Notes under the pieces: generated by a model | The model's input: the letters and a program-made list of their open reading frames with translations, nothing else | Told to the model about the DNA's origin: nothing | Databases searched by the model: none | Made by a program: the position numbers and the translations under genes | In this document: piece by piece, positions 1 to 64,000 of the stretch | Layout of the letters: the number at the start of each line of letters is the position of its first letter | Position numbering within the stretch: the first letter of the stretch is position 1 | Assembly: GCF_004010195.1 (NCBI RefSeq) | Contig: NC_057752.1 | Span: forward strand, 12,898,381 to 12,962,380 | From: Chiloscyllium plagiosum | Lineage: Eukaryota | Reading direction: 5' to 3' | DNA length: 64,000 nucleotides

Positions 1-240
1 TTTCAATTTCCCCCATTGACCAACCTGGTCGTACTCTCTACCTGTCTTCACCTATCCCCACCTCACCACCCCGCCCCCGCCACCCCCTTTATCTGCAGCT
101 CCCCCCACACCCACCCCCAGTCCTGAAGGAGGGTTACACCCGAAACATCGAGTTCTCCACCTCCTGATGCTGCTTGGCTTGCTGTGTCCCAGCCTCCTGC
201 CTGTCTACTTGGATTCTAGCATCTGCAGTGTTTTTTGTCC
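1..240 (+). mobile_element. Penelope-like element 3' terminal repeat (pLTR) with degenerate hammerhead motif
   Basis: C-rich tract, then ctgaagga-gggt-tac-accc-gaaac-atc (119-153), then the gatgctgc...ctgtg...cagcatctgcag-type terminus that also follows the PLE RT at 16240-16420. Confidence 0.75.
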
Positions 241-244
241 CTAA

Positions 245-1430
245 TCTTACTCTAGTCATTCTTTTATTCCCGACATACCTATGGAAAGCTTTCCTTGATC
301 CTATCCACCAATGAATTCTCATATCCCCTCCTGGCTCTTTGTAGCTCTCTCTTTAGGTCCTTCCTGGCTAACTTGTAACTGAGCCTTCACGTCTCATCCT
401 AACACAAGCCGCCTTCTTCCTCTTGACAAGAGATTCAACTTCTTTAGTTAACCACGGTTCCCTCGCTTGACCACTTCCTCCCTGCCTGACAGGTCCATTC
501 TTATCAAAGACATGCCGTAACTGTTCCTTGAACAGGCTCCATGTTTCAATTCTTCCCATCCTCTGCAGTTTCCTTCCCCAACTTGTGCATCCTAAATCTT
601 GTCTAATCACATCATAATTGCCTTTCTCTCAGCTGTAACTCTTGCCCTGCGGTATATACCTGTCTCCCTCCATCGCTAAAGTAAACATAACCGAATTGTG
701 ATCACTATTACCAAAGTGCTCACTTACCTCCAAATCTAACACCTGGCCAGGTTCATTACTCAGTACCAAATCCAATGTGGCCTCACTCCTTGTTGGCCAG
801 TCTACATACTATGTCAGAAAACCCTCCTGCACACATTGGACAAAAAGCTCACCCATCTAAAGTGCTCAAATTGTAGCGGTTCCAGTCAATATTTGGAAAG
901 TTAAAGTCCCCCATAACAACTATCCTGTTACTTTCACTCCTATCCAGAATTATCTTTGCTATCCTTTCCTGTACATCCCTAGAACTATTTGGAAGCCGAT
1001 AGAAAACTCCCAACAGGGTGACCTCTCCTTTCCTGTTTCTAACCTTAGCCCATGCTACCTCTGTAGATGAGTCCTGAAACGTCCTTTCTGCCACTGTAAT
1101 ACTGTCCTTGACTAACAGTGCCCCGCTTCCCCCTCTTTTACCACCTTCCCTGATCTTACTGAAACATCTGAACTCCGGACCCTGCAACAACCATTCCTGT
1201 TCCTTCTCTATCCACGCCACAACAAGAAAGTTCCAAGTACCAACCCATGCTGCAAGTTCACCCACCATATTCTGGATGCTCCTGGCATTGAAGTAGACAA
1301 AATTCAAAACCACCTTCCTGCTTGCCGGTACACTCCTGTGACCTTGAAACGTTATTCATGACCTCACTACTGTCAACCTCCTGTGCACTGGAGCTACAAT
1401 TCAGGTTCCCATTCCTCTGCTAAATTAGTT
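245..1430 (-). mobile_element. CR1/HER1-type LINE fragment, ORF2 AP-endonuclease region (pseudogenised)
   Basis: ORF 849-1313 gives YFNARSI, LGVFYRLPNS and IVVMGDFNFPNIDW; ORF 368-610 gives EPWLTKEV; the frame is broken between them. Confidence 0.9.
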
Positions 1431-1439
1431 TAAATTTTC

Positions 1440-1720
1440 AATCATTTATACTTCTTGTTAGCGTATTAGCCAGGATTCATCTCTCTTAACTTATCAGCAA
1501 TCTCTTTTTGTTTGCTGATCCCTTTCACCCCTCTCCCTGGGCTCTATCTCCATGTACTCTACTAAGTCCCCACTCCATGATCAGCATAAATATTACCCAT
1601 ACCAAGTTAACTTCAGTTCTAAAGAAGGCTCACTGGACCTGAAACATTAACTCTGTTTCTCTCTCCACAGATGCTGCGAGATGTGCTGTGTTTCTCCAGC
1701 TGTTTCTGTTTTAATATTCC
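1440..1720 (+). mobile_element. Decayed PLE terminal repeat
   Basis: ttctaaagaaggctcactggacctgaaacattaactctgtttctctctccacagatgctg resembles 16558-16620. Confidence 0.65.
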
Positions 1721-2310
1721 TATTTGTCTGATCAGCAGCACACCATTTGCCTGATAGATGGACAGCACACACTCTCCCTGGAGGGACACACTCTAAGTTG
1801 GAGAAGTTCCAAGATGTAGAGATTGACACCCCCCACCTTCCTCCAAAGCAATTTGGTTAGGACCTCCCTTCTTAGGGTTTCACATATTTGGAGCAAATCT
1901 TGCCAGTGAGAAGTATTTTCCAGTCAGGACTTGCAAGTTGTATACTGTCTCCATGTCTGAAATACAGCACAGAGACAGACCATTCAGCCTGACCTGTTCA
2001 TGCTACTATTTCTGTTCTACCTGAGTCTCCATCCATCTTTCTTCATTTAAATTTGCCATTGCAACCCTGTACTCCCTTCTTCCTCATCTACTTGTCTGCC
2101 TTCCATTTAGCGTCATGGTCGCATGTTCCACATTCTTGCCATTCTTGGGGTAAAGACACTTCTTTTAGATTCCCTGTTGGATTTCTTGGGGACTCTTACA
2201 TTCTGAACCGGGTCACTTATCAACTACAGTATCGGAGAGGTGCCTGGCCCAGGTATCAGATCACAGAGTTGAGAGTACATTTGGCCACATATTCCTTACC
2301 AATTGAGTAG

Positions 2311-2612
2311 GGGGAGGTGATAGCCGAGTGGTATAATCGCTAGACTATTAATCCAGAGACCCAGATAATGTTCTGGGGATCGGGTTCAAATCCCACCATA
2401 GCAGATGGTGGAATTTGAATTCAATAGAAATCTGGAATTGGGAGTCTAGGGATGACCATGAAATCATTACCAATTGTCAGGAAAACCCCATCTGGTTCAC
2501 TAATGTGTTTTAGGGAAGGAAACCACTGTCCTTACTTGGTCCGGCCCACATGTGACTCCAGACCCACAGAATGCCGTTGACTGTTAGGGATGGGCAATAA
2601 ATGCTGGCCAAT
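2311..2612 (+). mobile_element. tRNA-derived SINE (family B) with 3' tail gggatgggcaataaatgctggcc
   Basis: A-box-like tagccgagtgg, B-box ggttcaaatccc, core ccatctggttcactaatg..agggaaggaa; many other copies in the window. Confidence 0.85.
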
Positions 2613-2824
2613 GAGTGAGTAAAACATGGAATCAGATGATATTGCATTCGTTCCTTTCTCTGCTGGGGTGATAATCTCAAGTTCATCATGAGACAATTGA
2701 CAGCTAAAACATCAAGATAGCACAAGGCAGAGAGGGGATACTGCAAATACCTCAAAAGTAACTTTATGCACCAGGCACCAGCTATGTCCACATAAAGCCT
2801 GTTCCTAACTGCTTTTGTCTCATC

Positions 2825-3140
2825 ACAAAGTCAAGTGGTTATGGGTTTAAGTCCCATTCTAGAGGCATGGGTACAATATCTGGGTTTACATTCCCTGTGC
2901 CAAGCTGAAGGAGTGCTGCCTTTCGTATGAGACATTAAACTGATGTCTCATCTGCCCTCTTTGGTGGAAATCTAGCAGCAAGTTTGTACACAGTAAGCTC
3001 CCACAGATGGTGAGGAGATAGTGAGCAGGTGATCTGTTTCAGTTGTTTGGCCAAAGATACTGGCCTGGAAGCTGAGATGAGAACCCCTGCCCTTCTATGA
3101 CCGAGTGCCATGCAACCTTTTACATCCACTTGAGAGAAAG
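2825..3140. mobile_element. Decayed Deu-domain SINE fragments (SacSINE1/AmnSINE1-like), + then - orientation
   Basis: gggtttaagtccc B-box, gaaggagtgctgcc-tttcgtatgagacattaaac resembling the Deu core; an antisense fragment follows. Confidence 0.55.
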
Positions 3141-3156
3141 GAGTTTAGAGACTTTG

Positions 3157-3520
3157 GGAGACGGTGGTGTCGTGGTAATGTTACTTGGACAAGTAATCCC
3201 ACAGCCTAGTCTAATGTTCCATGGACACAGCTTCAACTCCCACTGTGACAGCTGCTGCAATTTGAATTCATAAATTGCAAATTCAAAGCTCATGATGATC
3301 ATGACAACTATCATCCATTATCAATTGTAATAAAAACCCATCTGGTTCATTCATGTCCATCAGGGAAGGACATATGCCATCCTTACCTGGTCTGACCTAC
3401 ATGTAACTCCAGGCCCTCAGTAATGTGGTTGATTCCTAACTGCCCCCTAAATGCTTAGCAGGACACTCTGTTCAAGGGCAATTAGGGATGGGCAACAAGT
3501 GATATCTAAATCTCATGAAC
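3157..3520 (+). mobile_element. tRNA-derived SINE, family B
   Basis: aaaacccatctggttcattcatgtcc..cagggaagga core and ttagggatgggcaac tail as at 2311-2612. Confidence 0.8.
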
Positions 3521-3589
3521 AAAAAAAAGCTATGCCCAGCAGATGGCCACTGGGGGAGAGGGGGTATCATTGACTAGAAACAGAAATAG

Positions 3590-5182
3590 CCCCAGAAGGC
3601 TGGGAGATAGTAAATGTTGTCCCCTTGTTCAGGAAGGGGAGTAGTCTACAGGAATAGTGCCAGAAGACTGGGATGTAGTAAATGTTGTTCCGTTGTTCAA
3701 GAAGGGGAGTAGAGACAACCCTGGTAATTATAGACCAGTAAGCCTTACTTTGGTTGTGGGTAAAGTGTTCAGAAGGGTTATATGAGATAGGATTTATAAT
3801 CATCTAGAGAGGAATAAATTGATTAGGGATAGTCAACATTATTTTGTGAAGTTAATAATGATAGTATCACCTGATGAAGTGGCTCCGAAAGCTAGTGTGC
3901 TTCCAATTAAACCTGTTGGACTATAACCTGGTGTTGTGTGATTATTAACTTTGTACACCCCAGTCCAACACCGGCATCTCCAAATCATTATTTTGTGAAG
4001 GATAGGTTGTACCTCACAAACCTTATGAGGTACTTTGAGATTGTGACCAAACAGGTGGATGAGGGTAAAGCAGTTGATGTGGTGTATATGGATTTCAGTA
4101 AAGCATTTGACAAGATTCCCCTTAGTAGGCTATTGCACAAAATGCGGGATTGAGGGTGATTTAGCAGTTTGGATCAGAAATTGGCTAGCTGAAAGAAGAC
4201 AGAGGGTGGTGGTTGATAGGAAATGTTCATCCTGGAGTTCAGTTAGTAGTGGTATACTGCAAGGATCTGTTTTGGGTCCACTGCAGTTTGTCATTTTTAT
4301 AAATGACCTAGATGAGAGTGTAGAAGAATGTGTTAGTAAAGTTGTGGACAGTGCTGAAGGTTACAGAGGGACATAGATAAGTTGCAGAGCTGGGCTGAGA
4401 GGTAGCAAATGGAGTTTAATGCGGAAAAGTGTGAGGTGATTTACTTTGGAAGGAGCAACAGGAATAAGGAGTACTGGGCTAATAGTAAGATTCTTGGTAG
4501 TGTAAATGAACAGAGAGATCTCGGTGTCCATGTGCATAGATCCCTGAAAGTTGCCACCTAGGTTGATAGGGTTGTTAAGAAGGCGTGTGGGTGTGTTAGC
4601 TTTTATTGGTGGAGGGCTTGAGTTTCAGAGCCATGAGGTCATGTTGCAGCTGTACAAAAACTCTGGTGCAGTCGCACTTGGAGTATTGCGTACAGTTCTG
4701 GTCACCGCATTATAAGGAGGATGAGGAAGCTTTGGAAAGGGTTCAGAGGAGATTTACTTGGATATTGCCTGGTATGGAGGGAAGGTCTTACGAAGAAAGG
4801 TTGAGGGACTTGAGGCTGTTTTCGTTAGAGAGAAGGTCGAGAGGTGACTTAATTGAGACATATAAGATAATCAGAGGGTTAGATAGGGTGGACAGTGAGA
4901 GCCTTTTTCCTTGGATGGTGATGGATAGCACGAGGGGTGATAGATATAGGACAGCTGGCAGAGGTAGGTTCTTTACTCAGAGAGTAGTAGGGGCATGGAA
5001 TACACTGCCTACAACAGTAGTAGACTCGCCAACTTTACGGGCATTTAAATGGTTATTGGATAGGCACATGGACGAGAATGGAATAGTGTAGGATTAATGG
5101 GCTTCAGATTGGTTCCACAGTTTGGTGCAACATCAAGGGCCAAAGGGCCTGTATTGCGCTGTTATGTTCTATGTTCTATGTT
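3590..5182 (+). mobile_element. 5'-truncated CR1/HER1 LINE (RT to 3' end), interrupted by a PLE mini-insertion
   Basis: VDVVYMDFSKAFDK, QGSVLGP.LF.IFINDL, HLEYCVQFWSP; (tatgttc)n tail at 5163-5181; multiple stops. Confidence 0.92.
3852..3985 (+). mobile_element. 134-bp PLE-derived mini-insertion with hammerhead motif and 15-bp TSD
   Basis: TSD cattattttgtgaag at 3837-3851 and 3986-4000; cac-ctgatga...gaaa-gcta-gtg at 3868-3897. Confidence 0.85.
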
Positions 5183-5264
5183 AAACTGAACTGGGCTAGT
5201 CATACAAAATATTGCGGCTGCAAGAACATGTCAAAGGCTAGGAACCTTTCAAAAATGCAATTGC

Positions 5265-5815
5265 TTTTATTAATTTATAGGATGTTAGCTGGTTCAGCAT
5301 TTATTGCCCGTCTCTTGTTGCCCCTTGTGAAGGTGGTGGTGAGCTGCCTTTTTGAACCACTTCAGTCCATGTACTGTAGGTTGACCCACAATGTTGTAAA
5401 GGAGGGAGTTCCAGGATTTTGATCCAATGACACTGAACAACAGCAATATATTTCCAACTCAGGATGGTGGGTGGCTTGGAGGGGAACTTGCAGGGGTGAT
5501 ATTCCTATGTGTCTGCTTCCTTGTCCTTGTAGATGGATGTGGTTGTGGGTTTGGAAAGTGCTGTCTCAGAATTTTTGGTGAATTTCTGCAGTGCATCTTG
5601 TGGATAGTACACACTGCTGCTACTGAGCATCAGTGGGGGAAGGAGTGGATGCTTGTGGATGTGGGGCCAATCAAGTGGGCTGCTTTGTCCTTGATGGTGT
5701 CAAACTTCTTGAGTGTTATTGGAGCTCCCAGGCAAGTGGAGAGTATTCCATCACACTTCTGACGTTTGTAGATGGTGGACAGTCTTTGGGGCGTCAGGAG
5801 ATGAGCTACTCACTG
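5265..5815 (-). mobile_element. 3' fragment of a second CR1/L2-group LINE (family C)
   Basis: Homologous to 17450-18005; its 3' tail matches SINE family B. Confidence 0.8.
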
Positions 5816-6264
5816 CTATTTGTTTTGTGCCAACCCTGCTCCCCGTGACAAAAAGTAGGCAATGCAGAGAGTGGGGCATGAAGAGAAACAATCTGTAGCA
5901 ATCATAATCTTAAATGGAACTGGTAGGATTAACATGCACAGTGATGATAAAAATGTATTGTCAAGTTACAGTAGCCTACTTTAAGGATGTCTTGGAGTGG
6001 CATTTGTCTATGAGGCTCCTATCCACTACGAAGGAACCGATCTTGTAATACTTTATCATTACCTTCAGGGCTTTACAAAGCTCTTCGTAATGGTTGAATT
6101 AGCTAGGTTAACAAGCATAGCCGATAGCTGTTAATGACAAAGAATCTCAGTCATGCGTGGAGAAACTATACACATAGGAGAACGACTCGAAAATGCCTTC
6201 TCAGTCTGGCTTTGAAATGTAGACTACTTTGTTCCAGGGAGGAAGTTAATAGTGGCACTACAAT

Positions 6265-7350
6265 TATTGCGTTCAATTCTGGTCACCACATTACAGGAAA
6301 GGTGTGTAGGCTTTGGAGAGGGTGAAGAGAAGGTTTACCAGGATGCTGCCTGAATCAGAGGGTATGACTTATAAGGAGAGGCTAGAAAAACTTGGGTTGT
6401 TTTCTCTGGAGCAGTGGAGGCTAAGGGGAAACTTGATAGACATCTATAAAGACTTGAAAGACTCTATACAGACAACAACCAAAACTAATGTAATTTACAA
6501 AATACCGTGCAAGAACTGTAACAAACACTACATTGGACAAACAGGCAGAAAACTAGCCATCAGGACATGAACACCAAATAGCCACAAAAAGACATGACTG
6601 TCTCTCACTAATGTCCTTACATACAGATAAGGAAGGACACGACTTCGATTGGGACAACACATCCATCCTAGGACAAGCCAAACAAAGACACGCATGAGAA
6701 TTCCTAGAAGCATGGTATTCAACCGGAACTCTCTCAATAAACACATCGAGTGAGACCCATCTACCACCCCCTGAGAAAAAGAACAGGAAGTGACATCACC
6801 AATCCAAAGAAACCAAAACATATAAATAGAAAGCAAGAATTTTCAGCATTGCTTTGCCTGAGGCCCACTGAAGATGTTACCTAGTAGGGTGATGAAACAT
6901 CTGGAAATGAACCTTCCAGCTCAGTGAGCAAACCTACTTCCAAAACCTCAACCTGAGCTATAAATCTTCTCAAAACCTGCTGAGACATCTATAAAATTAT
7001 GAGATGCATAGATAGGGTTGATGGTCTCAATCTTTTTCCCAGAGGTAAAATGTCTAAAACTATGGGCATGCGTTTAATGTGAGAGGGGGAAAGTTCAAAG
7101 GAGATGTGAGGGGCACGCTTTTTGCACAGAGCGTGCGAGAAGTATAGAACGGACTGCCAGGGGTGGTGGAGGAGGAGGCAGATATGATAGGGTCATTTCA
7201 GAGTCTTTTAGATAAGCACATGAAAATGCAAGGAATGCAGGGATGTTGGCCAAGGGCAGGCAGAAGGGATTAGTTGAACTTGGCATCATGTTTGGTACAA
7301 CATCGTGGGCCAAAGGGCCTGTCCCTGTGCTGTACTGTTCTATGTTCTAC
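6265..7350 (+). mobile_element. CR1/HER1 LINE 3' fragment interrupted by a PLE
   Basis: ERVKRRFTRMLP..YKERLEKLGLFSLE..RLRGNLI; resumes after 6995; tail ctgttctatgttcta. Confidence 0.88.
6451..6982 (+). mobile_element. 5'-truncated Penelope-like element: GIY-YIG endonuclease relic plus pLTR with hammerhead
   Basis: NVIYKIPCKNCNKHYIGQTGRKLAIR (GIY-YIG); cca-ctgaaga...gaaa-catc-tgg at 6865-6904; TSD agacatctataaa at 6438-6450 and 6983-6995. Confidence 0.9.
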
Positions 7351-7738
7351 TGGAATCTTGCAAGGATGCCTACCTTGAAGAAGTTCTCCTCTCTCTACAA
7401 AGATTTCAGTGAGTCTCTTTCTCACTGTAACCCCCAGGTCATCTCCTCTCCCTTGCAGCACCGTCCTCGTGACCTGACCCACCTGTCAATCTTCCTTCCC
7501 ACCTATCTGCTCCACCCTACCCTCTGACTTATCACCTTTACCCCCACCTCCATCCACCTATTGCACTCTTGGCTACCTTCTCCCCAGCCCCACACCCCTC
7601 CCATTTATTTCTCCACCTCGGAGGCTCCCAGCCTCATTCCTGATGAAGGGCTTTTGCCTGAAATGTTGATTCTCCTGCTCCTTGGGTGCTGCCTGACCTG
7701 CTGTGCTTTTCCAGCACCACTCTGATCTTGAATCTGGT
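7351..7738 (+). mobile_element. PLE 3' fragment/pLTR with hammerhead motif
   Basis: attc-ctgatga-agggc-tttt-gcct-gaaa at 7636-7663; same terminus as 16240-16420. Confidence 0.8.
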
Positions 7739-8377
7739 GGGAACACAGCTAAGCTTGATAAGTCCCCGTTTAAAATATTCAGCTGCAGAGTGGGAACAAG
7801 GTTTCTCAAATGATCAGGATCTGTGTTGAGAATGATTTACATTTCCTTGTCTAGTTTGAAGCTGAACTTACACTCCGTCCCATTTGCTCAGGTTCTTATC
7901 ATGGACATTTGTGAAAAGATGATAGGGGCAATTGTACAACCTCACAGTCATGTGATGCTTCACTCACCATAAGTTCTTGACTACCTCTTGACCTTTTAAA
8001 ACCCAAGGTTTGCAGTAAAATGTAGATTTTCACATGAATTTTGGGTAACAGTCAATGTTATGTTGCTATATCAAGTTTTTTTGTGAATTTGTTTTATGTG
8101 GAATAATTCTCAGTGTCAGTTGTGGAATCTTGAGGCTTGCGCAGGAATGGAGTAGGTTGATGCCTGTGCATTTCTATACTCCGCTCCATCACCGTTGGTC
8201 AGAGTGGAAGTTGTCATGCATATATTCATCTTGAAAAATGTAACCCCCAGATATCTATAAGTTCAACTTGAATTTTCTCAGGTTATGAGGAGGCTTAAGT
8301 TCAGATCCAAAATGATTGGACAACAAATTCTCCCTCTCACGTCCCTACCCAATGAAGTGTTGAAGCAGCTGGGATCA

Positions 8378-8512
8378 GGGGAGAGAAAAGAGAGCAGAAA
8401 GGTGGAGACAGAGGAATGAGAGACAAAGAGGAGATAGAGAGGGGAAAAGGAGATGAGAATAAAGGAGAGACAAAAAAGGAGAGAGTAGGGAGGGCGAAAG
8501 TAAATGGGAGGA
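8378..8512 (+). repeat. Purine-rich (GA) low-complexity tract
   Basis: Almost only G and A over about 130 nt. Confidence 0.8.
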
Positions 8513-8574
8513 CATAAACCCTCGCCCACTCTGAGATTTGTTCCAAATATGAATAAAACAATTTGCCATCTCTG

Positions 8575-8832
8575 GCCCTGAAGAAGGTGGGGGTGAGCTG
8601 CCATCTTGAACCACTGCAGTCCATGTGCTGTGGGTTGACCCACAATGTCCTGAGGGAGGGAATTCCAGGATTTTGACCCAGTGACACTGAAGGAACAGCG
8701 ATATATTTCTAAGTCAGGATGGTGAGGGGCTTGGAGGGGAACGTGCAGGGGGTGGTGTTCCCATTTATCTGCTGCCCTTGTCCTTCTCGATGGAAGTGGT
8801 CATGGGATTTGAAGGTGCTGTGTGAGGATATT
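8575..8832 (-). mobile_element. Family C LINE 3' fragment
   Basis: Matches 5325-5570 and 17510-17740. Confidence 0.8.
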
Positions 8833-9511
8833 TGTCATGTTCAAAGAAACACTAACAGAGGCTTGGAGAAATGGTTAATTAAAAGTGCACATTAAGGTCG
8901 ATCTCATCAGGCAGACCAGAGAGAAAAGCAGGCAGAAATGCACAACAGACTGGGTGCTGATGACTGTGATCAGTGCCAAATATGAGTGCCTGAAGATAAA
9001 CATTGCTTTATGTTGTGTTAAAAGCTGGTGCTTTTCCCCGTGTATTGAGATCCCAGTCTGGAGTGTCTCTGGGCTGTGAGTGACTACGCAGACCCTGTCC
9101 CTGAGATTACTTGCTCCTTATCTCAGGCAAGACTCTCCAATTCTTAACGTGCTGGAACACTCCTTTATACACAGTAGATTCTCAAATACAGCTCCCTAGT
9201 GTGGTGCCTAAGACTTCTTTCCTCACACAGTCATTCCAGACTGGTGTCCTCTCCCTCTCACTGATGTCAGAATCATGCGATCATGTGATTGACATTCTTA
9301 TTAGCCCATAGATATCTCCTCCTTTCTTTCCACTTATGAAGCTAGGTTGTCCCTTTGAGAGATAGCATTCTGAGAGTGAGCCCCAAACCAGCTCGAGGCT
9401 GAGCCCAATGCCCATCTAACTTCGTGTTCAAACTGACAGAAGAAATTGCTTCGGAATGGGAAATACAATGAATAAGTAAAAGTGTATAAAATGTTGAAAG
9501 TGGCGGTAAGA

Positions 9512-9975
9512 CATAGAGTCATAGAGATGGACAGCACAGAAACAGACCCTTCAGTCTAACTCATCCATGTCGACCAGATCCTAAACTAATCCAGTCCCAT
9601 TTGCCAGCACTTGGCCCGTATCCCTCTAAGCCCTTCCCATTCATGTCCCCATCCACATTGTACCAGCCTCTACCACTTCCTCTTCCATACGTGTACCACC
9701 CTCTGCATGAAAAGGTTGCCCCTTAGGTCCCTTTTAAATCTTTTCCCCTCTCACCCTAAACTTATTCCCTCTAGTTCTAGACTCCCCATCTCAGGGAAAA
9801 GACCTTGTCTATTCACCCTATCCATGTCCCTCGTGATTTTATAAACCTCTATAAGGTCACCCCTCAGCCTCCGACGCTCCAGGGAAAACAACCCCAGCCT
9901 ATTCAGCCTCTTCCTATAGCCCAAACCCTCCAACACTGGCAACATCCTCATCAATCTTTTCTGCACCGTTTCAAG
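9512..9975 (-). mobile_element. CR1/HER1 LINE 3' end
   Basis: ORF 9751-10008 LETVQKRLMRMLP..LGLFSLERRRLRGDLIEVYKI; catagagtcataga tail. Confidence 0.9.
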
Positions 9976-10504
9976 TCCTGACAAGTCCTTAATTGATTGG
10001 TTTGTCAAAAAGGCAGACCTTAAATCTTAGTGATTTGACGTGCTTTTATTTGAGTTACAAATCCACGACTCGGGCCAACCTCCAGTAAAGTTTAAAAAAA
10101 GAGCACAAGGCTAGTTCACTTCTCCCAGAGTGAGTGCCATCTTGATTCATTCCTGAAGTAGGGTTGAGAATGCAAGTGAAGCGAAAGACAATCTGAAAAC
10201 ACGCCTTTGGCATGGAGCGAGACAATTATCTGTCAGCTAAACAGCTTTGATTTAATCTTCCTTGCAAAATTGCAGAACGCAGAGCAACTTGATTAAATGC
10301 TTGCAGAACAGGGAAATTCTGAATAGGCACAGGAGAAGCTGAGCATCCTACTTGATGCAAATAGAGGTTTTCAGAAGTACATTCTCCTTCTGAATTGCTT
10401 GTGTATTGTCGACACTCAATGACCAATATTGTGGTTCCTTCACTTCCATAATTAAAGAGTTCCAGACCAGAGGTGGAGATTCTGAGGAAACCTAATAAAG
10501 TCAG

Positions 10505-10870
10505 CTATTCAATCTGAGTTGAAAGGATTTCAGGCTCACTCCAGAACTTAATGTTATCTCGGCTAATGGTGTTGTACTGAGACAATAACCTTTTTGTTCT
10601 GGGCTGTAGACGGTGAGACATGCACCTTTCACCCCCCCGCCATTATATTGCAAAGATTAGTGAGTTTTCCTTGTGTGCGCGCTGACATTAATCTCCCAAA
10701 AACAACAGATTAACAGGCCATTCATCTTGTTTGCTCTTTGTTGGAGCTCTCTGTGTTCAAAATGGCTGTCTCCTATATCTAACAATAGCGACTGTGCTCG
10801 AGAAAAGGCTGCAAAACATTTTGTGATGTTCTGAGGATGCGAACGGTGCTATATAAATGCAGTTCTTGCA
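10505..10870 (+). mobile_element. Decayed Deu-domain SINE with L2-type tail
   Basis: aacagattaacaggccatt..tttgttggagctctctgtg..ggtgctatataaatgcagtt. Confidence 0.55.
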
Positions 10871-11127
10871 ATCAAGCCAGGCCTGTAAGAGGTGAGAGAA
10901 GTCCAGCCAATTGCTGAGCCGGGGAGACATGTTGAAAATTACTCCACTTGAGACTATAAAGGGAATTGTGCCAACTGTCATAATGCATTTGTGAAATAAT
11001 CAGGTCAGACGTTGAAGCAAATAATAACACTGGATTTCAGAGGCAATTGGATGCATTTCCAAAAGATCAAACAGATCTGTCAGAACAGAACCAGCTTGTT
11101 CAACATCATAAAAACAAAATGCTGTGG

Positions 11128-12478
11128 ATGCTTACTTCGGGTGTGGGTAAAGTGTTGGAAAATGTTATAAGAGATAGGACTTATAATTTTTTCGATAGGA
11201 ATAAGTTGATTAGGGATAGTCAACACGGTTTTGTGAAGGGTCGGTCGTGCCTCACAAACCTTATTCAGTTCTTTGAGATGGTGACCAAACAGGTGGATGA
11301 GGGTAAAGCAGTTGATGTGGTGTATGTGGATTTCAGTAAATCATTTGATCAAGTTCCCCATGATAGGCTACTGCACAAAATACAGAGGCATGGGATTGAG
11401 GGTGATTTAGTGGTTTGGATCAGAAATTGGCTAGGTGAAAGAAGACAGAGGGCGGTGGTTGATGGGAAATGTTCATCCTGGAGTTCAGTTACTAGTGGTG
11501 TACTGCAAGAATCTGTTTTGGGGCCATGCAGTTCGTCATTTTAATAAATGATCTAGTTGAGGGCGTAGAAGGATGTGTTAGTAAATTTTGCAGATGACAC
11601 TAAGGTCGGTGGAGTTGTGAACAGTGCGGAAGGATGTTGTACGTTACAAAGGGACATAGATAAGCTGCAGAGCTGGGCTGAGAGGTGGCAAATGGAGTTT
11701 AATGCAGAAAAGTGTGAGATGATTCACTTTGGAAGGAGTAATAGGAATGCAGAGCACTGGGCTAATAGTAAGATTCTTGGTAGCGTAGATGAATAGAGAG
11801 ATCCCTGTGTCCATATACATAGATCCCTGAAAGTTGCCACCCAGGTTGATCGGGCTGTTAAGAAGGCATATGGTATGTTAGCTTTTATTGGTAGAGGGAC
11901 TGAATTTCAGAGCCACGAGGTCATGCTGCAGCTATACAAAACTCTGGTGTGACCGCACTTGGAGTACTGTGTATAGTTCTGGTCACCACATTATAGGAAG
12001 GATGTGGAAGCATTGGAAAGGGTTAGAGGAGATTTACTAAGATGCTGCCTGGAATGGAGGGAAGGTCTTAGGAGGAAAGGTTGAGGGATCTGAGGCTGTT
12101 TTCGTTAGAGAGAAGAAGGTTGAGAGATGACTTAATTGAGACTTAAGATAATCAGAGGGTTAGATAGGGTGGACAGTGAGAGCCTTTTTCCTCTGATAGT
12201 GATGGATAGTACGAGGGGAGATAGCTTGAAATTGAGGGGTGATAGATAAAGGACAGATGTCAGATGTAGGTTCTTTGCTCAGAGTAGTAGCGGCATGAAA
12301 CGCCCTGCCTACAACAGTAGTAGACTCGCCAACTTTTAGGGCATTTAAATGGACATTGGATAGGCATATGGATGAGAATGGAATAGTGTAGGTTAGATGG
12401 GCTTCAGATTGGTTTCACAGGTCGGCACAACATCGAGGGTCGAAGGGCCTGTACTGTGCTGTAATGTTTCACGTTCTC
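11128..12478 (+). mobile_element. 5'-truncated CR1/HER1 LINE (RT to 3' end)
   Basis: SQHGFVKGRSCLTNLIQFF, FADDTKVGG, WQMEFNAEKC; close relative of 3590-5182. Confidence 0.93.
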
Positions 12479-12484
12479 TGCTGG

Positions 12485-12615
12485 AGTTCTGCAGCAAGCA
12501 TAAACGGAAATTGCTCGAGAAACTCAGTGAAAAGTCATATTGGAGTTGAAACATGAATTCGGTTTCCATCTCCACAGACTTGCAGAGTTTCTCAAGCACT
12601 TTCTGTTTTGATTTA
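12485..12615. mobile_element. Old inverted PLE mini-relic
   Basis: ggaaattgctcgagaaactc versus gagtttctcaagcactttc inverted arms around a decayed gaaaagtcatattggagttgaaacat motif. Confidence 0.5.
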
Positions 12616-12994
12616 AGCTTGTTCAACAAGACGGTATTTCCTTATTCACCAATTCTAGAGATGAGATCGATGGTGGCCATTTTGGGGCCCAGCCTCATTC
12701 AAAGACAGCAGACCAGCTGACACCCTTTGACCTTGGCAATTTTGGTGGGTTGAGACCCTGATAGAGCCAAGCAAAATTTCAGAGAGTGGGAGGGATGGGG
12801 ATTTGGACGGTGTGAGATCAGGAGTAATTGCAATAGTTCCACAGAGTCAGTAAAGAAATGGTCTTGTTTGTCTTTGGCTGAGGAATGCTCAGCTTCTCTG
12901 TCCCAGAGGAATGACCATTCGGCTCCAATGTTATGTCGTTTGGAACTGCGGTTAGACCCCTGATTTCAGTCCGGTGTGGCCACATGAGCTTAGA

Positions 12995-13755
12995 CTATAA
13001 GACGTAGGGGTAGGCAATTTGGCTCCCCGTTTGGCCTATTCTCCGCCATTCAGTAGGATCACGGCTGATCCACCATTCCTCATGTCCACGTTCCTGCCCT
13101 TACCCCATCATCCTTGATTCCCCGACTGACCAAGAACCTATCTATCTCAGCCTTAAATATACACAAGGTCTCTGCCCCTACAGCTCTCTGTAGCAAGGAG
13201 CTCCAAAGACTCATAACTCTCAGAGAAGAAATTCCTCCTCAGTTCAGTCTTAAATTGGTGCCCCTTTATTCTGAGACTATGCCCTCATGAGGGGAAACAC
13301 CCTCTCAACATTTACCCTGTTAAACCCCTTAAGAATCTGATATGTTACTCTGAGATCACCTCTCATTCCTCTAAACTCCAGTGTGCAGAGTCTCAACCTG
13401 TTCAGCCTTTGCTCATAAGACAATCCCTCCACACCAGGGATCATCCGAGTGAACCTTTTCTGAACTGCCTCCAATGAAATGATATCCTTCCTTCAATAAG
13501 GGACCAGAGCTGCTCCAGATGTGGTCTCCCCAGCACATTGTACACAGTGAGACTTCCCTACTCTTATACTCCAACCCCCTTGGAATAAGGATCAACATTC
13601 CCTGAGCCTTCCTGATTCCCTGCTGCCCCTGTGTGCTAGCTTTCTGTGTTTCAGTCACCAGTCCCCCCCAAATCCCTTTGTGTTGCAGCTTTCTGTAGTT
13701 TCTCTCCATTTAAATAATACTCTGTTCTTTTGTCCTCCCTTCCAAAATGAACAAA
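12995..13755 (-). mobile_element. CR1 LINE 3' fragment
   Basis: ORF 13277-13474 EAVQKRFTRMIPG..RMRGDL. Confidence 0.88.
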
Positions 13756-13914
13756 GTGAGGCTTGCAAAGGGGTAATATGACAATGAGGTTGCCAACGCC
13801 AAGAAAGAAGCTGCATTTATACGATACCTTTGTTCGAAGCAGCTTCCCAGAATTTATCATGGATGCATGAGTGTGGAAGACTTTTGTTTCCATATCCTCC
13901 GAAATGGGGCTTCA

Positions 13915-14200
13915 TGGGTGGCCCAGTGGTTAGCATTGTTGCCTCACAGCACCAGGGACCTGGTTCGATTCCAGCCTCGGGTGACTGTGTGTGTCGAGTT
14001 TGCACATTCTCTCTGTATCTGTGCAGGTTTCCCTCTGGGTGTTCCAGTTTCCGCTCTCAGTCTGAAGATGTGTATGTTAAGTGGATTGGCCATGCTAAAT
14101 TCCCCAGACTCGGTGGGTTAACCATGGGAAATGATGCTCTTTGGAGGGTCGCGGTGGACTGAATGGCCTGCTTCAACACTGTAGGGACTTTGTGATTCTA
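13915..14200 (+). mobile_element. HE1-type V-SINE
   Basis: tggcccagtggttagcattgttgcctcacagc tRNA-like head, ggttcgattcc B-box, V-domain gagtttgcacattctc, CR1-like tail. Confidence 0.88.
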
Positions 14201-14702
14201 GATGAGATTGCCTGTCCCCACATTATAGAACACAACATATCGGGCAGGGCAATTTTCAGCAGCAAAACAAGGCATTTATAGTCTGGCTGTATGATATTCT
14301 AATGAGACACAGTATACATCATCACTGGCAATGATGTAATGTTACATGATCTTGGTTTTTCAGCTTCGTGGCAAGATGGAACCATTGTGCAATGCTTTGT
14401 AAATAAAGTTAGTGCTTTTCTTACCTCAGCAGGCTCTATATTATATATTTCTTTCAAGACCAAGAGCATTAGATTAGAGGATACCCTACACTTGCTGTTC
14501 CATTGTTTGCTTTTCCCTTTCTTATCCACTAAGTCGGTCAAATCTAAGCATAATACTGCAGATGCTAGAAGACTGAAATAAAAGTGGAAAGTACTGGTAG
14601 ACTCAGCAGCTTTGGCGGCATCTGTGGAGAAAGAAACAGTTAATGTTATCTCTTACATCTCCCAACTCCCACCCCCACACACCAGGTCGTGTTATCATAC
14701 AG

Positions 14703-14838
14703 GAGAAATTGAGGTCTGCAGATGCTGGAGATCAGAGCTGAAAATGTGTTGCTGGAAGGGCTTATGCCCGAAACGTCGATTCTCCTGTTCCCTGGATGCT
14801 GCCTGACCTGCTGCGCTTTTCCAGCAACACATTTTCAG
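14703..14838. mobile_element. 136-bp inverted PLE mini-insertion with 15-bp TSD
   Basis: TSD cgtgttatcatacag at 14688-14702 and 14839-14853; gctgaaaatgtgttgctggaa / ttccagcaacacattttcagc arms. Confidence 0.88.
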
Positions 14839-14933
14839 CGTGTTATCATACAGTCTGCCGTTACACACTAACTAATGTTAGCCGCTAGCAGTCTCCGTCA
14901 ACAGATATTCACCTTCCCAGCCAGATCGTGATC

Positions 14934-16417
14934 GTTCACCATGGATATCCAATCCCTCTACACCTCCATCCGCCATGACCAGGGCCTCCAAGCCCTCCAA
15001 ACGTCCCCAACAGTACCCTTCCACCGACACTCATTCGTTTGGCTGAACTGGTCCTCACCCTTAACAATTTCTCCTTTGAATCCTCCCACTTCCTCCAGAC
15101 CAAAGGGGTAGCCATGGGTACCGGTATGGGTCCCAGCTATGCCTGTCTCTTTGTTGGCTACATAGAACAATCGATCTTCCGTAATTACACTGGCACCACT
15201 TCCCACCTCTTCCTCCACTACATTGATGACTGCATTGGCGCCACCTCGTGCTCCCGCGAGGAGGTTGAGCAATTCATCAACTTCACCAACACATTCCACC
15301 CTGACCTTAAATTTACCTGGACCATCTCTGACACCTCCCTCCCCTTCCTGGACCTCTCCATCTCCATTAATGACGACAGACTTGACACCGGCATTTTTTA
15401 CAAACCCACCGACTCCCACAGCTACCTGGATGACACCTCTTCCCACCCTATCTCTTGCAAAAATGCCATCCCATATCCCCAATTCCTCCGCCTCCGCCGT
15501 ATCTGCTCCCAGGAGAACCAGTTCCACCANNNNNNNNNNNNNNNNNNNNNNNNNNNNNNNNNNNNNNNNNNNNNNNNNNNNNNNNNNNNNNNNNNNNNNN
15601 NNNNNNNNNNNNNNNNNNNNNNNNNNNNNNNNNNNNNNNNNNNNNNNNNNNNNNNNNNNNNNNNNNNNNNNNNNNNNNNNNNNNNNNNNNNNNNNNNNNN
15701 NNNNNNNNNNNNNNNNNNNNNNNNNNNNNNNNNNNNNNNNNNNNNNNNNNNNNNNNNNNNNNNNNNNNNNNNNNNNNNNNNNNNNNNNNNNNNNNNNNNN
15801 NNNNNNNNNNNNNNNNNNNNNNNNNNNNNNNNNNNNNNNNNNNNNNNNNNNNNNNNNNNNNNNNNNNNNNNNNNNNNNNNNNNNNNNNNNNNNNNNNNNN
15901 NNNNNNNNNNNNNNNNNNNNNNNNNNNNNNNNNNNNNNNNNNNNNNNNNNNNNNNNNNNNNNNNNNNNNNNNNNNNNNNNNNNNNNNNNNNNNNNNNNNN
16001 NNNNNNNNNNNNNNNNNNNNNNNNNNNNNNNNNNNNNNNNNNNNNNNNNNNNNNNNNNNNNNNNNNNNNNNNNNNNNNNNNNNNNNNNNNNNNNNNNNNN
16101 NNNNNNNNNNNNNNNNNNNNNNNNNNNNNNNNNNNNNNNNNNNNNNNNNNNNNNNNNNNNNNNNNNNNNNNNNNNNNNNNNNNNNNNNNNNNNNNNNNNN
16201 NNNNNNNNNNNNNNNNNNNNNNNNNNNNNNNNNNNNNCCCCACTCCCCTATTGTACTCTATGCTACTTTCTCCCCACCCCCAACCTCCTCTCATTTATCT
16301 CTCCACGCTTCAGGCACTCTGCCTGTATTCCTGATGAAGGGCTTTTGCCCGAAACATCAATTTTCCTGCTCCTTGGATGCTGTCTGAACTGCTGTGCTTT
16401 TCCAGCACCACTCTAAT
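14934..16417 (+). mobile_element. 5'-truncated Penelope-like element with RT coding region (spans assembly gap)
   Basis: LVLTLNNFSF..QTKGVAMGT.MGPSYACLF..YIDDCIG..LPFLDLSI..FYKPTDSHSYL is PLE-type RT/thumb; hammerhead at 16327-16360; TSD ccagatcgt(g/t)atc at 14921-14933 and 16418-16430. Confidence 0.9.
15530..16237. other. Assembly gap (708 N)
   Basis: Run of n. Confidence 1.
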
Positions 16418-17449
16418 CCAGATCGTTATCCACTCCTTTGTCTATCCAGCTGTTCTTCTCTCTCCTTGGGCTCTCTTCTCACCTATCATTCACTCTATAC
16501 CCCCTTCCCCCATGCTATCTTCAACATATAAACTGACATTTTCCTAGCCACCATCGGTTCTGAGGAAGGGCCACTGGACCTGAAACGTTAACTTTGATTT
16601 CTCTTCACAGATGCTGCCAGACCTGCTCAGCTCTTCCAGCAACATCTTTGCTTTCTGATTTATAGCACCTGCAGTTCTTTAGGTTTTTAGTTAATGTTTT
16701 GAGTCCGGAATGACTCTTGTGATGTTTGTTACTTAAATCAGTAGCTCACAAAGTGGTCTGTAGACCACTGGTGGTTTGAGAGGGTCTTCCCAATGACTCA
16801 CAGGATGGTCCAAGATCCAAGTCACTGAGGTGCAACACCACAGCTGAGGCCATATGAGAGAACAGACTAGAACTTTCAAGTTGACCACTCGCTTGATGGC
16901 ACCTGACATGATCATGTGTGTGGCATGTGTCTCCACAAACACACACAACGGCAACGTCAGCTAATAGTCAAGATTTATGGATCTGTGGATTTTGTTTGAT
17001 GTTTAGATATGAGACAAGTATTAGCTTCTCAAAAGAACGATTGATTTTGCATCACAGATTCGAATGTTTCAAATGAACCTGTATTCCCTTGCAGTATTCA
17101 TGTTTATCATTTGCAAATGTCTATTTTAGGTATTTATTTGATGCTTAATTTGAATAAATATACATAAATGTACTTAGAGCAGAAAAAAAGGCCACAAAAT
17201 ATTTCGAGCTTCCATAAGTTTCCATTCCTTCTGGTGAGTCTTATTCAGTGGCAAGAGAAAATGGCTGAGGTTAGACCAGGATAGAAATGTTTGAGAGCCA
17301 TTGACTGCACCAAAATCATTTGTGAACTTGGGGTGGTAGAGGGAGCGGTAGCTAAGGGGACAATGGATTACCATCTGTTGGCCAACATGAAACTGAACAC
17401 CAGGAACAGGAGGAAGCCGTTTGATCCGTCAAATCATTTTTAAAAATTC

Positions 17450-18005
17450 TTTCATGGGTGTCACTGGCTGGGCCCAGCATTTTTTGCCTATCCTGAGTTG
17501 CCCCCTCGAGAAAGTGGTGGTTAGCTGCCTTGTGCTATAGGTTGACCGACAATATCCTGAGGGAGGGAATTCCAGGATTCTGACCCAGCGACACTGAAGG
17601 AACGGTGATATATTTCCAAGTCAAGATGATGAGTGGCTTGGAGGGGAACTTGCAGAGGGTGGTGTTCCCATATATCTGCTGCCCTTGATCTTCTAGATGG
17701 AAGTGGTCGTGTGTTTGGAAGGTGCTGTCTGAGGATCTTTGGTGAATTTCTGCAGTGCCTCTTGTACATGGTACACACTGCTGCTACTGAGCATTGGTAG
17801 TTGTGGAAGTGGATCTTTGCAGATGTGGTGCTAAACAAGCGGGCTGCTTTGTCCTGGATGGTGTCAAATTCCTTGAGTGTTGTTAGAGTTGCACCCATCC
17901 AGACAAATGGGGAGTATTCCATTGCACTCCTGCTTTATGTCTTGTAGGTAGTGGACAGGCTTTGGTGAGTCAGGAGGTGAGTTACTCACTGCAGAATTCC
18001 AGTTC
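17450..18005 (-). mobile_element. Family C LINE (CR1/L2 group) 3' fragment
   Basis: ORF 17521-17922 MEYSPFVWMGA..TLKEFDTIQDKAARLF..WNSLP is a non-LTR ORF2 C-terminus distinct from HER1. Confidence 0.85.
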
Positions 18006-18124
18006 TTGTCGTTTATATGGTGTGTCCGGTTGAGTTTCTGGTCAGTGGAAATTCCCAGTATGTTGACAGTACGAATTTCACATGCAAGCCAGTCTGTTTA
18101 AGTACAGCAAATCTTTTATCCCTC

Positions 18125-18340
18125 AATGACCTTTGTGAGTGAGCCAGATGGGTTTTTATGACAATCTGGTGATTTTGCAGTCACTGTTACTGGTATTAGC
18201 TTTTTATTTAATTGTGGCTGTATGTAAAAAATTGAACTTAAATTCTCCAGCAGCTGTGATAGGATTTGAACTAAAATCTCCAGATCAGTAATCCTGGCCT
18301 CTGGATTATTAATGCAACAAGATGACCACTGCGCCCATGT
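18125..18340 (-). mobile_element. SINE family B fragment
   Basis: gagccagatgggtttttatgacaat..ggatttgaac..ctctggattatt. Confidence 0.65.
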
Positions 18341-18639
18341 AATGCCGGTCAATAGTCAGGAGTTTTATGTAGCGAGTGGGTACTTAGGTTGATTTTTCTT
18401 CCCTTGGAATAAAGCACTGAGGAAAATTGTTGTATTTTAACACAGCACAGAATAGGGATCGAACCTTCCAGTTCTGTCAGGCGCAGTACTACACCAGGAC
18501 GTGTATTTGCCAGTAAGCCATTGGGACTCTTTCCCCCCCCCCCCCCCACCCTTCTGTTGTACAGCAATGTCATTTCTTGGAACTATCTGAAAACTCTAAT
18601 GCTAACTCCCACCAAATCCTGTCCACCAGACTACTTTGG

Positions 18640-19100
18640 ATCCCCATATCTAAGAGATAAGAGAGAGGCAAGAGTGGACATTGGACCGCTGGAAAATGAA
18701 ACTAGAGATGTAGTATTAGGGAACAAAGAAATGGCAGAGGAACTGAACAGGAACTTTGCATCAGTTTCAGAATGGAAGATACCAGCAGCATACTAGAGCT
18801 TCAAGAGAGTCAGGGCAGAGATGAGTGCAATGGCCATCACTAAGGAGAAGGTGCTGGGGTGGCTGAAAGGTCAGAAGGTGGATAAATTACCCAGTCCAGA
18901 TGGACTACACCCCAGAGTTCTGAACAAGATAGCTGAAGAGATTGTAGAGACATTGGTGATGAGCTTGCAGTAATCACTGGAGTCAGGGAGGATCCCAGAG
19001 GACTGGAAAGTAGCTAATGTAACACACCTGTTTAAGAAGGGAGGTGAGCAGAAGACAGGAAACTATAGGCCCAGTTAGCCTGACCTCATTCATTGGTGAG
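18640..19100 (+). mobile_element. CR1 ORF2 internal fragment
   Basis: EMAEELNRNFASV; ccagatggactacaccccagagttctg; gactggaaagtagctaatgtaacac. Confidence 0.85.
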
Positions 19101-19479
19101 ATTGGGAAGGGTTGGGGTGAGGAAGGAGGGGGGGAGGGTTGGGGTTGGGGTGGAGGTGGGGTGGAGGAGGCAGCGTGGTGTGATGGAGGAGATGGAGGTG
19201 TGATGGGTCTACCTACAGCACATGGACTGCAACGGTTCAAGAAGACAGCTGACTATCATCTCAATTGGCACTGGGTATGGTCAATAAGTGCTGGGTCAGC
19301 TAGCCACGCCCACATCCTACAAACAAATAGCAAATAAGCTCCAAACCGACAAGAAGTTGGTTGACTCTCAACCGTCCTCTGAAATGGCCCCAGTTAAAAT
19401 CTTTTTTTAAAGGTGATTAGGGATGGGCAGCATATGCCCCAATTAGCAAGATATTGAAAGGTGCTTGGCACTTGTGGCA

Positions 19480-20262
19480 CACACACAGTACAGAAAGAGA
19501 CCCTTCGGTCCAAACCAGTCCATGCCGACCATAATCCTAAACTAAACTAGTCCCACCTGTCTGTGCTTGGTCCATATTGCTCCAAACCTTTCCTATTCAT
19601 GTACTTCTCCAAATATCTTTTAAATGTTGTAACCGTACCTGAATCCACTGCTTACTCAGGAAATTGATTCAATGCACAAACCACCCTCTGTGCCAAACAT
19701 TTGCACCTCACATCTCTTTTAAATCTCTCTATTCTCACCTTAAAAATGTGCCCTCTATTCGTGAAATCCCCCAACCTAGGAAAAGGCACCTACTGTTAAC
19801 TCTATCTATATCTCTCATGATTTTATACATTTCTATAAGGTCACCTCTCAATCTCCTATGCTGCAATGAAAAAGGTCCCTGCCTATCCAGCCTTTCTTTA
19901 TAAGTCCAATCTTTTGTACCCGTTAAATTTACCAGTATCTTGGCAAATTTCTTCTGAACCCTCTCCAGTTTAATAATATCCTTCCTGTAACAGGGCGATC
20001 AGAACTGGGCACAATACTCCAGAAGAGGCCTCACCAATGTCCTGAACAACCTCAACATGACGTCCCAACTCCTACACTCAAAGGGCTGAGCAATGAAGGC
20101 CAGTGTGCTACACATCTTCTTAACCCCCCCTGTCTATATGTGACGCAAACTTCAAAGAACGATGTACCTGAACCCCTAGGTGTGTCTGCTCTACAACAGT
20201 ACCTAAGGCCCTACCATTAATTGTATAAGTCCTACCCCTGTTTGTTGTACCAAAGTGCAATA
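19480..20262 (-). mobile_element. CR1 LINE 3' fragment
   Basis: Homologous to 9512-9975 and 21436-21840. Confidence 0.85.
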
Positions 20263-20949
20263 CCGAGATCGGTCAAGATGGCACAAGTTCAGGATTCATT
20301 CCATCCGGCAAGGCTGAGTTTGAACTCCTGTCCCAGACTTAAAACACCAACTTCACACACATCACAGCTAAGTTGACCATAGCTTGAGGTATACCAGAGT
20401 ACAGTCAGCTCAGAGCATTCAGGTCATGGGTGTTGTGTGTCACAAAGCGTCTGTCAAATCCTTACCGTCACTGAGTGAAAGCTCCCTGACTGACTCTCTG
20501 AGCCTCACTGCAGCCTGAACATGACAGCAATGGTATGAAAATACAGTTGTGTACGTGCAGATAAATCTTCTACTTGCACTTTCAAAGTGACATGCTGGCT
20601 TCACTAACTCCTTGTAGGCATGGTTACCATTAGTTTAATATTAATTCATGGGACTGAACCTTCACCCTTGTCAAAATTAGATCTATAAACCATCACCGTT
20701 GAGCTCACCATTCCATACCTCTTGTTAATTAGACACATATGTGAGAAAAAGATTGCAAGCTGCTCCATTTGCTATATGTTCTGTATGCTGTGGAACAGCC
20801 AAAGGGGTGCATAGTTTTCTCAGACATAAATGGCATTCTTTAGAGGGCTCCTTTCTCGAGAAAAGGAAAAGAAAAATGAGGGTGATCTAGAATCTGAGAG
20901 TCATAAAGTTAGCATGGCAAAGAAAGAGACCATTTGGCCTCTTCCAGCT

Positions 20950-22790
20950 CTAGGATTGGTATCCAAGTTTATGAAAGGGTTTCAATGGGTAGATGCGGAG
21001 AAGGTTGTGCCTTCTTGCAGGGGAGACCCGAGCTAGGGGCTATCAATTTAGGATAGCCGCTAATAAACTTAACAGCCAACATACAGGGATATTTAATCTT
21101 TTGTAGAGACGGGAGGGATGGAAAAGAAAGTAGGGTAGAGTTTTTGAGGAAGTGTTCACCAGTGTGGATAGAGGGGAGCCAGTAGATGTCTTGTATTTGG
21201 ATTTTCAGAAGATGTTCGACAGGGTACCTCACAAAAGGTTAAGTCATAAGTGCTTGTGGTGTTGGAGGTAGTGTATCGGTCAGGATAGAGAATTGGCTCA
21301 TGGGTAGGAAACATCGAGGGGTTCTTTTTCAGGTTGGTAACCCGTGACCCGGGGTTCCACAGGGATTAGTGCAAGGACTGCAACTGCTTACCATGTCTAT
21401 TAATGACTTGGAGAAAGGAAGTGACTGTAAGCAAGAATCACCCCTCAACCTCCTACAATTCAAAGAAAAATGTCCCAGCTTTTCCAGTCTATTTTTGTCT
21501 CTCGACCCTTCCATTTCCGGCAACATCCTGGTAAATTTCTTCTGAACCTTCTCCAGTTTAATAATTTCCTTCCTATAACAGGGAGACGAGAATTGAATAC
21601 AGTACTCCAGAAGAGGCCTTACCAATGTCCTGTACAGCCTCAACGTGACTTCCCAACTCCTACACTCAAAGGTCTGAGCAGTGAAGGCAAGCATGCTAAA
21701 CATCTGTGACTCAAACTTCAAAGAATTATGTACCTGCACCCCTCGGTCTCTCTGTTCTACAACACTACCCAAGGCCCTACCATTAACTGTATAAGTCTTG
21801 TTGTTTGTTTTACCAAAATGCAGTACCTCGCACTTACTCAAAATAAGCTCACATCTGCTACTCCCCAGTCTGTTGAACCAATTGATTACGATCTTTTTGT
21901 AATCTCAGATAATCTTCTTCACTGTCCATGATGCCACCAATTTTGGTATCATCTTACTGACCATGCCTCCTATATTCTCATCCAAATCATTTATATAAAT
22001 GACAAACAAAAGTGGACCCAGCACCGATCCGTGTGAAACACCCATGGTTCGCTAGCCTCCAGTCCGAAAAACAATCCTCCACCTCCATCTGTCTTCTACC
22101 AACTGGGGGACTTGTGCCTGAAACACAGAAAGCAGCACACACGGGCAGCAGGGAATCAGGAAGGCTCAGGGAATGTTGGCCCTTATTCCAAGGGAGTTGG
22201 AGTGTAAGAGTAGGGAAGTCTTACTATAACTGTACAAGGTGCTGGTGAGACCACGTCTGGAACACTGTGAGCAGCTCTGGTCCCTTGTTTACGGAAAGAT
22301 GTCATTTCATTGGAGACAGTTCAGAGAAGGTTCACTAGGATGATCCCTGGTGTGGAGAAAAGGTTAAACAGGTTGGGACTCTACTCACTGGGGTTGAGAA
22401 GGATGAGAGCTGATCTCAGTGTAACATATTGGATACTTAAGGGGCTTGACAGGGTAAATACTGAGAGAATGTTTCCCCTCCTGGGAGAGTCTAGGACTAG
22501 AGGGCATAGTCTCAGAATAAAGGGGCACCAATTTAAGACTGAGATGTAGAAGAATTTCTTCTCCCAGCGAGTTTCGAACTCCTTGCCACAGAGATCTGTG
22601 AGGACAGATTCCTTGTGTATATTTATGGCTAGGGGATAGATTTTTGTTCAGTTGGGGAATCAAAGGTTATGAGGAAAGGGCAGCAAAATGGACGTGAGGA
22701 ATGTTGGATCAGTTATGATGCTGTTGAATGGTGGAGTAGGCCTGAGGGACTGAATGGCCTATTCCAATTGCTATTTCTTATGGCTTTATG
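20950..22790. mobile_element. Cluster of CR1 fragments: + (20950-21435), - (21436-22100), + (22104-22790)
   Basis: ORF 21329-21841 KCEVLHFG..LVRPLLEYCIQF; ORF 22310-22549 ETVQRRFTRMIPG. Confidence 0.85.
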
Positions 22791-22954
22791 TTTAGTGAGG
22801 AATTCAAGAGAAATCTCTCTAGTCAGAAAGTTGGGAAAATGTAGAAATCACAGCCAGAGGGAGTGCTTGAGAATCATGTTGATGCATTTTCAATAAAGAC
22901 ATGAGGGAGAAAGAAATGGAAGGATATGTTTGTCAAACTTTCTGAGTAAAGGGA

Positions 22955-23305
22955 GAAAGGAGGTGTACTGCTAATGTCACTGGACTAGTAATCCAGACAC
23001 GCAACCTAATATTCTGCGGTCATGGATTCAAATCCCACTTTGATAGCTGGTAGTATTTAAATTTAATAAATAAATATGGAATATAAAGTTAGTCTCAGTG
23101 CGGATGGCCATGAAATTCTCAGCAATTGTTGGAAAAACCTATCTGGTTCACTAATGTCCTTTAGAGAAGGAAACTGCCATCTTTACCTGGCCTGGCATAC
23201 ATGCGACTCTAGACTCTCAGCAGTGTGGTTGACTCTTAACTACCCTCTGGGCAAATCGAGACGGGGAATAAATGCTGGCCTAGCCAGTGATGCCTACATC
23301 ACATG
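22955..23305 (+). mobile_element. SINE family B
   Basis: ctggactagtaatccagac head, atctggttcactaatgtcctttag core, aataaatgctggcctagccag tail. Confidence 0.82.
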
Positions 23306-23389
23306 AAAAGGATTTTAAAGAAGAGACGCATAAATGCTGACATGAATCTGTCAGGTGAACAGCCTGTTTCTGTGCTGTACATATTTTGC

Positions 23390-23710
23390 ATCTCTGTAAC
23401 CTCCTCCAGCTCCACAACCCTTCAGGATTTCCACACACTTCCGATTCTGGCCTCTTGTGCATCCCTTGCTCCACCCTTGGTGACCGTGCCTTTAGCTGTC
23501 CAGGCCTCAAACTCTAGAATTTCGTCCCCAAACCTCTCTATCCCTCTCCACTCAAAAGATATTAATTAGAGGTTACCTCTTTGAGATTTTGATCATTTGT
23601 CATCATATCTCTTTACGTTCAGTGTTAAATTTTATCTGGTAACAATCCTATGACGTATTGCCACATTGTTCCCTGTGTGAAAGATGCTACGTAAATGCAA
23701 GTTGCTGCTG
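23390..23710 (+). mobile_element. L2-type LINE 3' end
   Basis: ggtgaccgtgcctttagctgtccaggcctcaaactctagaatt (G.RAFS..GP.LWN-like) and aaagatgctacgtaaatgcaagttg tail. Confidence 0.65.
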
Positions 23711-24514
23711 GCAATCTTTCTCTGCTAACGTTTCACCCAAAATGACAGATGGGACCTACGCAAGGATGTTTTAGACATGGCACCCCCTACAAATCGAAGG
23801 GACTAAGAGACCACTCGATTTCAGTAGTTCAAAGTGATTTGAGAATTCGAGAGGCAGACTGAACAACGTGATTTTCAGTGATGGGAGAGTCTAGCTCCAG
23901 GAGGTTTAACATTAACTTTCCAATTAGTCTATTAAGGGGCGATGTCAGGAAGCACTTACCACACAAAGGGGAGTGGAAATTTGGAATGTGCTAAACCCCA
24001 CCCCCACAAAAATGCTGTGGTGGCTGATTGGAGAGTTGTGGTTAGTTGCAAACTTTGAAACTGAATGTTTATTATTGAGTGAAGGGATTGATGAGGGCAT
24101 TGAGGGTTAGGGTGCCAAGACTAACAGATGGTATCAGTATACTGAATGCTCAAACTCAAATTGAATAGCAGAATGGGTTTAAGGGGCTGATTGGTCACCT
24201 CTTGTTCCTGTCTGACATTCTAAAGGGAAATGAGTCATAAACACTTCCAAAGGAGACAAATAGATAGTGTATATTTTCAATGGGAAAGCTTATACAGTTT
24301 ATACAAAAGGTGATGTGTATATCTTCATCTGTAAACCTGGTAAAAGCTATAAAGAGACAAAGGTAATCAGTTGAAGGGGCAGTATTTTTCACTCTAAAAT
24401 GTATTTTGTCCCACATTCCTCTCTCTTGACTCTCATTGATGACAAATGCCCTCTAATCCCACAATAACCGTGTATTCTTAATGTGGGAATCTAATTGGTC
24501 AGCGATTAGGACAA

Positions 24515-25600
24515 CCGTAAGATGTAGGAGCAGCAGTAGGCCATTCAGCCCATTGAGTGTACTTTGTCATTCAATGAGGCCACGGCTGATCTGATAATTC
24601 CCAACTCCACTCTCTTGCCTTTTCCCTGTAACCCCTTGATTCCCCTTCCTGATTAAACATCTCTCTGTCTCAGCCTTGAGTATACTCACTGATCCAGCCC
24701 CGACAGCCCTCTGTGGGAAAGAATTACACAGACCCACTCCCCTCTGAGGGAAGAAATTTCTCCTCATCTCTGTCTTCAATGGGTGACCCCTTATTCTGGG
24801 ATTGTACTCTCTGGTCCTAGACTCTCTCCCACAAGGGGAAACAACCTCTCCACATCCCCCCAGTCAAGTCCCCCAGGGAATCTTAGATGTTTCAATAAGG
24901 TCACCTCTCATTCTTCTAAACCCCAATGAGTCCAGGCCCAACCTCCTCAACCTCTCCTCATGGGACAGTCCCTCCATACCCGGGATCAGCCGAGTGGACC
25001 TTCTCTGGGCTGCCTCCAATGTCAGTCTGTCTGTGCTGGCTCAGTGGTTAGTACTGCCACCTCATAGCACCAAGGGCCCTGGTTTGATTCCACCCTTGAT
25101 AGCACCAAGGGCCCTGGTTTGATTCCACCCTTGGGTTACTGTCTGTGTGGAGTTTGTACATTCTCCCCATGTCTGCGTGGGTTTCCTCTGGGTGCTGCGG
25201 TTTCTTGCCACAGTCCAGAACTGTGCAGGTTGGGGTGGATTGGCCGTACTAGATTGCCCATCGTATCCAGGGGTGTATTGGTTACGTGGATTCGCCATGG
25301 GAAATGTAGGATTACAGGGTTAGGGTGAGGGGGTGGGTCTGGGTGGAATGCTCTTCAGAGGGTTGGTGTATACTTGATGGGCTGAATGACCTGCTTCCAC
25401 ACTATTGGGATTCTATGATTCCTTCGATAAGGGATCTCAAACTGTTCACAGTATTCTAGTTGTGGTCCAACTAGTGCCTTGTATGTTTCAATAACCATGT
25501 ATTCTCATTCTTCTAAACTCCAACGAGTACAGGCTCAACCTACTCAGCCTCTTCTCCCAAGACAGTCCCTCTATACCCGGGATCAGCCAAGTGAACCTTC
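24515..25600 (-). mobile_element. CR1 3' fragment(s) interrupted by an HE1 SINE
   Basis: ORF 24567-24779 KTEMRRNFFPQRGVGLCNS; resumes after 25420. Confidence 0.85.
25035..25420 (+). mobile_element. HE1-type V-SINE with 35-bp internal duplication of the B-box region
   Basis: atagcaccaagggccctggtttgattccacccttg occurs twice in tandem. Confidence 0.88.
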
Positions 25601-26371
25601 TCGAAGACATTTCCATGAAAAGGAATGCAAGCATTCCCTAGACAAAAAAAAGTCACACGTTTACAGCAGGAGGCACTGCACCACAACATGCAACAGGAAA
25701 CCTGGCTGATTTCCACGTTCCTTCTACTTAAGGCTGAGTCACTAGTCCCATTGCAATGCCTTACCAGTTCATGCAAGCGTAGACTTATATGTGTTGGGGG
25801 AGGGGATCTTTGCTGATCCGGTGTTGGATCTCCTTGTCAGTGGTGGTATTTTGAGTGAGGTGATAGCCAAGGTCTGGAAGAGGTCACCATATTCCAGAGC
25901 CGCTCCATCAACATATCTGGGAGCTGGAGTACTTTGCTGACTGGGTATTGGTTGATTGAAATGCAGAAGGTGGACATGGAAAGGATGTTTCCTTTTGTGG
26001 GAGAGTCCAGACTTACAGGGGCAGCTGTTTTAAAATTATGGGTGATCCTTCTAGGAGAGAGAACTTTTTTTCCCCCCTCTTAAACTTTGGAGATCTATGC
26101 GTCAGAAAGGCCTCAGGTCATTGGATCGATTCTTGTTAATTAGGGAATCAAAGATTATCAAGATTAGATGGAACGCAAACTGATCAGCCATAATATTATT
26201 TTAATTGGGGGTGCTGTCTCGATGGACTGAATGGTCTACTTCTGCTCCTATTTTGTGTGTTTGGGAAATATCTAAGTTTTGGTTTGGCAATATTCAAGGA
26301 CAGTGTGAGTTTTTTTGTCTGATTGAGTGTGGCATGCCAATCTGTTGCCGACTGGACAATGACACTGCAAT

Positions 26372-26815
26372 TATAGAATCCCTACAGTGTGGAAGCAGGC
26401 CATTTGGCCCATTGAGTCCACACTGACCCTTCAAAGAACAGCCCACTCCCACCCCTGTAACCCTGCATTTCCTATGGCTAACCCACCTAGCCTGCAATCC
26501 CTGGACACTATGGAACAATTTCCCATGGCCAATCCATCAAGCCTGCACGTCCCTGGACACTATGGGACAATTTAGTATGACCATTCCACCTAACCTGCAT
26601 ATCCCTGAACACAATGGGACAATTTCCCATGGCCAATTCACCTGACCTGCACATCTTTGGACTGTGGGAGGAAACTGGAGCACCCGGAGGAAACCCACGC
26701 AGACACGGGGAGAACATGCAAACTCCACACACACAGTTGCCCTATGGTGGAATCGAACCCAGGACACTTGTCCAGTGAGGCAGCAGTGCTAACCACTGAG
26801 CCACTGTGCTGCCAT
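26372..26815 (-). mobile_element. HE1-type V-SINE with internal tandem expansion
   Basis: Standard HE1 ends; about four copies of a ~50-bp unit at 26460-26650. Confidence 0.88.
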
Positions 26816-27194
26816 CTGCAAGCTATGTATCTATGAAGTGCTCAGCTTCGATGCAAAGATAGCTGAAGGCTAAAGGGAAGAGCTTGCTATTGTTCTAAAT
26901 GACAGTAACTTGTCCATCAGGCTGCATTGTACTTTGAGCCAAAACCTTTTAATGACGTGACACAACAACAGCACAGGAGGAAAAGAGAGGAAGCAAACTC
27001 TGCACTGCGGATCCCACTGCCTCATGAGGCATGTCCAAAGATTTGGAGGTGGAGAATTGGTTTCAGTCACTTGATGATCCACAGCAGAAACAGGTGACCC
27101 AGAGCAGAGATCATCCTTGAATCACGGGATAACCAAGTGTTGCCCACACTGACAACAACACAGGCATCATATCACTGTGTAGTCATAATATACA

Positions 27195-27820
27195 TGGAGT
27201 AGTTTACAGACCTGTGGTGGTTCCTGCCCTTCTACATGGCTCTGAGACATGGACTGTCTACAACAGGCACCTCAAGTTGCTGGAGCAGTCCCACCAACCC
27301 TGCCTGCGCAAGATCCTGCGAATACACCAGCACCAGTGTTCTTGACCAGGCCAACATCCCCAGCATTGAGGCACTGACCTGCTCTTGATCGGCACGTCGT
27401 CTGCCTGACCGACACGAGGGTCCCCAAGCAAGTGCTCTACTGCCAGCTCTGAAACAGCAGGCAAGTCCCAGGTGAATTGCTTCGGCGACCCCCTCAAGGC
27501 CTTACTGGAGAAGTGCAGCATTCCCTCCGACACCTGGGAATCACTGGCCCAAGACCATCCAGAGTGGAGGAGGAGCATCCGGGAAGGCGTCGAGCGCCTC
27601 AAGACTTGCCCTTGGAAAAAAGCGGAAGCCAGGTGAAAGGAGCGTGGTGCCACACCAATGCCCCACTCACCCCTTCCCGTGACCACCTTCTGCCCCAAGT
27701 GTAACAGAGCTTGTGGTAGCTGCATCAGTCAGCTATGCTTAAGTTCTGTATGACCTAAGTGAGTCACCCTGAAGTGGAAGAGAGTCATCCTCGTCTGTGA
27801 GGGATCATCAATGATGATGG
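27195..27820 (+). mobile_element. RTE-clade LINE 3' fragment
   Basis: VYRPVVVPALLHGSETWTVYNRHLKLLEQSHQPCLRKIL, then HVV..DTRVPKQVLY; atgatgatg tail. Confidence 0.85.
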
Positions 27821-28579
27821 TGAGTCATGACATACACTTGATGGACTGAAGGGTCTCTATTATATTAAATGATTCTTTGATTTCAGTGAAAATTGCACAT
27901 CACACTTTGCCTTCCTTTAACTTTGAGAACGGTATCACAGTGGTTGATCATAGGACTGTCATGCATGTTGATTAAGATTTGCAATTTATCCTTTGTAATT
28001 CATCCTTTGTTTTTTGTTTACCAGCTTTCTTCTTTCACCCATCTACCCAGCCAGGGAATGCTGGTCTTGATCGAGGTTTCAGGTTTTGAGTTCAGTGGAG
28101 AAATTGCACTGCGAAACTGCCTGAATGCATCCTGGTTGGGTTAGACCTCAAATTTCCACCAAGTTTCTTTTCCATGGTCATCGACGTAAGACTTAGTTGG
28201 TCTTGGTCCTAAAACTTAATAAGGCCAAGATGAGATTTATTGAAAGTGTTTAAAGTATGTTGGGATTTGAGGGAGTAAATAGTGAGAAACTGGTGGTAGA
28301 ACCAGAGGTTCCATGTGGGAAAACCTATTAGATGTGAATTGCATGCCTGATAGAATGCTGCGTACAAGCTCGATGGGCACCTTCTTTGATTGCTGTTCCA
28401 AAGAGCTGCCATAGTCTGGATGGGCTGAATGGTCTGTTTAAGTGCTGTACTATTCTACGTCTTTATGAACCTGTGCAATCAGGTCATGTAATAGAGCACA
28501 ATTGTTTTCTTTCCACGAAAGAGAATTTAAATTATTACTTGGTCATACAGAACTTGAGTATTGCTGAACATGGACCCAT

Positions 28580-29120
28580 TTTGTCCATGTTGTTTGCCTT
28601 GAGCTCATCTGAATGCTTTGCAAGAAATACCAGAGTTGGGGAGAATAACCTTCTATTGTATGAAAGGAAGGTGCTGATTGGTTGGTAAATGAACTCTGGT
28701 TGAGGTGTTGCTGAAGAGAATGCACCAGTTAATGATTACTGACAGTTAACCTCCAGGCTTTGTTTAAATTTTAAACCTTGAGAAATGAATCAAAGAATGG
28801 CTGTTACTTATTTTGTTGAGTTGAAAGGAGCACAGTGCGTGTACATGCTGTATATGTCACCTTCAACACACGGAGGTACACCATGGTGGAAGCCCCACTG
28901 ACAGTCGTAAAATGGGTCCCAACTTAATTCTTCACACACTTGGAATAATTTAGCAAATGTCCAATCATGGAATCATGCCTTATGTTGAATTTGGTGTTGT
29001 GGGTTCCGCAAGCCTGGTTTTGTATTCTGTCTACAGTCTATGAATTGCTTGTTGCGAACAACCAAATGTATATGCTGCTTGTTATGGTCTGATAATCTTT
29101 GGGATGTATGGCCTACAAAC
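28580..29120 (-). mobile_element. Old PLE relic of another family (GIY-YIG remnant plus pLTR)
   Basis: Minus strand near 29050-29120 reads FVGHTSQRLSDHNKQH (YVG.T..RL..R..QH-like); terminus resembles 56535-56800. Confidence 0.6.
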
Positions 29121-29274
29121 TGAAAACCTTTGACAAAATATGCCCTTTTTCAGCAATGGTAAAGACAATGAAAACTAGGTGCTGACATATTGATACAGCT
29201 GAAAATGGATGTATCACCAAAAGTTAGAATTTTGAATAATGAGTACTTTTATTCTTTAATGGTGTTGTGGGCAT

Positions 29275-29592
29275 GTTCCCCATTCTTGATTGTTCCCAAA
29301 CTGAGTGGCTGGTAGGCCATTTCCAAGGGCAGTTAAGAGTCAACTACATTGGCTGTGGGTCTGCAGTCACGTGTAGTCCAGACCAGGTAAGGAAGGCCGT
29401 TTCCTTCCCTTAAAGAAATTTGTGAACCAGGTGGGTTTTTCCAACAATTGATGATAGTTACCATGGCCACTCCATCACTGAGACTAGCTTTCTATGTCAG
29501 ATTTTATTTATTACATTACAGATTTGAACCATGCCCCAGAGAGTTAGCCTGGATTGCTCGTCCAATGCCATTACCACAATACCCTGATCTCC
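29275..29592 (-). mobile_element. SINE family B
   Basis: gggcagttaagagtcaac..ccagaccaggtaagga..gtgaaccaggtgggttttt. Confidence 0.8.
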
Positions 29593-29699
29593 ACCCTCCC
29601 CCCGGAACGCACACGCACACACACAATACCCTGATCGCACACGCGCGCGCACACACACACACTTCACTGAAAATGACTCAAAGCTCAAACCAGACTGAT

Positions 29700-30058
29700 G
29701 GGGTGGCATGGTGGTTCAGTGGTTAGCACTGCTGCCTCACAGCACCAGGGACCTGGGTTCATTTCTACTCTCAGGTGACTCTGCAAACTCCACACAGACA
29801 ATCTCCCTGTGTCTACATGGGTTTCCTCTGGGTGCTCTGGTTTCCTCCCACAGTCCAAAGATGTGCAGGTTAGGGTGGATTGGCCATGCTAAATTGCTCA
29901 TAGTGTTCAGGGATATGCAGGCTAGGTGAATTGGCCATGGAAAATGCAGGGTTACAGGGATAGGGTGGGGTTATAGATATAGGTGGGATGCCCTTTGGAG
30001 GGGTGATGTGGACTCAATGGGCCAAATGGCCTGCTCCCACAGTGTAGGGATTCTATGA
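29700..30058 (+). mobile_element. HE1-type V-SINE
   Basis: gtggttcagtggttagcactgctgcctcacagc head; gtgtagggattctatga tail. Confidence 0.88.
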
Positions 30059-30274
30059 AGCACATCCACATTGAGTTGACATACATGAGGTCTGATCATT
30101 GTTGGATGTTAAAGAAGAAAAACTACTATATGGAGAGCCTCCCCAATCCGTGCAGTCGGTAGAATTTCCTCGGGACCTAATCTGGGCAAAATTGAACCTT
30201 GAACCTGAGCAAGAGATTGTGAAAAATAGGAAGAGTCATTTTCAGTGAAGTGTGTGGGGGGGGGGAGCTAGGGG

Positions 30275-30461
30275 GGAGATCAGGGTATTGTGGTAATGGC
30301 ATTGGACGAGTAATCCAGGTTAACTCTCTGGGATATGGTTCAAATCTGTAATGTAATTAATAATTACAATGGCCATGGTAATTATCATCGATTGTTGGAA
30401 AAACCCATCTGGTTCACTAATTTCCTTTAGGGAAGGAAACGGCCTTCCTTACCTGGTCTGG
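30275..30461 (+). mobile_element. SINE family B fragment, inverted near-copy of 29378-29592
   Basis: Reverse-complement match including shared idiosyncratic segments. Confidence 0.8.
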
Positions 30462-31478
30462 GCATGAATTTACAGTTAAACTCCTCTGTTATTTGGTTAT
30501 TTGTACAGCCAGCTTTGCCTGTCAATATAACTGATGAAAGCTTGAACTCAGTATGGTTCCGTTTGCCAAGTTCAGGTACAGCTACCCTGCACAACCTTGC
30601 AATGGGTCGACTCACCTTCTTGCACTGAGGAAATTCTCTTTTGAGTACTTTGTCTATGGGTTTAGCGGCCAATCAATACACTTTCTAATTCAACTTGAGA
30701 GCCAAAACTAAAGCCAGCCACCTCCATAACTATTTGTTTGCAGGCTGAGGGGAAAAAAGAAGAGAGGAGTATGCCTTTAAATGTCCCTCAAGTTTGATTT
30801 TTAAGACTCTGGCGGTGTCAGTGAAATATTACAGCCTGGGTTCCAGAAAGGCATACAGGCAAAACAAGAGGTATGTGACAGTTCTAGGAGCTTTTAGCCC
30901 TGGCTGTTTAAAACAAAATATAAGCAGGGGATCATGAAAATCCTGCTGGATAACCCCCTCAGTGGGTTAAGTTGAATCTGTTTAACACACTTTCCATTTT
31001 TAGACTATTTCGTACAGATACTGGTTTTCATCAAGCTCTCTCTCACTTTCATATACACCACAAAGGCAGGTCTACTGGAATTGTGCCTCAGTCCATTGCA
31101 GTGAAGAGTTTTCTCTGAGGTGAATATCAGTTCAGGCTTGTGAAATGGCTGAAGATTACTCTGGACATTTACCCAGCTGTACAGATAGCTCGTGTGCTGT
31201 CAACCCTTCCCAAGGCCTCAGAATCTGCAGTCAGTGCTGCAGAGAGCCGGGGAGGGGGTGGTCCTTGATTGCTGGAAGAGCCACAGATTGAGAGAGCGAG
31301 TGAGAGAGAGAGTGAAGGCAGTCTCCTCCCAGTCAAGCGAACCGTTACTTCATGTGCTGTGCCTGCTCTGCAGTGAGCAGTTTTCAGACTTACAGCAGAA
31401 CCCGCCAGTCTCTCCCGCTTATATGGCCAGGGTGCTTCGATCTCCACGGCAGGCTGGCATGCGTGCCAACCAGGCAGC

Positions 31479-31569
31479 ATGAAGGGCGGGCAGCAGCGGC
31501 CGGGCTGTGCGTGCCAGCATTTGTTCTGCAAGGTCCTGGCAAAGTGCAGATGTTGTTACAGAGTACGAG
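31479..31569 (+). CDS. Candidate first coding exon of an unidentified host gene (MKGGQQRPGCACQHLFCKVLAKCRCCYRVR, phase-1 end)
   Basis: Repeat-free ~1 kb context with local GC/CpG enrichment; agcATG with A at -3; upstream in-frame stop at 31374; GAG|GTTAGT donor followed by (TG)n. No homology recognised. Confidence 0.4.
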
Positions 31570-31597
31570 GTTAGTGACTTTAGCCCTGTTGGCATCT

Positions 31598-31771
31598 TGT
31601 GTGTGGGACTCTCTGCGCGTGTGTGTGAGTGTGTGTGTCAGTGAAAGTGTGTATCCGTTTGTGTGTGTGTCAGTGAGTTTGTTTCAGTGAGTGTGTGTGA
31701 GACAGAGAGAGTATGAATGTGCGCGAGTGAGTGTGTGCTTGTGTCAGTAAAAGTGAGAGTGTGTGTGTGTT
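31598..31771 (+). repeat. Degenerate (TG)n microsatellite
   Basis: Interrupted gtgtgt runs. Confidence 0.9.
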
Positions 31772-33254
31772 GGACTGCAATGATTGTGACTTCTCTCTGG
31801 CTTTCAAATGCAGACTCACCTCACACCTGTTTTGTCCATTTTCAACAAGCCTATGGTACTGTGTCTGATAGCAACTTTGTCAGAGAATTGCCTGGCACAA
31901 TCCTATCACCATCTGTGAGAAACTGTAGGAATTCTTATGAGGTCACTTCGGCATCTTCAAAATAATCAGGTCAGATTTGAGAGTGATCATGGACAGGATG
32001 GGGCTGTGCACAGTTGTAAATGGATGAAATCAAATATTTTTATTTGGTTGGCTCCAGGTGTAAATGAGATGTTCTCTGCTTTCCAGAATGCACTTTTTTC
32101 ACTTTGACTTGCTGATATTCAGGTTGGATATAAAACTTATTGTGTTGTGTGTTTGTTGTGTGTTTTGAAAGCATTCACAGCTCAATGGGCAAAGTATAAG
32201 GAGAATAATTGGATATCTGGCATCAGTTTGATGGGATGAATGGCCTCCTCCTGGGCTGTACAATGCTGTGAAGGCTGGCCAGGAAACCCAGGAAGGTGCC
32301 AGCTTCAATGCCCGCTCAGTGCCTGGGTCAGCTGGTCACAAGCAGAGGACTGAGAGTTGGCGGGTTGATGGTGGGATGTGTGCATTGGAATTAGGAAAGT
32401 GCCAAGGGGTACACAGTGGTGGGGAGAGAAAGGGCACAGGAGGAAGCAGTGTGAATCACCTAGGGCTCTGGCAGAACCCCTGTGACCTTTCAAAAGAACC
32501 ATTTGATTTACTTCCCTTCCCCTACTTGTTTCCCGTTGGCCTGCTCATCTTTCAAAAGCACAAGAGAGAAAAAAAGCAAAGTCCTTCATAATCTGAACCA
32601 TAAGGATATCCTGCAATGGTCTCCTTTTCCTTTACATGCCTAGGCTGTGGAATAATGCCGAGCACTCCAGAGATTACAAAAAAATCTTGGATGGACGGGT
32701 GTCTGGAATGAAGGAAAATCAAGATAAAGTAGTTAGGCCAGGACGGGGTTAACAACAAAAACTGCCAAGGCTTCAAGTGTCAAAGTCAACGAAGCTTTAT
32801 GTGATTAAAGTCAGTCTCCTCCACAAATCAGAGCACACAAAAAGATTGCCCATTGACCCGAAAGTATTCCACTTATTCTCTATGATATGAAGCAACAGCT
32901 CTGAAATGTTCAGTCCCTTCACACAAATATCCTGACAGAGTGAAATTCTGTCTCAGTATCTCTTTTTATCACTGGCCGTTTCAGCTCACGACGCCCAAAT
33001 TAAACTCTCTACCCAGTGCAAGGTTATGTGACTCATGCCTGGATCTTTAACCCAATGCCCTGTATCCCCCAACCTGTCACCCGCCAGCTCAACGAGAAAT
33101 TGGATTGCTTATTAATTTAAAGTGATGCGAGCCAGCTTCTGTGTTAGGGGAGGGGCTATAGAGGTCAGATAGGCATTAGCATTTGTCTTCCCTTGGGCTT
33201 AATGCGATTGTTTAGTTGAAGGAGGGCCTGAGGTTGGCCTGTCTGCCTCAGTGA

Positions 33255-33385
33255 CGTGCCTCCACTAGTGAGTATCGTGCCTCCTCCGCTGGTGAGCATT
33301 GTGCATCCTCCACTAGTGAGCATCGTGCTTCCTCCGCTGGTGAGCATCGTGCATCCTCTGCTAGAGAGCATCGTGCCTCCTCTGT
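33255..33385 (+). repeat. 24-bp minisatellite, about 5 copies
   Basis: Unit gtgagcatcgtgc(a/c/t)tcctcc(a/g)ct(a/g). Confidence 0.9.
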
Positions 33386-33869
33386 CTTTGAGCAGCATGA
33401 TTGCAATGGACATCTGAAAGGTACAGGGTTGGGCTCTCAGTAAAGTGAAAAGCCTTGCCCCTTTAATGGGCAACAAGGTAGTGGTGGGTGAGGAATTTGG
33501 CCTGTGGTGTCTTTCACCCCTCGCTCCATCAAGTCCAGGTCCTGATATTGCTGCTGTGTGAAGACACGTAAACAGGATTGCAATCCATCATGGATGGCAG
33601 TGCCAAACAAGCAATGACCATTCCCACGTTTGGCATTCTGTGTGATTTCCTATTGACATTTAAGTTGACCGAGTGCAAGATGATTCATTTGTGCCTGTCC
33701 TGACCCACTTCCCAGATGAACTTTACCCCTTGTGTCCCGTCAGCCAAGCTGAAACAAGATTGCCTGCCTCCACGTTCCTGAGCTCATCCAACCTCGGTAC
33801 CTACACCTTAGACCCTATTCAACCTTCAGCATAGTGCTCATTAGCATCCTCTCCTCGATTTTTTTTTGA

Positions 33870-34800
33870 CTTCACATTGTTGTTTTTCAATCCTTCCATG
33901 GCCTTGCTCCTCTCAATCTCAGTCATCCCCTCCAGCCCTACAACCTTCCAAGATCTCTGCAGTTCTTGAATTGGCCTTGGTGAGACCACACCTGGAGTAT
34001 TGTGTGCAGTTTGGGTCTCCTTATCTGAGGAAGGATGTTCTGGTGATGGAGGGAGTACAGCAAAGGTTTCCCAGACTGATTCCTGGCATGGCAGGACTGT
34101 CGTATGAAGAGAGACTGGATCGGTTAGGACTATACTCCCTGGACTTTAGAGGAATGAGGGTGGAATCTCATTGAAACTTATAAAATTCTAACCAGATTAG
34201 ACAAGGTCAATGCAGGGAGGATGTTCCCATTAGTGGAGGAGTTCAGAAGCCGAGGTCATGGTTTAAGGATATGGGGTAAATGTTTTAGGACTGAGATGAG
34301 GAGAAATGTCTTCACCCAGAGTGTGGGGACCCTGTAGAATTTACACAGAAACTGGCTACGGCCAAAATATTGTGTGTGTGTGTGTGTTCAAGAAGGAGTT
34401 AGTTACAGTTCTTGTGGCTAAAGGGATCAAAGGGTATGGGGGGAGGGCGGGACTAGGGTACTGAGCTCGATGATCGGACATGATCACACTGAATGAGGGG
34501 CTGCATGGCCTACTCCTGCACATGTTTTCCATGTTTCTGTGGCTTCTTTCGCATCCTTGATTTGAATCGTTTCACCATCGCTGGCCGAGACTTCAGTTGC
34601 CTAGACCCCAAACTCTGGAATTCCCTCTGTAAACCTGGGCACCTCTCCCTCCTTTTCGTCACTGCCTGAAACCCAGCTTTTTGTCCAAGGCTTGCCACAT
34701 TGTCCCCTTCAGTGGCCAATTCTGATCTGGTATTGTGAGGGACCTTGGGACATTTTACCACATTAAGGTCACTACATAAATGCAAAGTTGTTGTTGATTG
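33870..34800 (+). mobile_element. L2-type 3' end interrupted by a CR1 3' fragment (33968-34530)
   Basis: L2-like cccctccagccctacaac before, and ccccaaactctggaattccctc..taaatgcaaagttgttgttg after; CR1 LVRPHLEYCVQF inside. Confidence 0.75.
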
Positions 34801-35409
34801 ATGTTTGCACTGCTGATTGATGTTTGCATGTGATGCCAGCTGTGAGATTTAGATTTTATTGTCATGTGTCCTTGAGTACAGGAATACAGTGAAAAGTGTA
34901 CAAAGTTGCCATTCTCTGGCGCCACCTTAGAATACAAAAGACAGGATTACACACAGTAGCAGAAATATAAAAATCAGACAAAAGATAAGGAAATATCCAG
35001 TTCACTCCCCAACCTCCGCCATGAGTCCTCGCCTGTTAAGTGCCACCTCAGCTGAGCATCTGACATTTCACCTCCTTGATCAGAATTTCAATGCTACAGA
35101 TATGCTCTTCCCACAGATTTAGTGAAATTGTCCAACTAACTAAAAGTTCTAAGTACGAGATCTTTTTTTGCGTTCAGCTTTGAGCTGGAATTCAGGCCTC
35201 AGCGTCACAAAATGACAGCCTGTCCTGTCGCAGAATTCAGTCATATACTTCCAGTTGACTGCCTGCACACCTCTTTGCCCCAACCCCCTCTACTGGATCA
35301 TGACGAGCCAGGATCTATAAGGAGGGCATTAAATAAACCTAAGTTGGTGGCTTGCATCCAAAGGAAGCATACTGGCTTCTTCACCCAAGGTCACAGTGCT
35401 CAGGACAGC

Positions 35410-35800
35410 ACTGAAGGAAAGAACCTAAAGCTTGCATTTCCATAGTGCCTTTCATGAACGCAATTTGTGTTAAAGTGCCCTACAGCCAATTAGATCCATA
35501 GTCCCTACCAACGTAAGACAGGCAGCAGGCAATTTTGTGCATAGCAAGCTCCCACAACCAGCAATGTGATCATGAGTAAATCATCCGGTTGTTTTTGTGT
35601 ATCATTGTTGAGGAATAAATATTCCAACAATTCTTAGAAAAACCCATTTGGTTCACTCTCCTTTAGGGAAGGAAACTGCTATCCTTACCTAGTCTGGCTA
35701 ACATGTGACTCCAACTCACAGCCAGTGTAATTGACTCTTGTTTGCCCTCTGGACAACAGATGCTGGCCTAGCCAGCGACTCCTGTGAATGAATAAAAAAC
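35410..35800. mobile_element. Deu-domain SINE 3' half (-) followed by SINE family B 3' half (+)
   Basis: cttgcatttccatagtgcctttca..gcaagctcccacaaccagcaatgtgat; then aaacccatttggttcact..gctggcctagccagcgac. Confidence 0.65.
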
Positions 35801-35858
35801 CCTTCACCCCTGCACCAAAGAACATTTTGAGAGAAGAACATTTTGAGAGAACTCTATG

Positions 35859-36887
35859 GGGGCAGTTTTCCCCTCAGTGGAGCTGGTGAGCGAGCTGGTT
35901 AGTAGGGGAATTTGGTGAGTGGGCCCTGGAGATAGTGAGGAGATGCTTGGGTGACTTGCTTCACTGACTAGCTATTCAAGCCATTTCATCATCAGTTAGT
36001 GGCAACTTAGGGGCTTCAGCTAGCCACCTTCCTGATTACCTGCCTCTCCAGAGGGCAAGAAAGAAGGTGGCTAGAATCTCTACTGGGAAACCATGGTGAC
36101 CTGCCTGCCAGCTTGGGTTGCGGTGGGCGGAGGCTTTCAATTGCCCAAATCTGGGTTGCAATCAGAGGCATACAGAGTGGGCAAAGGTGGTTGGCTTCTG
36201 AAAGCCACCCGTATTCTGCCTTTGCCTCTGCTTCTTGCAACTTCCACTTTGTGAAAATAATATAAAAAATAATTAACTTCTCTTAGCTGGATCCCCCGAG
36301 GAGTGGGCCTCACCCAGCAGACTTCAAGATCCAGACGCTCTATCAAGGTCTCCAGTATGGAGGCCCGGGATGGGCCAAGATACTGATCCTCGTTTGGCTG
36401 CCAGCTCTTAGTGAGCCAACTGAAGGGCAATCGGGGCAATTTTCTTGATGGCAGTGGGGTGGCACCTAACAGGTTAAGTTCATAAGAGGTAGGAGCAGAA
36501 GGAGGCCATTCAGTCCATCGAGTGTACTCCGCCATTCAATGAGGTCATAACTGATCTGATCATCCTCACGTCCACTTTCCTCCCTTTTCCCCATCACCCC
36601 TCGATTTCCTTCCTGATTAAAAATCTCTCTGTCTCAGCCTTGAATATACTTACTGACCCAGCCCCTACAGCCCTCTGTGGGAAAGAATTCCACAGATTTA
36701 CTCCCCTCTGAGAGAAGAAATTCCTCCTCATCTCTGTCTGCAATGGACAACCCCTTTTTCTGAGATTGTACCCTCTGGTCCTAGACTCCCAAAAGGGGAA
36801 ACAATCTCTCCACACCTCCCCCAGGGAATCTTGGATGTTTCAATAAGGACACCTCCACACAGAAGCATTATGGGAAAATTCATGCCC
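35859..36887. mobile_element. Possible decayed non-autonomous DNA transposon, interrupted by CR1 at 36478-36855 (-)
   Basis: Imperfect terminal inverted repeats ggggcagttttccc / gggaaaattcatgccc; the nested CR1 part is clear (ORF 36594-36815). Confidence 0.35.
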
Positions 36888-38329
36888 TGATAATCTTTCA
36901 CTTTGCATTCATACAACAACCTTCATGATCTCCAAATACTCCAACCATTTTTCAGTCAATATTTAATTTGAGGTGTAGTCACTGCTGTAATGTCAGGTTG
37001 TTTTCCATTCCAGCACTGCCCCTTTAAGTTTTCCAATGCATTGCTGGCACAGTTGTAGGTAACTCCAACCAATGATGCTCACCCCTCTTTGCTCAGATCA
37101 CATATGATATTGGGCAAAGTCATGTACCCAGATTTTGGACATGCAGAGCCATGGGTTAAGACTCCTTGGCAGCCTCAGAATATCAGGGCCAGTAAGGTTG
37201 GCAGTGACACCAGGCAATAGATCATGCCACTTATCCTGAGGCGCCAGTCCCAGCAGAGATGTGCGAGGATGTGCCACATGGAGTCTGCCACAGTTTGGAG
37301 GGGGAGAGAGTTGGATTGGGTTTGCCCAATTTTGCCAAGTCCATTACTTGATGGAGTACCTGCCATCATTAAGTAATGGACAAAAATGGTGGCACAAAAT
37401 AGGCGCAAAGCCTATTGCTTCAACTCTGCATGGCAGCCAGGGGCGGGAGGGGCATCAAAGAAACTGAGAGGGCCATTGAATTCAGTAGGTTATTCAATTG
37501 GTCACTCTCCACAACCATAGGGCAGAGTTGGGTGCGTGGCATGTGATGAGTGAAGAGACCAGAAGGCTCTTGCAGAATTGGCCTTTATTGAGTTGGCACA
37601 ATATGAGAGCCCGAGAAAGATGAACAAAAGTATTGAGGGAGTCCCGCACTGTTAAGAGATGGTTGCGGGTGCGATATTAAATTGAGGCCTTGTGTTCCCT
37701 CCCAGTTTTATATAAAATATCCCGTGGCACTATTTGAAAGCCAACTCTTCGTCTTTTGCATTATTATTTGCATGTGAGGAAGAAAGGAAGCAAAGATTTT
37801 GCCAAGAAAGTGAGGTGAAGAGGAGTGAAAAGAGCCTGCTGTGGATCATAGACACCAGTATGCGCATTCAGGCTGAATAGACTGTTTCTGTGCAATGTGA
37901 TTCCATGTGGCACAAGAAGAAAACAACACAACAGGACTCTTGCCCCAGATTTACCTTCTGGAAATTTTCCAGGCTAGCTGCTGAGCACGTGAGCCAACCA
38001 GTCTAAACATCACACTGGGATGAACTCCGGAATCTGCTGACCAGGGTGCCCACAGCTTTCACCTGCATTTTGTTGAGAACTTGGACTCGACAGATGGAAG
38101 GCAGCTGCGTGCAAATGGAGGACGTCAGGGTCTTTCTGCACACTTGCATAAAACAGCGATCCTGTCCTTTGTGACTAAATTACACATTAATAAGCCTGCA
38201 CTTACGTAAAGTTGGCGAAACTTAAAGTGTCACTGATAAGCTATCATGTCTACCTTTTGTGAATAAGCAACAGGGTCGAACAGAATAGGCGATTGCAAAG
38301 TTCTATTGCCCGGTTCAAAGCAGAGCTCC

Positions 38330-38750
38330 AGGGAAAGGCTGGAGCTGTTTTCCCTGGAGGGTTGGAGACTGAGGGGTGACGTTATAAAGGTTTATAAAAT
38401 CATGAGGGGCATGGATAGGGTAAATAGCCAAAGCCTTTTCCCCAAGGTAGGGGAATCCAAAACTTGAGGGCATAGGTGTAAGGTGAGAGGGGAAAGATTT
38501 AAAAGGGACCTGAGGGGCAACGTTTTCACACAGAGGGTGGTGCGTGTATATGGAATGAGCTGCCAGAGGAAATTGTGGAGGCTGGTACAATTACAACATT
38601 TAAAGGCATCTGGATGGGTATATGAATAGGAAGGGTTTGGAGGGATATGGGCCAAATGCTGGGAAATGGGACTAGATTAGGTTAGGCTATCTGGTCGACG
38701 TTGATGAGTTGGACCAGTGGGTCTGTTTCCATGCTGTATGACTCTTATCT
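38330..38750 (+). mobile_element. CR1/HER1 3' end
   Basis: ctgaggggtgac.ttataaaggtttataaaatcatgagggg..ctgtttccatgctgtatgactct. Confidence 0.9.
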
Positions 38751-39059
38751 CTGAGATGTCAAATACACAATAGTGTTACCAAATGTGGCTTTTCCAAGCT
38801 TTTGATCATGAGATGGACGGAAAACCGGGTGAGGCAAGGCATTCCACAGATTGGAAGTCACGGAAGCAGAGGAATTAATTGATCATCCTGACAGAATGGG
38901 TTTCAGATCCTGAGTTTGCACAGGGCAGGAAGGGTGATTTGGAAGGTATTCTGGAAAATGTGAAGAATGAGGAAAGAAATTTCATGGTTTGGGGTGAGGT
39001 GAAGTGGATGTGTCTGTGCTCTCTTTTTGGTGTCAGATAGCCTCCTGTATTCATGTATA

Positions 39060-39545
39060 GATTCCAGTTCCCAAAGAAATGCCCTGCAGCAACTCACCAA
39101 AGCTCATGAGACAGCACCTTCCAAACCCACATGCTGACCATCAAGGAGGAGAAAGGCAGCATATGCAGGGGAATATCGTCAGTGCTTGATTGGCAGCACA
39201 ACCACAAGCATCCACTCCCTCCCCCACTGACACTCAGTAGCAGCACTGCAGAAGTTCATCAAAGATCCTCAGATAGCACCTTCCGAACCCATGATTCACT
39301 TCCATCTAGAAGGACAAGGGAACACCAGGCCCACAAGTTCCCCTCCAAGCCCCACACCATCCTGACTTGGAAATATATCCCGTTCCTTCAGTGTCACTGG
39401 GTCAAAATCCTGGAATTCCCTCCCTCAGGGCATTGTGGGTCAACCCACAGCACACGGACTGCAGCGGTTCAAGAAGGCAGCTCACCCCCACCTTCTCAAG
39501 GGAACAACTAGTGACGGGCAATAGATGCTGAGTGAAGGCCACATG
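39060..39545 (+). mobile_element. Family C LINE 3' fragments
   Basis: Reverse complement of 8575-8832 and 17510-17790, with a duplicated segment. Confidence 0.8.
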
Positions 39546-39734
39546 TGTAAAAGAATTTTTAAAAAACTGACATTTTTAAAAGAAAATGAGATGAAAAATT
39601 GCAGCATTACCAAGTACAGCTAACAGTGAAGGAGCCTGAGGGCTGTGGTGGGAAGGCAAATGTGGCCGAGCAGTCCGGTATCTTGTCATCTCCGTCATGA
39701 ATATCGTCCCAGTAGCCCATTTCTTTGGGTTGAT

Positions 39735-39900
39735 GCAACATTTAAGAGGCATTTGGATGGGTATATGAATAGGAAGGGTTTGGAGGGATATGGGCCGGGT
39801 GTTGGCAGGTGAGACTAGATTAGGTTGGGATATCTGGTCGGCATGGATGAGTTTGACTGAAGGGTCTGTTTCCATGCTGTACATCTCTATGACTCTATGT
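39735..39900 (+). mobile_element. Short CR1/HER1 3' end
   Basis: Matches 38595-38745; ctctatgactctatg tail. Confidence 0.88.
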
Positions 39901-40139
39901 GGAAAAATCGAAGGAAAGGGACTTCAAAAGAAAGTGTGAGCGGCAGCTTTGCATTTGGGAAGATGTGTCTATCAACCACCCTTAGCTCCTCCAGAAGCCG
40001 CTGACAGTGACCCACTCTCATTTCCAGTTCAGAGGTCACTCAGTCCTGCTTGCAGCTTCACAAAGCCACTTTAGCCAGGTAATATTCTGATTCAGGTCAC
40101 CGACCTTCTACAATGGTCCTGGAGTCCCAGAATTAAGCG

Positions 40140-40765
40140 CAGAATGATTACAGAGCAAAAGGAGGCCATTGTGCTTGCACTAGTTCAATCCCCTAGTGCC
40201 AATCTACCCATATCCCAGCATGCCATTTCTATCCAAATAACCATCCAATGACCCTCTTGAATGCCTCAATTGAACTTGCTTCCAGTACGTTTCCAGGTAG
40301 TGCATTCTAGACACTAACTACTCGCTGGGTGAAAATGGTTTTTCTCACATCCCCCTTGCTTCATTCACACATCACTTTAAATCTACGCCCCTCTCATTCT
40401 TGTTTCTGTCACAAGTGAGACCAGTTTCTCCCGATCTACTCTATCCAGCCTACTCATGATTTGGAAACCTCTATCAGATCTCCCTGTCAGCCTTTCTCTC
40501 CAGGGAGGACCGTCTTAATTTCTTCAATCTATCCTCACTGCTGAGGCTTCTCATCCCTGGAACCATTTTTGTATATCCCATCTGCTCTGTCTCTCCCTAA
40601 TGCAACCACATCGTCCCTATAATGTGGCACCATAGCTGAGGTTGAACAAGTGTCTTGTGGAAGTCCAACATCACCTCTCTGCTTTTGTACTCTATTAATA
40701 AAGCTGAGGACACTGTGTTTTATTAACTGCTCTCTCCACCCATCCTGCCACCTTCAACGATCTGT
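40140..40765 (-). mobile_element. Old CR1 3' fragment
   Basis: ctcatgatttggaaacctctatcagatctccc..cttctcatccctggaaccatt. Confidence 0.7.
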
Positions 40766-41169
40766 TGTGAGCACTATTGGGGAACAGAAACCATACGATT
40801 GTTGAAGAAATTGTAATCTTGTAAGCATTGAGCATTTTTGTGCCATTGTGTTAAAAATGTTGGCGATTGGGTGATAAAGTTGTTTGTTTTGTTTGAGGTG
40901 GGAGGTCATGTGAGCAATATGACCATCCAAAGTTGGCACCCCTACTTCCCTTTCTGTTTCAATCAGCTTGCATGGTGTTATTTGAATTTGAATCAGGGTC
41001 CTTGTAGGAATGCAGTCCACACTGCGAGTAGGCAATGGGATTGCCAATGACAGTCACGCAGAGAGTGAAGTTGTGGCATGGGAAGGTGGGCAATCTGGTG
41101 AACGGCATGGATTCCCTCTCAGGAATCTGATGTTTAATCAATGGGGTGAAATGTGGAGCAAAAGTAAAT

Positions 41170-42190
41170 TATTACTAGAAAGTTGAAATATCAAGAAAAA
41201 AGAGAAGGTGCTGGGGCAACTCAGCAGGTTCTGGCAAAATCTGTGGAGAGAGAAACAGACTTAATGTTTCAAGTCCGGTATGACTCTTCTTCAGAAGTGG
41301 AGGCCTTCCCTTCAATGAATTTTGAACTCACCTTGGTGTTGTACTCTCTTTCTTTCCCCTCGTTTATTTCTCTGTCCTCGCATCCTTGATCAGAAAATCT
41401 TCTCCCATTCAGCAAACGCTTTCACCTATCTCTAGTTATCCACCTTCCACATAGACCCCTACCTGCTCTCCGCCTTTTGATTGAGAGCTTCAGCATATTA
41501 TTGGTAATTTTCATCTCTCCCCTCAACCACATGAACCCGACTGCCTGTGAATCCTCGGGTCCAAACCTGATCTTGTTATCAAAGCTGCTGAGAAGAGTTG
41601 GAGGCAGTGCCAACTCTCAGACACCTCCTGCCATCTTTCCCTGAACATCAAGGACTGTCACTGACCTCTGAAGATCTCCCCTCTATAGCTCCCTGCCTCA
41701 TAGAGTCCCCAACCCCACACAGCCCTCTCCTATCCTAACCACGGTGGCACAGTGGTTAGCACTGCTGCCTCACAGCACCAGAGACCCGGGTTCAATTCCC
41801 GCCTCAGGCGACTGACTGTGTGGAGTTTGCATGTTCTCCCCGTGTCTGCGTGGGTTTCCTCCGGGTGCTCCGGTTTCCTCCCACAGTCCAAAGATATGCA
41901 GGTCAGGTGAATTGACCATGCTAAATTGCCCGTAGTGTTAGGTAAGGGGTAAATGTAGGGATATGGGTGGGTTGCGCTTCGGCGGGTCGGTGTGGACTTG
42001 TTGGGCCGAAGGGCCTGTTTCCACACTGTAATGTAATCTAATCTAAAAAATCTAATCTACCTTCTTCCCAAAATCCACAAACAGGCCTGTCCTGGTCCAC
42101 CTTTTCTGCTCCACTGAAATTATTTCTTTCTACCTTGACTTTTGTTTTTCCTCCCCTGGTACAGTCTTTTCCCAGCTACATCTGTCATTC
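41170..42190. mobile_element. Decayed PLE: antisense pLTR (41170-41298) plus sense RT remnant, interrupted by HE1
   Basis: Minus-strand ctgaagaagagtcataccggacttgaaacattaa; plus-strand PDLVIKAAEK (cf. IVIKPADKG) and YLLPKIHK..CPG. Confidence 0.7.
41740..42058 (+). mobile_element. HE1-type V-SINE, young copy
   Basis: CpG-rich and apparently little decayed; (taatc)n tail. Confidence 0.92.
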
Positions 42191-42194
42191 CTTT

Positions 42195-42535
42195 TTTTAA
42201 TTCATTCACAGGATGAGGGTGTTGCTGGCTAGGCCCACCATTTAATGCCCATCCCTAATTGCCCAGGGGGCAGTTAAGAGTCAACCGCATTGGCTGTGGG
42301 TCTGGAGTCACATGTTGGGCCAGACCAGGTAATGACAGCAGTTTCCTTCCCTAAAGGACGTTAGTGAACCAGATAGGTTTTTCCCCAACAATTGGAAATG
42401 GATTCATGGTCATCATCAGATTCTTAATTCCAGTTTTTAATGAATTGAAATTCCACCATCTGCCATGGCAGGATTTGAACCTGGGTCCCCAGAACATTAC
42501 TCTGGATTCACAGTCCAGTGATAATGCCACTAGAC
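42195..42535 (-). mobile_element. SINE family B
   Basis: gcccatccctaattgccc..ttccaccatctgccatggcaggatttgaacc. Confidence 0.85.
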
Positions 42536-42569
42536 AATTGCTTGTCCTTGTTCTTCTGATGTCTTACTG

Positions 42570-43390
42570 CACTTACATAGGCCTTTGCTGAAACCACACC
42601 TGGAGTACCGTGTACAGATTTGGCCTCCTTGCTGTCTGCTTTGGAGAAAGTAAATTGTGAATTCATGAGATTGATTCCTGAAGTAAGGAGCTAGCCCTGT
42701 GAGAAGAGGTTGAGTTGAATAATCTCTGGAGTTTTGAAGAATGAGAGGTGATCTCACTGATATATATGAAATTCTTAAATGTTTTAGCAAGTTAGAGTCT
42801 GAGACTTTGTTTCCCTAAGCTGGGGAATTGAAAATTAGGAGTCATCAAGTCTCGGGATAAGGAATTGATCATTTAAGACTGATAGTGAGTGAAATGTCTT
42901 CACTCTAAAGGTTGTGGATCTTTGGAATCCTCTATTCTGGAGAGCCATGTATGTTCAGATTTGAGACTGAGGTTAATAGGAGATGAAAGGGTAGAGAGCT
43001 AAGGTAGGAAAATGCTGATGACGTAGAAGATCAGCCGTAGAAACATAGAGAATAAGAGTAGGCCATTTGACCCATTGAGCCTGTTAGACCATTCAATATG
43101 ATCATGGCTGATCATCCAACTCAATCCCATGTTCCTGCTTTCTCCCTCACGCCCTTTGATCTCCTTATCCCTAAGAACTATATCTAACTACTTCTTGAAA
43201 ACATTTCATGTTTTATTCACAACCACTTTCTGTGGCAGAGAATTCCATATCTCCCCCACTCTCTGGGTGAGGACATTTCCCCTCATCTCAGTCCGAAATG
43301 GCCTCCCCTGTATCCTTAATCTGTGATCCCTGGTGCTGGACTTGCCCTTGACATCCTTCCTGCTTATTCCTGTTAGAAATTTATAGATTT
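42570..43390. mobile_element. Two CR1 3' fragments, tail to tail (+ 42570-43040, - 43040-43390)
   Basis: ccacacctggagtac..gaatgagaggtgatctc; ORF 43206-43547 GRPFRTEMRGNVLTQRV. Confidence 0.8.
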
Positions 43391-43814
43391 GGTTTTGCCA
43401 TGATTTTATTGAGTGGCAGAGCAAGGTTAAAGGACTGCATAGCCTGCTCCTACTCCTTGTTCTAATGCTGTTATGTTTATGAATTTCTGTTGTAGACTGA
43501 TGTGCTATCCATCTCCTGGGTCTGTATATCTCTAGCCAGAAACACACAGGTGCGAGCTAGGAAGAATCTTGGTCAGGGTATTAAAATGATTTGCAGACCA
43601 TGCTTTCATACCTTCCTTGTTAACTATTGCAAATGCAGTATATTGAGTGAATTTAACACCCAGAATGGTTGAGTATCTGGAATTTAAAAGGCCTTGATTA
43701 TTCACACAGGACCTGACAGAGTCCTCGAACAGTTTTCCTGCCACATCTGCACAGCTTCTGGTTTGTTTTGTGTTACTTTTTCAGTGTTGCTGAATAAGCA
43801 AGGAAAGTGGTGCA

Positions 43815-44455
43815 GAAGTCCAGAAAACAGGGACATAGTTTAAGGATAAGGGGTCTGCCTTTTAGGACTGAGATGAGGAGAAATGTCTTTACCCGAAGAG
43901 TGGTGAGCCTGTGGAATTCACTACCACTGGACGTGGTTGAGGCCAGAATACTGACTGTTTTCAAGAAAGAAGTAGACATAGCTCTTAGGCATATGGTGTG
44001 GAGGTGCCGGTGTTGGACTTGGGTGTACAAAGTTAAAAATCACACAACACCAAGCTTTTGGAGCACTGCTGCTTCATCAGGTGGCTAGTGGGGCAGGATC
44101 ATAGGACACAGAATTTATAGTAAAATTTATAGTAATAAATCGAAACCTGCAACCCATTCTAAGTGATTAAAAATTAACAGTAATCTAGGTTTGTTCATAA
44201 CATCACATCAGTTATATGACGCTTTGAACTTTTACTATACATTCTGTGTCCTATGATGCTGCTCCACTAGCTCCTTGATGAAGGAGCAGCCCTCCAGAAG
44301 CTTGTACTTCCAGATAAAACTGTTGGACTATAACCTGGTGTTGTGTGATTTTTAACTTAAGCATATGGGGCATAGGGCAGGATCATATTGATTGGAGTAG
44401 CAGGCTCAAGGGGTCGAATGGCCTACTCCTGCTCCTATCTCCTATGTTTCTATGC
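43815..44455 (+). mobile_element. CR1 3' end interrupted by an inverted PLE insertion
   Basis: GHSLRIRGLPFRTEMRRNVFTRRVVSLWNSLP; ctatgtttctatg tail. Confidence 0.85.
43997..44355. mobile_element. Inverted PLE insertion (family of 3852-3985) with two decayed hammerheads and 13-bp TSD
   Basis: TSD ctta(g/a)gcatatgg at 43984-43996 and 44356-44368; arms aagttaaaaatcacacaacacca / tggtgttgtgtgatttttaactt. Confidence 0.82.
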
Positions 44456-44654
44456 CTTGAAATTGCTTGCACGTGGGCATAACGGCCAGGGTTCAAATTG
44501 GACAAGGTCGATCTTCTCACCAACATTCACTGCCCAAACTGACATGAAAAATGATCAGCTGAGTGTGCTTTTGAGAGGACGAGTGGCAAGCCATGGAATT
44601 GTACTTTGTAATGGGGAACATTCAGAAGACAATTGAGACAAACAGTATGTTAAG

Positions 44655-44835
44655 ACTAGCTCCTGAAAGCCTGTCCACTATCTACAAGGCACAAGTCAGG
44701 AGTCCGATGGAATACTCCCCACTTGCCTGAATGGGGGCAGCTCCAACAAAACTCAAGAAGCTTGGCACCATCCAGGACAAAGCAGCCGCTTGATTAGCAT
44801 CATATCCACCACCTTCAACATTCACTTCTTCTACC
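44655..44835 (+). mobile_element. Family C LINE fragment
   Basis: TIYKAQVRSPMEYSPLA*MGAAPTKLKKLGTIQDKAA. Confidence 0.85.
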
Positions 44836-45199
44836 GCTGACTCAAGTCTGTCATGTTTAATATAACATTCAGTAATCTCTCTCCTTGCTTCTACTGTGAG
44901 CACTGTACTTACGTAGTTAATTATATGGTTCATTTTCAAAGATTTGATTTGAGATAACTTTTGTTTCTGATAATAATTCAGTAAATATTAATAGGTTTAG
45001 TATGTGTTGAACCAATTATTGAATTATAGTTATGAGTTATGAATGGTGCCTTTTCTCCCAGAGAAAGGTTATGTTTATGTCAGGAGGTTTTTAATCAGGA
45101 ATAAGGTAGGAAGGCCCAAAATTGCTGACAGGCATTGTCCATGAATTTATCTGTGTAAGAAAGGTTCCTTTTGAGTACATAACAAGTAGGATCATGAAG

Positions 45200-46645
45200 A
45201 ACTTAGAAGCAGATGTATGCTGTTCAGCTCTTCAAGCCTGCTCCACCATTCAATAGATTAATGGCTGGTCAGATTGTGGTCTCAACTCTGCTTTCCCATA
45301 TGTTTCCCATGACCCTTGACCCATTTTTGATCAACTATCTCTTTATCTCTGCCTTGTAATTGTACTCTCATCTACCACTTCTTCTGATAGTTCATTCCAT
45401 ATATACACCACCTTCTGTGTGAGGAAGTTGCCCCTCAGATCCTTTTTTAAATCTTGCCCCTCTCATCTTAAACCTATGCCCTCTAGAATTAGACTCTCCT
45501 ACTCTGAGAAAAAAGACCTTGGCTATTCACCCTATCCATACCTCTCATGATTTCATAAACATCTATAGAGTCACCCCTCAGCCTTTGATGCTCCAGGGGG
45601 AAAAAAAAGTCCCAGCCTATCCAGCGTCTCCTTATGACTCAAACCCTCTAGTCTTGATAACATCCTTGTAAATCTTTTTTGCATCCTTTCCAGTTCAAGA
45701 ACATCCTTCCTATAGCAGCATGACTAGATTGTACGCAGTACTCCAAATGTGGCCTTACCACTGACTTGTACAACTGTGGACAAAATTCACATTCTCCCAC
45801 TGATACCTGCCCAATTTATTCCCACTCACCTAACCTATGCTTTTCCAGATGATATACCACCTCTTCAGAATTTACTGTTCTATCTATCTTGGTGCAGGTT
45901 TAGATACTGTATATTCAGTACCTTCACCCAGGTTGATATAGGTTGTAAGTAATTGAGACCCTAACATTGATCCCTACGGGGAGAAAGTGAGGTCTGCAGA
46001 TGCTGGAGATCAAAGTTGAAACTTTATTGCTGGAACAGCACAGCAGGTCAGGCAGCATCCAGGGAGCAGGAGATTCGACGTTTCGGGCACAGGCCCTTCT
46101 ATTCGACGTTTCGGGCACGGGCCTGTGCCCGAAACGTCGAATCTCCTGCTCCCTGGATGCTGCCTGACCTGCTGTGCTGTTCCAGCAATAAAGTTTCAAC
46201 ATTGATCCCTACGGCTCTCGTTTCAACTTTCTAACGTAAAAATGTTGGGTTTATGACTACTTGCTGCTTTCTGTTTGCTAATCAATCTTTTATCCATGCT
46301 AATAAGTTACTCTCTATGCCATGAGTGTTTATTTTCTGTCGGAACCTTGGATATGCTGTTTAGAAATCCAAGCACTCGCTGTCCACGGCTTCTTCTTTGT
46401 CCACTTTGCCTGTTACGTCGTTATATAACTCGAATAAATCAGTTAAGCATTCACAAAATCATGTTGACTCTGCCTGACTCCATTAGAATTTTTTAAGTAC
46501 CCTGCTATTGCCTACTTACTAATGGATTCTAACAATTTCCATATGGTGGACGTCAGGCTAACTAAATTCTGCTTTCAGTCTTCCAGTTTATTTAATAAGG
46601 GTGAAATATTGATTATTATCCAATCCATTGGGACCTTTCCAGAAT
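45200..46645 (-). mobile_element. CR1 fragments (45200-45780 3' ends; older fragment to 46645)
   Basis: ctctcatgatttcataaacatctatagagtcacccctcagcc; ccattgggacctttccagaatc. Confidence 0.7.
45980..46200. mobile_element. Near-perfect palindromic PLE mini-insertion with TSD
   Basis: TSD (aac)attgatccctacgg at 45963-45979 and 46198-46214; ~80-bp perfect inverted arms. Confidence 0.92.
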
Positions 46646-46694
46646 CTAATGATTTTTTTTCATGAGGGCTTCATGAAGGAAAAAAGAAGAATTT

Positions 46695-47020
46695 GGGCAG
46701 TATGGTGACTCAGTGGTTAGCACTGCTGTCCCACAGCACCAGAGACCCAGGTTTGATTCCACCGTCTGGCAACTGTCTGTGTGGAGTTTGCACATTCTCC
46801 CCATGTCTGTGTGGGTTTTCTCCAGGTGCTCCAGTTTCCTCCCACAATCCAAAGATGTGCAAGTTAGATGGGTTGGCCATGCTGAATTGCCCATAGTGTC
46901 AAGGGATGTGCAGACTAGGTGGATTAGCCATGGGAAATGCTAGGATGGGGTTAGGTTTGGGTGGGAGGCTCTTTCGAGGGCTGGCCTCCATACTGCTTCC
47001 ATACTTTAGGGACTCTGTGG
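46695..47020 (+). mobile_element. HE1-type V-SINE
   Basis: gtgactcagtggttagcactgctg..gtgtggagtttgcacattctcccc. Confidence 0.88.
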
Positions 47021-47220
47021 GCATCATTGGCTGGGCCACCATTTATTGCCTGTCCCTAGTTGCCCTTTGGGGGGGTTGTGGTGAACTGTTTTCTTGAACC
47101 GTTGCAGGCTGTGTGCTGTGGGTTGACCCACAATGCCCTTAGAGAGGGAATTCCAAGATTGTGACCCAGCGACACTGAAGGAATGGTGATATATTTCCAA
47201 GACAGGATGGTGTGTGAGGG
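47020..47220 (-). mobile_element. Family C LINE 3' end
   Basis: Matches 17450-17640. Confidence 0.8.
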
Positions 47221-47624
47221 GAATCTGTCCTCAGCAATCAGGAACTACTTAGGCTCTTAATTACAAATTTTGAATTCCACCATCTGCCATGGCAGATATT
47301 TTAGAGGATTGTGGAACGGGAGGGGATTACTGAGGGACCAGGCTGCAATAAAGGGGGGAGGGGGGAGGTGAGATTGAGGGCGGGGAGGATACATGGGGAT
47401 GGGGTATTGAACATTATCTGGGTCTCTGGGTTAATAGTCTAGCAATAATAGCACTTCCCTTAGGATTCAGGCTATCTGGTCCCAGAACCTTCAGGAACAA
47501 TACTTTCCTAGTCACTTTTCTCTGATGTTTGTTTTAAGTGGCTCCTTATCTGCTGTATATAGATCTGAAAGGGTTAATACTGAGGAGTGCCATAAGCACT
47601 GCGATGATCACCAAATGTGGAAAA

Positions 47625-48090
47625 ACAGTAAGACTTGTACTTGTAAAGTGGCGTTCACAACCTCATGATGTCCCATGATGTTTTGCTGTCAATGCAGAAG
47701 TGTAATGTAGTGTACCAGTGTAGGAAACACAGCAATCAACTTGCACACAACAAAGCTTGCATAAAGAACAGCAAATTTTTAGCACCTTCAATGGGACAAA
47801 ATGTACCAAGGTACTTCACAGGAGCATTAGAAAGGAAAATTTGACACTGAGCCACGTGAGGACACACGAAGACAGATGATCGAAAGCTTGATCAAAGAGG
47901 GTGGTTTTAAGAAGTGCCTTAAAGGAAGAGGGAGATGGAGAGATTCATGGAGCGAGCTCTAGACCTTTACAGGAAACAAAAAGTAGAGCAACTGAAAACA
48001 AATTAGAGATATTCAAGAGGTCAGAATTAAATGAATGTACAAATATGGCAGAGGGTTGTGGAGGGGGAAGGGATTACAGAGAAGCAGGCC
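47625..48090 (-). mobile_element. Deu-SINE tail followed by an L2-type 3' end
   Basis: aagacttgtacttgtaaagtggcgttcacaacctca; aaaatttgacactgagcc..aagcttgatcaaagaggtggttttaagaagtg. Confidence 0.55.
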
Positions 48091-49049
48091 GCAGTAAGGG
48101 ACGGGGATGATATTTGGGGGATGTTGAGAATGGAAGATGGATAAATTGATGTGCAGCTGGGAGTGAGCAACAACAATGTGGTAGTGACTGTGTAATCTGT
48201 TTTTCATTGCTGCTATCTGAAGGATGGATATAGGCCAGGACTATGTGGGGAGTTCTCCTGCTGCGTTTAGAGATAGCAGCATGAGAAATCTGTTATATCC
48301 ACCTACGAAGCCTCCGTTTCAGGCCCTATCCAGTACCTCTTCGGTATGTTTTCATTGCCCTTTCTTCCTCCATTTTTCTTCTAGAACAGAAACCCTGAGC
48401 CATCGATCAAACAGATTACCCCAAATAAGTGCACCATTGTGAAGGATTTAGATAGAATAAATGAAAGGGAAACCATTCCCACTGTATCAGGCCTTCATGT
48501 GTCATTAATTGCATACATAAGGCTGTTAATTGGCAAACGCCATGAATGGGACCACAAAATTGCACACTTATATAATTAGCAACTTTTTTGCCCTAGTTAT
48601 TTGCAGCAGTTTTCAGGAGATTAAACTTTAATTCCCGGGGACTTCAGGACAGCCCAGGGGAGTTTGGCAAACCCATCGCAAAGATAGGAGCATCTTTAGT
48701 GGAGATGGTCAAGCTCGTGAGACTGACACAACAAATCTATATTTGCATTTTGCTTTCCAGATTCACAGTTAAGGTGCTAATGCAAATGGTGTTGATTTAT
48801 TCACTGTTATCCCAAATCAAGAGAGGAAATTTCAATTTTGAGGCCATAAATTTAAAGGGACAGAACTCCTCTTCTTATAATGCCAAGAGAGGAGAAAAGC
48901 TATTGCACTCAGCAAACTACCTGGTGAAGTCCTGCGATATACCTGGAATGTGCCACATAGTATTGGGACATTCAGCCCAACTAGTCCATGCTGATGTTTA
49001 TGCTCGATATGAACCTTCTTCCATCTTTTCTCATCTCATCCTTCTGTAC

Positions 49050-49585
49050 CTCTGGAATATTGCATTCAATTCTGGTCTCCCTGCTAGAGAAAGGATATTG
49101 TGAAACTTGAAAGGGTGCAAAAAAGATTAACAAAGATGTTGCTGGGGTTGGAGGGTTTGAGCTACAGGAAGGAGCTGAATAGGCTGGGGCTATTTTCCCT
49201 GGACCATCGGAGGCTCAGGGGTGACCTTTATAAAGGTTTATAAAATCATGAGGAGTAAAGATTGGCTGATTAGCCAATGTCTTTTTTCCAGGGTAGGGGA
49301 GTCCAAAACTAGAGGGCATAGGTTTAAGGTGAGAGGGGAAAGATATAAAAGGGACCCAAGGGGCAACATTTTCACACAGAGGGTGGTGTGTGTATGGAAT
49401 GAGCTGCCAGAGGAAGTGGTGGGGACTGGTACAATTACAACATTTAAAAGGCATCTGGATGGGTATATGAATAGGAAGGGTTTAGAGGGATATAGGCTGG
49501 GTGCTGGCAAATGGGACCAGATTAATTTAGGATAGCTGATCGGCATGGATAAGTTGTTTCCATGCTGTACATCTCTATGACTCCA
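49050..49585 (+). mobile_element. CR1/HER1 3' end
   Basis: ORF 49221-49535 FIKVYKIMR..TRGHRFKV..FTQRVVCVWNELP. Confidence 0.9.
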
Positions 49586-49884
49586 TATACATCTGTTCCT
49601 TTCTTCCTGACCTGTTTATCCAGTTTCCGATTAAACATATCCATTTTAACCAATCCCTGTGTGGGCGAACCCCCAATTCTCGCTACTGTCTGGGTGAATA
49701 CATTTCTTCTGAATTTCCTACAGGATTTCTCGGGGACTCTCTTATTGAAGACCCCTAGTACTGCTCTTTGTCACAAGGGGAAACACTCTATTTTATCATT
49801 TTAAAAATCCTGTATGAGGGCACTCCTTAGCCATATTGTTTTCAAAAGAAAGTAAAGCCAGCCTCTTCTGAGAGAGAGTTTCCT

Positions 49885-49990
49885 CATCAACCTGTTCAGA
49901 GATGTTAATAGCACACCTCTGAAGCAGGTGGGATTTGAACCCAGGCCTCCTGCTTCATAGGTATGGACACTACCACCATGCCACAGAAGT
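49885..49990 (-). mobile_element. Short tRNA-derived SINE (family D)
   Basis: Reverse complement resembles 52630-52740; B-box gggttcaaatccc. Confidence 0.6.
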
Positions 49991-50254
49991 CTAACCAATT
50001 TCAGTTTCTCTTTTTCTGATTTATTCCTATGATCTGTAATGCTAAACTTTTTATTTCTTCACTTTTCGATTTTTATCTCCCTTAAGGATTTGCACTGAAG
50101 AATGTGTACTCACATACCTTGTACCTAAAATGGCGCCATAAGTATAAACGTTTCACTGTGCTCATCTGATAATAAAGCTATTTCTAACACTTTTCGGATA
50201 AATATAACATTGCACATCTAGTCTTACCCTCCTGAGTTTTTTTTTTCAGAGCAT

Positions 50255-50578
50255 ATAGAATCCCTACAGTGTGGATATAGGCCATTTGGCCTGTCGAGCC
50301 CACACTGACCATCCGAAAACCATCTCACCCAGACTCACCCTATTCCTGTCACCCTGTGATTCCCTCGGCTAAAACCCCCCAGCCTGCACATCCCTGGACA
50401 CTATGAGGCAATTTAGCATGGCCAATCCAACTAACCTACACATCTTTGGACTGTGGGAGGAAACCCACACAGACACAGGGAGAATGTGCAAACTCCACAC
50501 AGATAGTCACCCTAGGGTGGGATTGACCCCAGGTACTGTGAGGCAGCAGTGCTGACCACTGAGCCAATGTACCGCCCA
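50255..50578 (-). mobile_element. HE1-type V-SINE
   Basis: atagaatccctacagtgtgg..gagaatgtgcaaactccacacaga..ccactgagcca. Confidence 0.88.
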
Positions 50579-50594
50579 AATTCTTCTTTTGTTC

Positions 50595-50940
50595 TTCATT
50601 CTTTCAGAGATGTCGGAGTCACTGGCCAGGCCAGCATTTGTTGCCTGACCCTAATTCTCCTTGAACTGAGTGGCCTACTCAGCCATTTTGGAGGCAGAAG
50701 AAAGCAGCAGTAACCGTGGCGAACGTTACCCTGCTCTGACTCACCTTCCAAATGGGGTCATTTCCAAGTATCATTGTTTTAGTTGACCTCAGAGAGCAGT
50801 TAAAAGTCAACCACATCCTGTAGGCCAGGCCAGGTAAGGACAGCAAATTTTGTTTCTGAAGGACATGAATAAACATGATGGGTTTTTATGACAAGCAATG
50901 ATAATTGTCATTCTTGAGATTAGCTTTACACTCCAGATTT
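50595..50940 (-). mobile_element. SINE family B, interrupted by ~100 bp of other sequence
   Basis: ggccagcatttgttgcctgaccctaatt..gcagttaaaagtcaaccacat..gatgggtttttatgacaa. Confidence 0.65.
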
Positions 50941-51099
50941 GCAGAGCAGATTTGATGGTCCAAATGGCCTACTTTCAGACATACATTCAAGCACTTAAAA
51001 TCGAATTAGACGTTTCACAATGATGCCACATAACAACAGTAGCAACCTGTATTTATATAGCATCTTTACTGCATTAAAATATCACGAGGCCTGACATTA

Positions 51100-52520
51100 G
51101 TAGTATGGAAAATGCTAAGAGTCCATTATAAAAGACTGACTAGGAGGGCACTTGGAAAACAATAACAGGATCAGACAGAATCAGTATGAGTTTACTGGAA
51201 GGGGTATCATGCTTGACAAATCTGGTGTTTTCAAGGATATAATTTGTAGAGTTGTTAAGGAAGAGCCGTTGATGGAGTTTACTTGGACATTTGATAAGGT
51301 CCAACTAAGAAATGAGCATGTAAAAATAAAACACATTGAATTGGGTGTATTGTACTGAAATGGATAGGGAACACTGGTTGGTAGTCAGGAAACAGAGTAG
51401 AAATGAATGGGTCATTTTCTGACTGGTGGCCAGCAACGAGTGGGGTATCCAGGGATCAGTGCTTGGACCCCAGCTATTCACAATATATATTAATGATTTA
51501 GTTGAGGAAACTAAATGTAGTATTTCCAAACTTACAGATGACACAATGCTGGGTGAGAGGGTGAAAAGGATGCTTCAGTGTAATTTGGAAACGTTGAGTG
51601 AGTGGGCAAATGTATGGCAGATGAAATATGTTGTGGATAAATGAGAGCTTATCAACCTTGGTGATAAAAACATGATAGTAGATTATTATATGAATGGCAA
51701 TAGATTGGGAAAGGGGAAGTGTAATGAGATATGGCTGTCCTTGTACACCAGTTACTGAAAGTAAGCAGGTGCAGCAGGCGGTGAAGAAAACAAATGCTAT
51801 GTTGTCCTTCATAGCAAGACCATTTGGGTACAAGAGCAGGGATGTCTTGCTGTAGTTGTATAGGGCTTTGATGAAACCATGCTCAGAGTATTGTGTGTAG
51901 TTTTGGTCTCCTTACCTGAGGAAAGGTGTTCTGGCGATGGAGGGAGTGCAGCAAAGGTTTCCCGGACTGATTCCTGGGATGGCAGGACTGATATATAAAG
52001 GGATTCTGGATTAGTGGTGCTGGAAGAGCACAGCAGTTCAGGCAGCATCCAAGGAGCTTCGAAATCTTTATTCCTGATGAAGGGCTTTTGCCCGAATCGT
52101 CGACTTCGAAGCTCCTTGGACACTGCCTAAACCGCTGTGCTCTTCCAGCACCACTAATCCAGAATCTGGTTTCCAGCATCTGCAGTCATTGTTTTTACCT
52201 CGTTGATATATAAAGGGAGTTGACCTTAAAGAGGTTTATAAAATCATGAGAGTGTGGATAAGGGTAATGGCAGGTGCCTTTTCCCTAGGATGGTGGAGTT
52301 CAAGACTAGGGGGCATATTTTTAAGGTGAGAGGAGAAAGATTTAAAAAGGACATGAGGGGTAACTTTTTTCTACACAGTGATTCATGTGTGGAATGAACA
52401 TCCTGAGGATGTGGTCAGTGCAGGTACAGTTACAATGTTTAAAAGATATTTGGATAAGTGCATGAATAAGAGGGCTTGGGCTAAGTGCAGGCAGTTGGGA
52501 CTAGTTTAGTTTGGGATTAC
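51100..52520 (+). mobile_element. CR1 RT-to-3' fragments with nested PLE mini-insertion
   Basis: QGSVLGPQLFTIYINDL..SKLTDDT. Confidence 0.85.
52004..52203. mobile_element. 200-bp inverted PLE mini-insertion with hammerhead and 15-bp TSD
   Basis: TSD tgatatataaaggga at 51989-52003 and 52204-52218; attc-ctgatga-agggc-tttt-gccc-gaat-cgtc at 52070-52101. Confidence 0.9.
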
Positions 52521-52629
52521 GTTCAGGTCGAATTTGGGATTGAGGCCCAGTAGGACGGATGGTTAAAAGCTTGGTCAAAGAAGTAGTTTTTTAGGAGCAT
52601 CTTGAATTTGTGGTATAAGGAGGGAGGTG

Positions 52630-52740
52630 TGCTCTTGTGCAGTGGTAGTGTCCAAACCTCTGAACCAGGCGACCTAGGTTCAAGTCCTACCTGCTGCAGC
52701 AGTGTGGAGTAACATCTCTGAACAGATTGGTTAGAAACAA
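52630..52740 (+). mobile_element. Short tRNA-derived SINE (family D)
   Basis: gtgcagtggtagtgtcc A-box, ggttcaagtcc B-box, aacatctctgaacag. Confidence 0.6.
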
Positions 52741-54119
52741 CCTCAAGTTAGAGAGGAAGGTGGCAAGAGTTCAGGGGGACAGGATGCTCCTTTCTCCTCA
52801 TAGTCCCCATCCGAGATGAAATGCGGTTATAGTTAATTCCAACTCCCGCCCCTTCACTTTGACTCAGCAGCGGAGACTGGGTGAGGGCTGCAAGTCTGTG
52901 TTCTCAAATGACATCTGGGGAATTCTGAAAAGGAAAGAAGTTTGAGATGTGTTAATAAATCCAATGACACATTGGATGGTGTGTCTCTCACTTCCACTTT
53001 GGTGTGCATTCGCACTATTCCTCAGCATTCAAATAGCAACTGCAGCCTCTTGTTGGGTCCACTTTGAGAGATTAGTAGCTTTCACAACTGTTGTTGTGGC
53101 CCTTTTAACTGCAATCCGCAAATCTGGCAACTCACCTCAGGCAGTGCTACTGCTGGATGGCAATCACATCATTGCCTGAGGCAGGCAGACTGATGATTTA
53201 AAAGGGCTCTGCCAGTTCCCATTACGCCAAAACCACAATCACATTTCATACATCTGTGTCCGCAAACAGACAACGTCCCTCGAGAGTTCTGGAGCCCAGG
53301 CAGCGACTGTCAGCAAGCTATTTGACTGTAGTAGGCTGCACTGATCCTGACTTCACCCAGAGCCTAAGCTGAGAGCAGTAACCTGAGCTGTAAAAATCAC
53401 AGACAAGGAATGGAGGATCAGAATGAGCACAGAGAAGGGAGCCATTCAGCCCACCAATGCTATCTCTGGTAGAGCCATCCAGCTAGTCACACAACATCAC
53501 TCTACTGTCCCCATAGCCCTGCATGCTGATACCCAGCAAACTTCCCTGGTTGATTGGTCAGCAGGTTTTAGGGGATTGCATTTAGCACCCAGGGGTCCTG
53601 ATCACGGGGAATGCCAGCTGGTGGCTACTTAAATGCCTGAGAGAATTTAATAACAGCAGGTCTCTCCTAGAGGAGGCAGTGCAACCTCTATCTTTCCAGC
53701 CATTTGGCAATACCGACTCCTCCATAAAATCCCACCCTTAAAATGTACCACACAGAAACAGGCCATTCAGCCCCACTGTGCACTGCTTGTCTTTAGGACC
53801 AGAAGAATCTGCTCCCACCCAATGATTTTCAAAAAAAGATTTTCAGGGATGACACAAGAACTGAACAGATTGCTTTGCAGGCAAGATCGAACAAACTGGG
53901 TCTCTTCTTGAGAAGAGAAAAAGTGGAGGGGAACACTAGCTCTTTAAGATAATGAAAAGGTTCAGTCAGGTGGATGTAGAGATGATGCTTCCAGTTGTGA
54001 GAGAGACCAATGCAAGGAGCCTTAAATGTTAGAGAGTCTAGTGTATTCAGTCAAAACTTCCTCACAGAGAGATCAGTGAAAACCTGAAGCCGGTTACCAC
54101 ACAGAGTGGATTGTTTTTA

Positions 54120-54370
54120 AAATTCTTCCATGGGATTTGGGAACTGCTGGAAAGGCCAGTATTTGTTGCCCATCCCTAATTGCCCTCGAACTAAGTCTCT
54201 TGGCCATTTCAGATGGTGGTTAAGATTTAACCACATTGGCTGTGGGCTTGGAGTTATGTGTAGGCCACACCGTGTAAGGATGGCAGACTTAACATCAGTG
54301 AAGTGGATGGAGTTTTTCCAACAATCGACTTGAATTTAAATTTCACCAGTTTTGGTCTCTGGATTAATGA
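54120..54370 (-). mobile_element. SINE family B
   Basis: gttgcccatccctaattgccctcgaact..aaccacattggctgtggg. Confidence 0.7.
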
Positions 54371-55139
54371 TGCTGTGGTCTACATTCTTTCGAATTATTT
54401 TGTCATAACAAAAACATAGATGGCCCGGGGTAAAGTTCTAAGTAGCATCTTAAATGAAGGCAGAGAGGTTCCGGGAGGGAAATGCAGAACTTAGGACTCG
54501 TGGTAGCTGCAGGCAGAGTCATTAAAGTTGATACTGTGCAAAACATCAGATTTGGAATAGTTCAGAGATCTCGGAGGCCTATAGGGTGAATGAGAGTACA
54601 GAGACAGGGACAAGACATCCCTTATACACAAGGGTTATTCAAAACATTTGAAAAGGGCTCCTGCCCAAGCATGCAGTTAACAAGTCTGTTATGATGCAGG
54701 TTCTGTTTATGGTACCATTCTTGGGGTTGTCCCTTGTTGCTGAATTTCTGAATTGGTTTTCTGAATTCTTTTATCCACTAGCCACTTAAGAGACAGGAGC
54801 CCTTTATTCCAGTTTCCTCCTTTTAATTCACAATCAGCTTCCACAGGTAAAAGAGACGTCTATGCTACCAAGGCCCGAGTAACATCCCATTGAACACTGC
54901 TGGGAGGCATCTTTCTTTAATTTGCCCATGAAGCCACCTGCAGACCTATTACCATGGAAACTTGACAAGAAATGTGCGTACCTTCATGAAGTTATGAAAA
55001 TGAAGGTGGAGCTGTTTGGAATGATGGTGGGATTCTATTAACAGGACGAAAAGGTGCCAGGGTTTTCATGAGCTGTGAAGATTGTACTCCTGTTAAAAAT
55101 ATTTGTGAGATACATGAGAAAGAGATAGAGACTGGCATA

Positions 55140-55300
55140 ACAGGGAGACAGTGAGGTCTGCAGATGCTGGAGATCAGAGTTGAGAGTGTGTTGCTGGAAA
55201 AGCACAGCAGGTCAGGCAGCATCCGAGGAGCAGGAAAATCGATGTTTTGGGCTGGAGCCCTTAGTCAGGAATGATAAATGGGAGGGGAGGGAGGGAGCTG
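55140..55300 (-). mobile_element. PLE pLTR fragment with mutated hammerhead
   Basis: Minus strand attc-ctgacta-agggc-tcca-gccc-aaaa-catc. Confidence 0.8.
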
Positions 55301-56032
55301 GGGAGGGGCGTCATTGAATTCCCCTTTCTCCTGTGTATCACTGGGTCACTGCTCTCATGGTCGCTGATCGTGTGAGGCTCTAATGATCAGAAAGTCTTCA
55401 CAAGAGGGTGTTGGTGGATCCCGATATTGGGCAGAATCCCATTAGCGTGTGGGAGGTGGTTGGGGGGGGGGGCATGAGAAATGTTGACATTCGTGGAACA
55501 CTTAAACGAGATGTTTGGCTAAGCCCACCTTGACGTCAGGAGTATCTCGTTCAACCTTTCATTCTTTTACCAAGCAGCGAGGTGAGTTTCCCACTGATCA
55601 GCTGTCAATGAAGGGGGTGTGTTTAATGCTTGTTAGCCTTAAACGCCTTGCTAGCAACTCAACTCACCTTCTTAATATTCAGCTATCTTCCCAAACAGGC
55701 TGAACAAACTCGATGCCAAGCTGCCTCCAGCTTGGGTACCTTGCAACTTCAGCTCACTCCTGGCTGCTGCCAGCCTCTGCAACTCAGGGCACAATCCATG
55801 GACACCAGCCACGTACAGCCCTCTTCCATGGACATTGGTGTCGGATACTTGCCTAGCCCGCGTGGGCATGTTGAGGGACTCAGTAAAGTTAGGAAAGAGG
55901 TACGTGAAGAAAAGTTGGTGTCCAGGTACTGAGGGACTGGAAACCATTGAACTCCCCTCAGGATCTGCACCTTACAAAGGGCGTACATTGTGAGTCAACA
56001 GGGTTGACAATGTACCGTGGCTCCTCAGAATG

Positions 56033-56246
56033 TATGAAGTGAGGACTGCAGATGCTGAAGACGTCAGAATCGAAAAGGTGGCACTGGAAAAGCACAGCAG
56101 GTCAGGCAGCATCTGAGAAGCAGAAGAGTTGATGTTTCAGCCATAAGGGCTACATTCCTGATGAAGAGCTTATGCCTGAAACATCGACTCTCCTGCTCCT
56201 TGGATGTTGCCTGACCTACTGTGCTTTCTACCTCCACCCTTTTCGA
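56033..56246. mobile_element. 214-bp inverted PLE mini-insertion with hammerhead and 12-bp TSD
   Basis: TSD ctcctcagaatg at 56021-56032 and 56247-56258; attc-ctgatga..gaaa-catc-gact at 56154-56189. Confidence 0.88.
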
Positions 56247-56534
56247 CTCCTCAGAATGGAACCTGGTCAAGAGAAAAAAAGATACCTATTGCATGGCCTG
56301 CCATTTCCAGTTTGAAATGATTTTGCCCTCAGCTGTATACCCAATGTGGAATGTATTTGTATAAATATTAAAACTATTGCAAGCGTATGGAATGGAAGTT
56401 GCTATATTGGGGCAAGTTGAATTTTATTACAAATGCTGTAATATTCAAATTGAAATCTTTCGTAATGTATTTCATTTTGCAAATTTGATGAACTAGGCGT
56501 ATTATTTTGAAAAAAGAACTTGATTATTGAAAGG

Positions 56535-56800
56535 AAAAACCTGTTGTCAAACTTTCTTGTCTTACACCCCATCAGGACCAATGCAAGAATGCCAAATTTC
56601 AGACAATTTATCTGACCAAAGATAGAGGTGACAATTGACAAGTCAACTCTGGGTCAAGGCATTGCCAAGGGGAAAAAGAAAGGCAAACATTTCTTTTCCT
56701 TGGTAGTAGAAATTGGAATCATTTAAAATTTAGCATTCATGTATTTGTTTTCTGGTGAGTGAAAGAGCAGAAATGTTGGCAGCGTATATGTTTTCTTTTC
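56535..56800 (-). mobile_element. Old PLE pLTR relic (family of 28580-29120)
   Basis: Minus strand gtc-ctgatgg..gtaagacaagaaagtttgac is a decayed hammerhead-like motif. Confidence 0.45.
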
Positions 56801-57919
56801 AATTGACTGAGTCAGCAGTGTCAATACGCATTCCTCTGATGTCTTAAAATACATGAAGGTGGATAAATCCCCGGTACCTGATCAGGTGTCCCCTGGAACA
56901 CTGTGGGAAGCTAGGGAAGTGATTGCTGGGCCCATTGCTGAGATATTTGTATCATCGATAGCCACATGTGAGGTGCCGGAAGACTGGAGTTTGGCAAATG
57001 TGGTAACACTGTTTAAGAAAGGTGGTAAGGAAAAGCCAGGGAAATATTGACTAGTGGGCCTGACATCAGTAGTGGGCAAATGTAGGGAATCCTGAGGGAC
57101 AGGATTTGCATGTATTTGGAAAGGCAAAGACTGATTAAGGATAATCAACATGGCTTTGTGTGTGGGAAATCAATTCTCTAACCTGATTGAGTTTTTTGAA
57201 CAAGTAACGCAGATGATTGATGAGGACAGAGCAGTGGATGTGATCTATATGATCCTCAGTAAGGCGTTGGACAAGGTTCCTTATGGTAGACTGGTTAGAT
57301 CACATGGAATACAGGGAGAACTAGCCATTTGGATAAAGAACTGGCTCGAAGGTAGAAAGCAGAGGGTGGTGGTGAAGGGTTGCTTTTCAGATTGGAGGCC
57401 TGTGACTCGTGATGTGCCACACAGATTAGTGCTGAGTCCACTGCTTTTTGTCATACATATAAATGATTTGGATGTGAACCCAGGAGGTATAGTTAGTAAG
57501 TTTGTAGATGACACCAAAATTGGAGGTGTAGTGGACCGTGAAGAAGATTACCTCAAAGTATGACGGGATCTTGATCAGATGGGACAATGGGCCGAAGAGT
57601 GGCAGATGGAATTTAATTTAGATAAATGTGAGGTGCTGCATTTCGGAAAGGCAAATCAGGGCAGGCCTTATACACTTAATGGTAAGGTCCTAGGGAGTGT
57701 TGCTGAACAAAGAGACCTTGGAGTGCAGGTTCATAGCTCCTTGAAAGTAGAGTCGCAAGTGGATAGGATAGTGAAGAAGGTGTTTGGTATGCTTTCCTTT
57801 ATTGGTCAGAGTATTGAGTACAGGAGTTGGGAGGTCGTGTTGTGGCTGTACAGGCATTGGTTAGGCCACTTTTGGAATATTGCGGGCAATTCTGGTCTCT
57901 TTCCTATGGGGAAGATGTT

Positions 57920-58385
57920 TTTTTTTAATTCCCTACAGTGTGGAAACAGGCTCTTCGGCCCAACCAGTCCACACTGACCCTTCGAAGAGTAAGCCACCAA
58001 GACCCATTTCCCTCTGACTAATGCACCTAACACTATGGGTAATTTAGGTAAAAACAAAGACTGCAGATGCTGGAAACCAGATTCTGGATTAGAGTGGTGC
58101 TGGAAAAGCACATCAGGTCAGGCAGCATCCGAAGAGCAGGAAAATCGACGTTTCGAGCAAAAACCCTTCATCAGGAATACAGCACTATGGGTAATTTAGC
58201 ATGGCCATTTCACCTAACCTGCACATCTTTGGACTGTGGGAGGAAACCGGGGTACCCGGAGGAAACCCACGCAGACACAGGGAGAATGTGCAAACTCCAC
58301 ACAGATAGTCACCCGAGGCTGGAATCGAACCTGGGACTCTGGCGCTGTGAGGCAGCAGTGCTACCCACTGAGCCACTGTACCGAT
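57920..58385 (-). mobile_element. HE1-type V-SINE containing a PLE mini-insertion
   Basis: HE1 head at 58340-58385; A-tail (T9 on +) at 57918-57926. Confidence 0.9.
58048..58182 (-). mobile_element. 135-bp PLE mini-insertion with hammerhead and 17-bp TSD
   Basis: TSD cactatgggtaatttag at 58031-58047 and 58183-58199; minus strand attc-ctgatga-agggt-tttt-gctc-gaaa-cgtc-gatt. Confidence 0.9.
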
Positions 58386-58449
58386 GAAATGTTTGCTATG
58401 GAGTGCATATAGGGACATCCTTGCAGGTCTTACCTGCCTTCAGTTAGCT

Positions 58450-58757
58450 AGATTAGATTACTTACAGTGTGGAAACAGGCCCTTTGGCCCAACAAGTCCA
58501 CACCGATCCTCCAAAGAGCAACCCACCCAGACCCATTCCTCTACATTTATCCCCTCACCTAACACTACGGGCAATTTAGCATGGCCAATTCACCTAACCT
58601 GCACGTTTTTGGACTGTGGGAGGAAACCGGAGCACACGGAGGAAACCCACGCAGACACTGGGAGAACGTGCAAACTCCACACAGACAGTTGCCTGAGGCG
58701 GGAATTGAACCCGGGTCTCTAGCGCTGTGAGGCAGCAGTGCTAACCACTGTGCCACA
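58450..58757 (-). mobile_element. HE1-type V-SINE, young copy
   Basis: Very similar to 41740-42058; (taatc)n tail. Confidence 0.92.
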
Positions 58758-59020
58758 GTTGTGAAACTTGAAGAGGTTCAGAAAAGATTTATAAGCATGT
58801 TGCCAGGGTTAAAGGATTTGAGCTATAGGGAGAGGCTGAATAGGCTGGGCTACTTTCCCTGGAGTGTCGGAGGCTGAGGGGTGACCTTATAGAGGCTTAT
58901 AACATCATGAGGGGCATGGATAGGATAAATAGCCAAGATCTTTTCCCTGGGGTGGGGGAGTCCAGAACTAGAGAGCATATATTTAGGGTGAGAGGGGAAA
59001 GATATAAAAGAGATCTAAGG

Positions 59021-59180
59021 GGCACTCCCTCAGCAGTGACCCTCCGATAGTGCGGCACTCCCTCAGCACTGACCCTCCGACAGTGCGGCACTCCCTCAGC
59101 ACTGACCCTCTGACAGTGCGGCACTCCCTCAGTACTGACCCTCTGACAGTGCGGCACTCCCTCAGCACTGATCCTCTGAC
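59021..59180 (+). repeat. 33-bp minisatellite, about 4.8 copies
   Basis: Unit ggcactccctcagcactgaccctccgacagtgc starting at 59021, 59054, 59087, 59120, 59153. Confidence 0.95.
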
Positions 59181-59944
59181 CAGGCAATGAGCCCGAGTGT
59201 TCATGCAGCAAACGTGTTGAATGGAGTAGGTATTGACATTGTGTGACAGTGAGGGGATAGTCTGTTTATTGCTCTCCTCCTAATCTGTATTCCCAGTTGC
59301 CGGATCTGACAGGTTCTTAACAAGACCAGTTTGAATGAGGAAGGCCCTATGGCCCTTATTTGAACATGTCAAAGATGTATTATAATTACATTGTATGTTG
59401 CGAATAATGTTGATTTTGTGACAGAGGTTGGGTTGTAACATGTTTGTGTACAATGTATGATGCAAGTGTAATTCGTTGGTTGTGAAGTGCTTAGGCATGT
59501 GGAAAGAATATCTTTTCTCTCTGCTGCGAACCTAACGAAGGACAGTGTGGTTCGCAGAGAGAAACTGTCTCCTCTGCTTGGAGAGTCCAGACAACGGGGT
59601 GTAACCTTAAAATGATAGGGAGACTGTTCAGGAGGCACTTGTTCACACCAAGTGGAATGTAAATCTGCATTGTTCTCACCTCAACTCATTTTATTGTTTT
59701 GTAGCATTATTAATCGTTTTGCAAGCAGAAATGAAATGAAGATAGATACAGTCATGTGAGGAGCTGAATGGTCCTCTGCTATTCCAGTGCTTTATATCTC
59801 AGAGATCCCCTACAGTGTTGAAACAGGCCATTCAGCTCAAGTTGTCCACACTGACTCTCCAAAGAGCATCCCAACCAGACTCACCCCCTACTCTATCCCT
59901 GCATTTCCTATGGCTAATCCATCTACCCTACACATCCTTGGACA

Positions 59945-60149
59945 GGAAGAAAGTGAGGACTGCAGGTGCTGGAGATCAGAGTCAAAAAGTATAGTGCTGG
60001 AAAAGCACAGCGGGTCAGGCAACATCCAAGGAGCAGCAGAGTCGAAATTTCAGGCATAAGCCCCTCATCAGGAAATACAGTGTCACTATAAAACATCAAC
60101 ACATTCCTGATGAAGGGCTTATGCCCGAAACGTTGACTCTCCAGCACCA
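59945..60149. mobile_element. Inverted PLE mini-insertion with two opposed hammerheads and ~14-bp imperfect TSD
   Basis: TSD cacatcc(t/c)tg(g/a)aca at 59931-59944 and 60150-60163; hammerheads at 60041-60074 (-) and 60103-60138 (+). Confidence 0.85.
60103..60138 (+). ncRNA. Minimal type I hammerhead ribozyme motif (best-preserved copy)
   Basis: auuc-CUGAUGA-a-GGGC-uuau-GCCC-GAAA-c-GUU-gacu: both core boxes, 4-bp stem II, palindromic aacguu minimal stem III, NUH triplet; stem I is weak. Confidence 0.7.
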
Positions 60150-60354
60150 CACATCCCTGAACACTATGGGCAATTTAGCATGGTCAATCCACCCTAACCT
60201 GCACAACTTTGGATTGTGGGAGGAAACCGGAACATGGAGGCACAGGGAGAATGTGTAAACTCCACACAGACACTTGCCCAAGGGTGGAATTGAACCTGGT
60301 CCCTGACGCTGTGAGGCAGCAATGCTAGCTACTGAGTCAGCATGCCGCTCCTTG

Positions 60355-60391
<37 letters not shown>

Positions 60392-60480
60392 TTTGCTCTG
60401 TGTCTTTGTATCTCTCTGTTTTTTTTGTTGCTCTCTTTGTATCTCCTATTATATCTCTCGCTTTCTCTCCCTCTGCTTCC
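60355..60480 (+). repeat. (CT)n microsatellite and pyrimidine-rich tract
   Basis: Perfect (tc)n at 60357-60387. Confidence 0.95.
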
Positions 60481-60894
60481 TGGTTATTCAGCCACAAAGA
60501 AGGTGCACCATCCTGGAATTTACTGCACTTCCAGCCACCACGCACACCATCTTTCTTGCTTCCAGCACATGGCTGCCATTGTCTACAGAACTTTCGGTCT
60601 GCAAACCACAATCCCTAATGCTCCCAGCCCCATCAGAGAATGGCAGCTAGCTCCACACCTTTCTCACAAGAATGGCTGAAGGCACTGCATCAACACCATA
60701 GGGATTTCAGTGTGAGATCTTGTGGTGAGTGAATGCCTCATCTCCCATGCTCCTTCCCACCCTGGTTGTTGTAAGAGGAAGAGGTACAGGTCAGGGGATG
60801 GGGAAATGAAAGGATTTTAACTCCCTGACCAAATGGGATGTGAGTTAAAGCTATCACTCTCAAAACTCCCTATGGCCAGTCTAGAATTGGATAA

Positions 60895-61985
60895 ACTTGA
60901 TAAAGGGAAATTGATGAATGTATATATTTAGATTTTCAGAAGTCTTGTGATAACATTCCACACCGGGGGTTATATTAATATTAGAATATTAAATTGCTCA
61001 GGATAGGAGGTAATATCCATGGATTAATGATTGGTTAACAGAGACAGAGTGTGGGCCATTCTCACGTTGACAGTCTGTGACAGTGGGGTACCGCAGGGGT
61101 CAGTACTTGGACCCTAGTTGTTCACAATATAGATCAATGGTATGGGTGTGGCGACCACTTGCAATGTTTCCAAATCTGTAGATGAGCAAGACTGTGTGTT
61201 CCAAGGAAGATGTCAACTGTTTTCAGGAGGATTTGGACAGACTCTTTGAATGGACGAGAACATGGCAGATGGAATATGATGTGGGAAAAGGTGTTCAGAA
61301 GTATTCCTTAAATGGTAAGATTTTGGAAAGTGTAAATGTATAAAGGGACCTAGGTGTCCTTGCTAATAAGTCACTGAAGATCAACATTCAGGTGCAGCAA
61401 GCTATTGGGAAGGTGAATGTAATGTCAGCCTTTATTGTCAGAGGGTTTGAGTACAGGAGCAGTGAAATCTTGCTTTAATTTTACAGGAGCTTGGTTAGAC
61501 TGCAGCTGGAGTATTGAGTGCAGTTCTGGTCTCCATATCTCAGGGAAATAACGATTGAGTTTCAATTGACTCGTTCCCAGAATGGTGGGACCATCCCATG
61601 CTGGGATATTGGGCAAAACTGAGCTTATATTCTCTAGTGTATTAGAAAATGAGAGCTGGTCTCATTAAAATCGATAAAGTAGATGGAGGTAAGTCCGAGT
61701 TGGCCAAGCTGGGACCAGGGGTACAACTTAAAAATAAGGGGGCTGCCCTTCCAGGCCGAGATGAGGCGAGTTGTTTTTTTTTACTTAGAGGGGTATGAAT
61801 CTTTGGAATTCTCTCCATGCGATGGCAGTATTAGCTCAATGAGTAGGTTTAAAGCAGAGATTGGCCGATCTTTGACTGTGTTTGATATACAGGGTTATGG
61901 CAATGGGGATATGGCAATGGGGATATGGCAATAAAATGTGTTGAAGTGGTTGAAGTGATCACTCATGATTCTGTTAAGAGCATAG
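60895..61985 (+). mobile_element. Old CR1 RT-to-3' fragment
   Basis: ggggtaccgcaggggtcagtacttggacc; ctggagtattgagtgcagttctggtctcc. Confidence 0.8.
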
Positions 61986-62002
61986 CATCATCCCATTCAT
62001 AT

Positions 62003-62392
62003 GTCCCTGTCCCGCAAGTGTTTGATGGGAGTGGTGTAGATTGAGCTTTACTCTATACCTAACCCCGTGATGTCGCTGTCCTGGGAGTGTTTTACGGGGG
62101 GACAGTGCAGAGACATCATTACTATGTAGCTAATCCCGTGCTGTCCTTGTCCTGGGAGTGTTTGATGGGGAACAGTGTAGAGGGAGCTTTACTCTGTATC
62201 TAACCCCAAGCTGTCCCTGTCCTGAGAGTGTTTGATGGGGACAGTGTAGAGAGACCATTGCTCTGTAGCTAACTCCGTGCTGTCCCTGTCCTGGGAGTGT
62301 TTGATGGGGGACAGTGTAGAGGGAGCTTTACTCTGAATCTAACCCCGTGCTGTCGCTGTCCTGGGAGTGTTTGATGGGGGACAATGTAGAGG
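62003..62392 (+). repeat. ~70-bp minisatellite, about 5.5 copies with alternating variants
   Basis: Unit gtcctgggagtgtttgatggggacagtgtagagggagctttactctgtatctaaccccgtgctgtccct. Confidence 0.93.
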
Positions 62393-63259
62393 AAGATATT
62401 CACTGTGGAGTGTGTGGTGCAGTGCTTGCTGAACTGTGCAGAATGGTTTATTAAATTGGATGCTGTAGGGTGCAGGATCTGGCAAGTCGTCAGATTTACA
62501 AGGATTTTGTCCTTAAAAAGGGGAGGAATTGAGAAACACAAGAGCCTGCAATTCATCAACCTGATAGCTCTGTGCCTTTGCTGAGAAATGACCAGCACAG
62601 TTCAGCCTACTGAACAACTTGCCACACAGTTTCCAAACCAGGAGGCACTCGAGAATTTCAGCTTGACTCAAAATATTTCCAACAGTTGGAATGGAGAATA
62701 TTCTGCAGCCGGGAGAACTTGCTTTTTGCATATCCTGTCATAAATTCATTGTGTCCTGTTTAAAACAACAGGCAAGCTGTTATTCCTATTAGCTGTGAAT
62801 TACAAAAGGAGAAGGAAAGACTGGGATTCCAGCCAATCTTTTCTGTTTTCAGCTTGATTTAAAAAAAATAGAGTGACTCTTTTCTATTATAGTCATGAGC
62901 AGGTTATTTATAGAAAGCCCATCGCATTGACCTATCTCAAAGGTGCTTTCCTCTGTGAATTGGTTTCATGTGGCCTGACATGTTGTGCACAGCAAGAGCC
63001 CATATCGCAGCACTTTGACCTTCCAAAGATATTGGTTGAGCAAGGAGTATGGACCAGGATCCCAGGAGGACTTGTGTCCTTTAGGAGCTCTATGGAATCA
63101 CTTTCATGTACCTGAGCCACTGCAATCGGCTTGATGAATGCCGTGTTCCAGATTTCATCAGGGATCAGCACCTCTGCCACTGCAGAGTTCTCTCAACACT
63201 GCCGTGAGGATCTGTCAAGTGGAAAGGATTTTTGTAAACCCACAACCTCCCAATTACAG

Positions 63260-63420
63260 GCACACATGCATACATACATATACATTCAGAGATACACATA
63301 TTCACTCACACATACACACAGACACACACACACATATATGAAGACACACACTCGTAAACACAGATACAGGTACACTCTCACACAGACACATGCATTCATA
63401 CAGACACACAAACACATACA
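63260..63420 (+). repeat. Degenerate (CA)n microsatellite
   Basis: Interrupted cacaca/cataca runs. Confidence 0.9.
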
Positions 63421-63599
63421 CCTTCTTCTATATTGTCCTATCACATGCTTATTAAAAGTACCATGTACAAAAGTAAAGTCATTACATATGTAGGTTTGCA
63501 TAGACTATCCAGCACAGGAACAGGCCATTTAGCCCACAGTGTTTATCCTACCCTTGAGCCTCCTCCCATCTTGCCTCATCTTAAGAATGCATAAGGGTC

Positions 63600-64000
63600 A
63601 CTTGCCTTTATCAAATATGGTATAGATTATAAGAGCAGGGAGGTGATGTCGGACATGTACAGATCTTTGGTGAGGCCAGAGCTCGAGTTCTGTGTGCAAT
63701 CCTGGTCCCCACACTATAGGAAGGATGTGATTATACTGGACAGGGTGCAGAGGTGATTCACCGGGATATTGCCTGGGATAGAGCAGTTTAGTGATGAAGA
63801 GAGGCTGGATAAACTTGGGCTGTTTTCTGTAACCATGATGTGGAGGTGTCAATGTTGGATTGGGGTGGACAAAGTCAGAAGTGACATTACATCAGATTAT
63901 AGTCCAACAGGCTTATTTGAAATCACAAGCTTTTGGAATGCTGCTCAAATAAACTATAACCTAGTGTTGTGTGATTTCTGACTTTGTTTTCCATAGAGCA
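63600..64000 (+). mobile_element. CR1 fragment with nested inverted PLE relic (about 63830-63985)
   Basis: PGIEQFSDEERLDKLGLFS, then gatgtggaggtgtcaatgttggattgggg..acaaagtcagaa / ttctgactttgt arms as at 43997-44355. Confidence 0.78.

Follow-up and report, generated by a model that had tools for sequence, protein, structure and literature searches.

A 64,000-nucleotide stretch of the Chiloscyllium plagiosum genome (the window) carries ten short, non-coding insertions, or minis, made from the hammerhead-bearing end of Penelope-like elements (PLEs), and it raises the question of whether such minis propagate as elements in their own right or are formed afresh when a PLE integrates. The initial annotation had offered both readings, as stereotyped abortive PLE insertions or as a ribozyme-defined, non-autonomous class akin to retrozymes and SINEs.

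The short insertions and their target-site duplications (TSDs) are genuine. TSDs of 12-17 bp were found at nine of the ten named items, seven of them exact, and an exact repeat of at least 12 bp occurred in 1 of 393 random intervals. Where seven clean TSDs had been listed, six are exact (12-17 bp) and that of 43997 contains one mismatch, while the imperfect TSD at 59945 stands, with two mismatches in 15 bp. Both sites described as similar relics, 12485 and 63830, are fold-backs; the TSD copies of the former lie at 11093-11105 and 12616-12628 once a nested LINE piece is allowed for, and the latter, which has a duplication of about 7 bp only, lies 15 nt from the window end. Table 1 collects the coordinates. 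Longer PLE copies absent from the earlier list are also present (6451-6982, about 7350-7740, 14934-16417 and 55143-55300, among others). TSD searches at copies 7636, 55150, 1613, 41294 and 120 returned no convincing TSD, and the search output for 63830 reflected an artefact of the window end.

Table 1. PLE-derived features of the window; negative and positive positions are counted from the predicted ribozyme cut site.
Positions	Strand	Feature	TSD
3852-3985	+	Family A simple stub: hammerhead core, body and tail	15 bp, exact
6451-6982	+	PLE piece of 532 bp from another family, with hammerhead and a remnant of the endonuclease C-terminus	13 bp, exact
7350-7740 (approximate)	+	Longer copy of family B, including about 190 nt upstream	not found
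11106-12615	.	C-like fold-back (12485 relic); tail interrupted by nested ~1.35-kb LINE piece	13 bp, exact
14703-14838	.	Family B fold-back; tail-less arm from -23, tailed arm from about +42	15 bp, exact
14934-16417	+	Family B PLE truncated at its 5' end: RT-coding part up to 15527, then 708 N, the 3' region and a hammerhead; no tail	13 bp, 1 mismatch
16311-16325	+	6-bp hairpin immediately upstream of the hammerhead
43997-44355	.	Family A fold-back; tailed arm on minus strand, tail-less arm on plus	13 bp, 1 mismatch
45980-46197	.	Family B fold-back	17 bp, exact, 3 of these overlapping the element end
52004-52203	.	Family B fold-back; tailed arm from -36, tail-less arm from predicted cut site (+1)	15 bp, exact
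55143-55300	-	Family B copy with tail, without 27 nt holding the upstream hairpin	no clear TSD
56033-56246	.	Family B fold-back; tail-less arm from about -36, tailed arm from -17	12 bp, exact
58048-58182	-	Family B simple stub, from -36 to the tail end	17 bp, exact
59945-60148	.	Family B fold-back; core pattern in both arms	15 bp, 2 mismatches
63830-63985	.	Relic of a family A fold-back, with its tailed arm on the minus strand	about 7 bp only

The minis belong to at least three families, namely A (3852, 43997, 63830), B (14703, 45980, 52004, 56033, 58048, 59945) and a C-like one (12485). Their terminus had been equated with that behind a PLE reverse transcriptase (RT) at 16240-16420; family B matches it, whereas families A and C-like do not, and within the window the RT link is found for family B only. 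The RT-bearing copy has a hammerhead core from 16331 with a predicted cut after 16358, and 58048 is 91% identical to its terminus. Its RT and terminus are separated by 708 N and linked by the 13-bp TSD, with one mismatch, around the 1484-bp insert. The RT piece gives a weak RVT_1 match and shares 93% identity with a Chiloscyllium protein; its relatives bear an RT and a GIY-YIG endonuclease with a cysteine motif between the two, by which family B is likely of the Neptune type. Through a link that spans the N gap and is bounded by the TSD, the family B terminus is assigned to an element that encodes both a PLE RT and a GIY-YIG endonuclease. PLE origin and minimal hammerhead identity, as claimed earlier, are supported for this family, and anatomy points to them for A and C. 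An ATG frame remains open through the tail in several family B arms. Among 120 relatives, none had the terminus-encoded peptide as the start of a PLE protein; a profile search of 1.84 billion proteins gave one match, internal to a PDZ host gene model, and terminus patterns had no match in viral and metagenome contigs.

The anatomy of the minis differs from the hammerhead motif plus one ~100-nt PLE terminus first described, since eight of the ten consist of two inverted arms of the PLE end placed head-to-head. A ~35-nt tail is present on exactly one arm in all eight fold-backs (0.004 under independent coin flips), and their eight junctions are all different, none being common to two. The tail-less arm extends further upstream than the tailed one in 14703, 56033 and 12485, and that of 43997 (from about -73) retains a stretch deleted from its tailed arm, which reaches about -180; hence, in four of the eight, neither arm simply duplicates the other, with the caveat that arms could also look unequal if palindrome centres were lost later. 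The tail-less arm of 59945 also carries an internal deletion. At the eight tail-less priming ends, target and template overlap by 0-5 nt per end, with a sum of 17 nt versus 5-7 expected (p 0.0006-0.005).

Insertion units of endonuclease-bearing PLEs comprise an inverted, 5'-truncated pLTR and a one-sided 30-40-bp tail (Arkhipova 2013, PMC3846280; Craig 2021, PMC8557442). An inverted 5'-truncated copy with such a one-ended tail was observed in all eight fold-backs, and a TSD of variable length, another mark of these insertions, at nine of the ten named items. The minis share with the published units the head-to-head arms, the tail on one arm, the TSD, microhomology joins, deletions and insertion into other PLE copies. 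They differ in that the arms have no ORF body between them and the whole insertion is 134-359 bp long, in that TSDs are 12-17 bp rather than the 8-10 of the rotifer, and in that arm ends cluster at the hammerhead.

The hammerhead reported in the minis, whole or in part, has an intact core pattern in four of the ten (3852, 56033, 58048, 59945) and in 7 of 17 arms examined, the core being broken or missing in the other six items. By its core boxes, extra base before stem II and palindromic stem III remnant, the motif is assigned to the minimal type I hammerheads of metazoan PLEs. An Rfam search of the window gave no hammerhead match and four weak matches treated as chance, two of which, both to microRNA precursor models, fall on minis. 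Single-strand folds of four copies did not yield the full hammerhead fold, as expected for minimal forms. Passages of an earlier survey describe minimal hammerheads of truncated PLEs as mostly solo, with opposite-strand pairs 100-700 bp apart (Cervera and de la Pena 2014, PMC4209133), and such pairs were already published in 2014. The motifs found here share with those passages the type I minimal core, the stem II and stem III features and a short stem I, and extend them to sharks, to TSD-bounded stub sizes and to breakpoint positions.

Arm ends cluster at the hammerhead front, in line with the abortive-insertion reading of the initial annotation. Of 25 hand-placed ends, 13 lie ahead of the ribozyme cut site in -40..-17, a span picked after the data were seen; several ends are approximate, and the 25 leave out the copies at 120 and 41294, whose 5' end was not placed. 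Three arms stop at exactly -36. No report of such breakpoint clustering was found in the literature searched. The minis are probably dead-end PLE integration products, consisting of the hammerhead-bearing end, remade at each integration and stopping early. In this process, the element's protein would prime copying at both target nicks, and the copies would likely stop early, mostly just ahead of the ribozyme, by run-off at the RNA 5' end or by a stall at a hairpin, so that each stub would likely form anew at landing instead of being inherited from a mini family.

A precedent is provided by PAc (Poseidon, Anolis carolinensis; Frangieh 2024, PMC11167929). [quoted passage not shown] Here too, two start sites bracket the tail just downstream of the hammerhead, and both strands appear to be nicked and extended. 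Unlike PAc, family B is likely of the Neptune type, and PAc priming is reported as non-homologous versus the overlap of 0-5 nt described above. Counted against the integration-product reading, the PAc study found no RNA reads that stopped at the cut site, and cleavage was dispensable in vitro (PMC11167929). A more specific and still tentative proposal is that the stubs correspond, for PLEs, to strong-stop DNA, in which a protein dimer would act at both nicks from two leader start sites and run off at the RNA 5' end, either a transcript start near -36 or the ribozyme-cut +1. If this were true, the many shark copies would record, as fossils, where PLE RNAs ended, and would give a first genomic sign of minimal PLE hammerheads cutting in vivo.

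Possible, though doubtful, is that the same stubs stop near -36 because the reverse transcriptase stalls on a long template, at the hairpin before the hammerhead or at the ribozyme fold itself. The hairpin of the RT-bearing copy has a counterpart of different sequence, also of 6 bp, at 7621-7635; with -7.8 and -8.8 kcal/mol in the two subfamilies, both end at about -33 to -34. Copy 55150, which skips the 27 nt bearing the hairpin, also fits a stall, as do the ends at -17 to -23, which are within stem II, and the internal deletions of several arms. However, the hairpin is present in two copies only and the skip in one, and the three arms ending at exactly -36 count against a stall. A 6-bp hairpin is also a weak block.

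For the second arm, an unlikely origin is self-priming by fold-back with a single and possibly antisense template, a mechanism put forward for rotifer Penelope to account for palindromes at head-to-head junctions. The fold-back at 45980 would suit it, with arms 99% alike and a centre in the stem II hairpin that includes an 18-nt re-copied piece. Nevertheless, the outer ends of the fold-backs, both of which share microhomology with the target, fall at the two start sites already known, and the four tail-less arms holding sequence absent from their tailed partners led us to reject plain fold-back copying. In LINE-1 twin priming, two nicks provide two primers, inversion occurs through microhomology and the TSD is kept. 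The fold-backs resemble it in all these respects; unlike in LINE-1, both arms copy the same stretch, from starts about 35 nt apart.

It is improbable that the minis are a self-propagating, SINE- or retrozyme-like class, whose transcripts would start at an internal promoter and be re-copied in trans. The two simple stubs have nearly the same size (134 and 135 bp), initiation at an internal promoter, which Penelope possesses, would restore the same 3' end, PLE-derived retrozymes are known in a chondrichthyan, and non-autonomous PLEs occur in Chlamydomonas. Against this, a single mini clade was rejected for ten family B mini arms (p-AU 0.0001) in a tree of window copies, in which minis are interleaved with longer copies, 58048 and 52004 group with the RT-bearing copy 16240 at 95/94, and the two arms of one insertion are sisters in three of four testable cases. 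This tree has 16 short rows and 135 columns from one window, leaving out arm 59945R, the family A arms and the copies 12485, 14560 and 120, and could miss small mini-only lineages inside a subfamily. The three families and eight unshared junctions, together with the clade test, led to rejection of a SINE-like family within the window, and an intact core in only four of ten items adds to the evidence against the non-autonomous class. By analogy with the anole template, the stubs lack required sequence past the tail. RNA reads over the terminus in one poly(A) single-cell library fall on both strands, 94% continuing into unlike sequence, with no start or end pile-up listed at the terminus; such a library cannot show circles. 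Non-LTR retrozymes consist of units repeated in tandem, head-to-tail, every unit having its own ribozyme (Cervera and de la Pena 2020, PMC7229834; Li 2026, 10.64898/2026.07.22.740005). The minis resemble them in being non-coding, on the 150-450 bp scale, with a type I hammerhead and kinship to PLE pLTRs, but all ten are single or head-to-head and their cores are mostly broken, and a tandem retrozyme was rejected.

There is likewise little chance that the minis reflect smooth, ordinary 5' truncation, with a size peak created by hammerhead spotting and by upstream divergence of subfamilies. Heavy truncation is known for PLEs, and longer copies (about 390, 532 and 1484 bp) are present in the window. 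Yet the ends, which TSDs or junctions delimit, were found through similarity to the terminus and not through the motif, and exponential models place at most 6-14% of ends in the 24-nt span chosen post hoc, versus the 13 of 25 found there. In public runs, depth over the terminus relative to the RT mean was 8.7x (X1), 5.9x (X11) and 15x (X21), where summed contig depth is not copy number, and at -50 it was already close to the RT level, a several-fold drop in contigs and reads. The step is confounded by subfamilies that diverge upstream (7636 vs 16240, about 83% over 60 nt), and the largest loose-end pile among those listed, at 16327 (-32; 1204 and 1344 contigs), has a consensus ending like the upstream sequence of 7636. 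Furthermore, the reference is unlike most copies at 16356 and 16359, which makes alignments tend to end at 16360, and cut-site joints are therefore placed to within about 5 nt at best. Terminus depth was also high in run X20, guessed to be RNA, a value left unused since few contigs can dominate such depth. Palindromic non-autonomous DNA transposons (MITEs) are likewise short, inverted and TSD-flanked, but they were rejected as very improbable, since the minis have TSDs varying from 12 to 17 bp, unequal ends with a one-sided tail in place of symmetric terminal inverted repeats, differing centres, and the sequence of the end of an RT-coding element.

As elements, the minis are ordinary; as integration products, they account for the abundance of solo and opposite-strand hammerheads in shark genomes. 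Palindromes of this kind call for caution before they are annotated as MITEs, SINEs, retrozymes or microRNA precursors. Should the clustering at -36 and +1 be borne out genome-wide, both the origin of one-tailed inverted pLTRs and the in vivo hammerhead cutting of transposition RNA would become testable by sequence alone.

All ten short insertions that the initial annotation placed in this stretch are present, about as stated, and insertions of Penelope-like elements (PLEs) total about 19 in the 64 kb. They are named here by their window start. Exact target-site duplications (TSDs) of 12-17 bp bracket six of the ten; of the seven reported as clean, six are exact and that of 43997 (13 bp) carries one mismatch, while 59945, reported as imperfect, has 15 bp with two mismatches. 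The relic 12485 is flanked by an exact 13-bp repeat; a LINE piece that later interrupted the tail accounts for the 1.5 kb between the two copies. About 7 bp of duplication is left at 63830. Under equal search slack, 1 of 393 random intervals reached 12 bp, and the TSDs are not due to chance. Insertions 58048 and 59945 both lie in members of an abundant family of short repeats, at almost the same place within the repeat (58031-58250 and 59930-60230), and a tandem array of ~70-bp units occupies 62002-62430.

Rather than one hammerhead motif plus one PLE terminus, eight of the ten consist of two head-to-head arms (fold-backs), with the ~35-nt terminal tail confined to one arm in every case; 3852 and 58048 are simple tailed stubs. 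Truncated copies in inverted orientation, tailed at one end only, are described as standard PLE anatomy (PMC3846280; PMC8557442), and the fold-backs share it, no two of their eight centres being alike. Six of the insertions belong to family B. Counted from its predicted hammerhead cut, the core begins at -28, and body and tail extend to about +63 and +99, respectively. No match between family A (3852, 43997, 63830) and family B came up when the window was searched, and 12485 falls with a third, C-like group; from their shared anatomy, families A and C are putative PLEs. The hammerhead core pattern, intact in four of ten, agrees with published minimal PLE hammerheads in having an additional base ahead of stem II and a palindromic remnant of stem III (PMC4209133). 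Several family B arms have an ATG 17 nt past the cut that opens a ~27-codon frame through body and tail; this could be where the ORF starts, in which case the stubs may not be entirely non-coding in origin.

The RT-bearing copy is a 5'-truncated family B PLE whose RT piece (14934-15527) has 93% identity to a Chiloscyllium punctatum protein. Relatives carry RT and GIY-YIG domains, separated in P0022 and P0057 by a cysteine motif of the kind described as marking the Neptune and Nematis clades (PMC8557442). The 1484-bp insert, with 708 N between RT and terminus, is bracketed by a 13-bp TSD with one mismatch. Together with 14703 it lies inside a family C copy (about 14653-16688) that interrupts an old PLE stub on the minus strand, close to that stub's hammerhead cut, a four-layer nest at 14540-16725. 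Family C termini carry a pyrimidine run and CAG immediately 5' of an ATG, resembling a splice acceptor just past the hammerhead, and host gene model P0121 switches to terminus peptide at precisely such an ATG. Additional decayed termini with hammerheads, from other families, occur at 1-250, 1500-1715 and 41195-41300. Three other longer copies give the window a range of PLE lengths; a TSD was sought and not found for the one at about 7350-7740, a family B copy in which the ~110 nt at the start (7350-7460) are not contiguous with the rest of the upstream region and could represent an inverted internal segment.

Coordinates and centres of PLE features in the window (signed positions relative to the predicted cut)
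Feature	Position	Centre	Remark
Fold-back	14703	+42/-23	
Fold-back	45980	-23/-21	18-nt re-copied piece
Fold-back	52004	-36/+1	
Fold-back	56033	-17/about -36	
Fold-back	59945	-36/about -32	21 unassigned letters
Fold-back	43997	about -180/-73	
Fold-back	63830	-20/+12	
Fold-back	12485	about +25/-28	
Longer copy	6451-6982		exact 13-bp TSD
Longer copy	about 7350-7740		family B
Longer copy	55143-55300		
ATG frame, family B arms	58048-58128, 45980-46058, 55143-55222		minus
Pyrimidine run-CAG-ATG, family C termini	16585-16613, 1640-1675, 41250-41275 (minus)		
6-bp upstream hairpin	16311-16325, 7621-7635		

In the window, the proposed size stereotypy shows in the positions of the arm ends. Within -40 to -17, a span picked after the data were seen, lie 13 of 25 hand-placed arm ends (three exactly at -36), against 6-14% expected under exponential truncation models. 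Four public runs were aligned to 14931-16430 at 80% likeness. Terminus depth relative to the RT mean was 8.7 (X1), 5.9 (X11) and 15 (X21), and in X1 it fell from 13.3 million at 16388 to 7.7 at 16356, 3.0 at 16325 and 1.1 at 16307 (RT mean 1.06), a step to be read with upstream sequence being subfamily-specific and summed contig depth not equalling copy number. The biggest loose-end pile among those listed is at 16327 (-32). The four opposite-strand joints among 15 listed (341 further) each run from 16327-16328 to the cut region at 16360-16366, whose position two atypical reference letters blur by ~5 nt; the top one occurs in 16 and 13 contigs. Evidence for a stereotyped size is good inside this stretch; outside it, the data are suggestive.

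A tree of 16 arms (135 columns, one window) joins the arms of one insertion as sisters in three of four cases. With the differing centres, it shows that each fold-back has a junction peculiar to it and that both its arms bear that copy's subfamily variants, the pattern expected if inversion arises at insertion. The Poseidon protein of Anolis carolinensis is reported to nick and extend both strands, to initiate inside its RNA at two sites flanking the tail near the ORF start, to form a predicted dimer and to require RNA up to ORF position 172 (PMC11167929). By analogy, each nick would prime one cDNA, one per internal start site, which would leave the tail on one side and keep the TSD. Target-template overlap at eight tail-less ends totals 17 nt against 5-7 expected, which is consistent with pairing of the primer. 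Since the start sites are also close to the mRNA 5' end, a cDNA begun at them would run off its template after ~100 or 135 nt, matching the observed sizes. LINE-1 twin priming and strong-stop DNA offer comparisons. Arms ending near +1 may be copies of ribozyme-cut RNA; the anole study, however, observed no RNA ends of this kind (PMC11167929). By analogy with the anole protein, which requires template beyond the tail, the stubs would be dead ends because they lack it.

The main rival to run-off is that copying stalls at a hairpin just upstream of the hammerhead; a 6-bp hairpin with compensatory differences directly abuts it in two subfamilies, the copy at 55150 being without one. Plain fold-back copying, proposed for rotifer elements (PMC3846280), could also supply the second arm, but in four of eight fold-backs the tail-less arm holds sequence absent from the tailed one, which speaks against that route unless palindrome centres were lost later. 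A ribozyme-defined non-autonomous class, the other reading initially suggested, is not supported: a single clade of the ten family B mini arms is rejected (p-AU 0.0001), and 58048 and both 52004 arms cluster with the RT-bearing copy (support 95/94), small mini-only lineages being possible in a tree of this size. Retrozymes, of which PLE-related ones are reported in a chondrichthyan, are defined by head-to-tail units each with a ribozyme (PMC7229834; 10.64898/2026.07.22.740005), whereas none of the ten minis has such units, which rules out a tandem retrozyme identity.

In a poly(A) single-cell run, a library type that cannot show circles, the terminus is covered on both strands (622 and 864 reads in the hammerhead bin), 94% of the reads covering it continue into unlike sequence, and the sole start pile-up among those listed falls in the RT; the reads fit stubs as passengers of host transcripts.

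In 2014, truncated PLEs were given as the source of minimal hammerheads found solo or as opposite-strand pairs spaced by 100-700 bp (PMC4209133). A literature search covering few subscription papers, without Repbase or Dfam, found no report of shark stubs or hammerhead-clustered breakpoints. The minis form a real, dense set of PLE stubs whose anatomy is already known, not a new element class, and the one point worth following is that they stop in a stereotyped way just ahead of the ribozyme.

What the first reader, a model, noticed from the sequence alone, without database searches (positions are those of the whole stretch)
14703..60149. Truncation and inversion junctions cluster at the hammerhead core
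Seen: the inner ends of arms fall within about 20 nt of the CUGAUGA box in independent insertions. Examples are 14756 (gaa|gggcttatgccc), 46096-46123 (inside stem II), 52065-52070 and 56145-56154 (just before attcctgatga), 58182 (8 nt before the box), 60074/60103 (both arms) and 3860-3868. Most retain the sequence 5' of the predicted NUH cleavage site, so the template was not cut at that copy of the ribozyme. Inference: the folded or dimeric ribozyme, or a transcript start just upstream, acts as a stop or template-switch point for the PLE reverse transcriptase.
Basis: partly seen in the sequence, partly recalled or inferred. Interest (0 to 1): 0.72.

Follow-up and report, generated by a model that had tools for sequence, protein, structure and literature searches.

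The report
Penelope stubs end at ribozyme front
Short copies of a Penelope-type jumping gene in this shark genome end preferentially at the front edge of a small self-cutting RNA motif, likely because the element's RNA starts there and the copying enzyme runs off its end, rather than because the folded ribozyme blocks it.

Summary
The clustering is real. Of 25 arms of Penelope-like elements (PLEs) that I counted in the window, 12 end between 9 nt before and 11 nt into the CUGANGA box. That is 11-15 times the rate further downstream (p about 1e-6; scan test at most 5 of 40,000 simulations). Most clustered ends lie on the far (5') side of the fold, which argues against a stall at the ribozyme. 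Best reading (0.55): reverse transcription starts internally 85-130 nt downstream, as published for an Anolis PLE, and runs off a transcript that starts at about -8/-4. Support is indirect: G is the commonest base beside the -4 junction (cap-like), and TATA/initiator-like motifs sit at fitting distances. Main rival: a stall at a conserved 6-bp hairpin just upstream. Subfamilies also diverge at -5, which inflates the peak. Known element type; pile-up not found in print.

The parts
7456..7738 (+). Long family-a arm used as reference: 3' UTR, upstream hairpin 7621-7635, hammerhead 7636-7671 (C3=7640, cut 7667|7668), body; no tail
7621..7635 (+). 6-bp hairpin directly 5' of helix I (rival stall site); compensated counterpart at 16311-16325
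   Evidence: -7.4 and -7.1 kcal/mol, two pairs changed on both sides
14703..14838 (.). Head-to-head insertion, 15-bp TSD; tailed minus arm ends at +69, plus arm starts at +5, 3-nt overlap
14934..16417 (+). Long 5'-truncated copy with RT fragment (14979-15529), N gap, 3' UTR and hammerhead (C3=16331); 13-bp TSD
45980..46197 (.). Head-to-head insertion, 17-bp TSD; minus arm ends at +5, 18-nt re-copied antisense piece, plus arm starts at +8; arms 79/79 identical
52004..52203 (.). Head-to-head insertion, 15-bp TSD; minus arm ends at +28 (cleavage site), tailed plus arm starts at -4 (or -8)
55144..55310 (-). Single tailed arm running about 40 nt past the ribozyme; lacks 26 nt, including the upstream hairpin, relative to family a
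   Evidence: no TSD found
56033..56246 (.). Head-to-head insertion, 12-bp TSD; tailed minus arm ends at +11, plus arm starts at -5
58048..58182 (-). Single tailed arm inside a SINE, 17-bp TSD; 5' end at -8
59942..60148 (.). Head-to-head insertion inside a SINE, 11-bp TSD; minus arm ends at -3 to -8, filler of about 26 nt, plus arm starts at -5 and is internally deleted
3852..3985 (+). Family-2 single arm, 15-bp TSD, 16-nt filler, element starts at -3 (3868)
43997..44355 (.). Family-2 head-to-head insertion, 13-bp TSD; both arms pass the ribozyme by at least 48 nt (counter-example); TATAAAT at -39
63835..63990 (.). Family-2 head-to-head pair; minus arm ends at about +9, plus arm starts at +53
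   Evidence: no TSD found
14545..16690 (.). Family-3 insertion: minus arm 14545-14648 ends at +24; long plus arm (C3=16560) hosts two family-a/b insertions
   Evidence: no TSD found
41200..41300 (-). Family-3 arm (C3=41294) ending at about -2 to -8; uncertain, no TSD
1500..1728 (+). Family-3 arm (C3=1619) that passes the ribozyme by at least 32 nt
   Evidence: upstream match to 16560 copy reached by 1 of 500 shuffles
1..240 (+). Family-4 arm (C3=123), long, cut by the window edge
6451..6982 (+). Family-5 long arm with endonuclease remnant and hammerhead (C3=6868), 13-bp TSD

Best explanation
These are stub insertions of a Neptune-type Penelope-like element whose 5' ends pile up 3-9 nt before the hammerhead core, likely because the element's transcript begins there and the reverse transcriptase, predicted to start internally 85-130 nt downstream, runs off the RNA's end. 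Steps: (1) Shown: 11-17-bp target duplications, arms whose outer ends fall at two fixed places (about +86-98, or +122-130 with the tail), single or head to head. (2) From published work on an Anolis PLE, not tested here: the enzyme cuts both DNA strands, binds the first 172 nt after the upstream repeat and starts copying at two internal sites. (3) Inferred: a transcript from the pLTR promoter therefore yields only a 90-140-nt cDNA that ends at the transcription start, at about -8 or -4. (4) Inferred: cDNAs started at a downstream repeat of a tandem transcript pass the ribozyme freely and give the long copies. (5) Inferred: in head-to-head pairs both cut DNA ends prime, and the two cDNA ends are trimmed and joined by short matches or filler; ends at +5 to +11 would be run-off ends trimmed back to the stem II hairpin. 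(6) Inferred from one arm (52066): a minority of templates had been cut by the ribozyme at +28.
For: Clustering: 12 of 25 arms, p about 1e-6. After passing -9, arms run on: 1 end in 589 nt. Genome-wide: depth rises 7.4, 10.4 and 7.1-fold across 7633/7634 in three DNA contig sets and 11.2-fold in RNA reads, against 1.5-1.6 for the next bin. The largest listed 5' loose ends are at 7636 (-4: 564, 384, 552 records) and 7635 (-5: 563, 301, 504), of 14,855, 8,550 and 14,833 partly laid records; the next listed 5' site has 240 or fewer and is a reference mismatch. Loose sequence at 7636 is AT-rich with agreement 0.30-0.31 (unrelated flanks), but the base next to the junction is G in 3 of 3 runs; with no extra G this has probability 0.004-0.013 per run and needs about 8-10% or more extra G (runs share insertions, so not three independent tests). 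An extra G marks full-length, capped L1 templates (PMC11702581, passage). A(-4) sits in a YYANWYY initiator-like motif in 3 of the 5 families with native upstream sequence (7640, 1619, 123). TATAWAW matches of 6/7 or better lie at -47..-32 in 3 of 5 families (background 9.6%), 5/7 in the other two (background 46%); both consensus motifs are recalled. Ends at -3 to -8 also occur in families 2 and 3, whose long copies show no upstream hairpin. Internal initiation, shorter products from 5'-shortened templates and no need for ribozyme cleavage are reported in PMC11167929.
Against: No transcript start was seen: the RNA run is single-cell poly(A) and listed no start pile-up (table 6), which is uninformative. 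None of the 6 window arms ending at -3 to -8 without the TSD abutting shows an untemplated G. Subfamilies diverge just upstream of -5: loose sequence at 7635 is C-rich like another 3' UTR, RNA loose ends at 7636 give the second subfamily's upstream sequence (agreement 0.44), and 4 listed joints skip from 7516-7536 to 7635; so the step and the sharpness of the peak are overstated by an unknown amount. A conserved hairpin ends at -5/-6 in the two family-a subfamilies. The family-a TATA match is no better than background. In Drosophila virilis the start lies about 120 nt upstream of helix I, behind an intron, with a TATA-less promoter (PMC2377424; PMC4209133). Five of 12 clustered arms end inside the core, which needs the added trimming step. 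Only 6 loose-end rows per run were shown (1,677 hidden), so no full histogram was seen.
Confidence: 0.55

Rival explanations
1. The RT copies the whole ribozyme and then stalls at the 3' foot of a 6-bp GC-rich hairpin that lies directly 5' of helix I, on a template that extends further upstream.
For: The hairpin is predicted in both family-a subfamilies with different sequence and two compensated pairs, and ends at -5 and -6. Frequent variants listed fall in its loop (7627, 7628) or outside it (7616-7620), none in the stem among the 40 of 376 rows shown. The 55268 copy lacks 26 nt that include the hairpin, with a junction at -5.
Against: No such hairpin in long copies of families 2, 3, 4, yet 3868 and 41294 end at -3 and about -5. 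It does not predict a G next to the junction. Its stability (-7 kcal/mol) is close to that of stem II (-6.5), which the RT passes.
Confidence: 0.17
2. The template's 5' end is made by processing rather than by transcription start: 3'-end cleavage after a poly(A)-signal-like hexamer, or a 5'-3' nuclease stopped by the folded or protein-bound ribozyme.
For: The peak is the outermost base of helix I. TATAAA and CATAAA at -39..-32 in families 2 and 3 are also poly(A)-signal variants (recalled).
Against: An uncapped end does not predict the adjacent G. Family a has no such hexamer. Helix I is weak: 68% of cells paired, with one mismatch column.
Confidence: 0.1
3. One reading: the folded or dimeric hammerhead core itself stops the RT or makes it switch template.
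For: Five arms end inside the core at +5 to +11, rate ratio 11 against downstream (p 9e-4). The 46101-46118 re-copied piece starts and ends within the ribozyme. Stem II is well kept (95.5% of cells paired).
Against: A stall should leave ends at the 3' edge (+19 to +32); only 2 of 25 arms end there, not above background. The main peak is 5' of the whole fold. Core mutants did not change product size in vitro for the Anolis element (PMC11167929).
Confidence: 0.08
4. Artefact: short copies are easier to spot, or subfamilies share sequence only from the ribozyme onward, or a few short master copies were amplified.
For: The subfamily boundary at -5 is real and feeds the 7635 peak and part of the 7636 peak.
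Against: Target duplications fix the insertion ends without reference to homology. The excess holds against the downstream stretch, where ascertainment would favour ends. Junctions differ between insertions. DNA loose ends at 7636 are unrelated flanks (agreement 0.30).
Confidence: 0.07
5. Ends are random, and junctions survive only where two antisense cDNAs can anneal through the stems of the RNA.
For: 6 of 7 listed strand-switch joints pair -5..-2 with +29..+33, +47 or +57 (2-11 contigs each in at least one run), places with short self-complementary matches.
Against: Self-complementary 4-5-mers are densest at +42..+64, not at -9..+11. Single arms without inversion end at the same place (58182, 3868; loose ends). 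It can explain the partner arm's end only.
Confidence: 0.03

Closest known systems
Poseidon of Anolis carolinensis (PAc), internal initiation of reverse transcription (Frangieh et al. 2024, PMC11167929; parts 1-2 of 4 read, supplements searched as text with no hit, figures not seen)
   Same: Two fixed outer ends about 35-40 nt apart that define the tail, lying 85-130 nt past a hammerhead; AT-rich targets (TSDs 39% GC); little sign of cleaved templates.
   Different: The shark element is Neptune-type. The text read describes 3' ends of genomic copies and reports no pile-up of 5' ends and no transcription start at helix I.
[quoted passage not shown]
   Same: CUGANGA, one extra base, stem II, GAAA, palindromic 4-nt stem III, short helix I; mostly solo motifs, some as close opposite-strand pairs.
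   Different: The paper calls solo motifs probably truncated PLEs but maps no ends; it proposes cleavage and circles as template, whereas here most copies keep the 5' side of the cut site.
Tandem/inverted PLE insertion units with one-sided tail (Arkhipova et al. 2013, PMC3846280; Craig et al. 2021, PMC8557442; passages read)
   Same: Inverted 5'-truncated arm, 30-40-bp tail on one side, TSD; TATA plus Inr-like motifs noted in a rotifer pLTR.
   Different: Inverted junctions were read there as self-priming on palindromes; the passages seen do not tie junction position to the ribozyme or to a transcript start.
L1 twin priming and cap-derived extra G at full-length 5' junctions (PMC11702581; passages read)
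   Same: Head-to-head arms from two primed DNA ends, discrete TSDs, microhomology at the inner joint, G at run-off ends.
   Different: L1 arms are adjacent, non-overlapping parts of one RNA primed at the poly(A) tail; here the arms overlap almost fully and start at two fixed internal sites.
Animal non-LTR retrozymes (Li, Clavereau and Pollet 2026, 10.64898/2026.07.22.740005; part 1 of 5 and passages read)
   Same: Non-coding, hammerhead-bearing derivatives of pLTRs, also reported in a cartilaginous fish.
   Different: Retrozymes are head-to-tail tandem units; these are dispersed single or head-to-head stubs with TSDs.

Membership tests
EN+ Penelope-like element | PLE-type RT in the same element | tested here: met
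   14979-15527 is 87-93% identical to shark PLE-type proteins P0002-P0004, weak RVT_1 hit E 3e-4, and lies in one TSD-bounded insertion with the hammerhead at 16331 (an N gap lies between)
EN+ Penelope-like element | C-terminal GIY-YIG endonuclease | tested here: inconclusive
   Hidden by the N gap in this copy; present in the 87%-identical P0004 (E 2.5e-4, below the Pfam cut-off) and above cut-off in P0014
EN+ Penelope-like element | pLTR with direct or inverted arms, one-sided tail, TSD | tested here: met
Neptune clade | CX2-5CXXC linker between RT and endonuclease | tested here: met
   Seen in P0004 and in 54 of 61 relatives with a GIY-YIG-like motif, of 120 fetched; not visible in the window copy itself
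Neptune clade | Placement in an RT tree with reference clades | not tested
   No tree was built
Minimal type I hammerhead | CUGANGA, extra base, stem II, GAAA, palindromic stem III, NUH, short helix I | tested here: met
   stems differ in sequence yet pair across five families; within family a/b stem II 95.5% paired, helix I 67.9% (little covariation signal, 40-91 of 500 shuffles as high)
Minimal type I hammerhead | Match to an Rfam hammerhead model | tested here: not met
   No hammerhead family up to E=1 in the window; minimal forms lack stem III, so this is expected
Minimal type I hammerhead | Self-cleavage | not testable with these tools
   One arm starts at the predicted site (52066); no assay
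Non-LTR retrozyme | Head-to-tail tandem units each with a hammerhead | tested here: not met
   Copies in the window are single or head to head

The most novel reading that the evidence does not exclude
The element places its ribozyme at the very first bases of a capped transcript, so self-cleavage at +28 would decap its own mRNA, and the genome's many stubs are a fossil primer-extension record of both RNA states: capped starts at -8/-4 (with cap-derived G) and cleaved starts at +28, joined head to head by a dimeric RT that primes both DNA ends at the two internal start sites.
Probability: 0.2. Interest if true: 0.7.

Novelty: new variant of a known kind. Interest (0 to 1): 0.42.

Why it matters
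How PLEs copy themselves in vivo, and what their hammerhead is for, is open (PMC8557442, PMC11167929). If the stubs are run-off products, they confirm in a genome the internal initiation seen in vitro, map the promoter for free, explain why solo minimal hammerheads are so abundant and why full-length copying needs tandem templates, and show that the ribozyme is usually uncut in the RNA that gets copied. A large genome-wide sample makes this directly testable. The element type and insertion layout are already known, and the same pile-up was noted in many other windows of this scan, so the finding is a refinement, not a new system.

Tried and rejected
No own genome is held, so the full TSD-anchored histogram could not be made. 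Collection scans for more copies gave nothing usable: 120 metagenome loci, none with more than a 28-40-nt weak match; 0 viral contigs; 9 bacterial loci taken as chance 20-mers and not examined further. Rfam found no hammerhead. No RNA holder was listed for the stretch, and the one RNA run laid showed both strands and no start pile-up; both are uninformative on expression or starts. Cleavage-site run-off as the main cause was rejected: 1 of 25 arms, and +28 is not among the listed loose ends. A 3' splice site at -9 (AG at 7630-7631), by analogy with the D. virilis intron, was considered: no shared first exon is seen in front of the stubs (fillers differ and share 6-7-mers with their own flanks; not tested against chance), so it was dropped. 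Loose ends at 7687 and 7671 were set aside as reference mismatches, because their loose sequence is element sequence. The 3' peak at 7720 is partly a subfamily boundary. Whole-stub folding is only weakly better than shuffles (z -0.05 to -2.4). The guess that 7366-7455 is the ORF start found no significant protein match. Literature searches that did not turn up a report of 5' ends piling at the ribozyme: (open-access library only; Fig. S2 of PMC11167929 and older subscription papers were not seen and could show it).

Full report
What the repeat is. The window is shark DNA: an RT fragment at 14979-15527 is 87-93% identical to proteins labelled Chiloscyllium punctatum by their source. A close relative (P0004) carries RT, a cysteine linker and a GIY-YIG motif, and 54 of 61 fetched relatives with that motif have the CX2-5CXXC linker, the mark of Neptune-type Penelope-like elements (PMC8557442). 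The RT fragment and a hammerhead at 16331 lie in one insertion bounded by a 13-bp duplication. A descriptor scan and manual reading found hammerhead-bearing ends of five PLE families. All fit the minimal type I hammerhead of PMC4209133. I number from C3 of CUGANGA: helix I begins at -4, stem II spans +8..+19 and the predicted cut is +27|+28 in family a/b.

Checking the observation. The cited junctions exist and have their own TSDs of 11-17 bp. Mapped to the element, most cited arms end at -8 to +11, but two do not: 52066 ends at +28 and 14757 at +69. A census of 25 arms from all five families gives 7 ends at -9..-3, 5 at +5..+11, 4 further downstream (+24, +28, +53, +69) and 9 arms that pass through. 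Against the stretch between the outer end and the ribozyme, the rate of ending in -9..+12 is 11-15 times higher (p 4e-7 to 7e-6); a constant-rate simulation gave 12 ends in any 22-nt window in 0-5 of 40,000 runs. Beyond -9 only 1 end falls in 589 nt. Dropping four arms (uncertain ends, second arms of pairs) leaves p 5e-4. The census is by hand and the zone was chosen after seeing the data; the scan test covers the latter.

Genome-wide look. No assembly was available. I laid three public contig sets (two of organism A, one of organism B) and one RNA run on 7340-7745 at 80% likeness. Depth rises 7-11-fold from bin 7620-7633 to 7634-7647 and only 1.5-1.6-fold to the next bin; upstream it does not decay. 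The two largest listed 5' loose-end sites are 7636 (-4) and 7635 (-5), together 7-8% of all partly laid records, 3' ends included. Six of the 7 listed strand-switch joints have one side at 7635-7638. Limits: only 6 loose-end rows per run and 15 of 350 joints were shown, the tool did not count everything, and contigs break in repeats, which favours short copies in unique flanks. A real confound also shows: subfamilies diverge upstream of -5, so long copies of other subfamilies clip at the same place. This explains the C-rich loose sequence at 7635 and part of the RNA signal at 7636. The DNA loose sequence at 7636 is different: AT-rich, agreement 0.30-0.31, as for unrelated flanks.

Which side of the ribozyme. 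An RT reading the RNA 3' to 5' meets helix I at +31 and stem II at +19. Ends there are not enriched (2 of 25). The main peak lies where the RT has already copied the entire ribozyme. This argues against the folded core as the stop, in line with the Anolis element, where core mutants gave the same product size (PMC11167929).

Why -4. Three indirect signs point to the RNA's own 5' end. First, the commonest base next to 7636 is G in 3 of 3 DNA runs, although C is excluded by alignment and A or T should lead (p 0.004-0.013 per run; about 8-10% extra G suffices; runs not independent). An extra G marks capped full-length templates in L1 (PMC11702581). The window's own arms do not show it (0 of 6). 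Second, A(-4) is the central A of a YYANWYY motif in 3 of 5 families (background 1.1% per site, but the context is pyrimidine-rich and families are related). Third, TATA-like boxes of 6/7 or 7/7 lie at -47..-32 in families 2, 3 and 5 (background 9.6%), while family a and 4 score only 5/7. The motif consensus and the 30-nt spacing are recalled. The published mechanism supplies the prior: the Anolis enzyme needs the first 172 nt behind the repeat and starts at two internal sites, so a monomeric transcript from the pLTR promoter would be copied only from that site back to its start.

Rivals. A 6-bp hairpin ends at -5/-6 in both family-a subfamilies, with two compensated pairs. It could stall the RT at the same place and is the strongest rival; it is absent from long copies of families 2, 3 and 4, two of which still have arms ending at -3 and about -5. 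Processing to an uncapped end, a stall in the core, artefact and microhomology selection are weighed in the Rival explanations section. Self-complementary words are densest at +42..+64, which fits the partner ends at +47 and +57 but not the peak.

Head-to-head pairs. In 5 of 5 family-a/b pairs one arm has the tail and the other does not, matching two start sites, and partner arms share private variants (79/79 at 45980-46197, 60/65 at 52004-52203). I infer priming from both cut DNA ends on RNA from one source locus. All five ends at +5..+11 are in such pairs, which suggests trimming back to the stem II hairpin before joining; this is untested. The 52004-52203 pair joins an arm starting at -4/-8 to one starting exactly at +28, and 3 listed joints pair -5..-2 with +29..+33; cleavage and annealing through helix I both fit.

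Comparison and verdict. Element class, minimal hammerhead, inverted arms and tail are all described (PMC4209133, PMC3846280, PMC8557442, PMC11167929). Seven searches found no report of 5' ends piling at helix I; unseen figures and subscription papers could hold one. Earlier agents in this scan reached the same reading in other windows of the genome; those notes are unchecked and I count them as no support. Interest 0.42.

Noticed in passing
7621-7635 and 16311-16325: A 6-bp hairpin with a 3-nt loop directly 5' of helix I, kept in two subfamilies through two compensated pairs.
   Followed up: partly
e.g. 58129-58066 (minus), 16610-16675, 166-228, 14622-14556 (minus): The body motif GATGCTG and its complement in the tail are shared by four families and pair in predicted folds: a candidate RT-binding helix.
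   Followed up: partly
14545-16690: A family-3 PLE insertion hosts two later family-a/b insertions (14703 and 14934).
   Followed up: partly
58031-58199 and 59930-60159: Two independent PLE stubs sit in copies of the same SINE family, within about 15 nt of the same SINE position; possible target preference.
   Followed up: no
7351-7455: An ATG-started frame (7366) runs into the 3' end of the element; by eye it resembles the N-terminus of related ORFs, which would make this copy an internal deletion, but blastp was not significant.
   Followed up: partly
3852-3867 and 60076-60101: Fillers at the 5' junction share 6-7-nt words with their own flanks, in both orientations; not tested against chance.
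   Followed up: partly
46101-46118: An 18-nt antisense piece of the ribozyme (+14..+31) is copied a second time between the two arms: a backward jump of the polymerase.
   Followed up: partly
62002-62432: Tandem array of about 70-bp units.
   Followed up: no
15530-16237: Assembly gap of 708 N inside the long PLE copy hides its endonuclease region.
   Followed up: no
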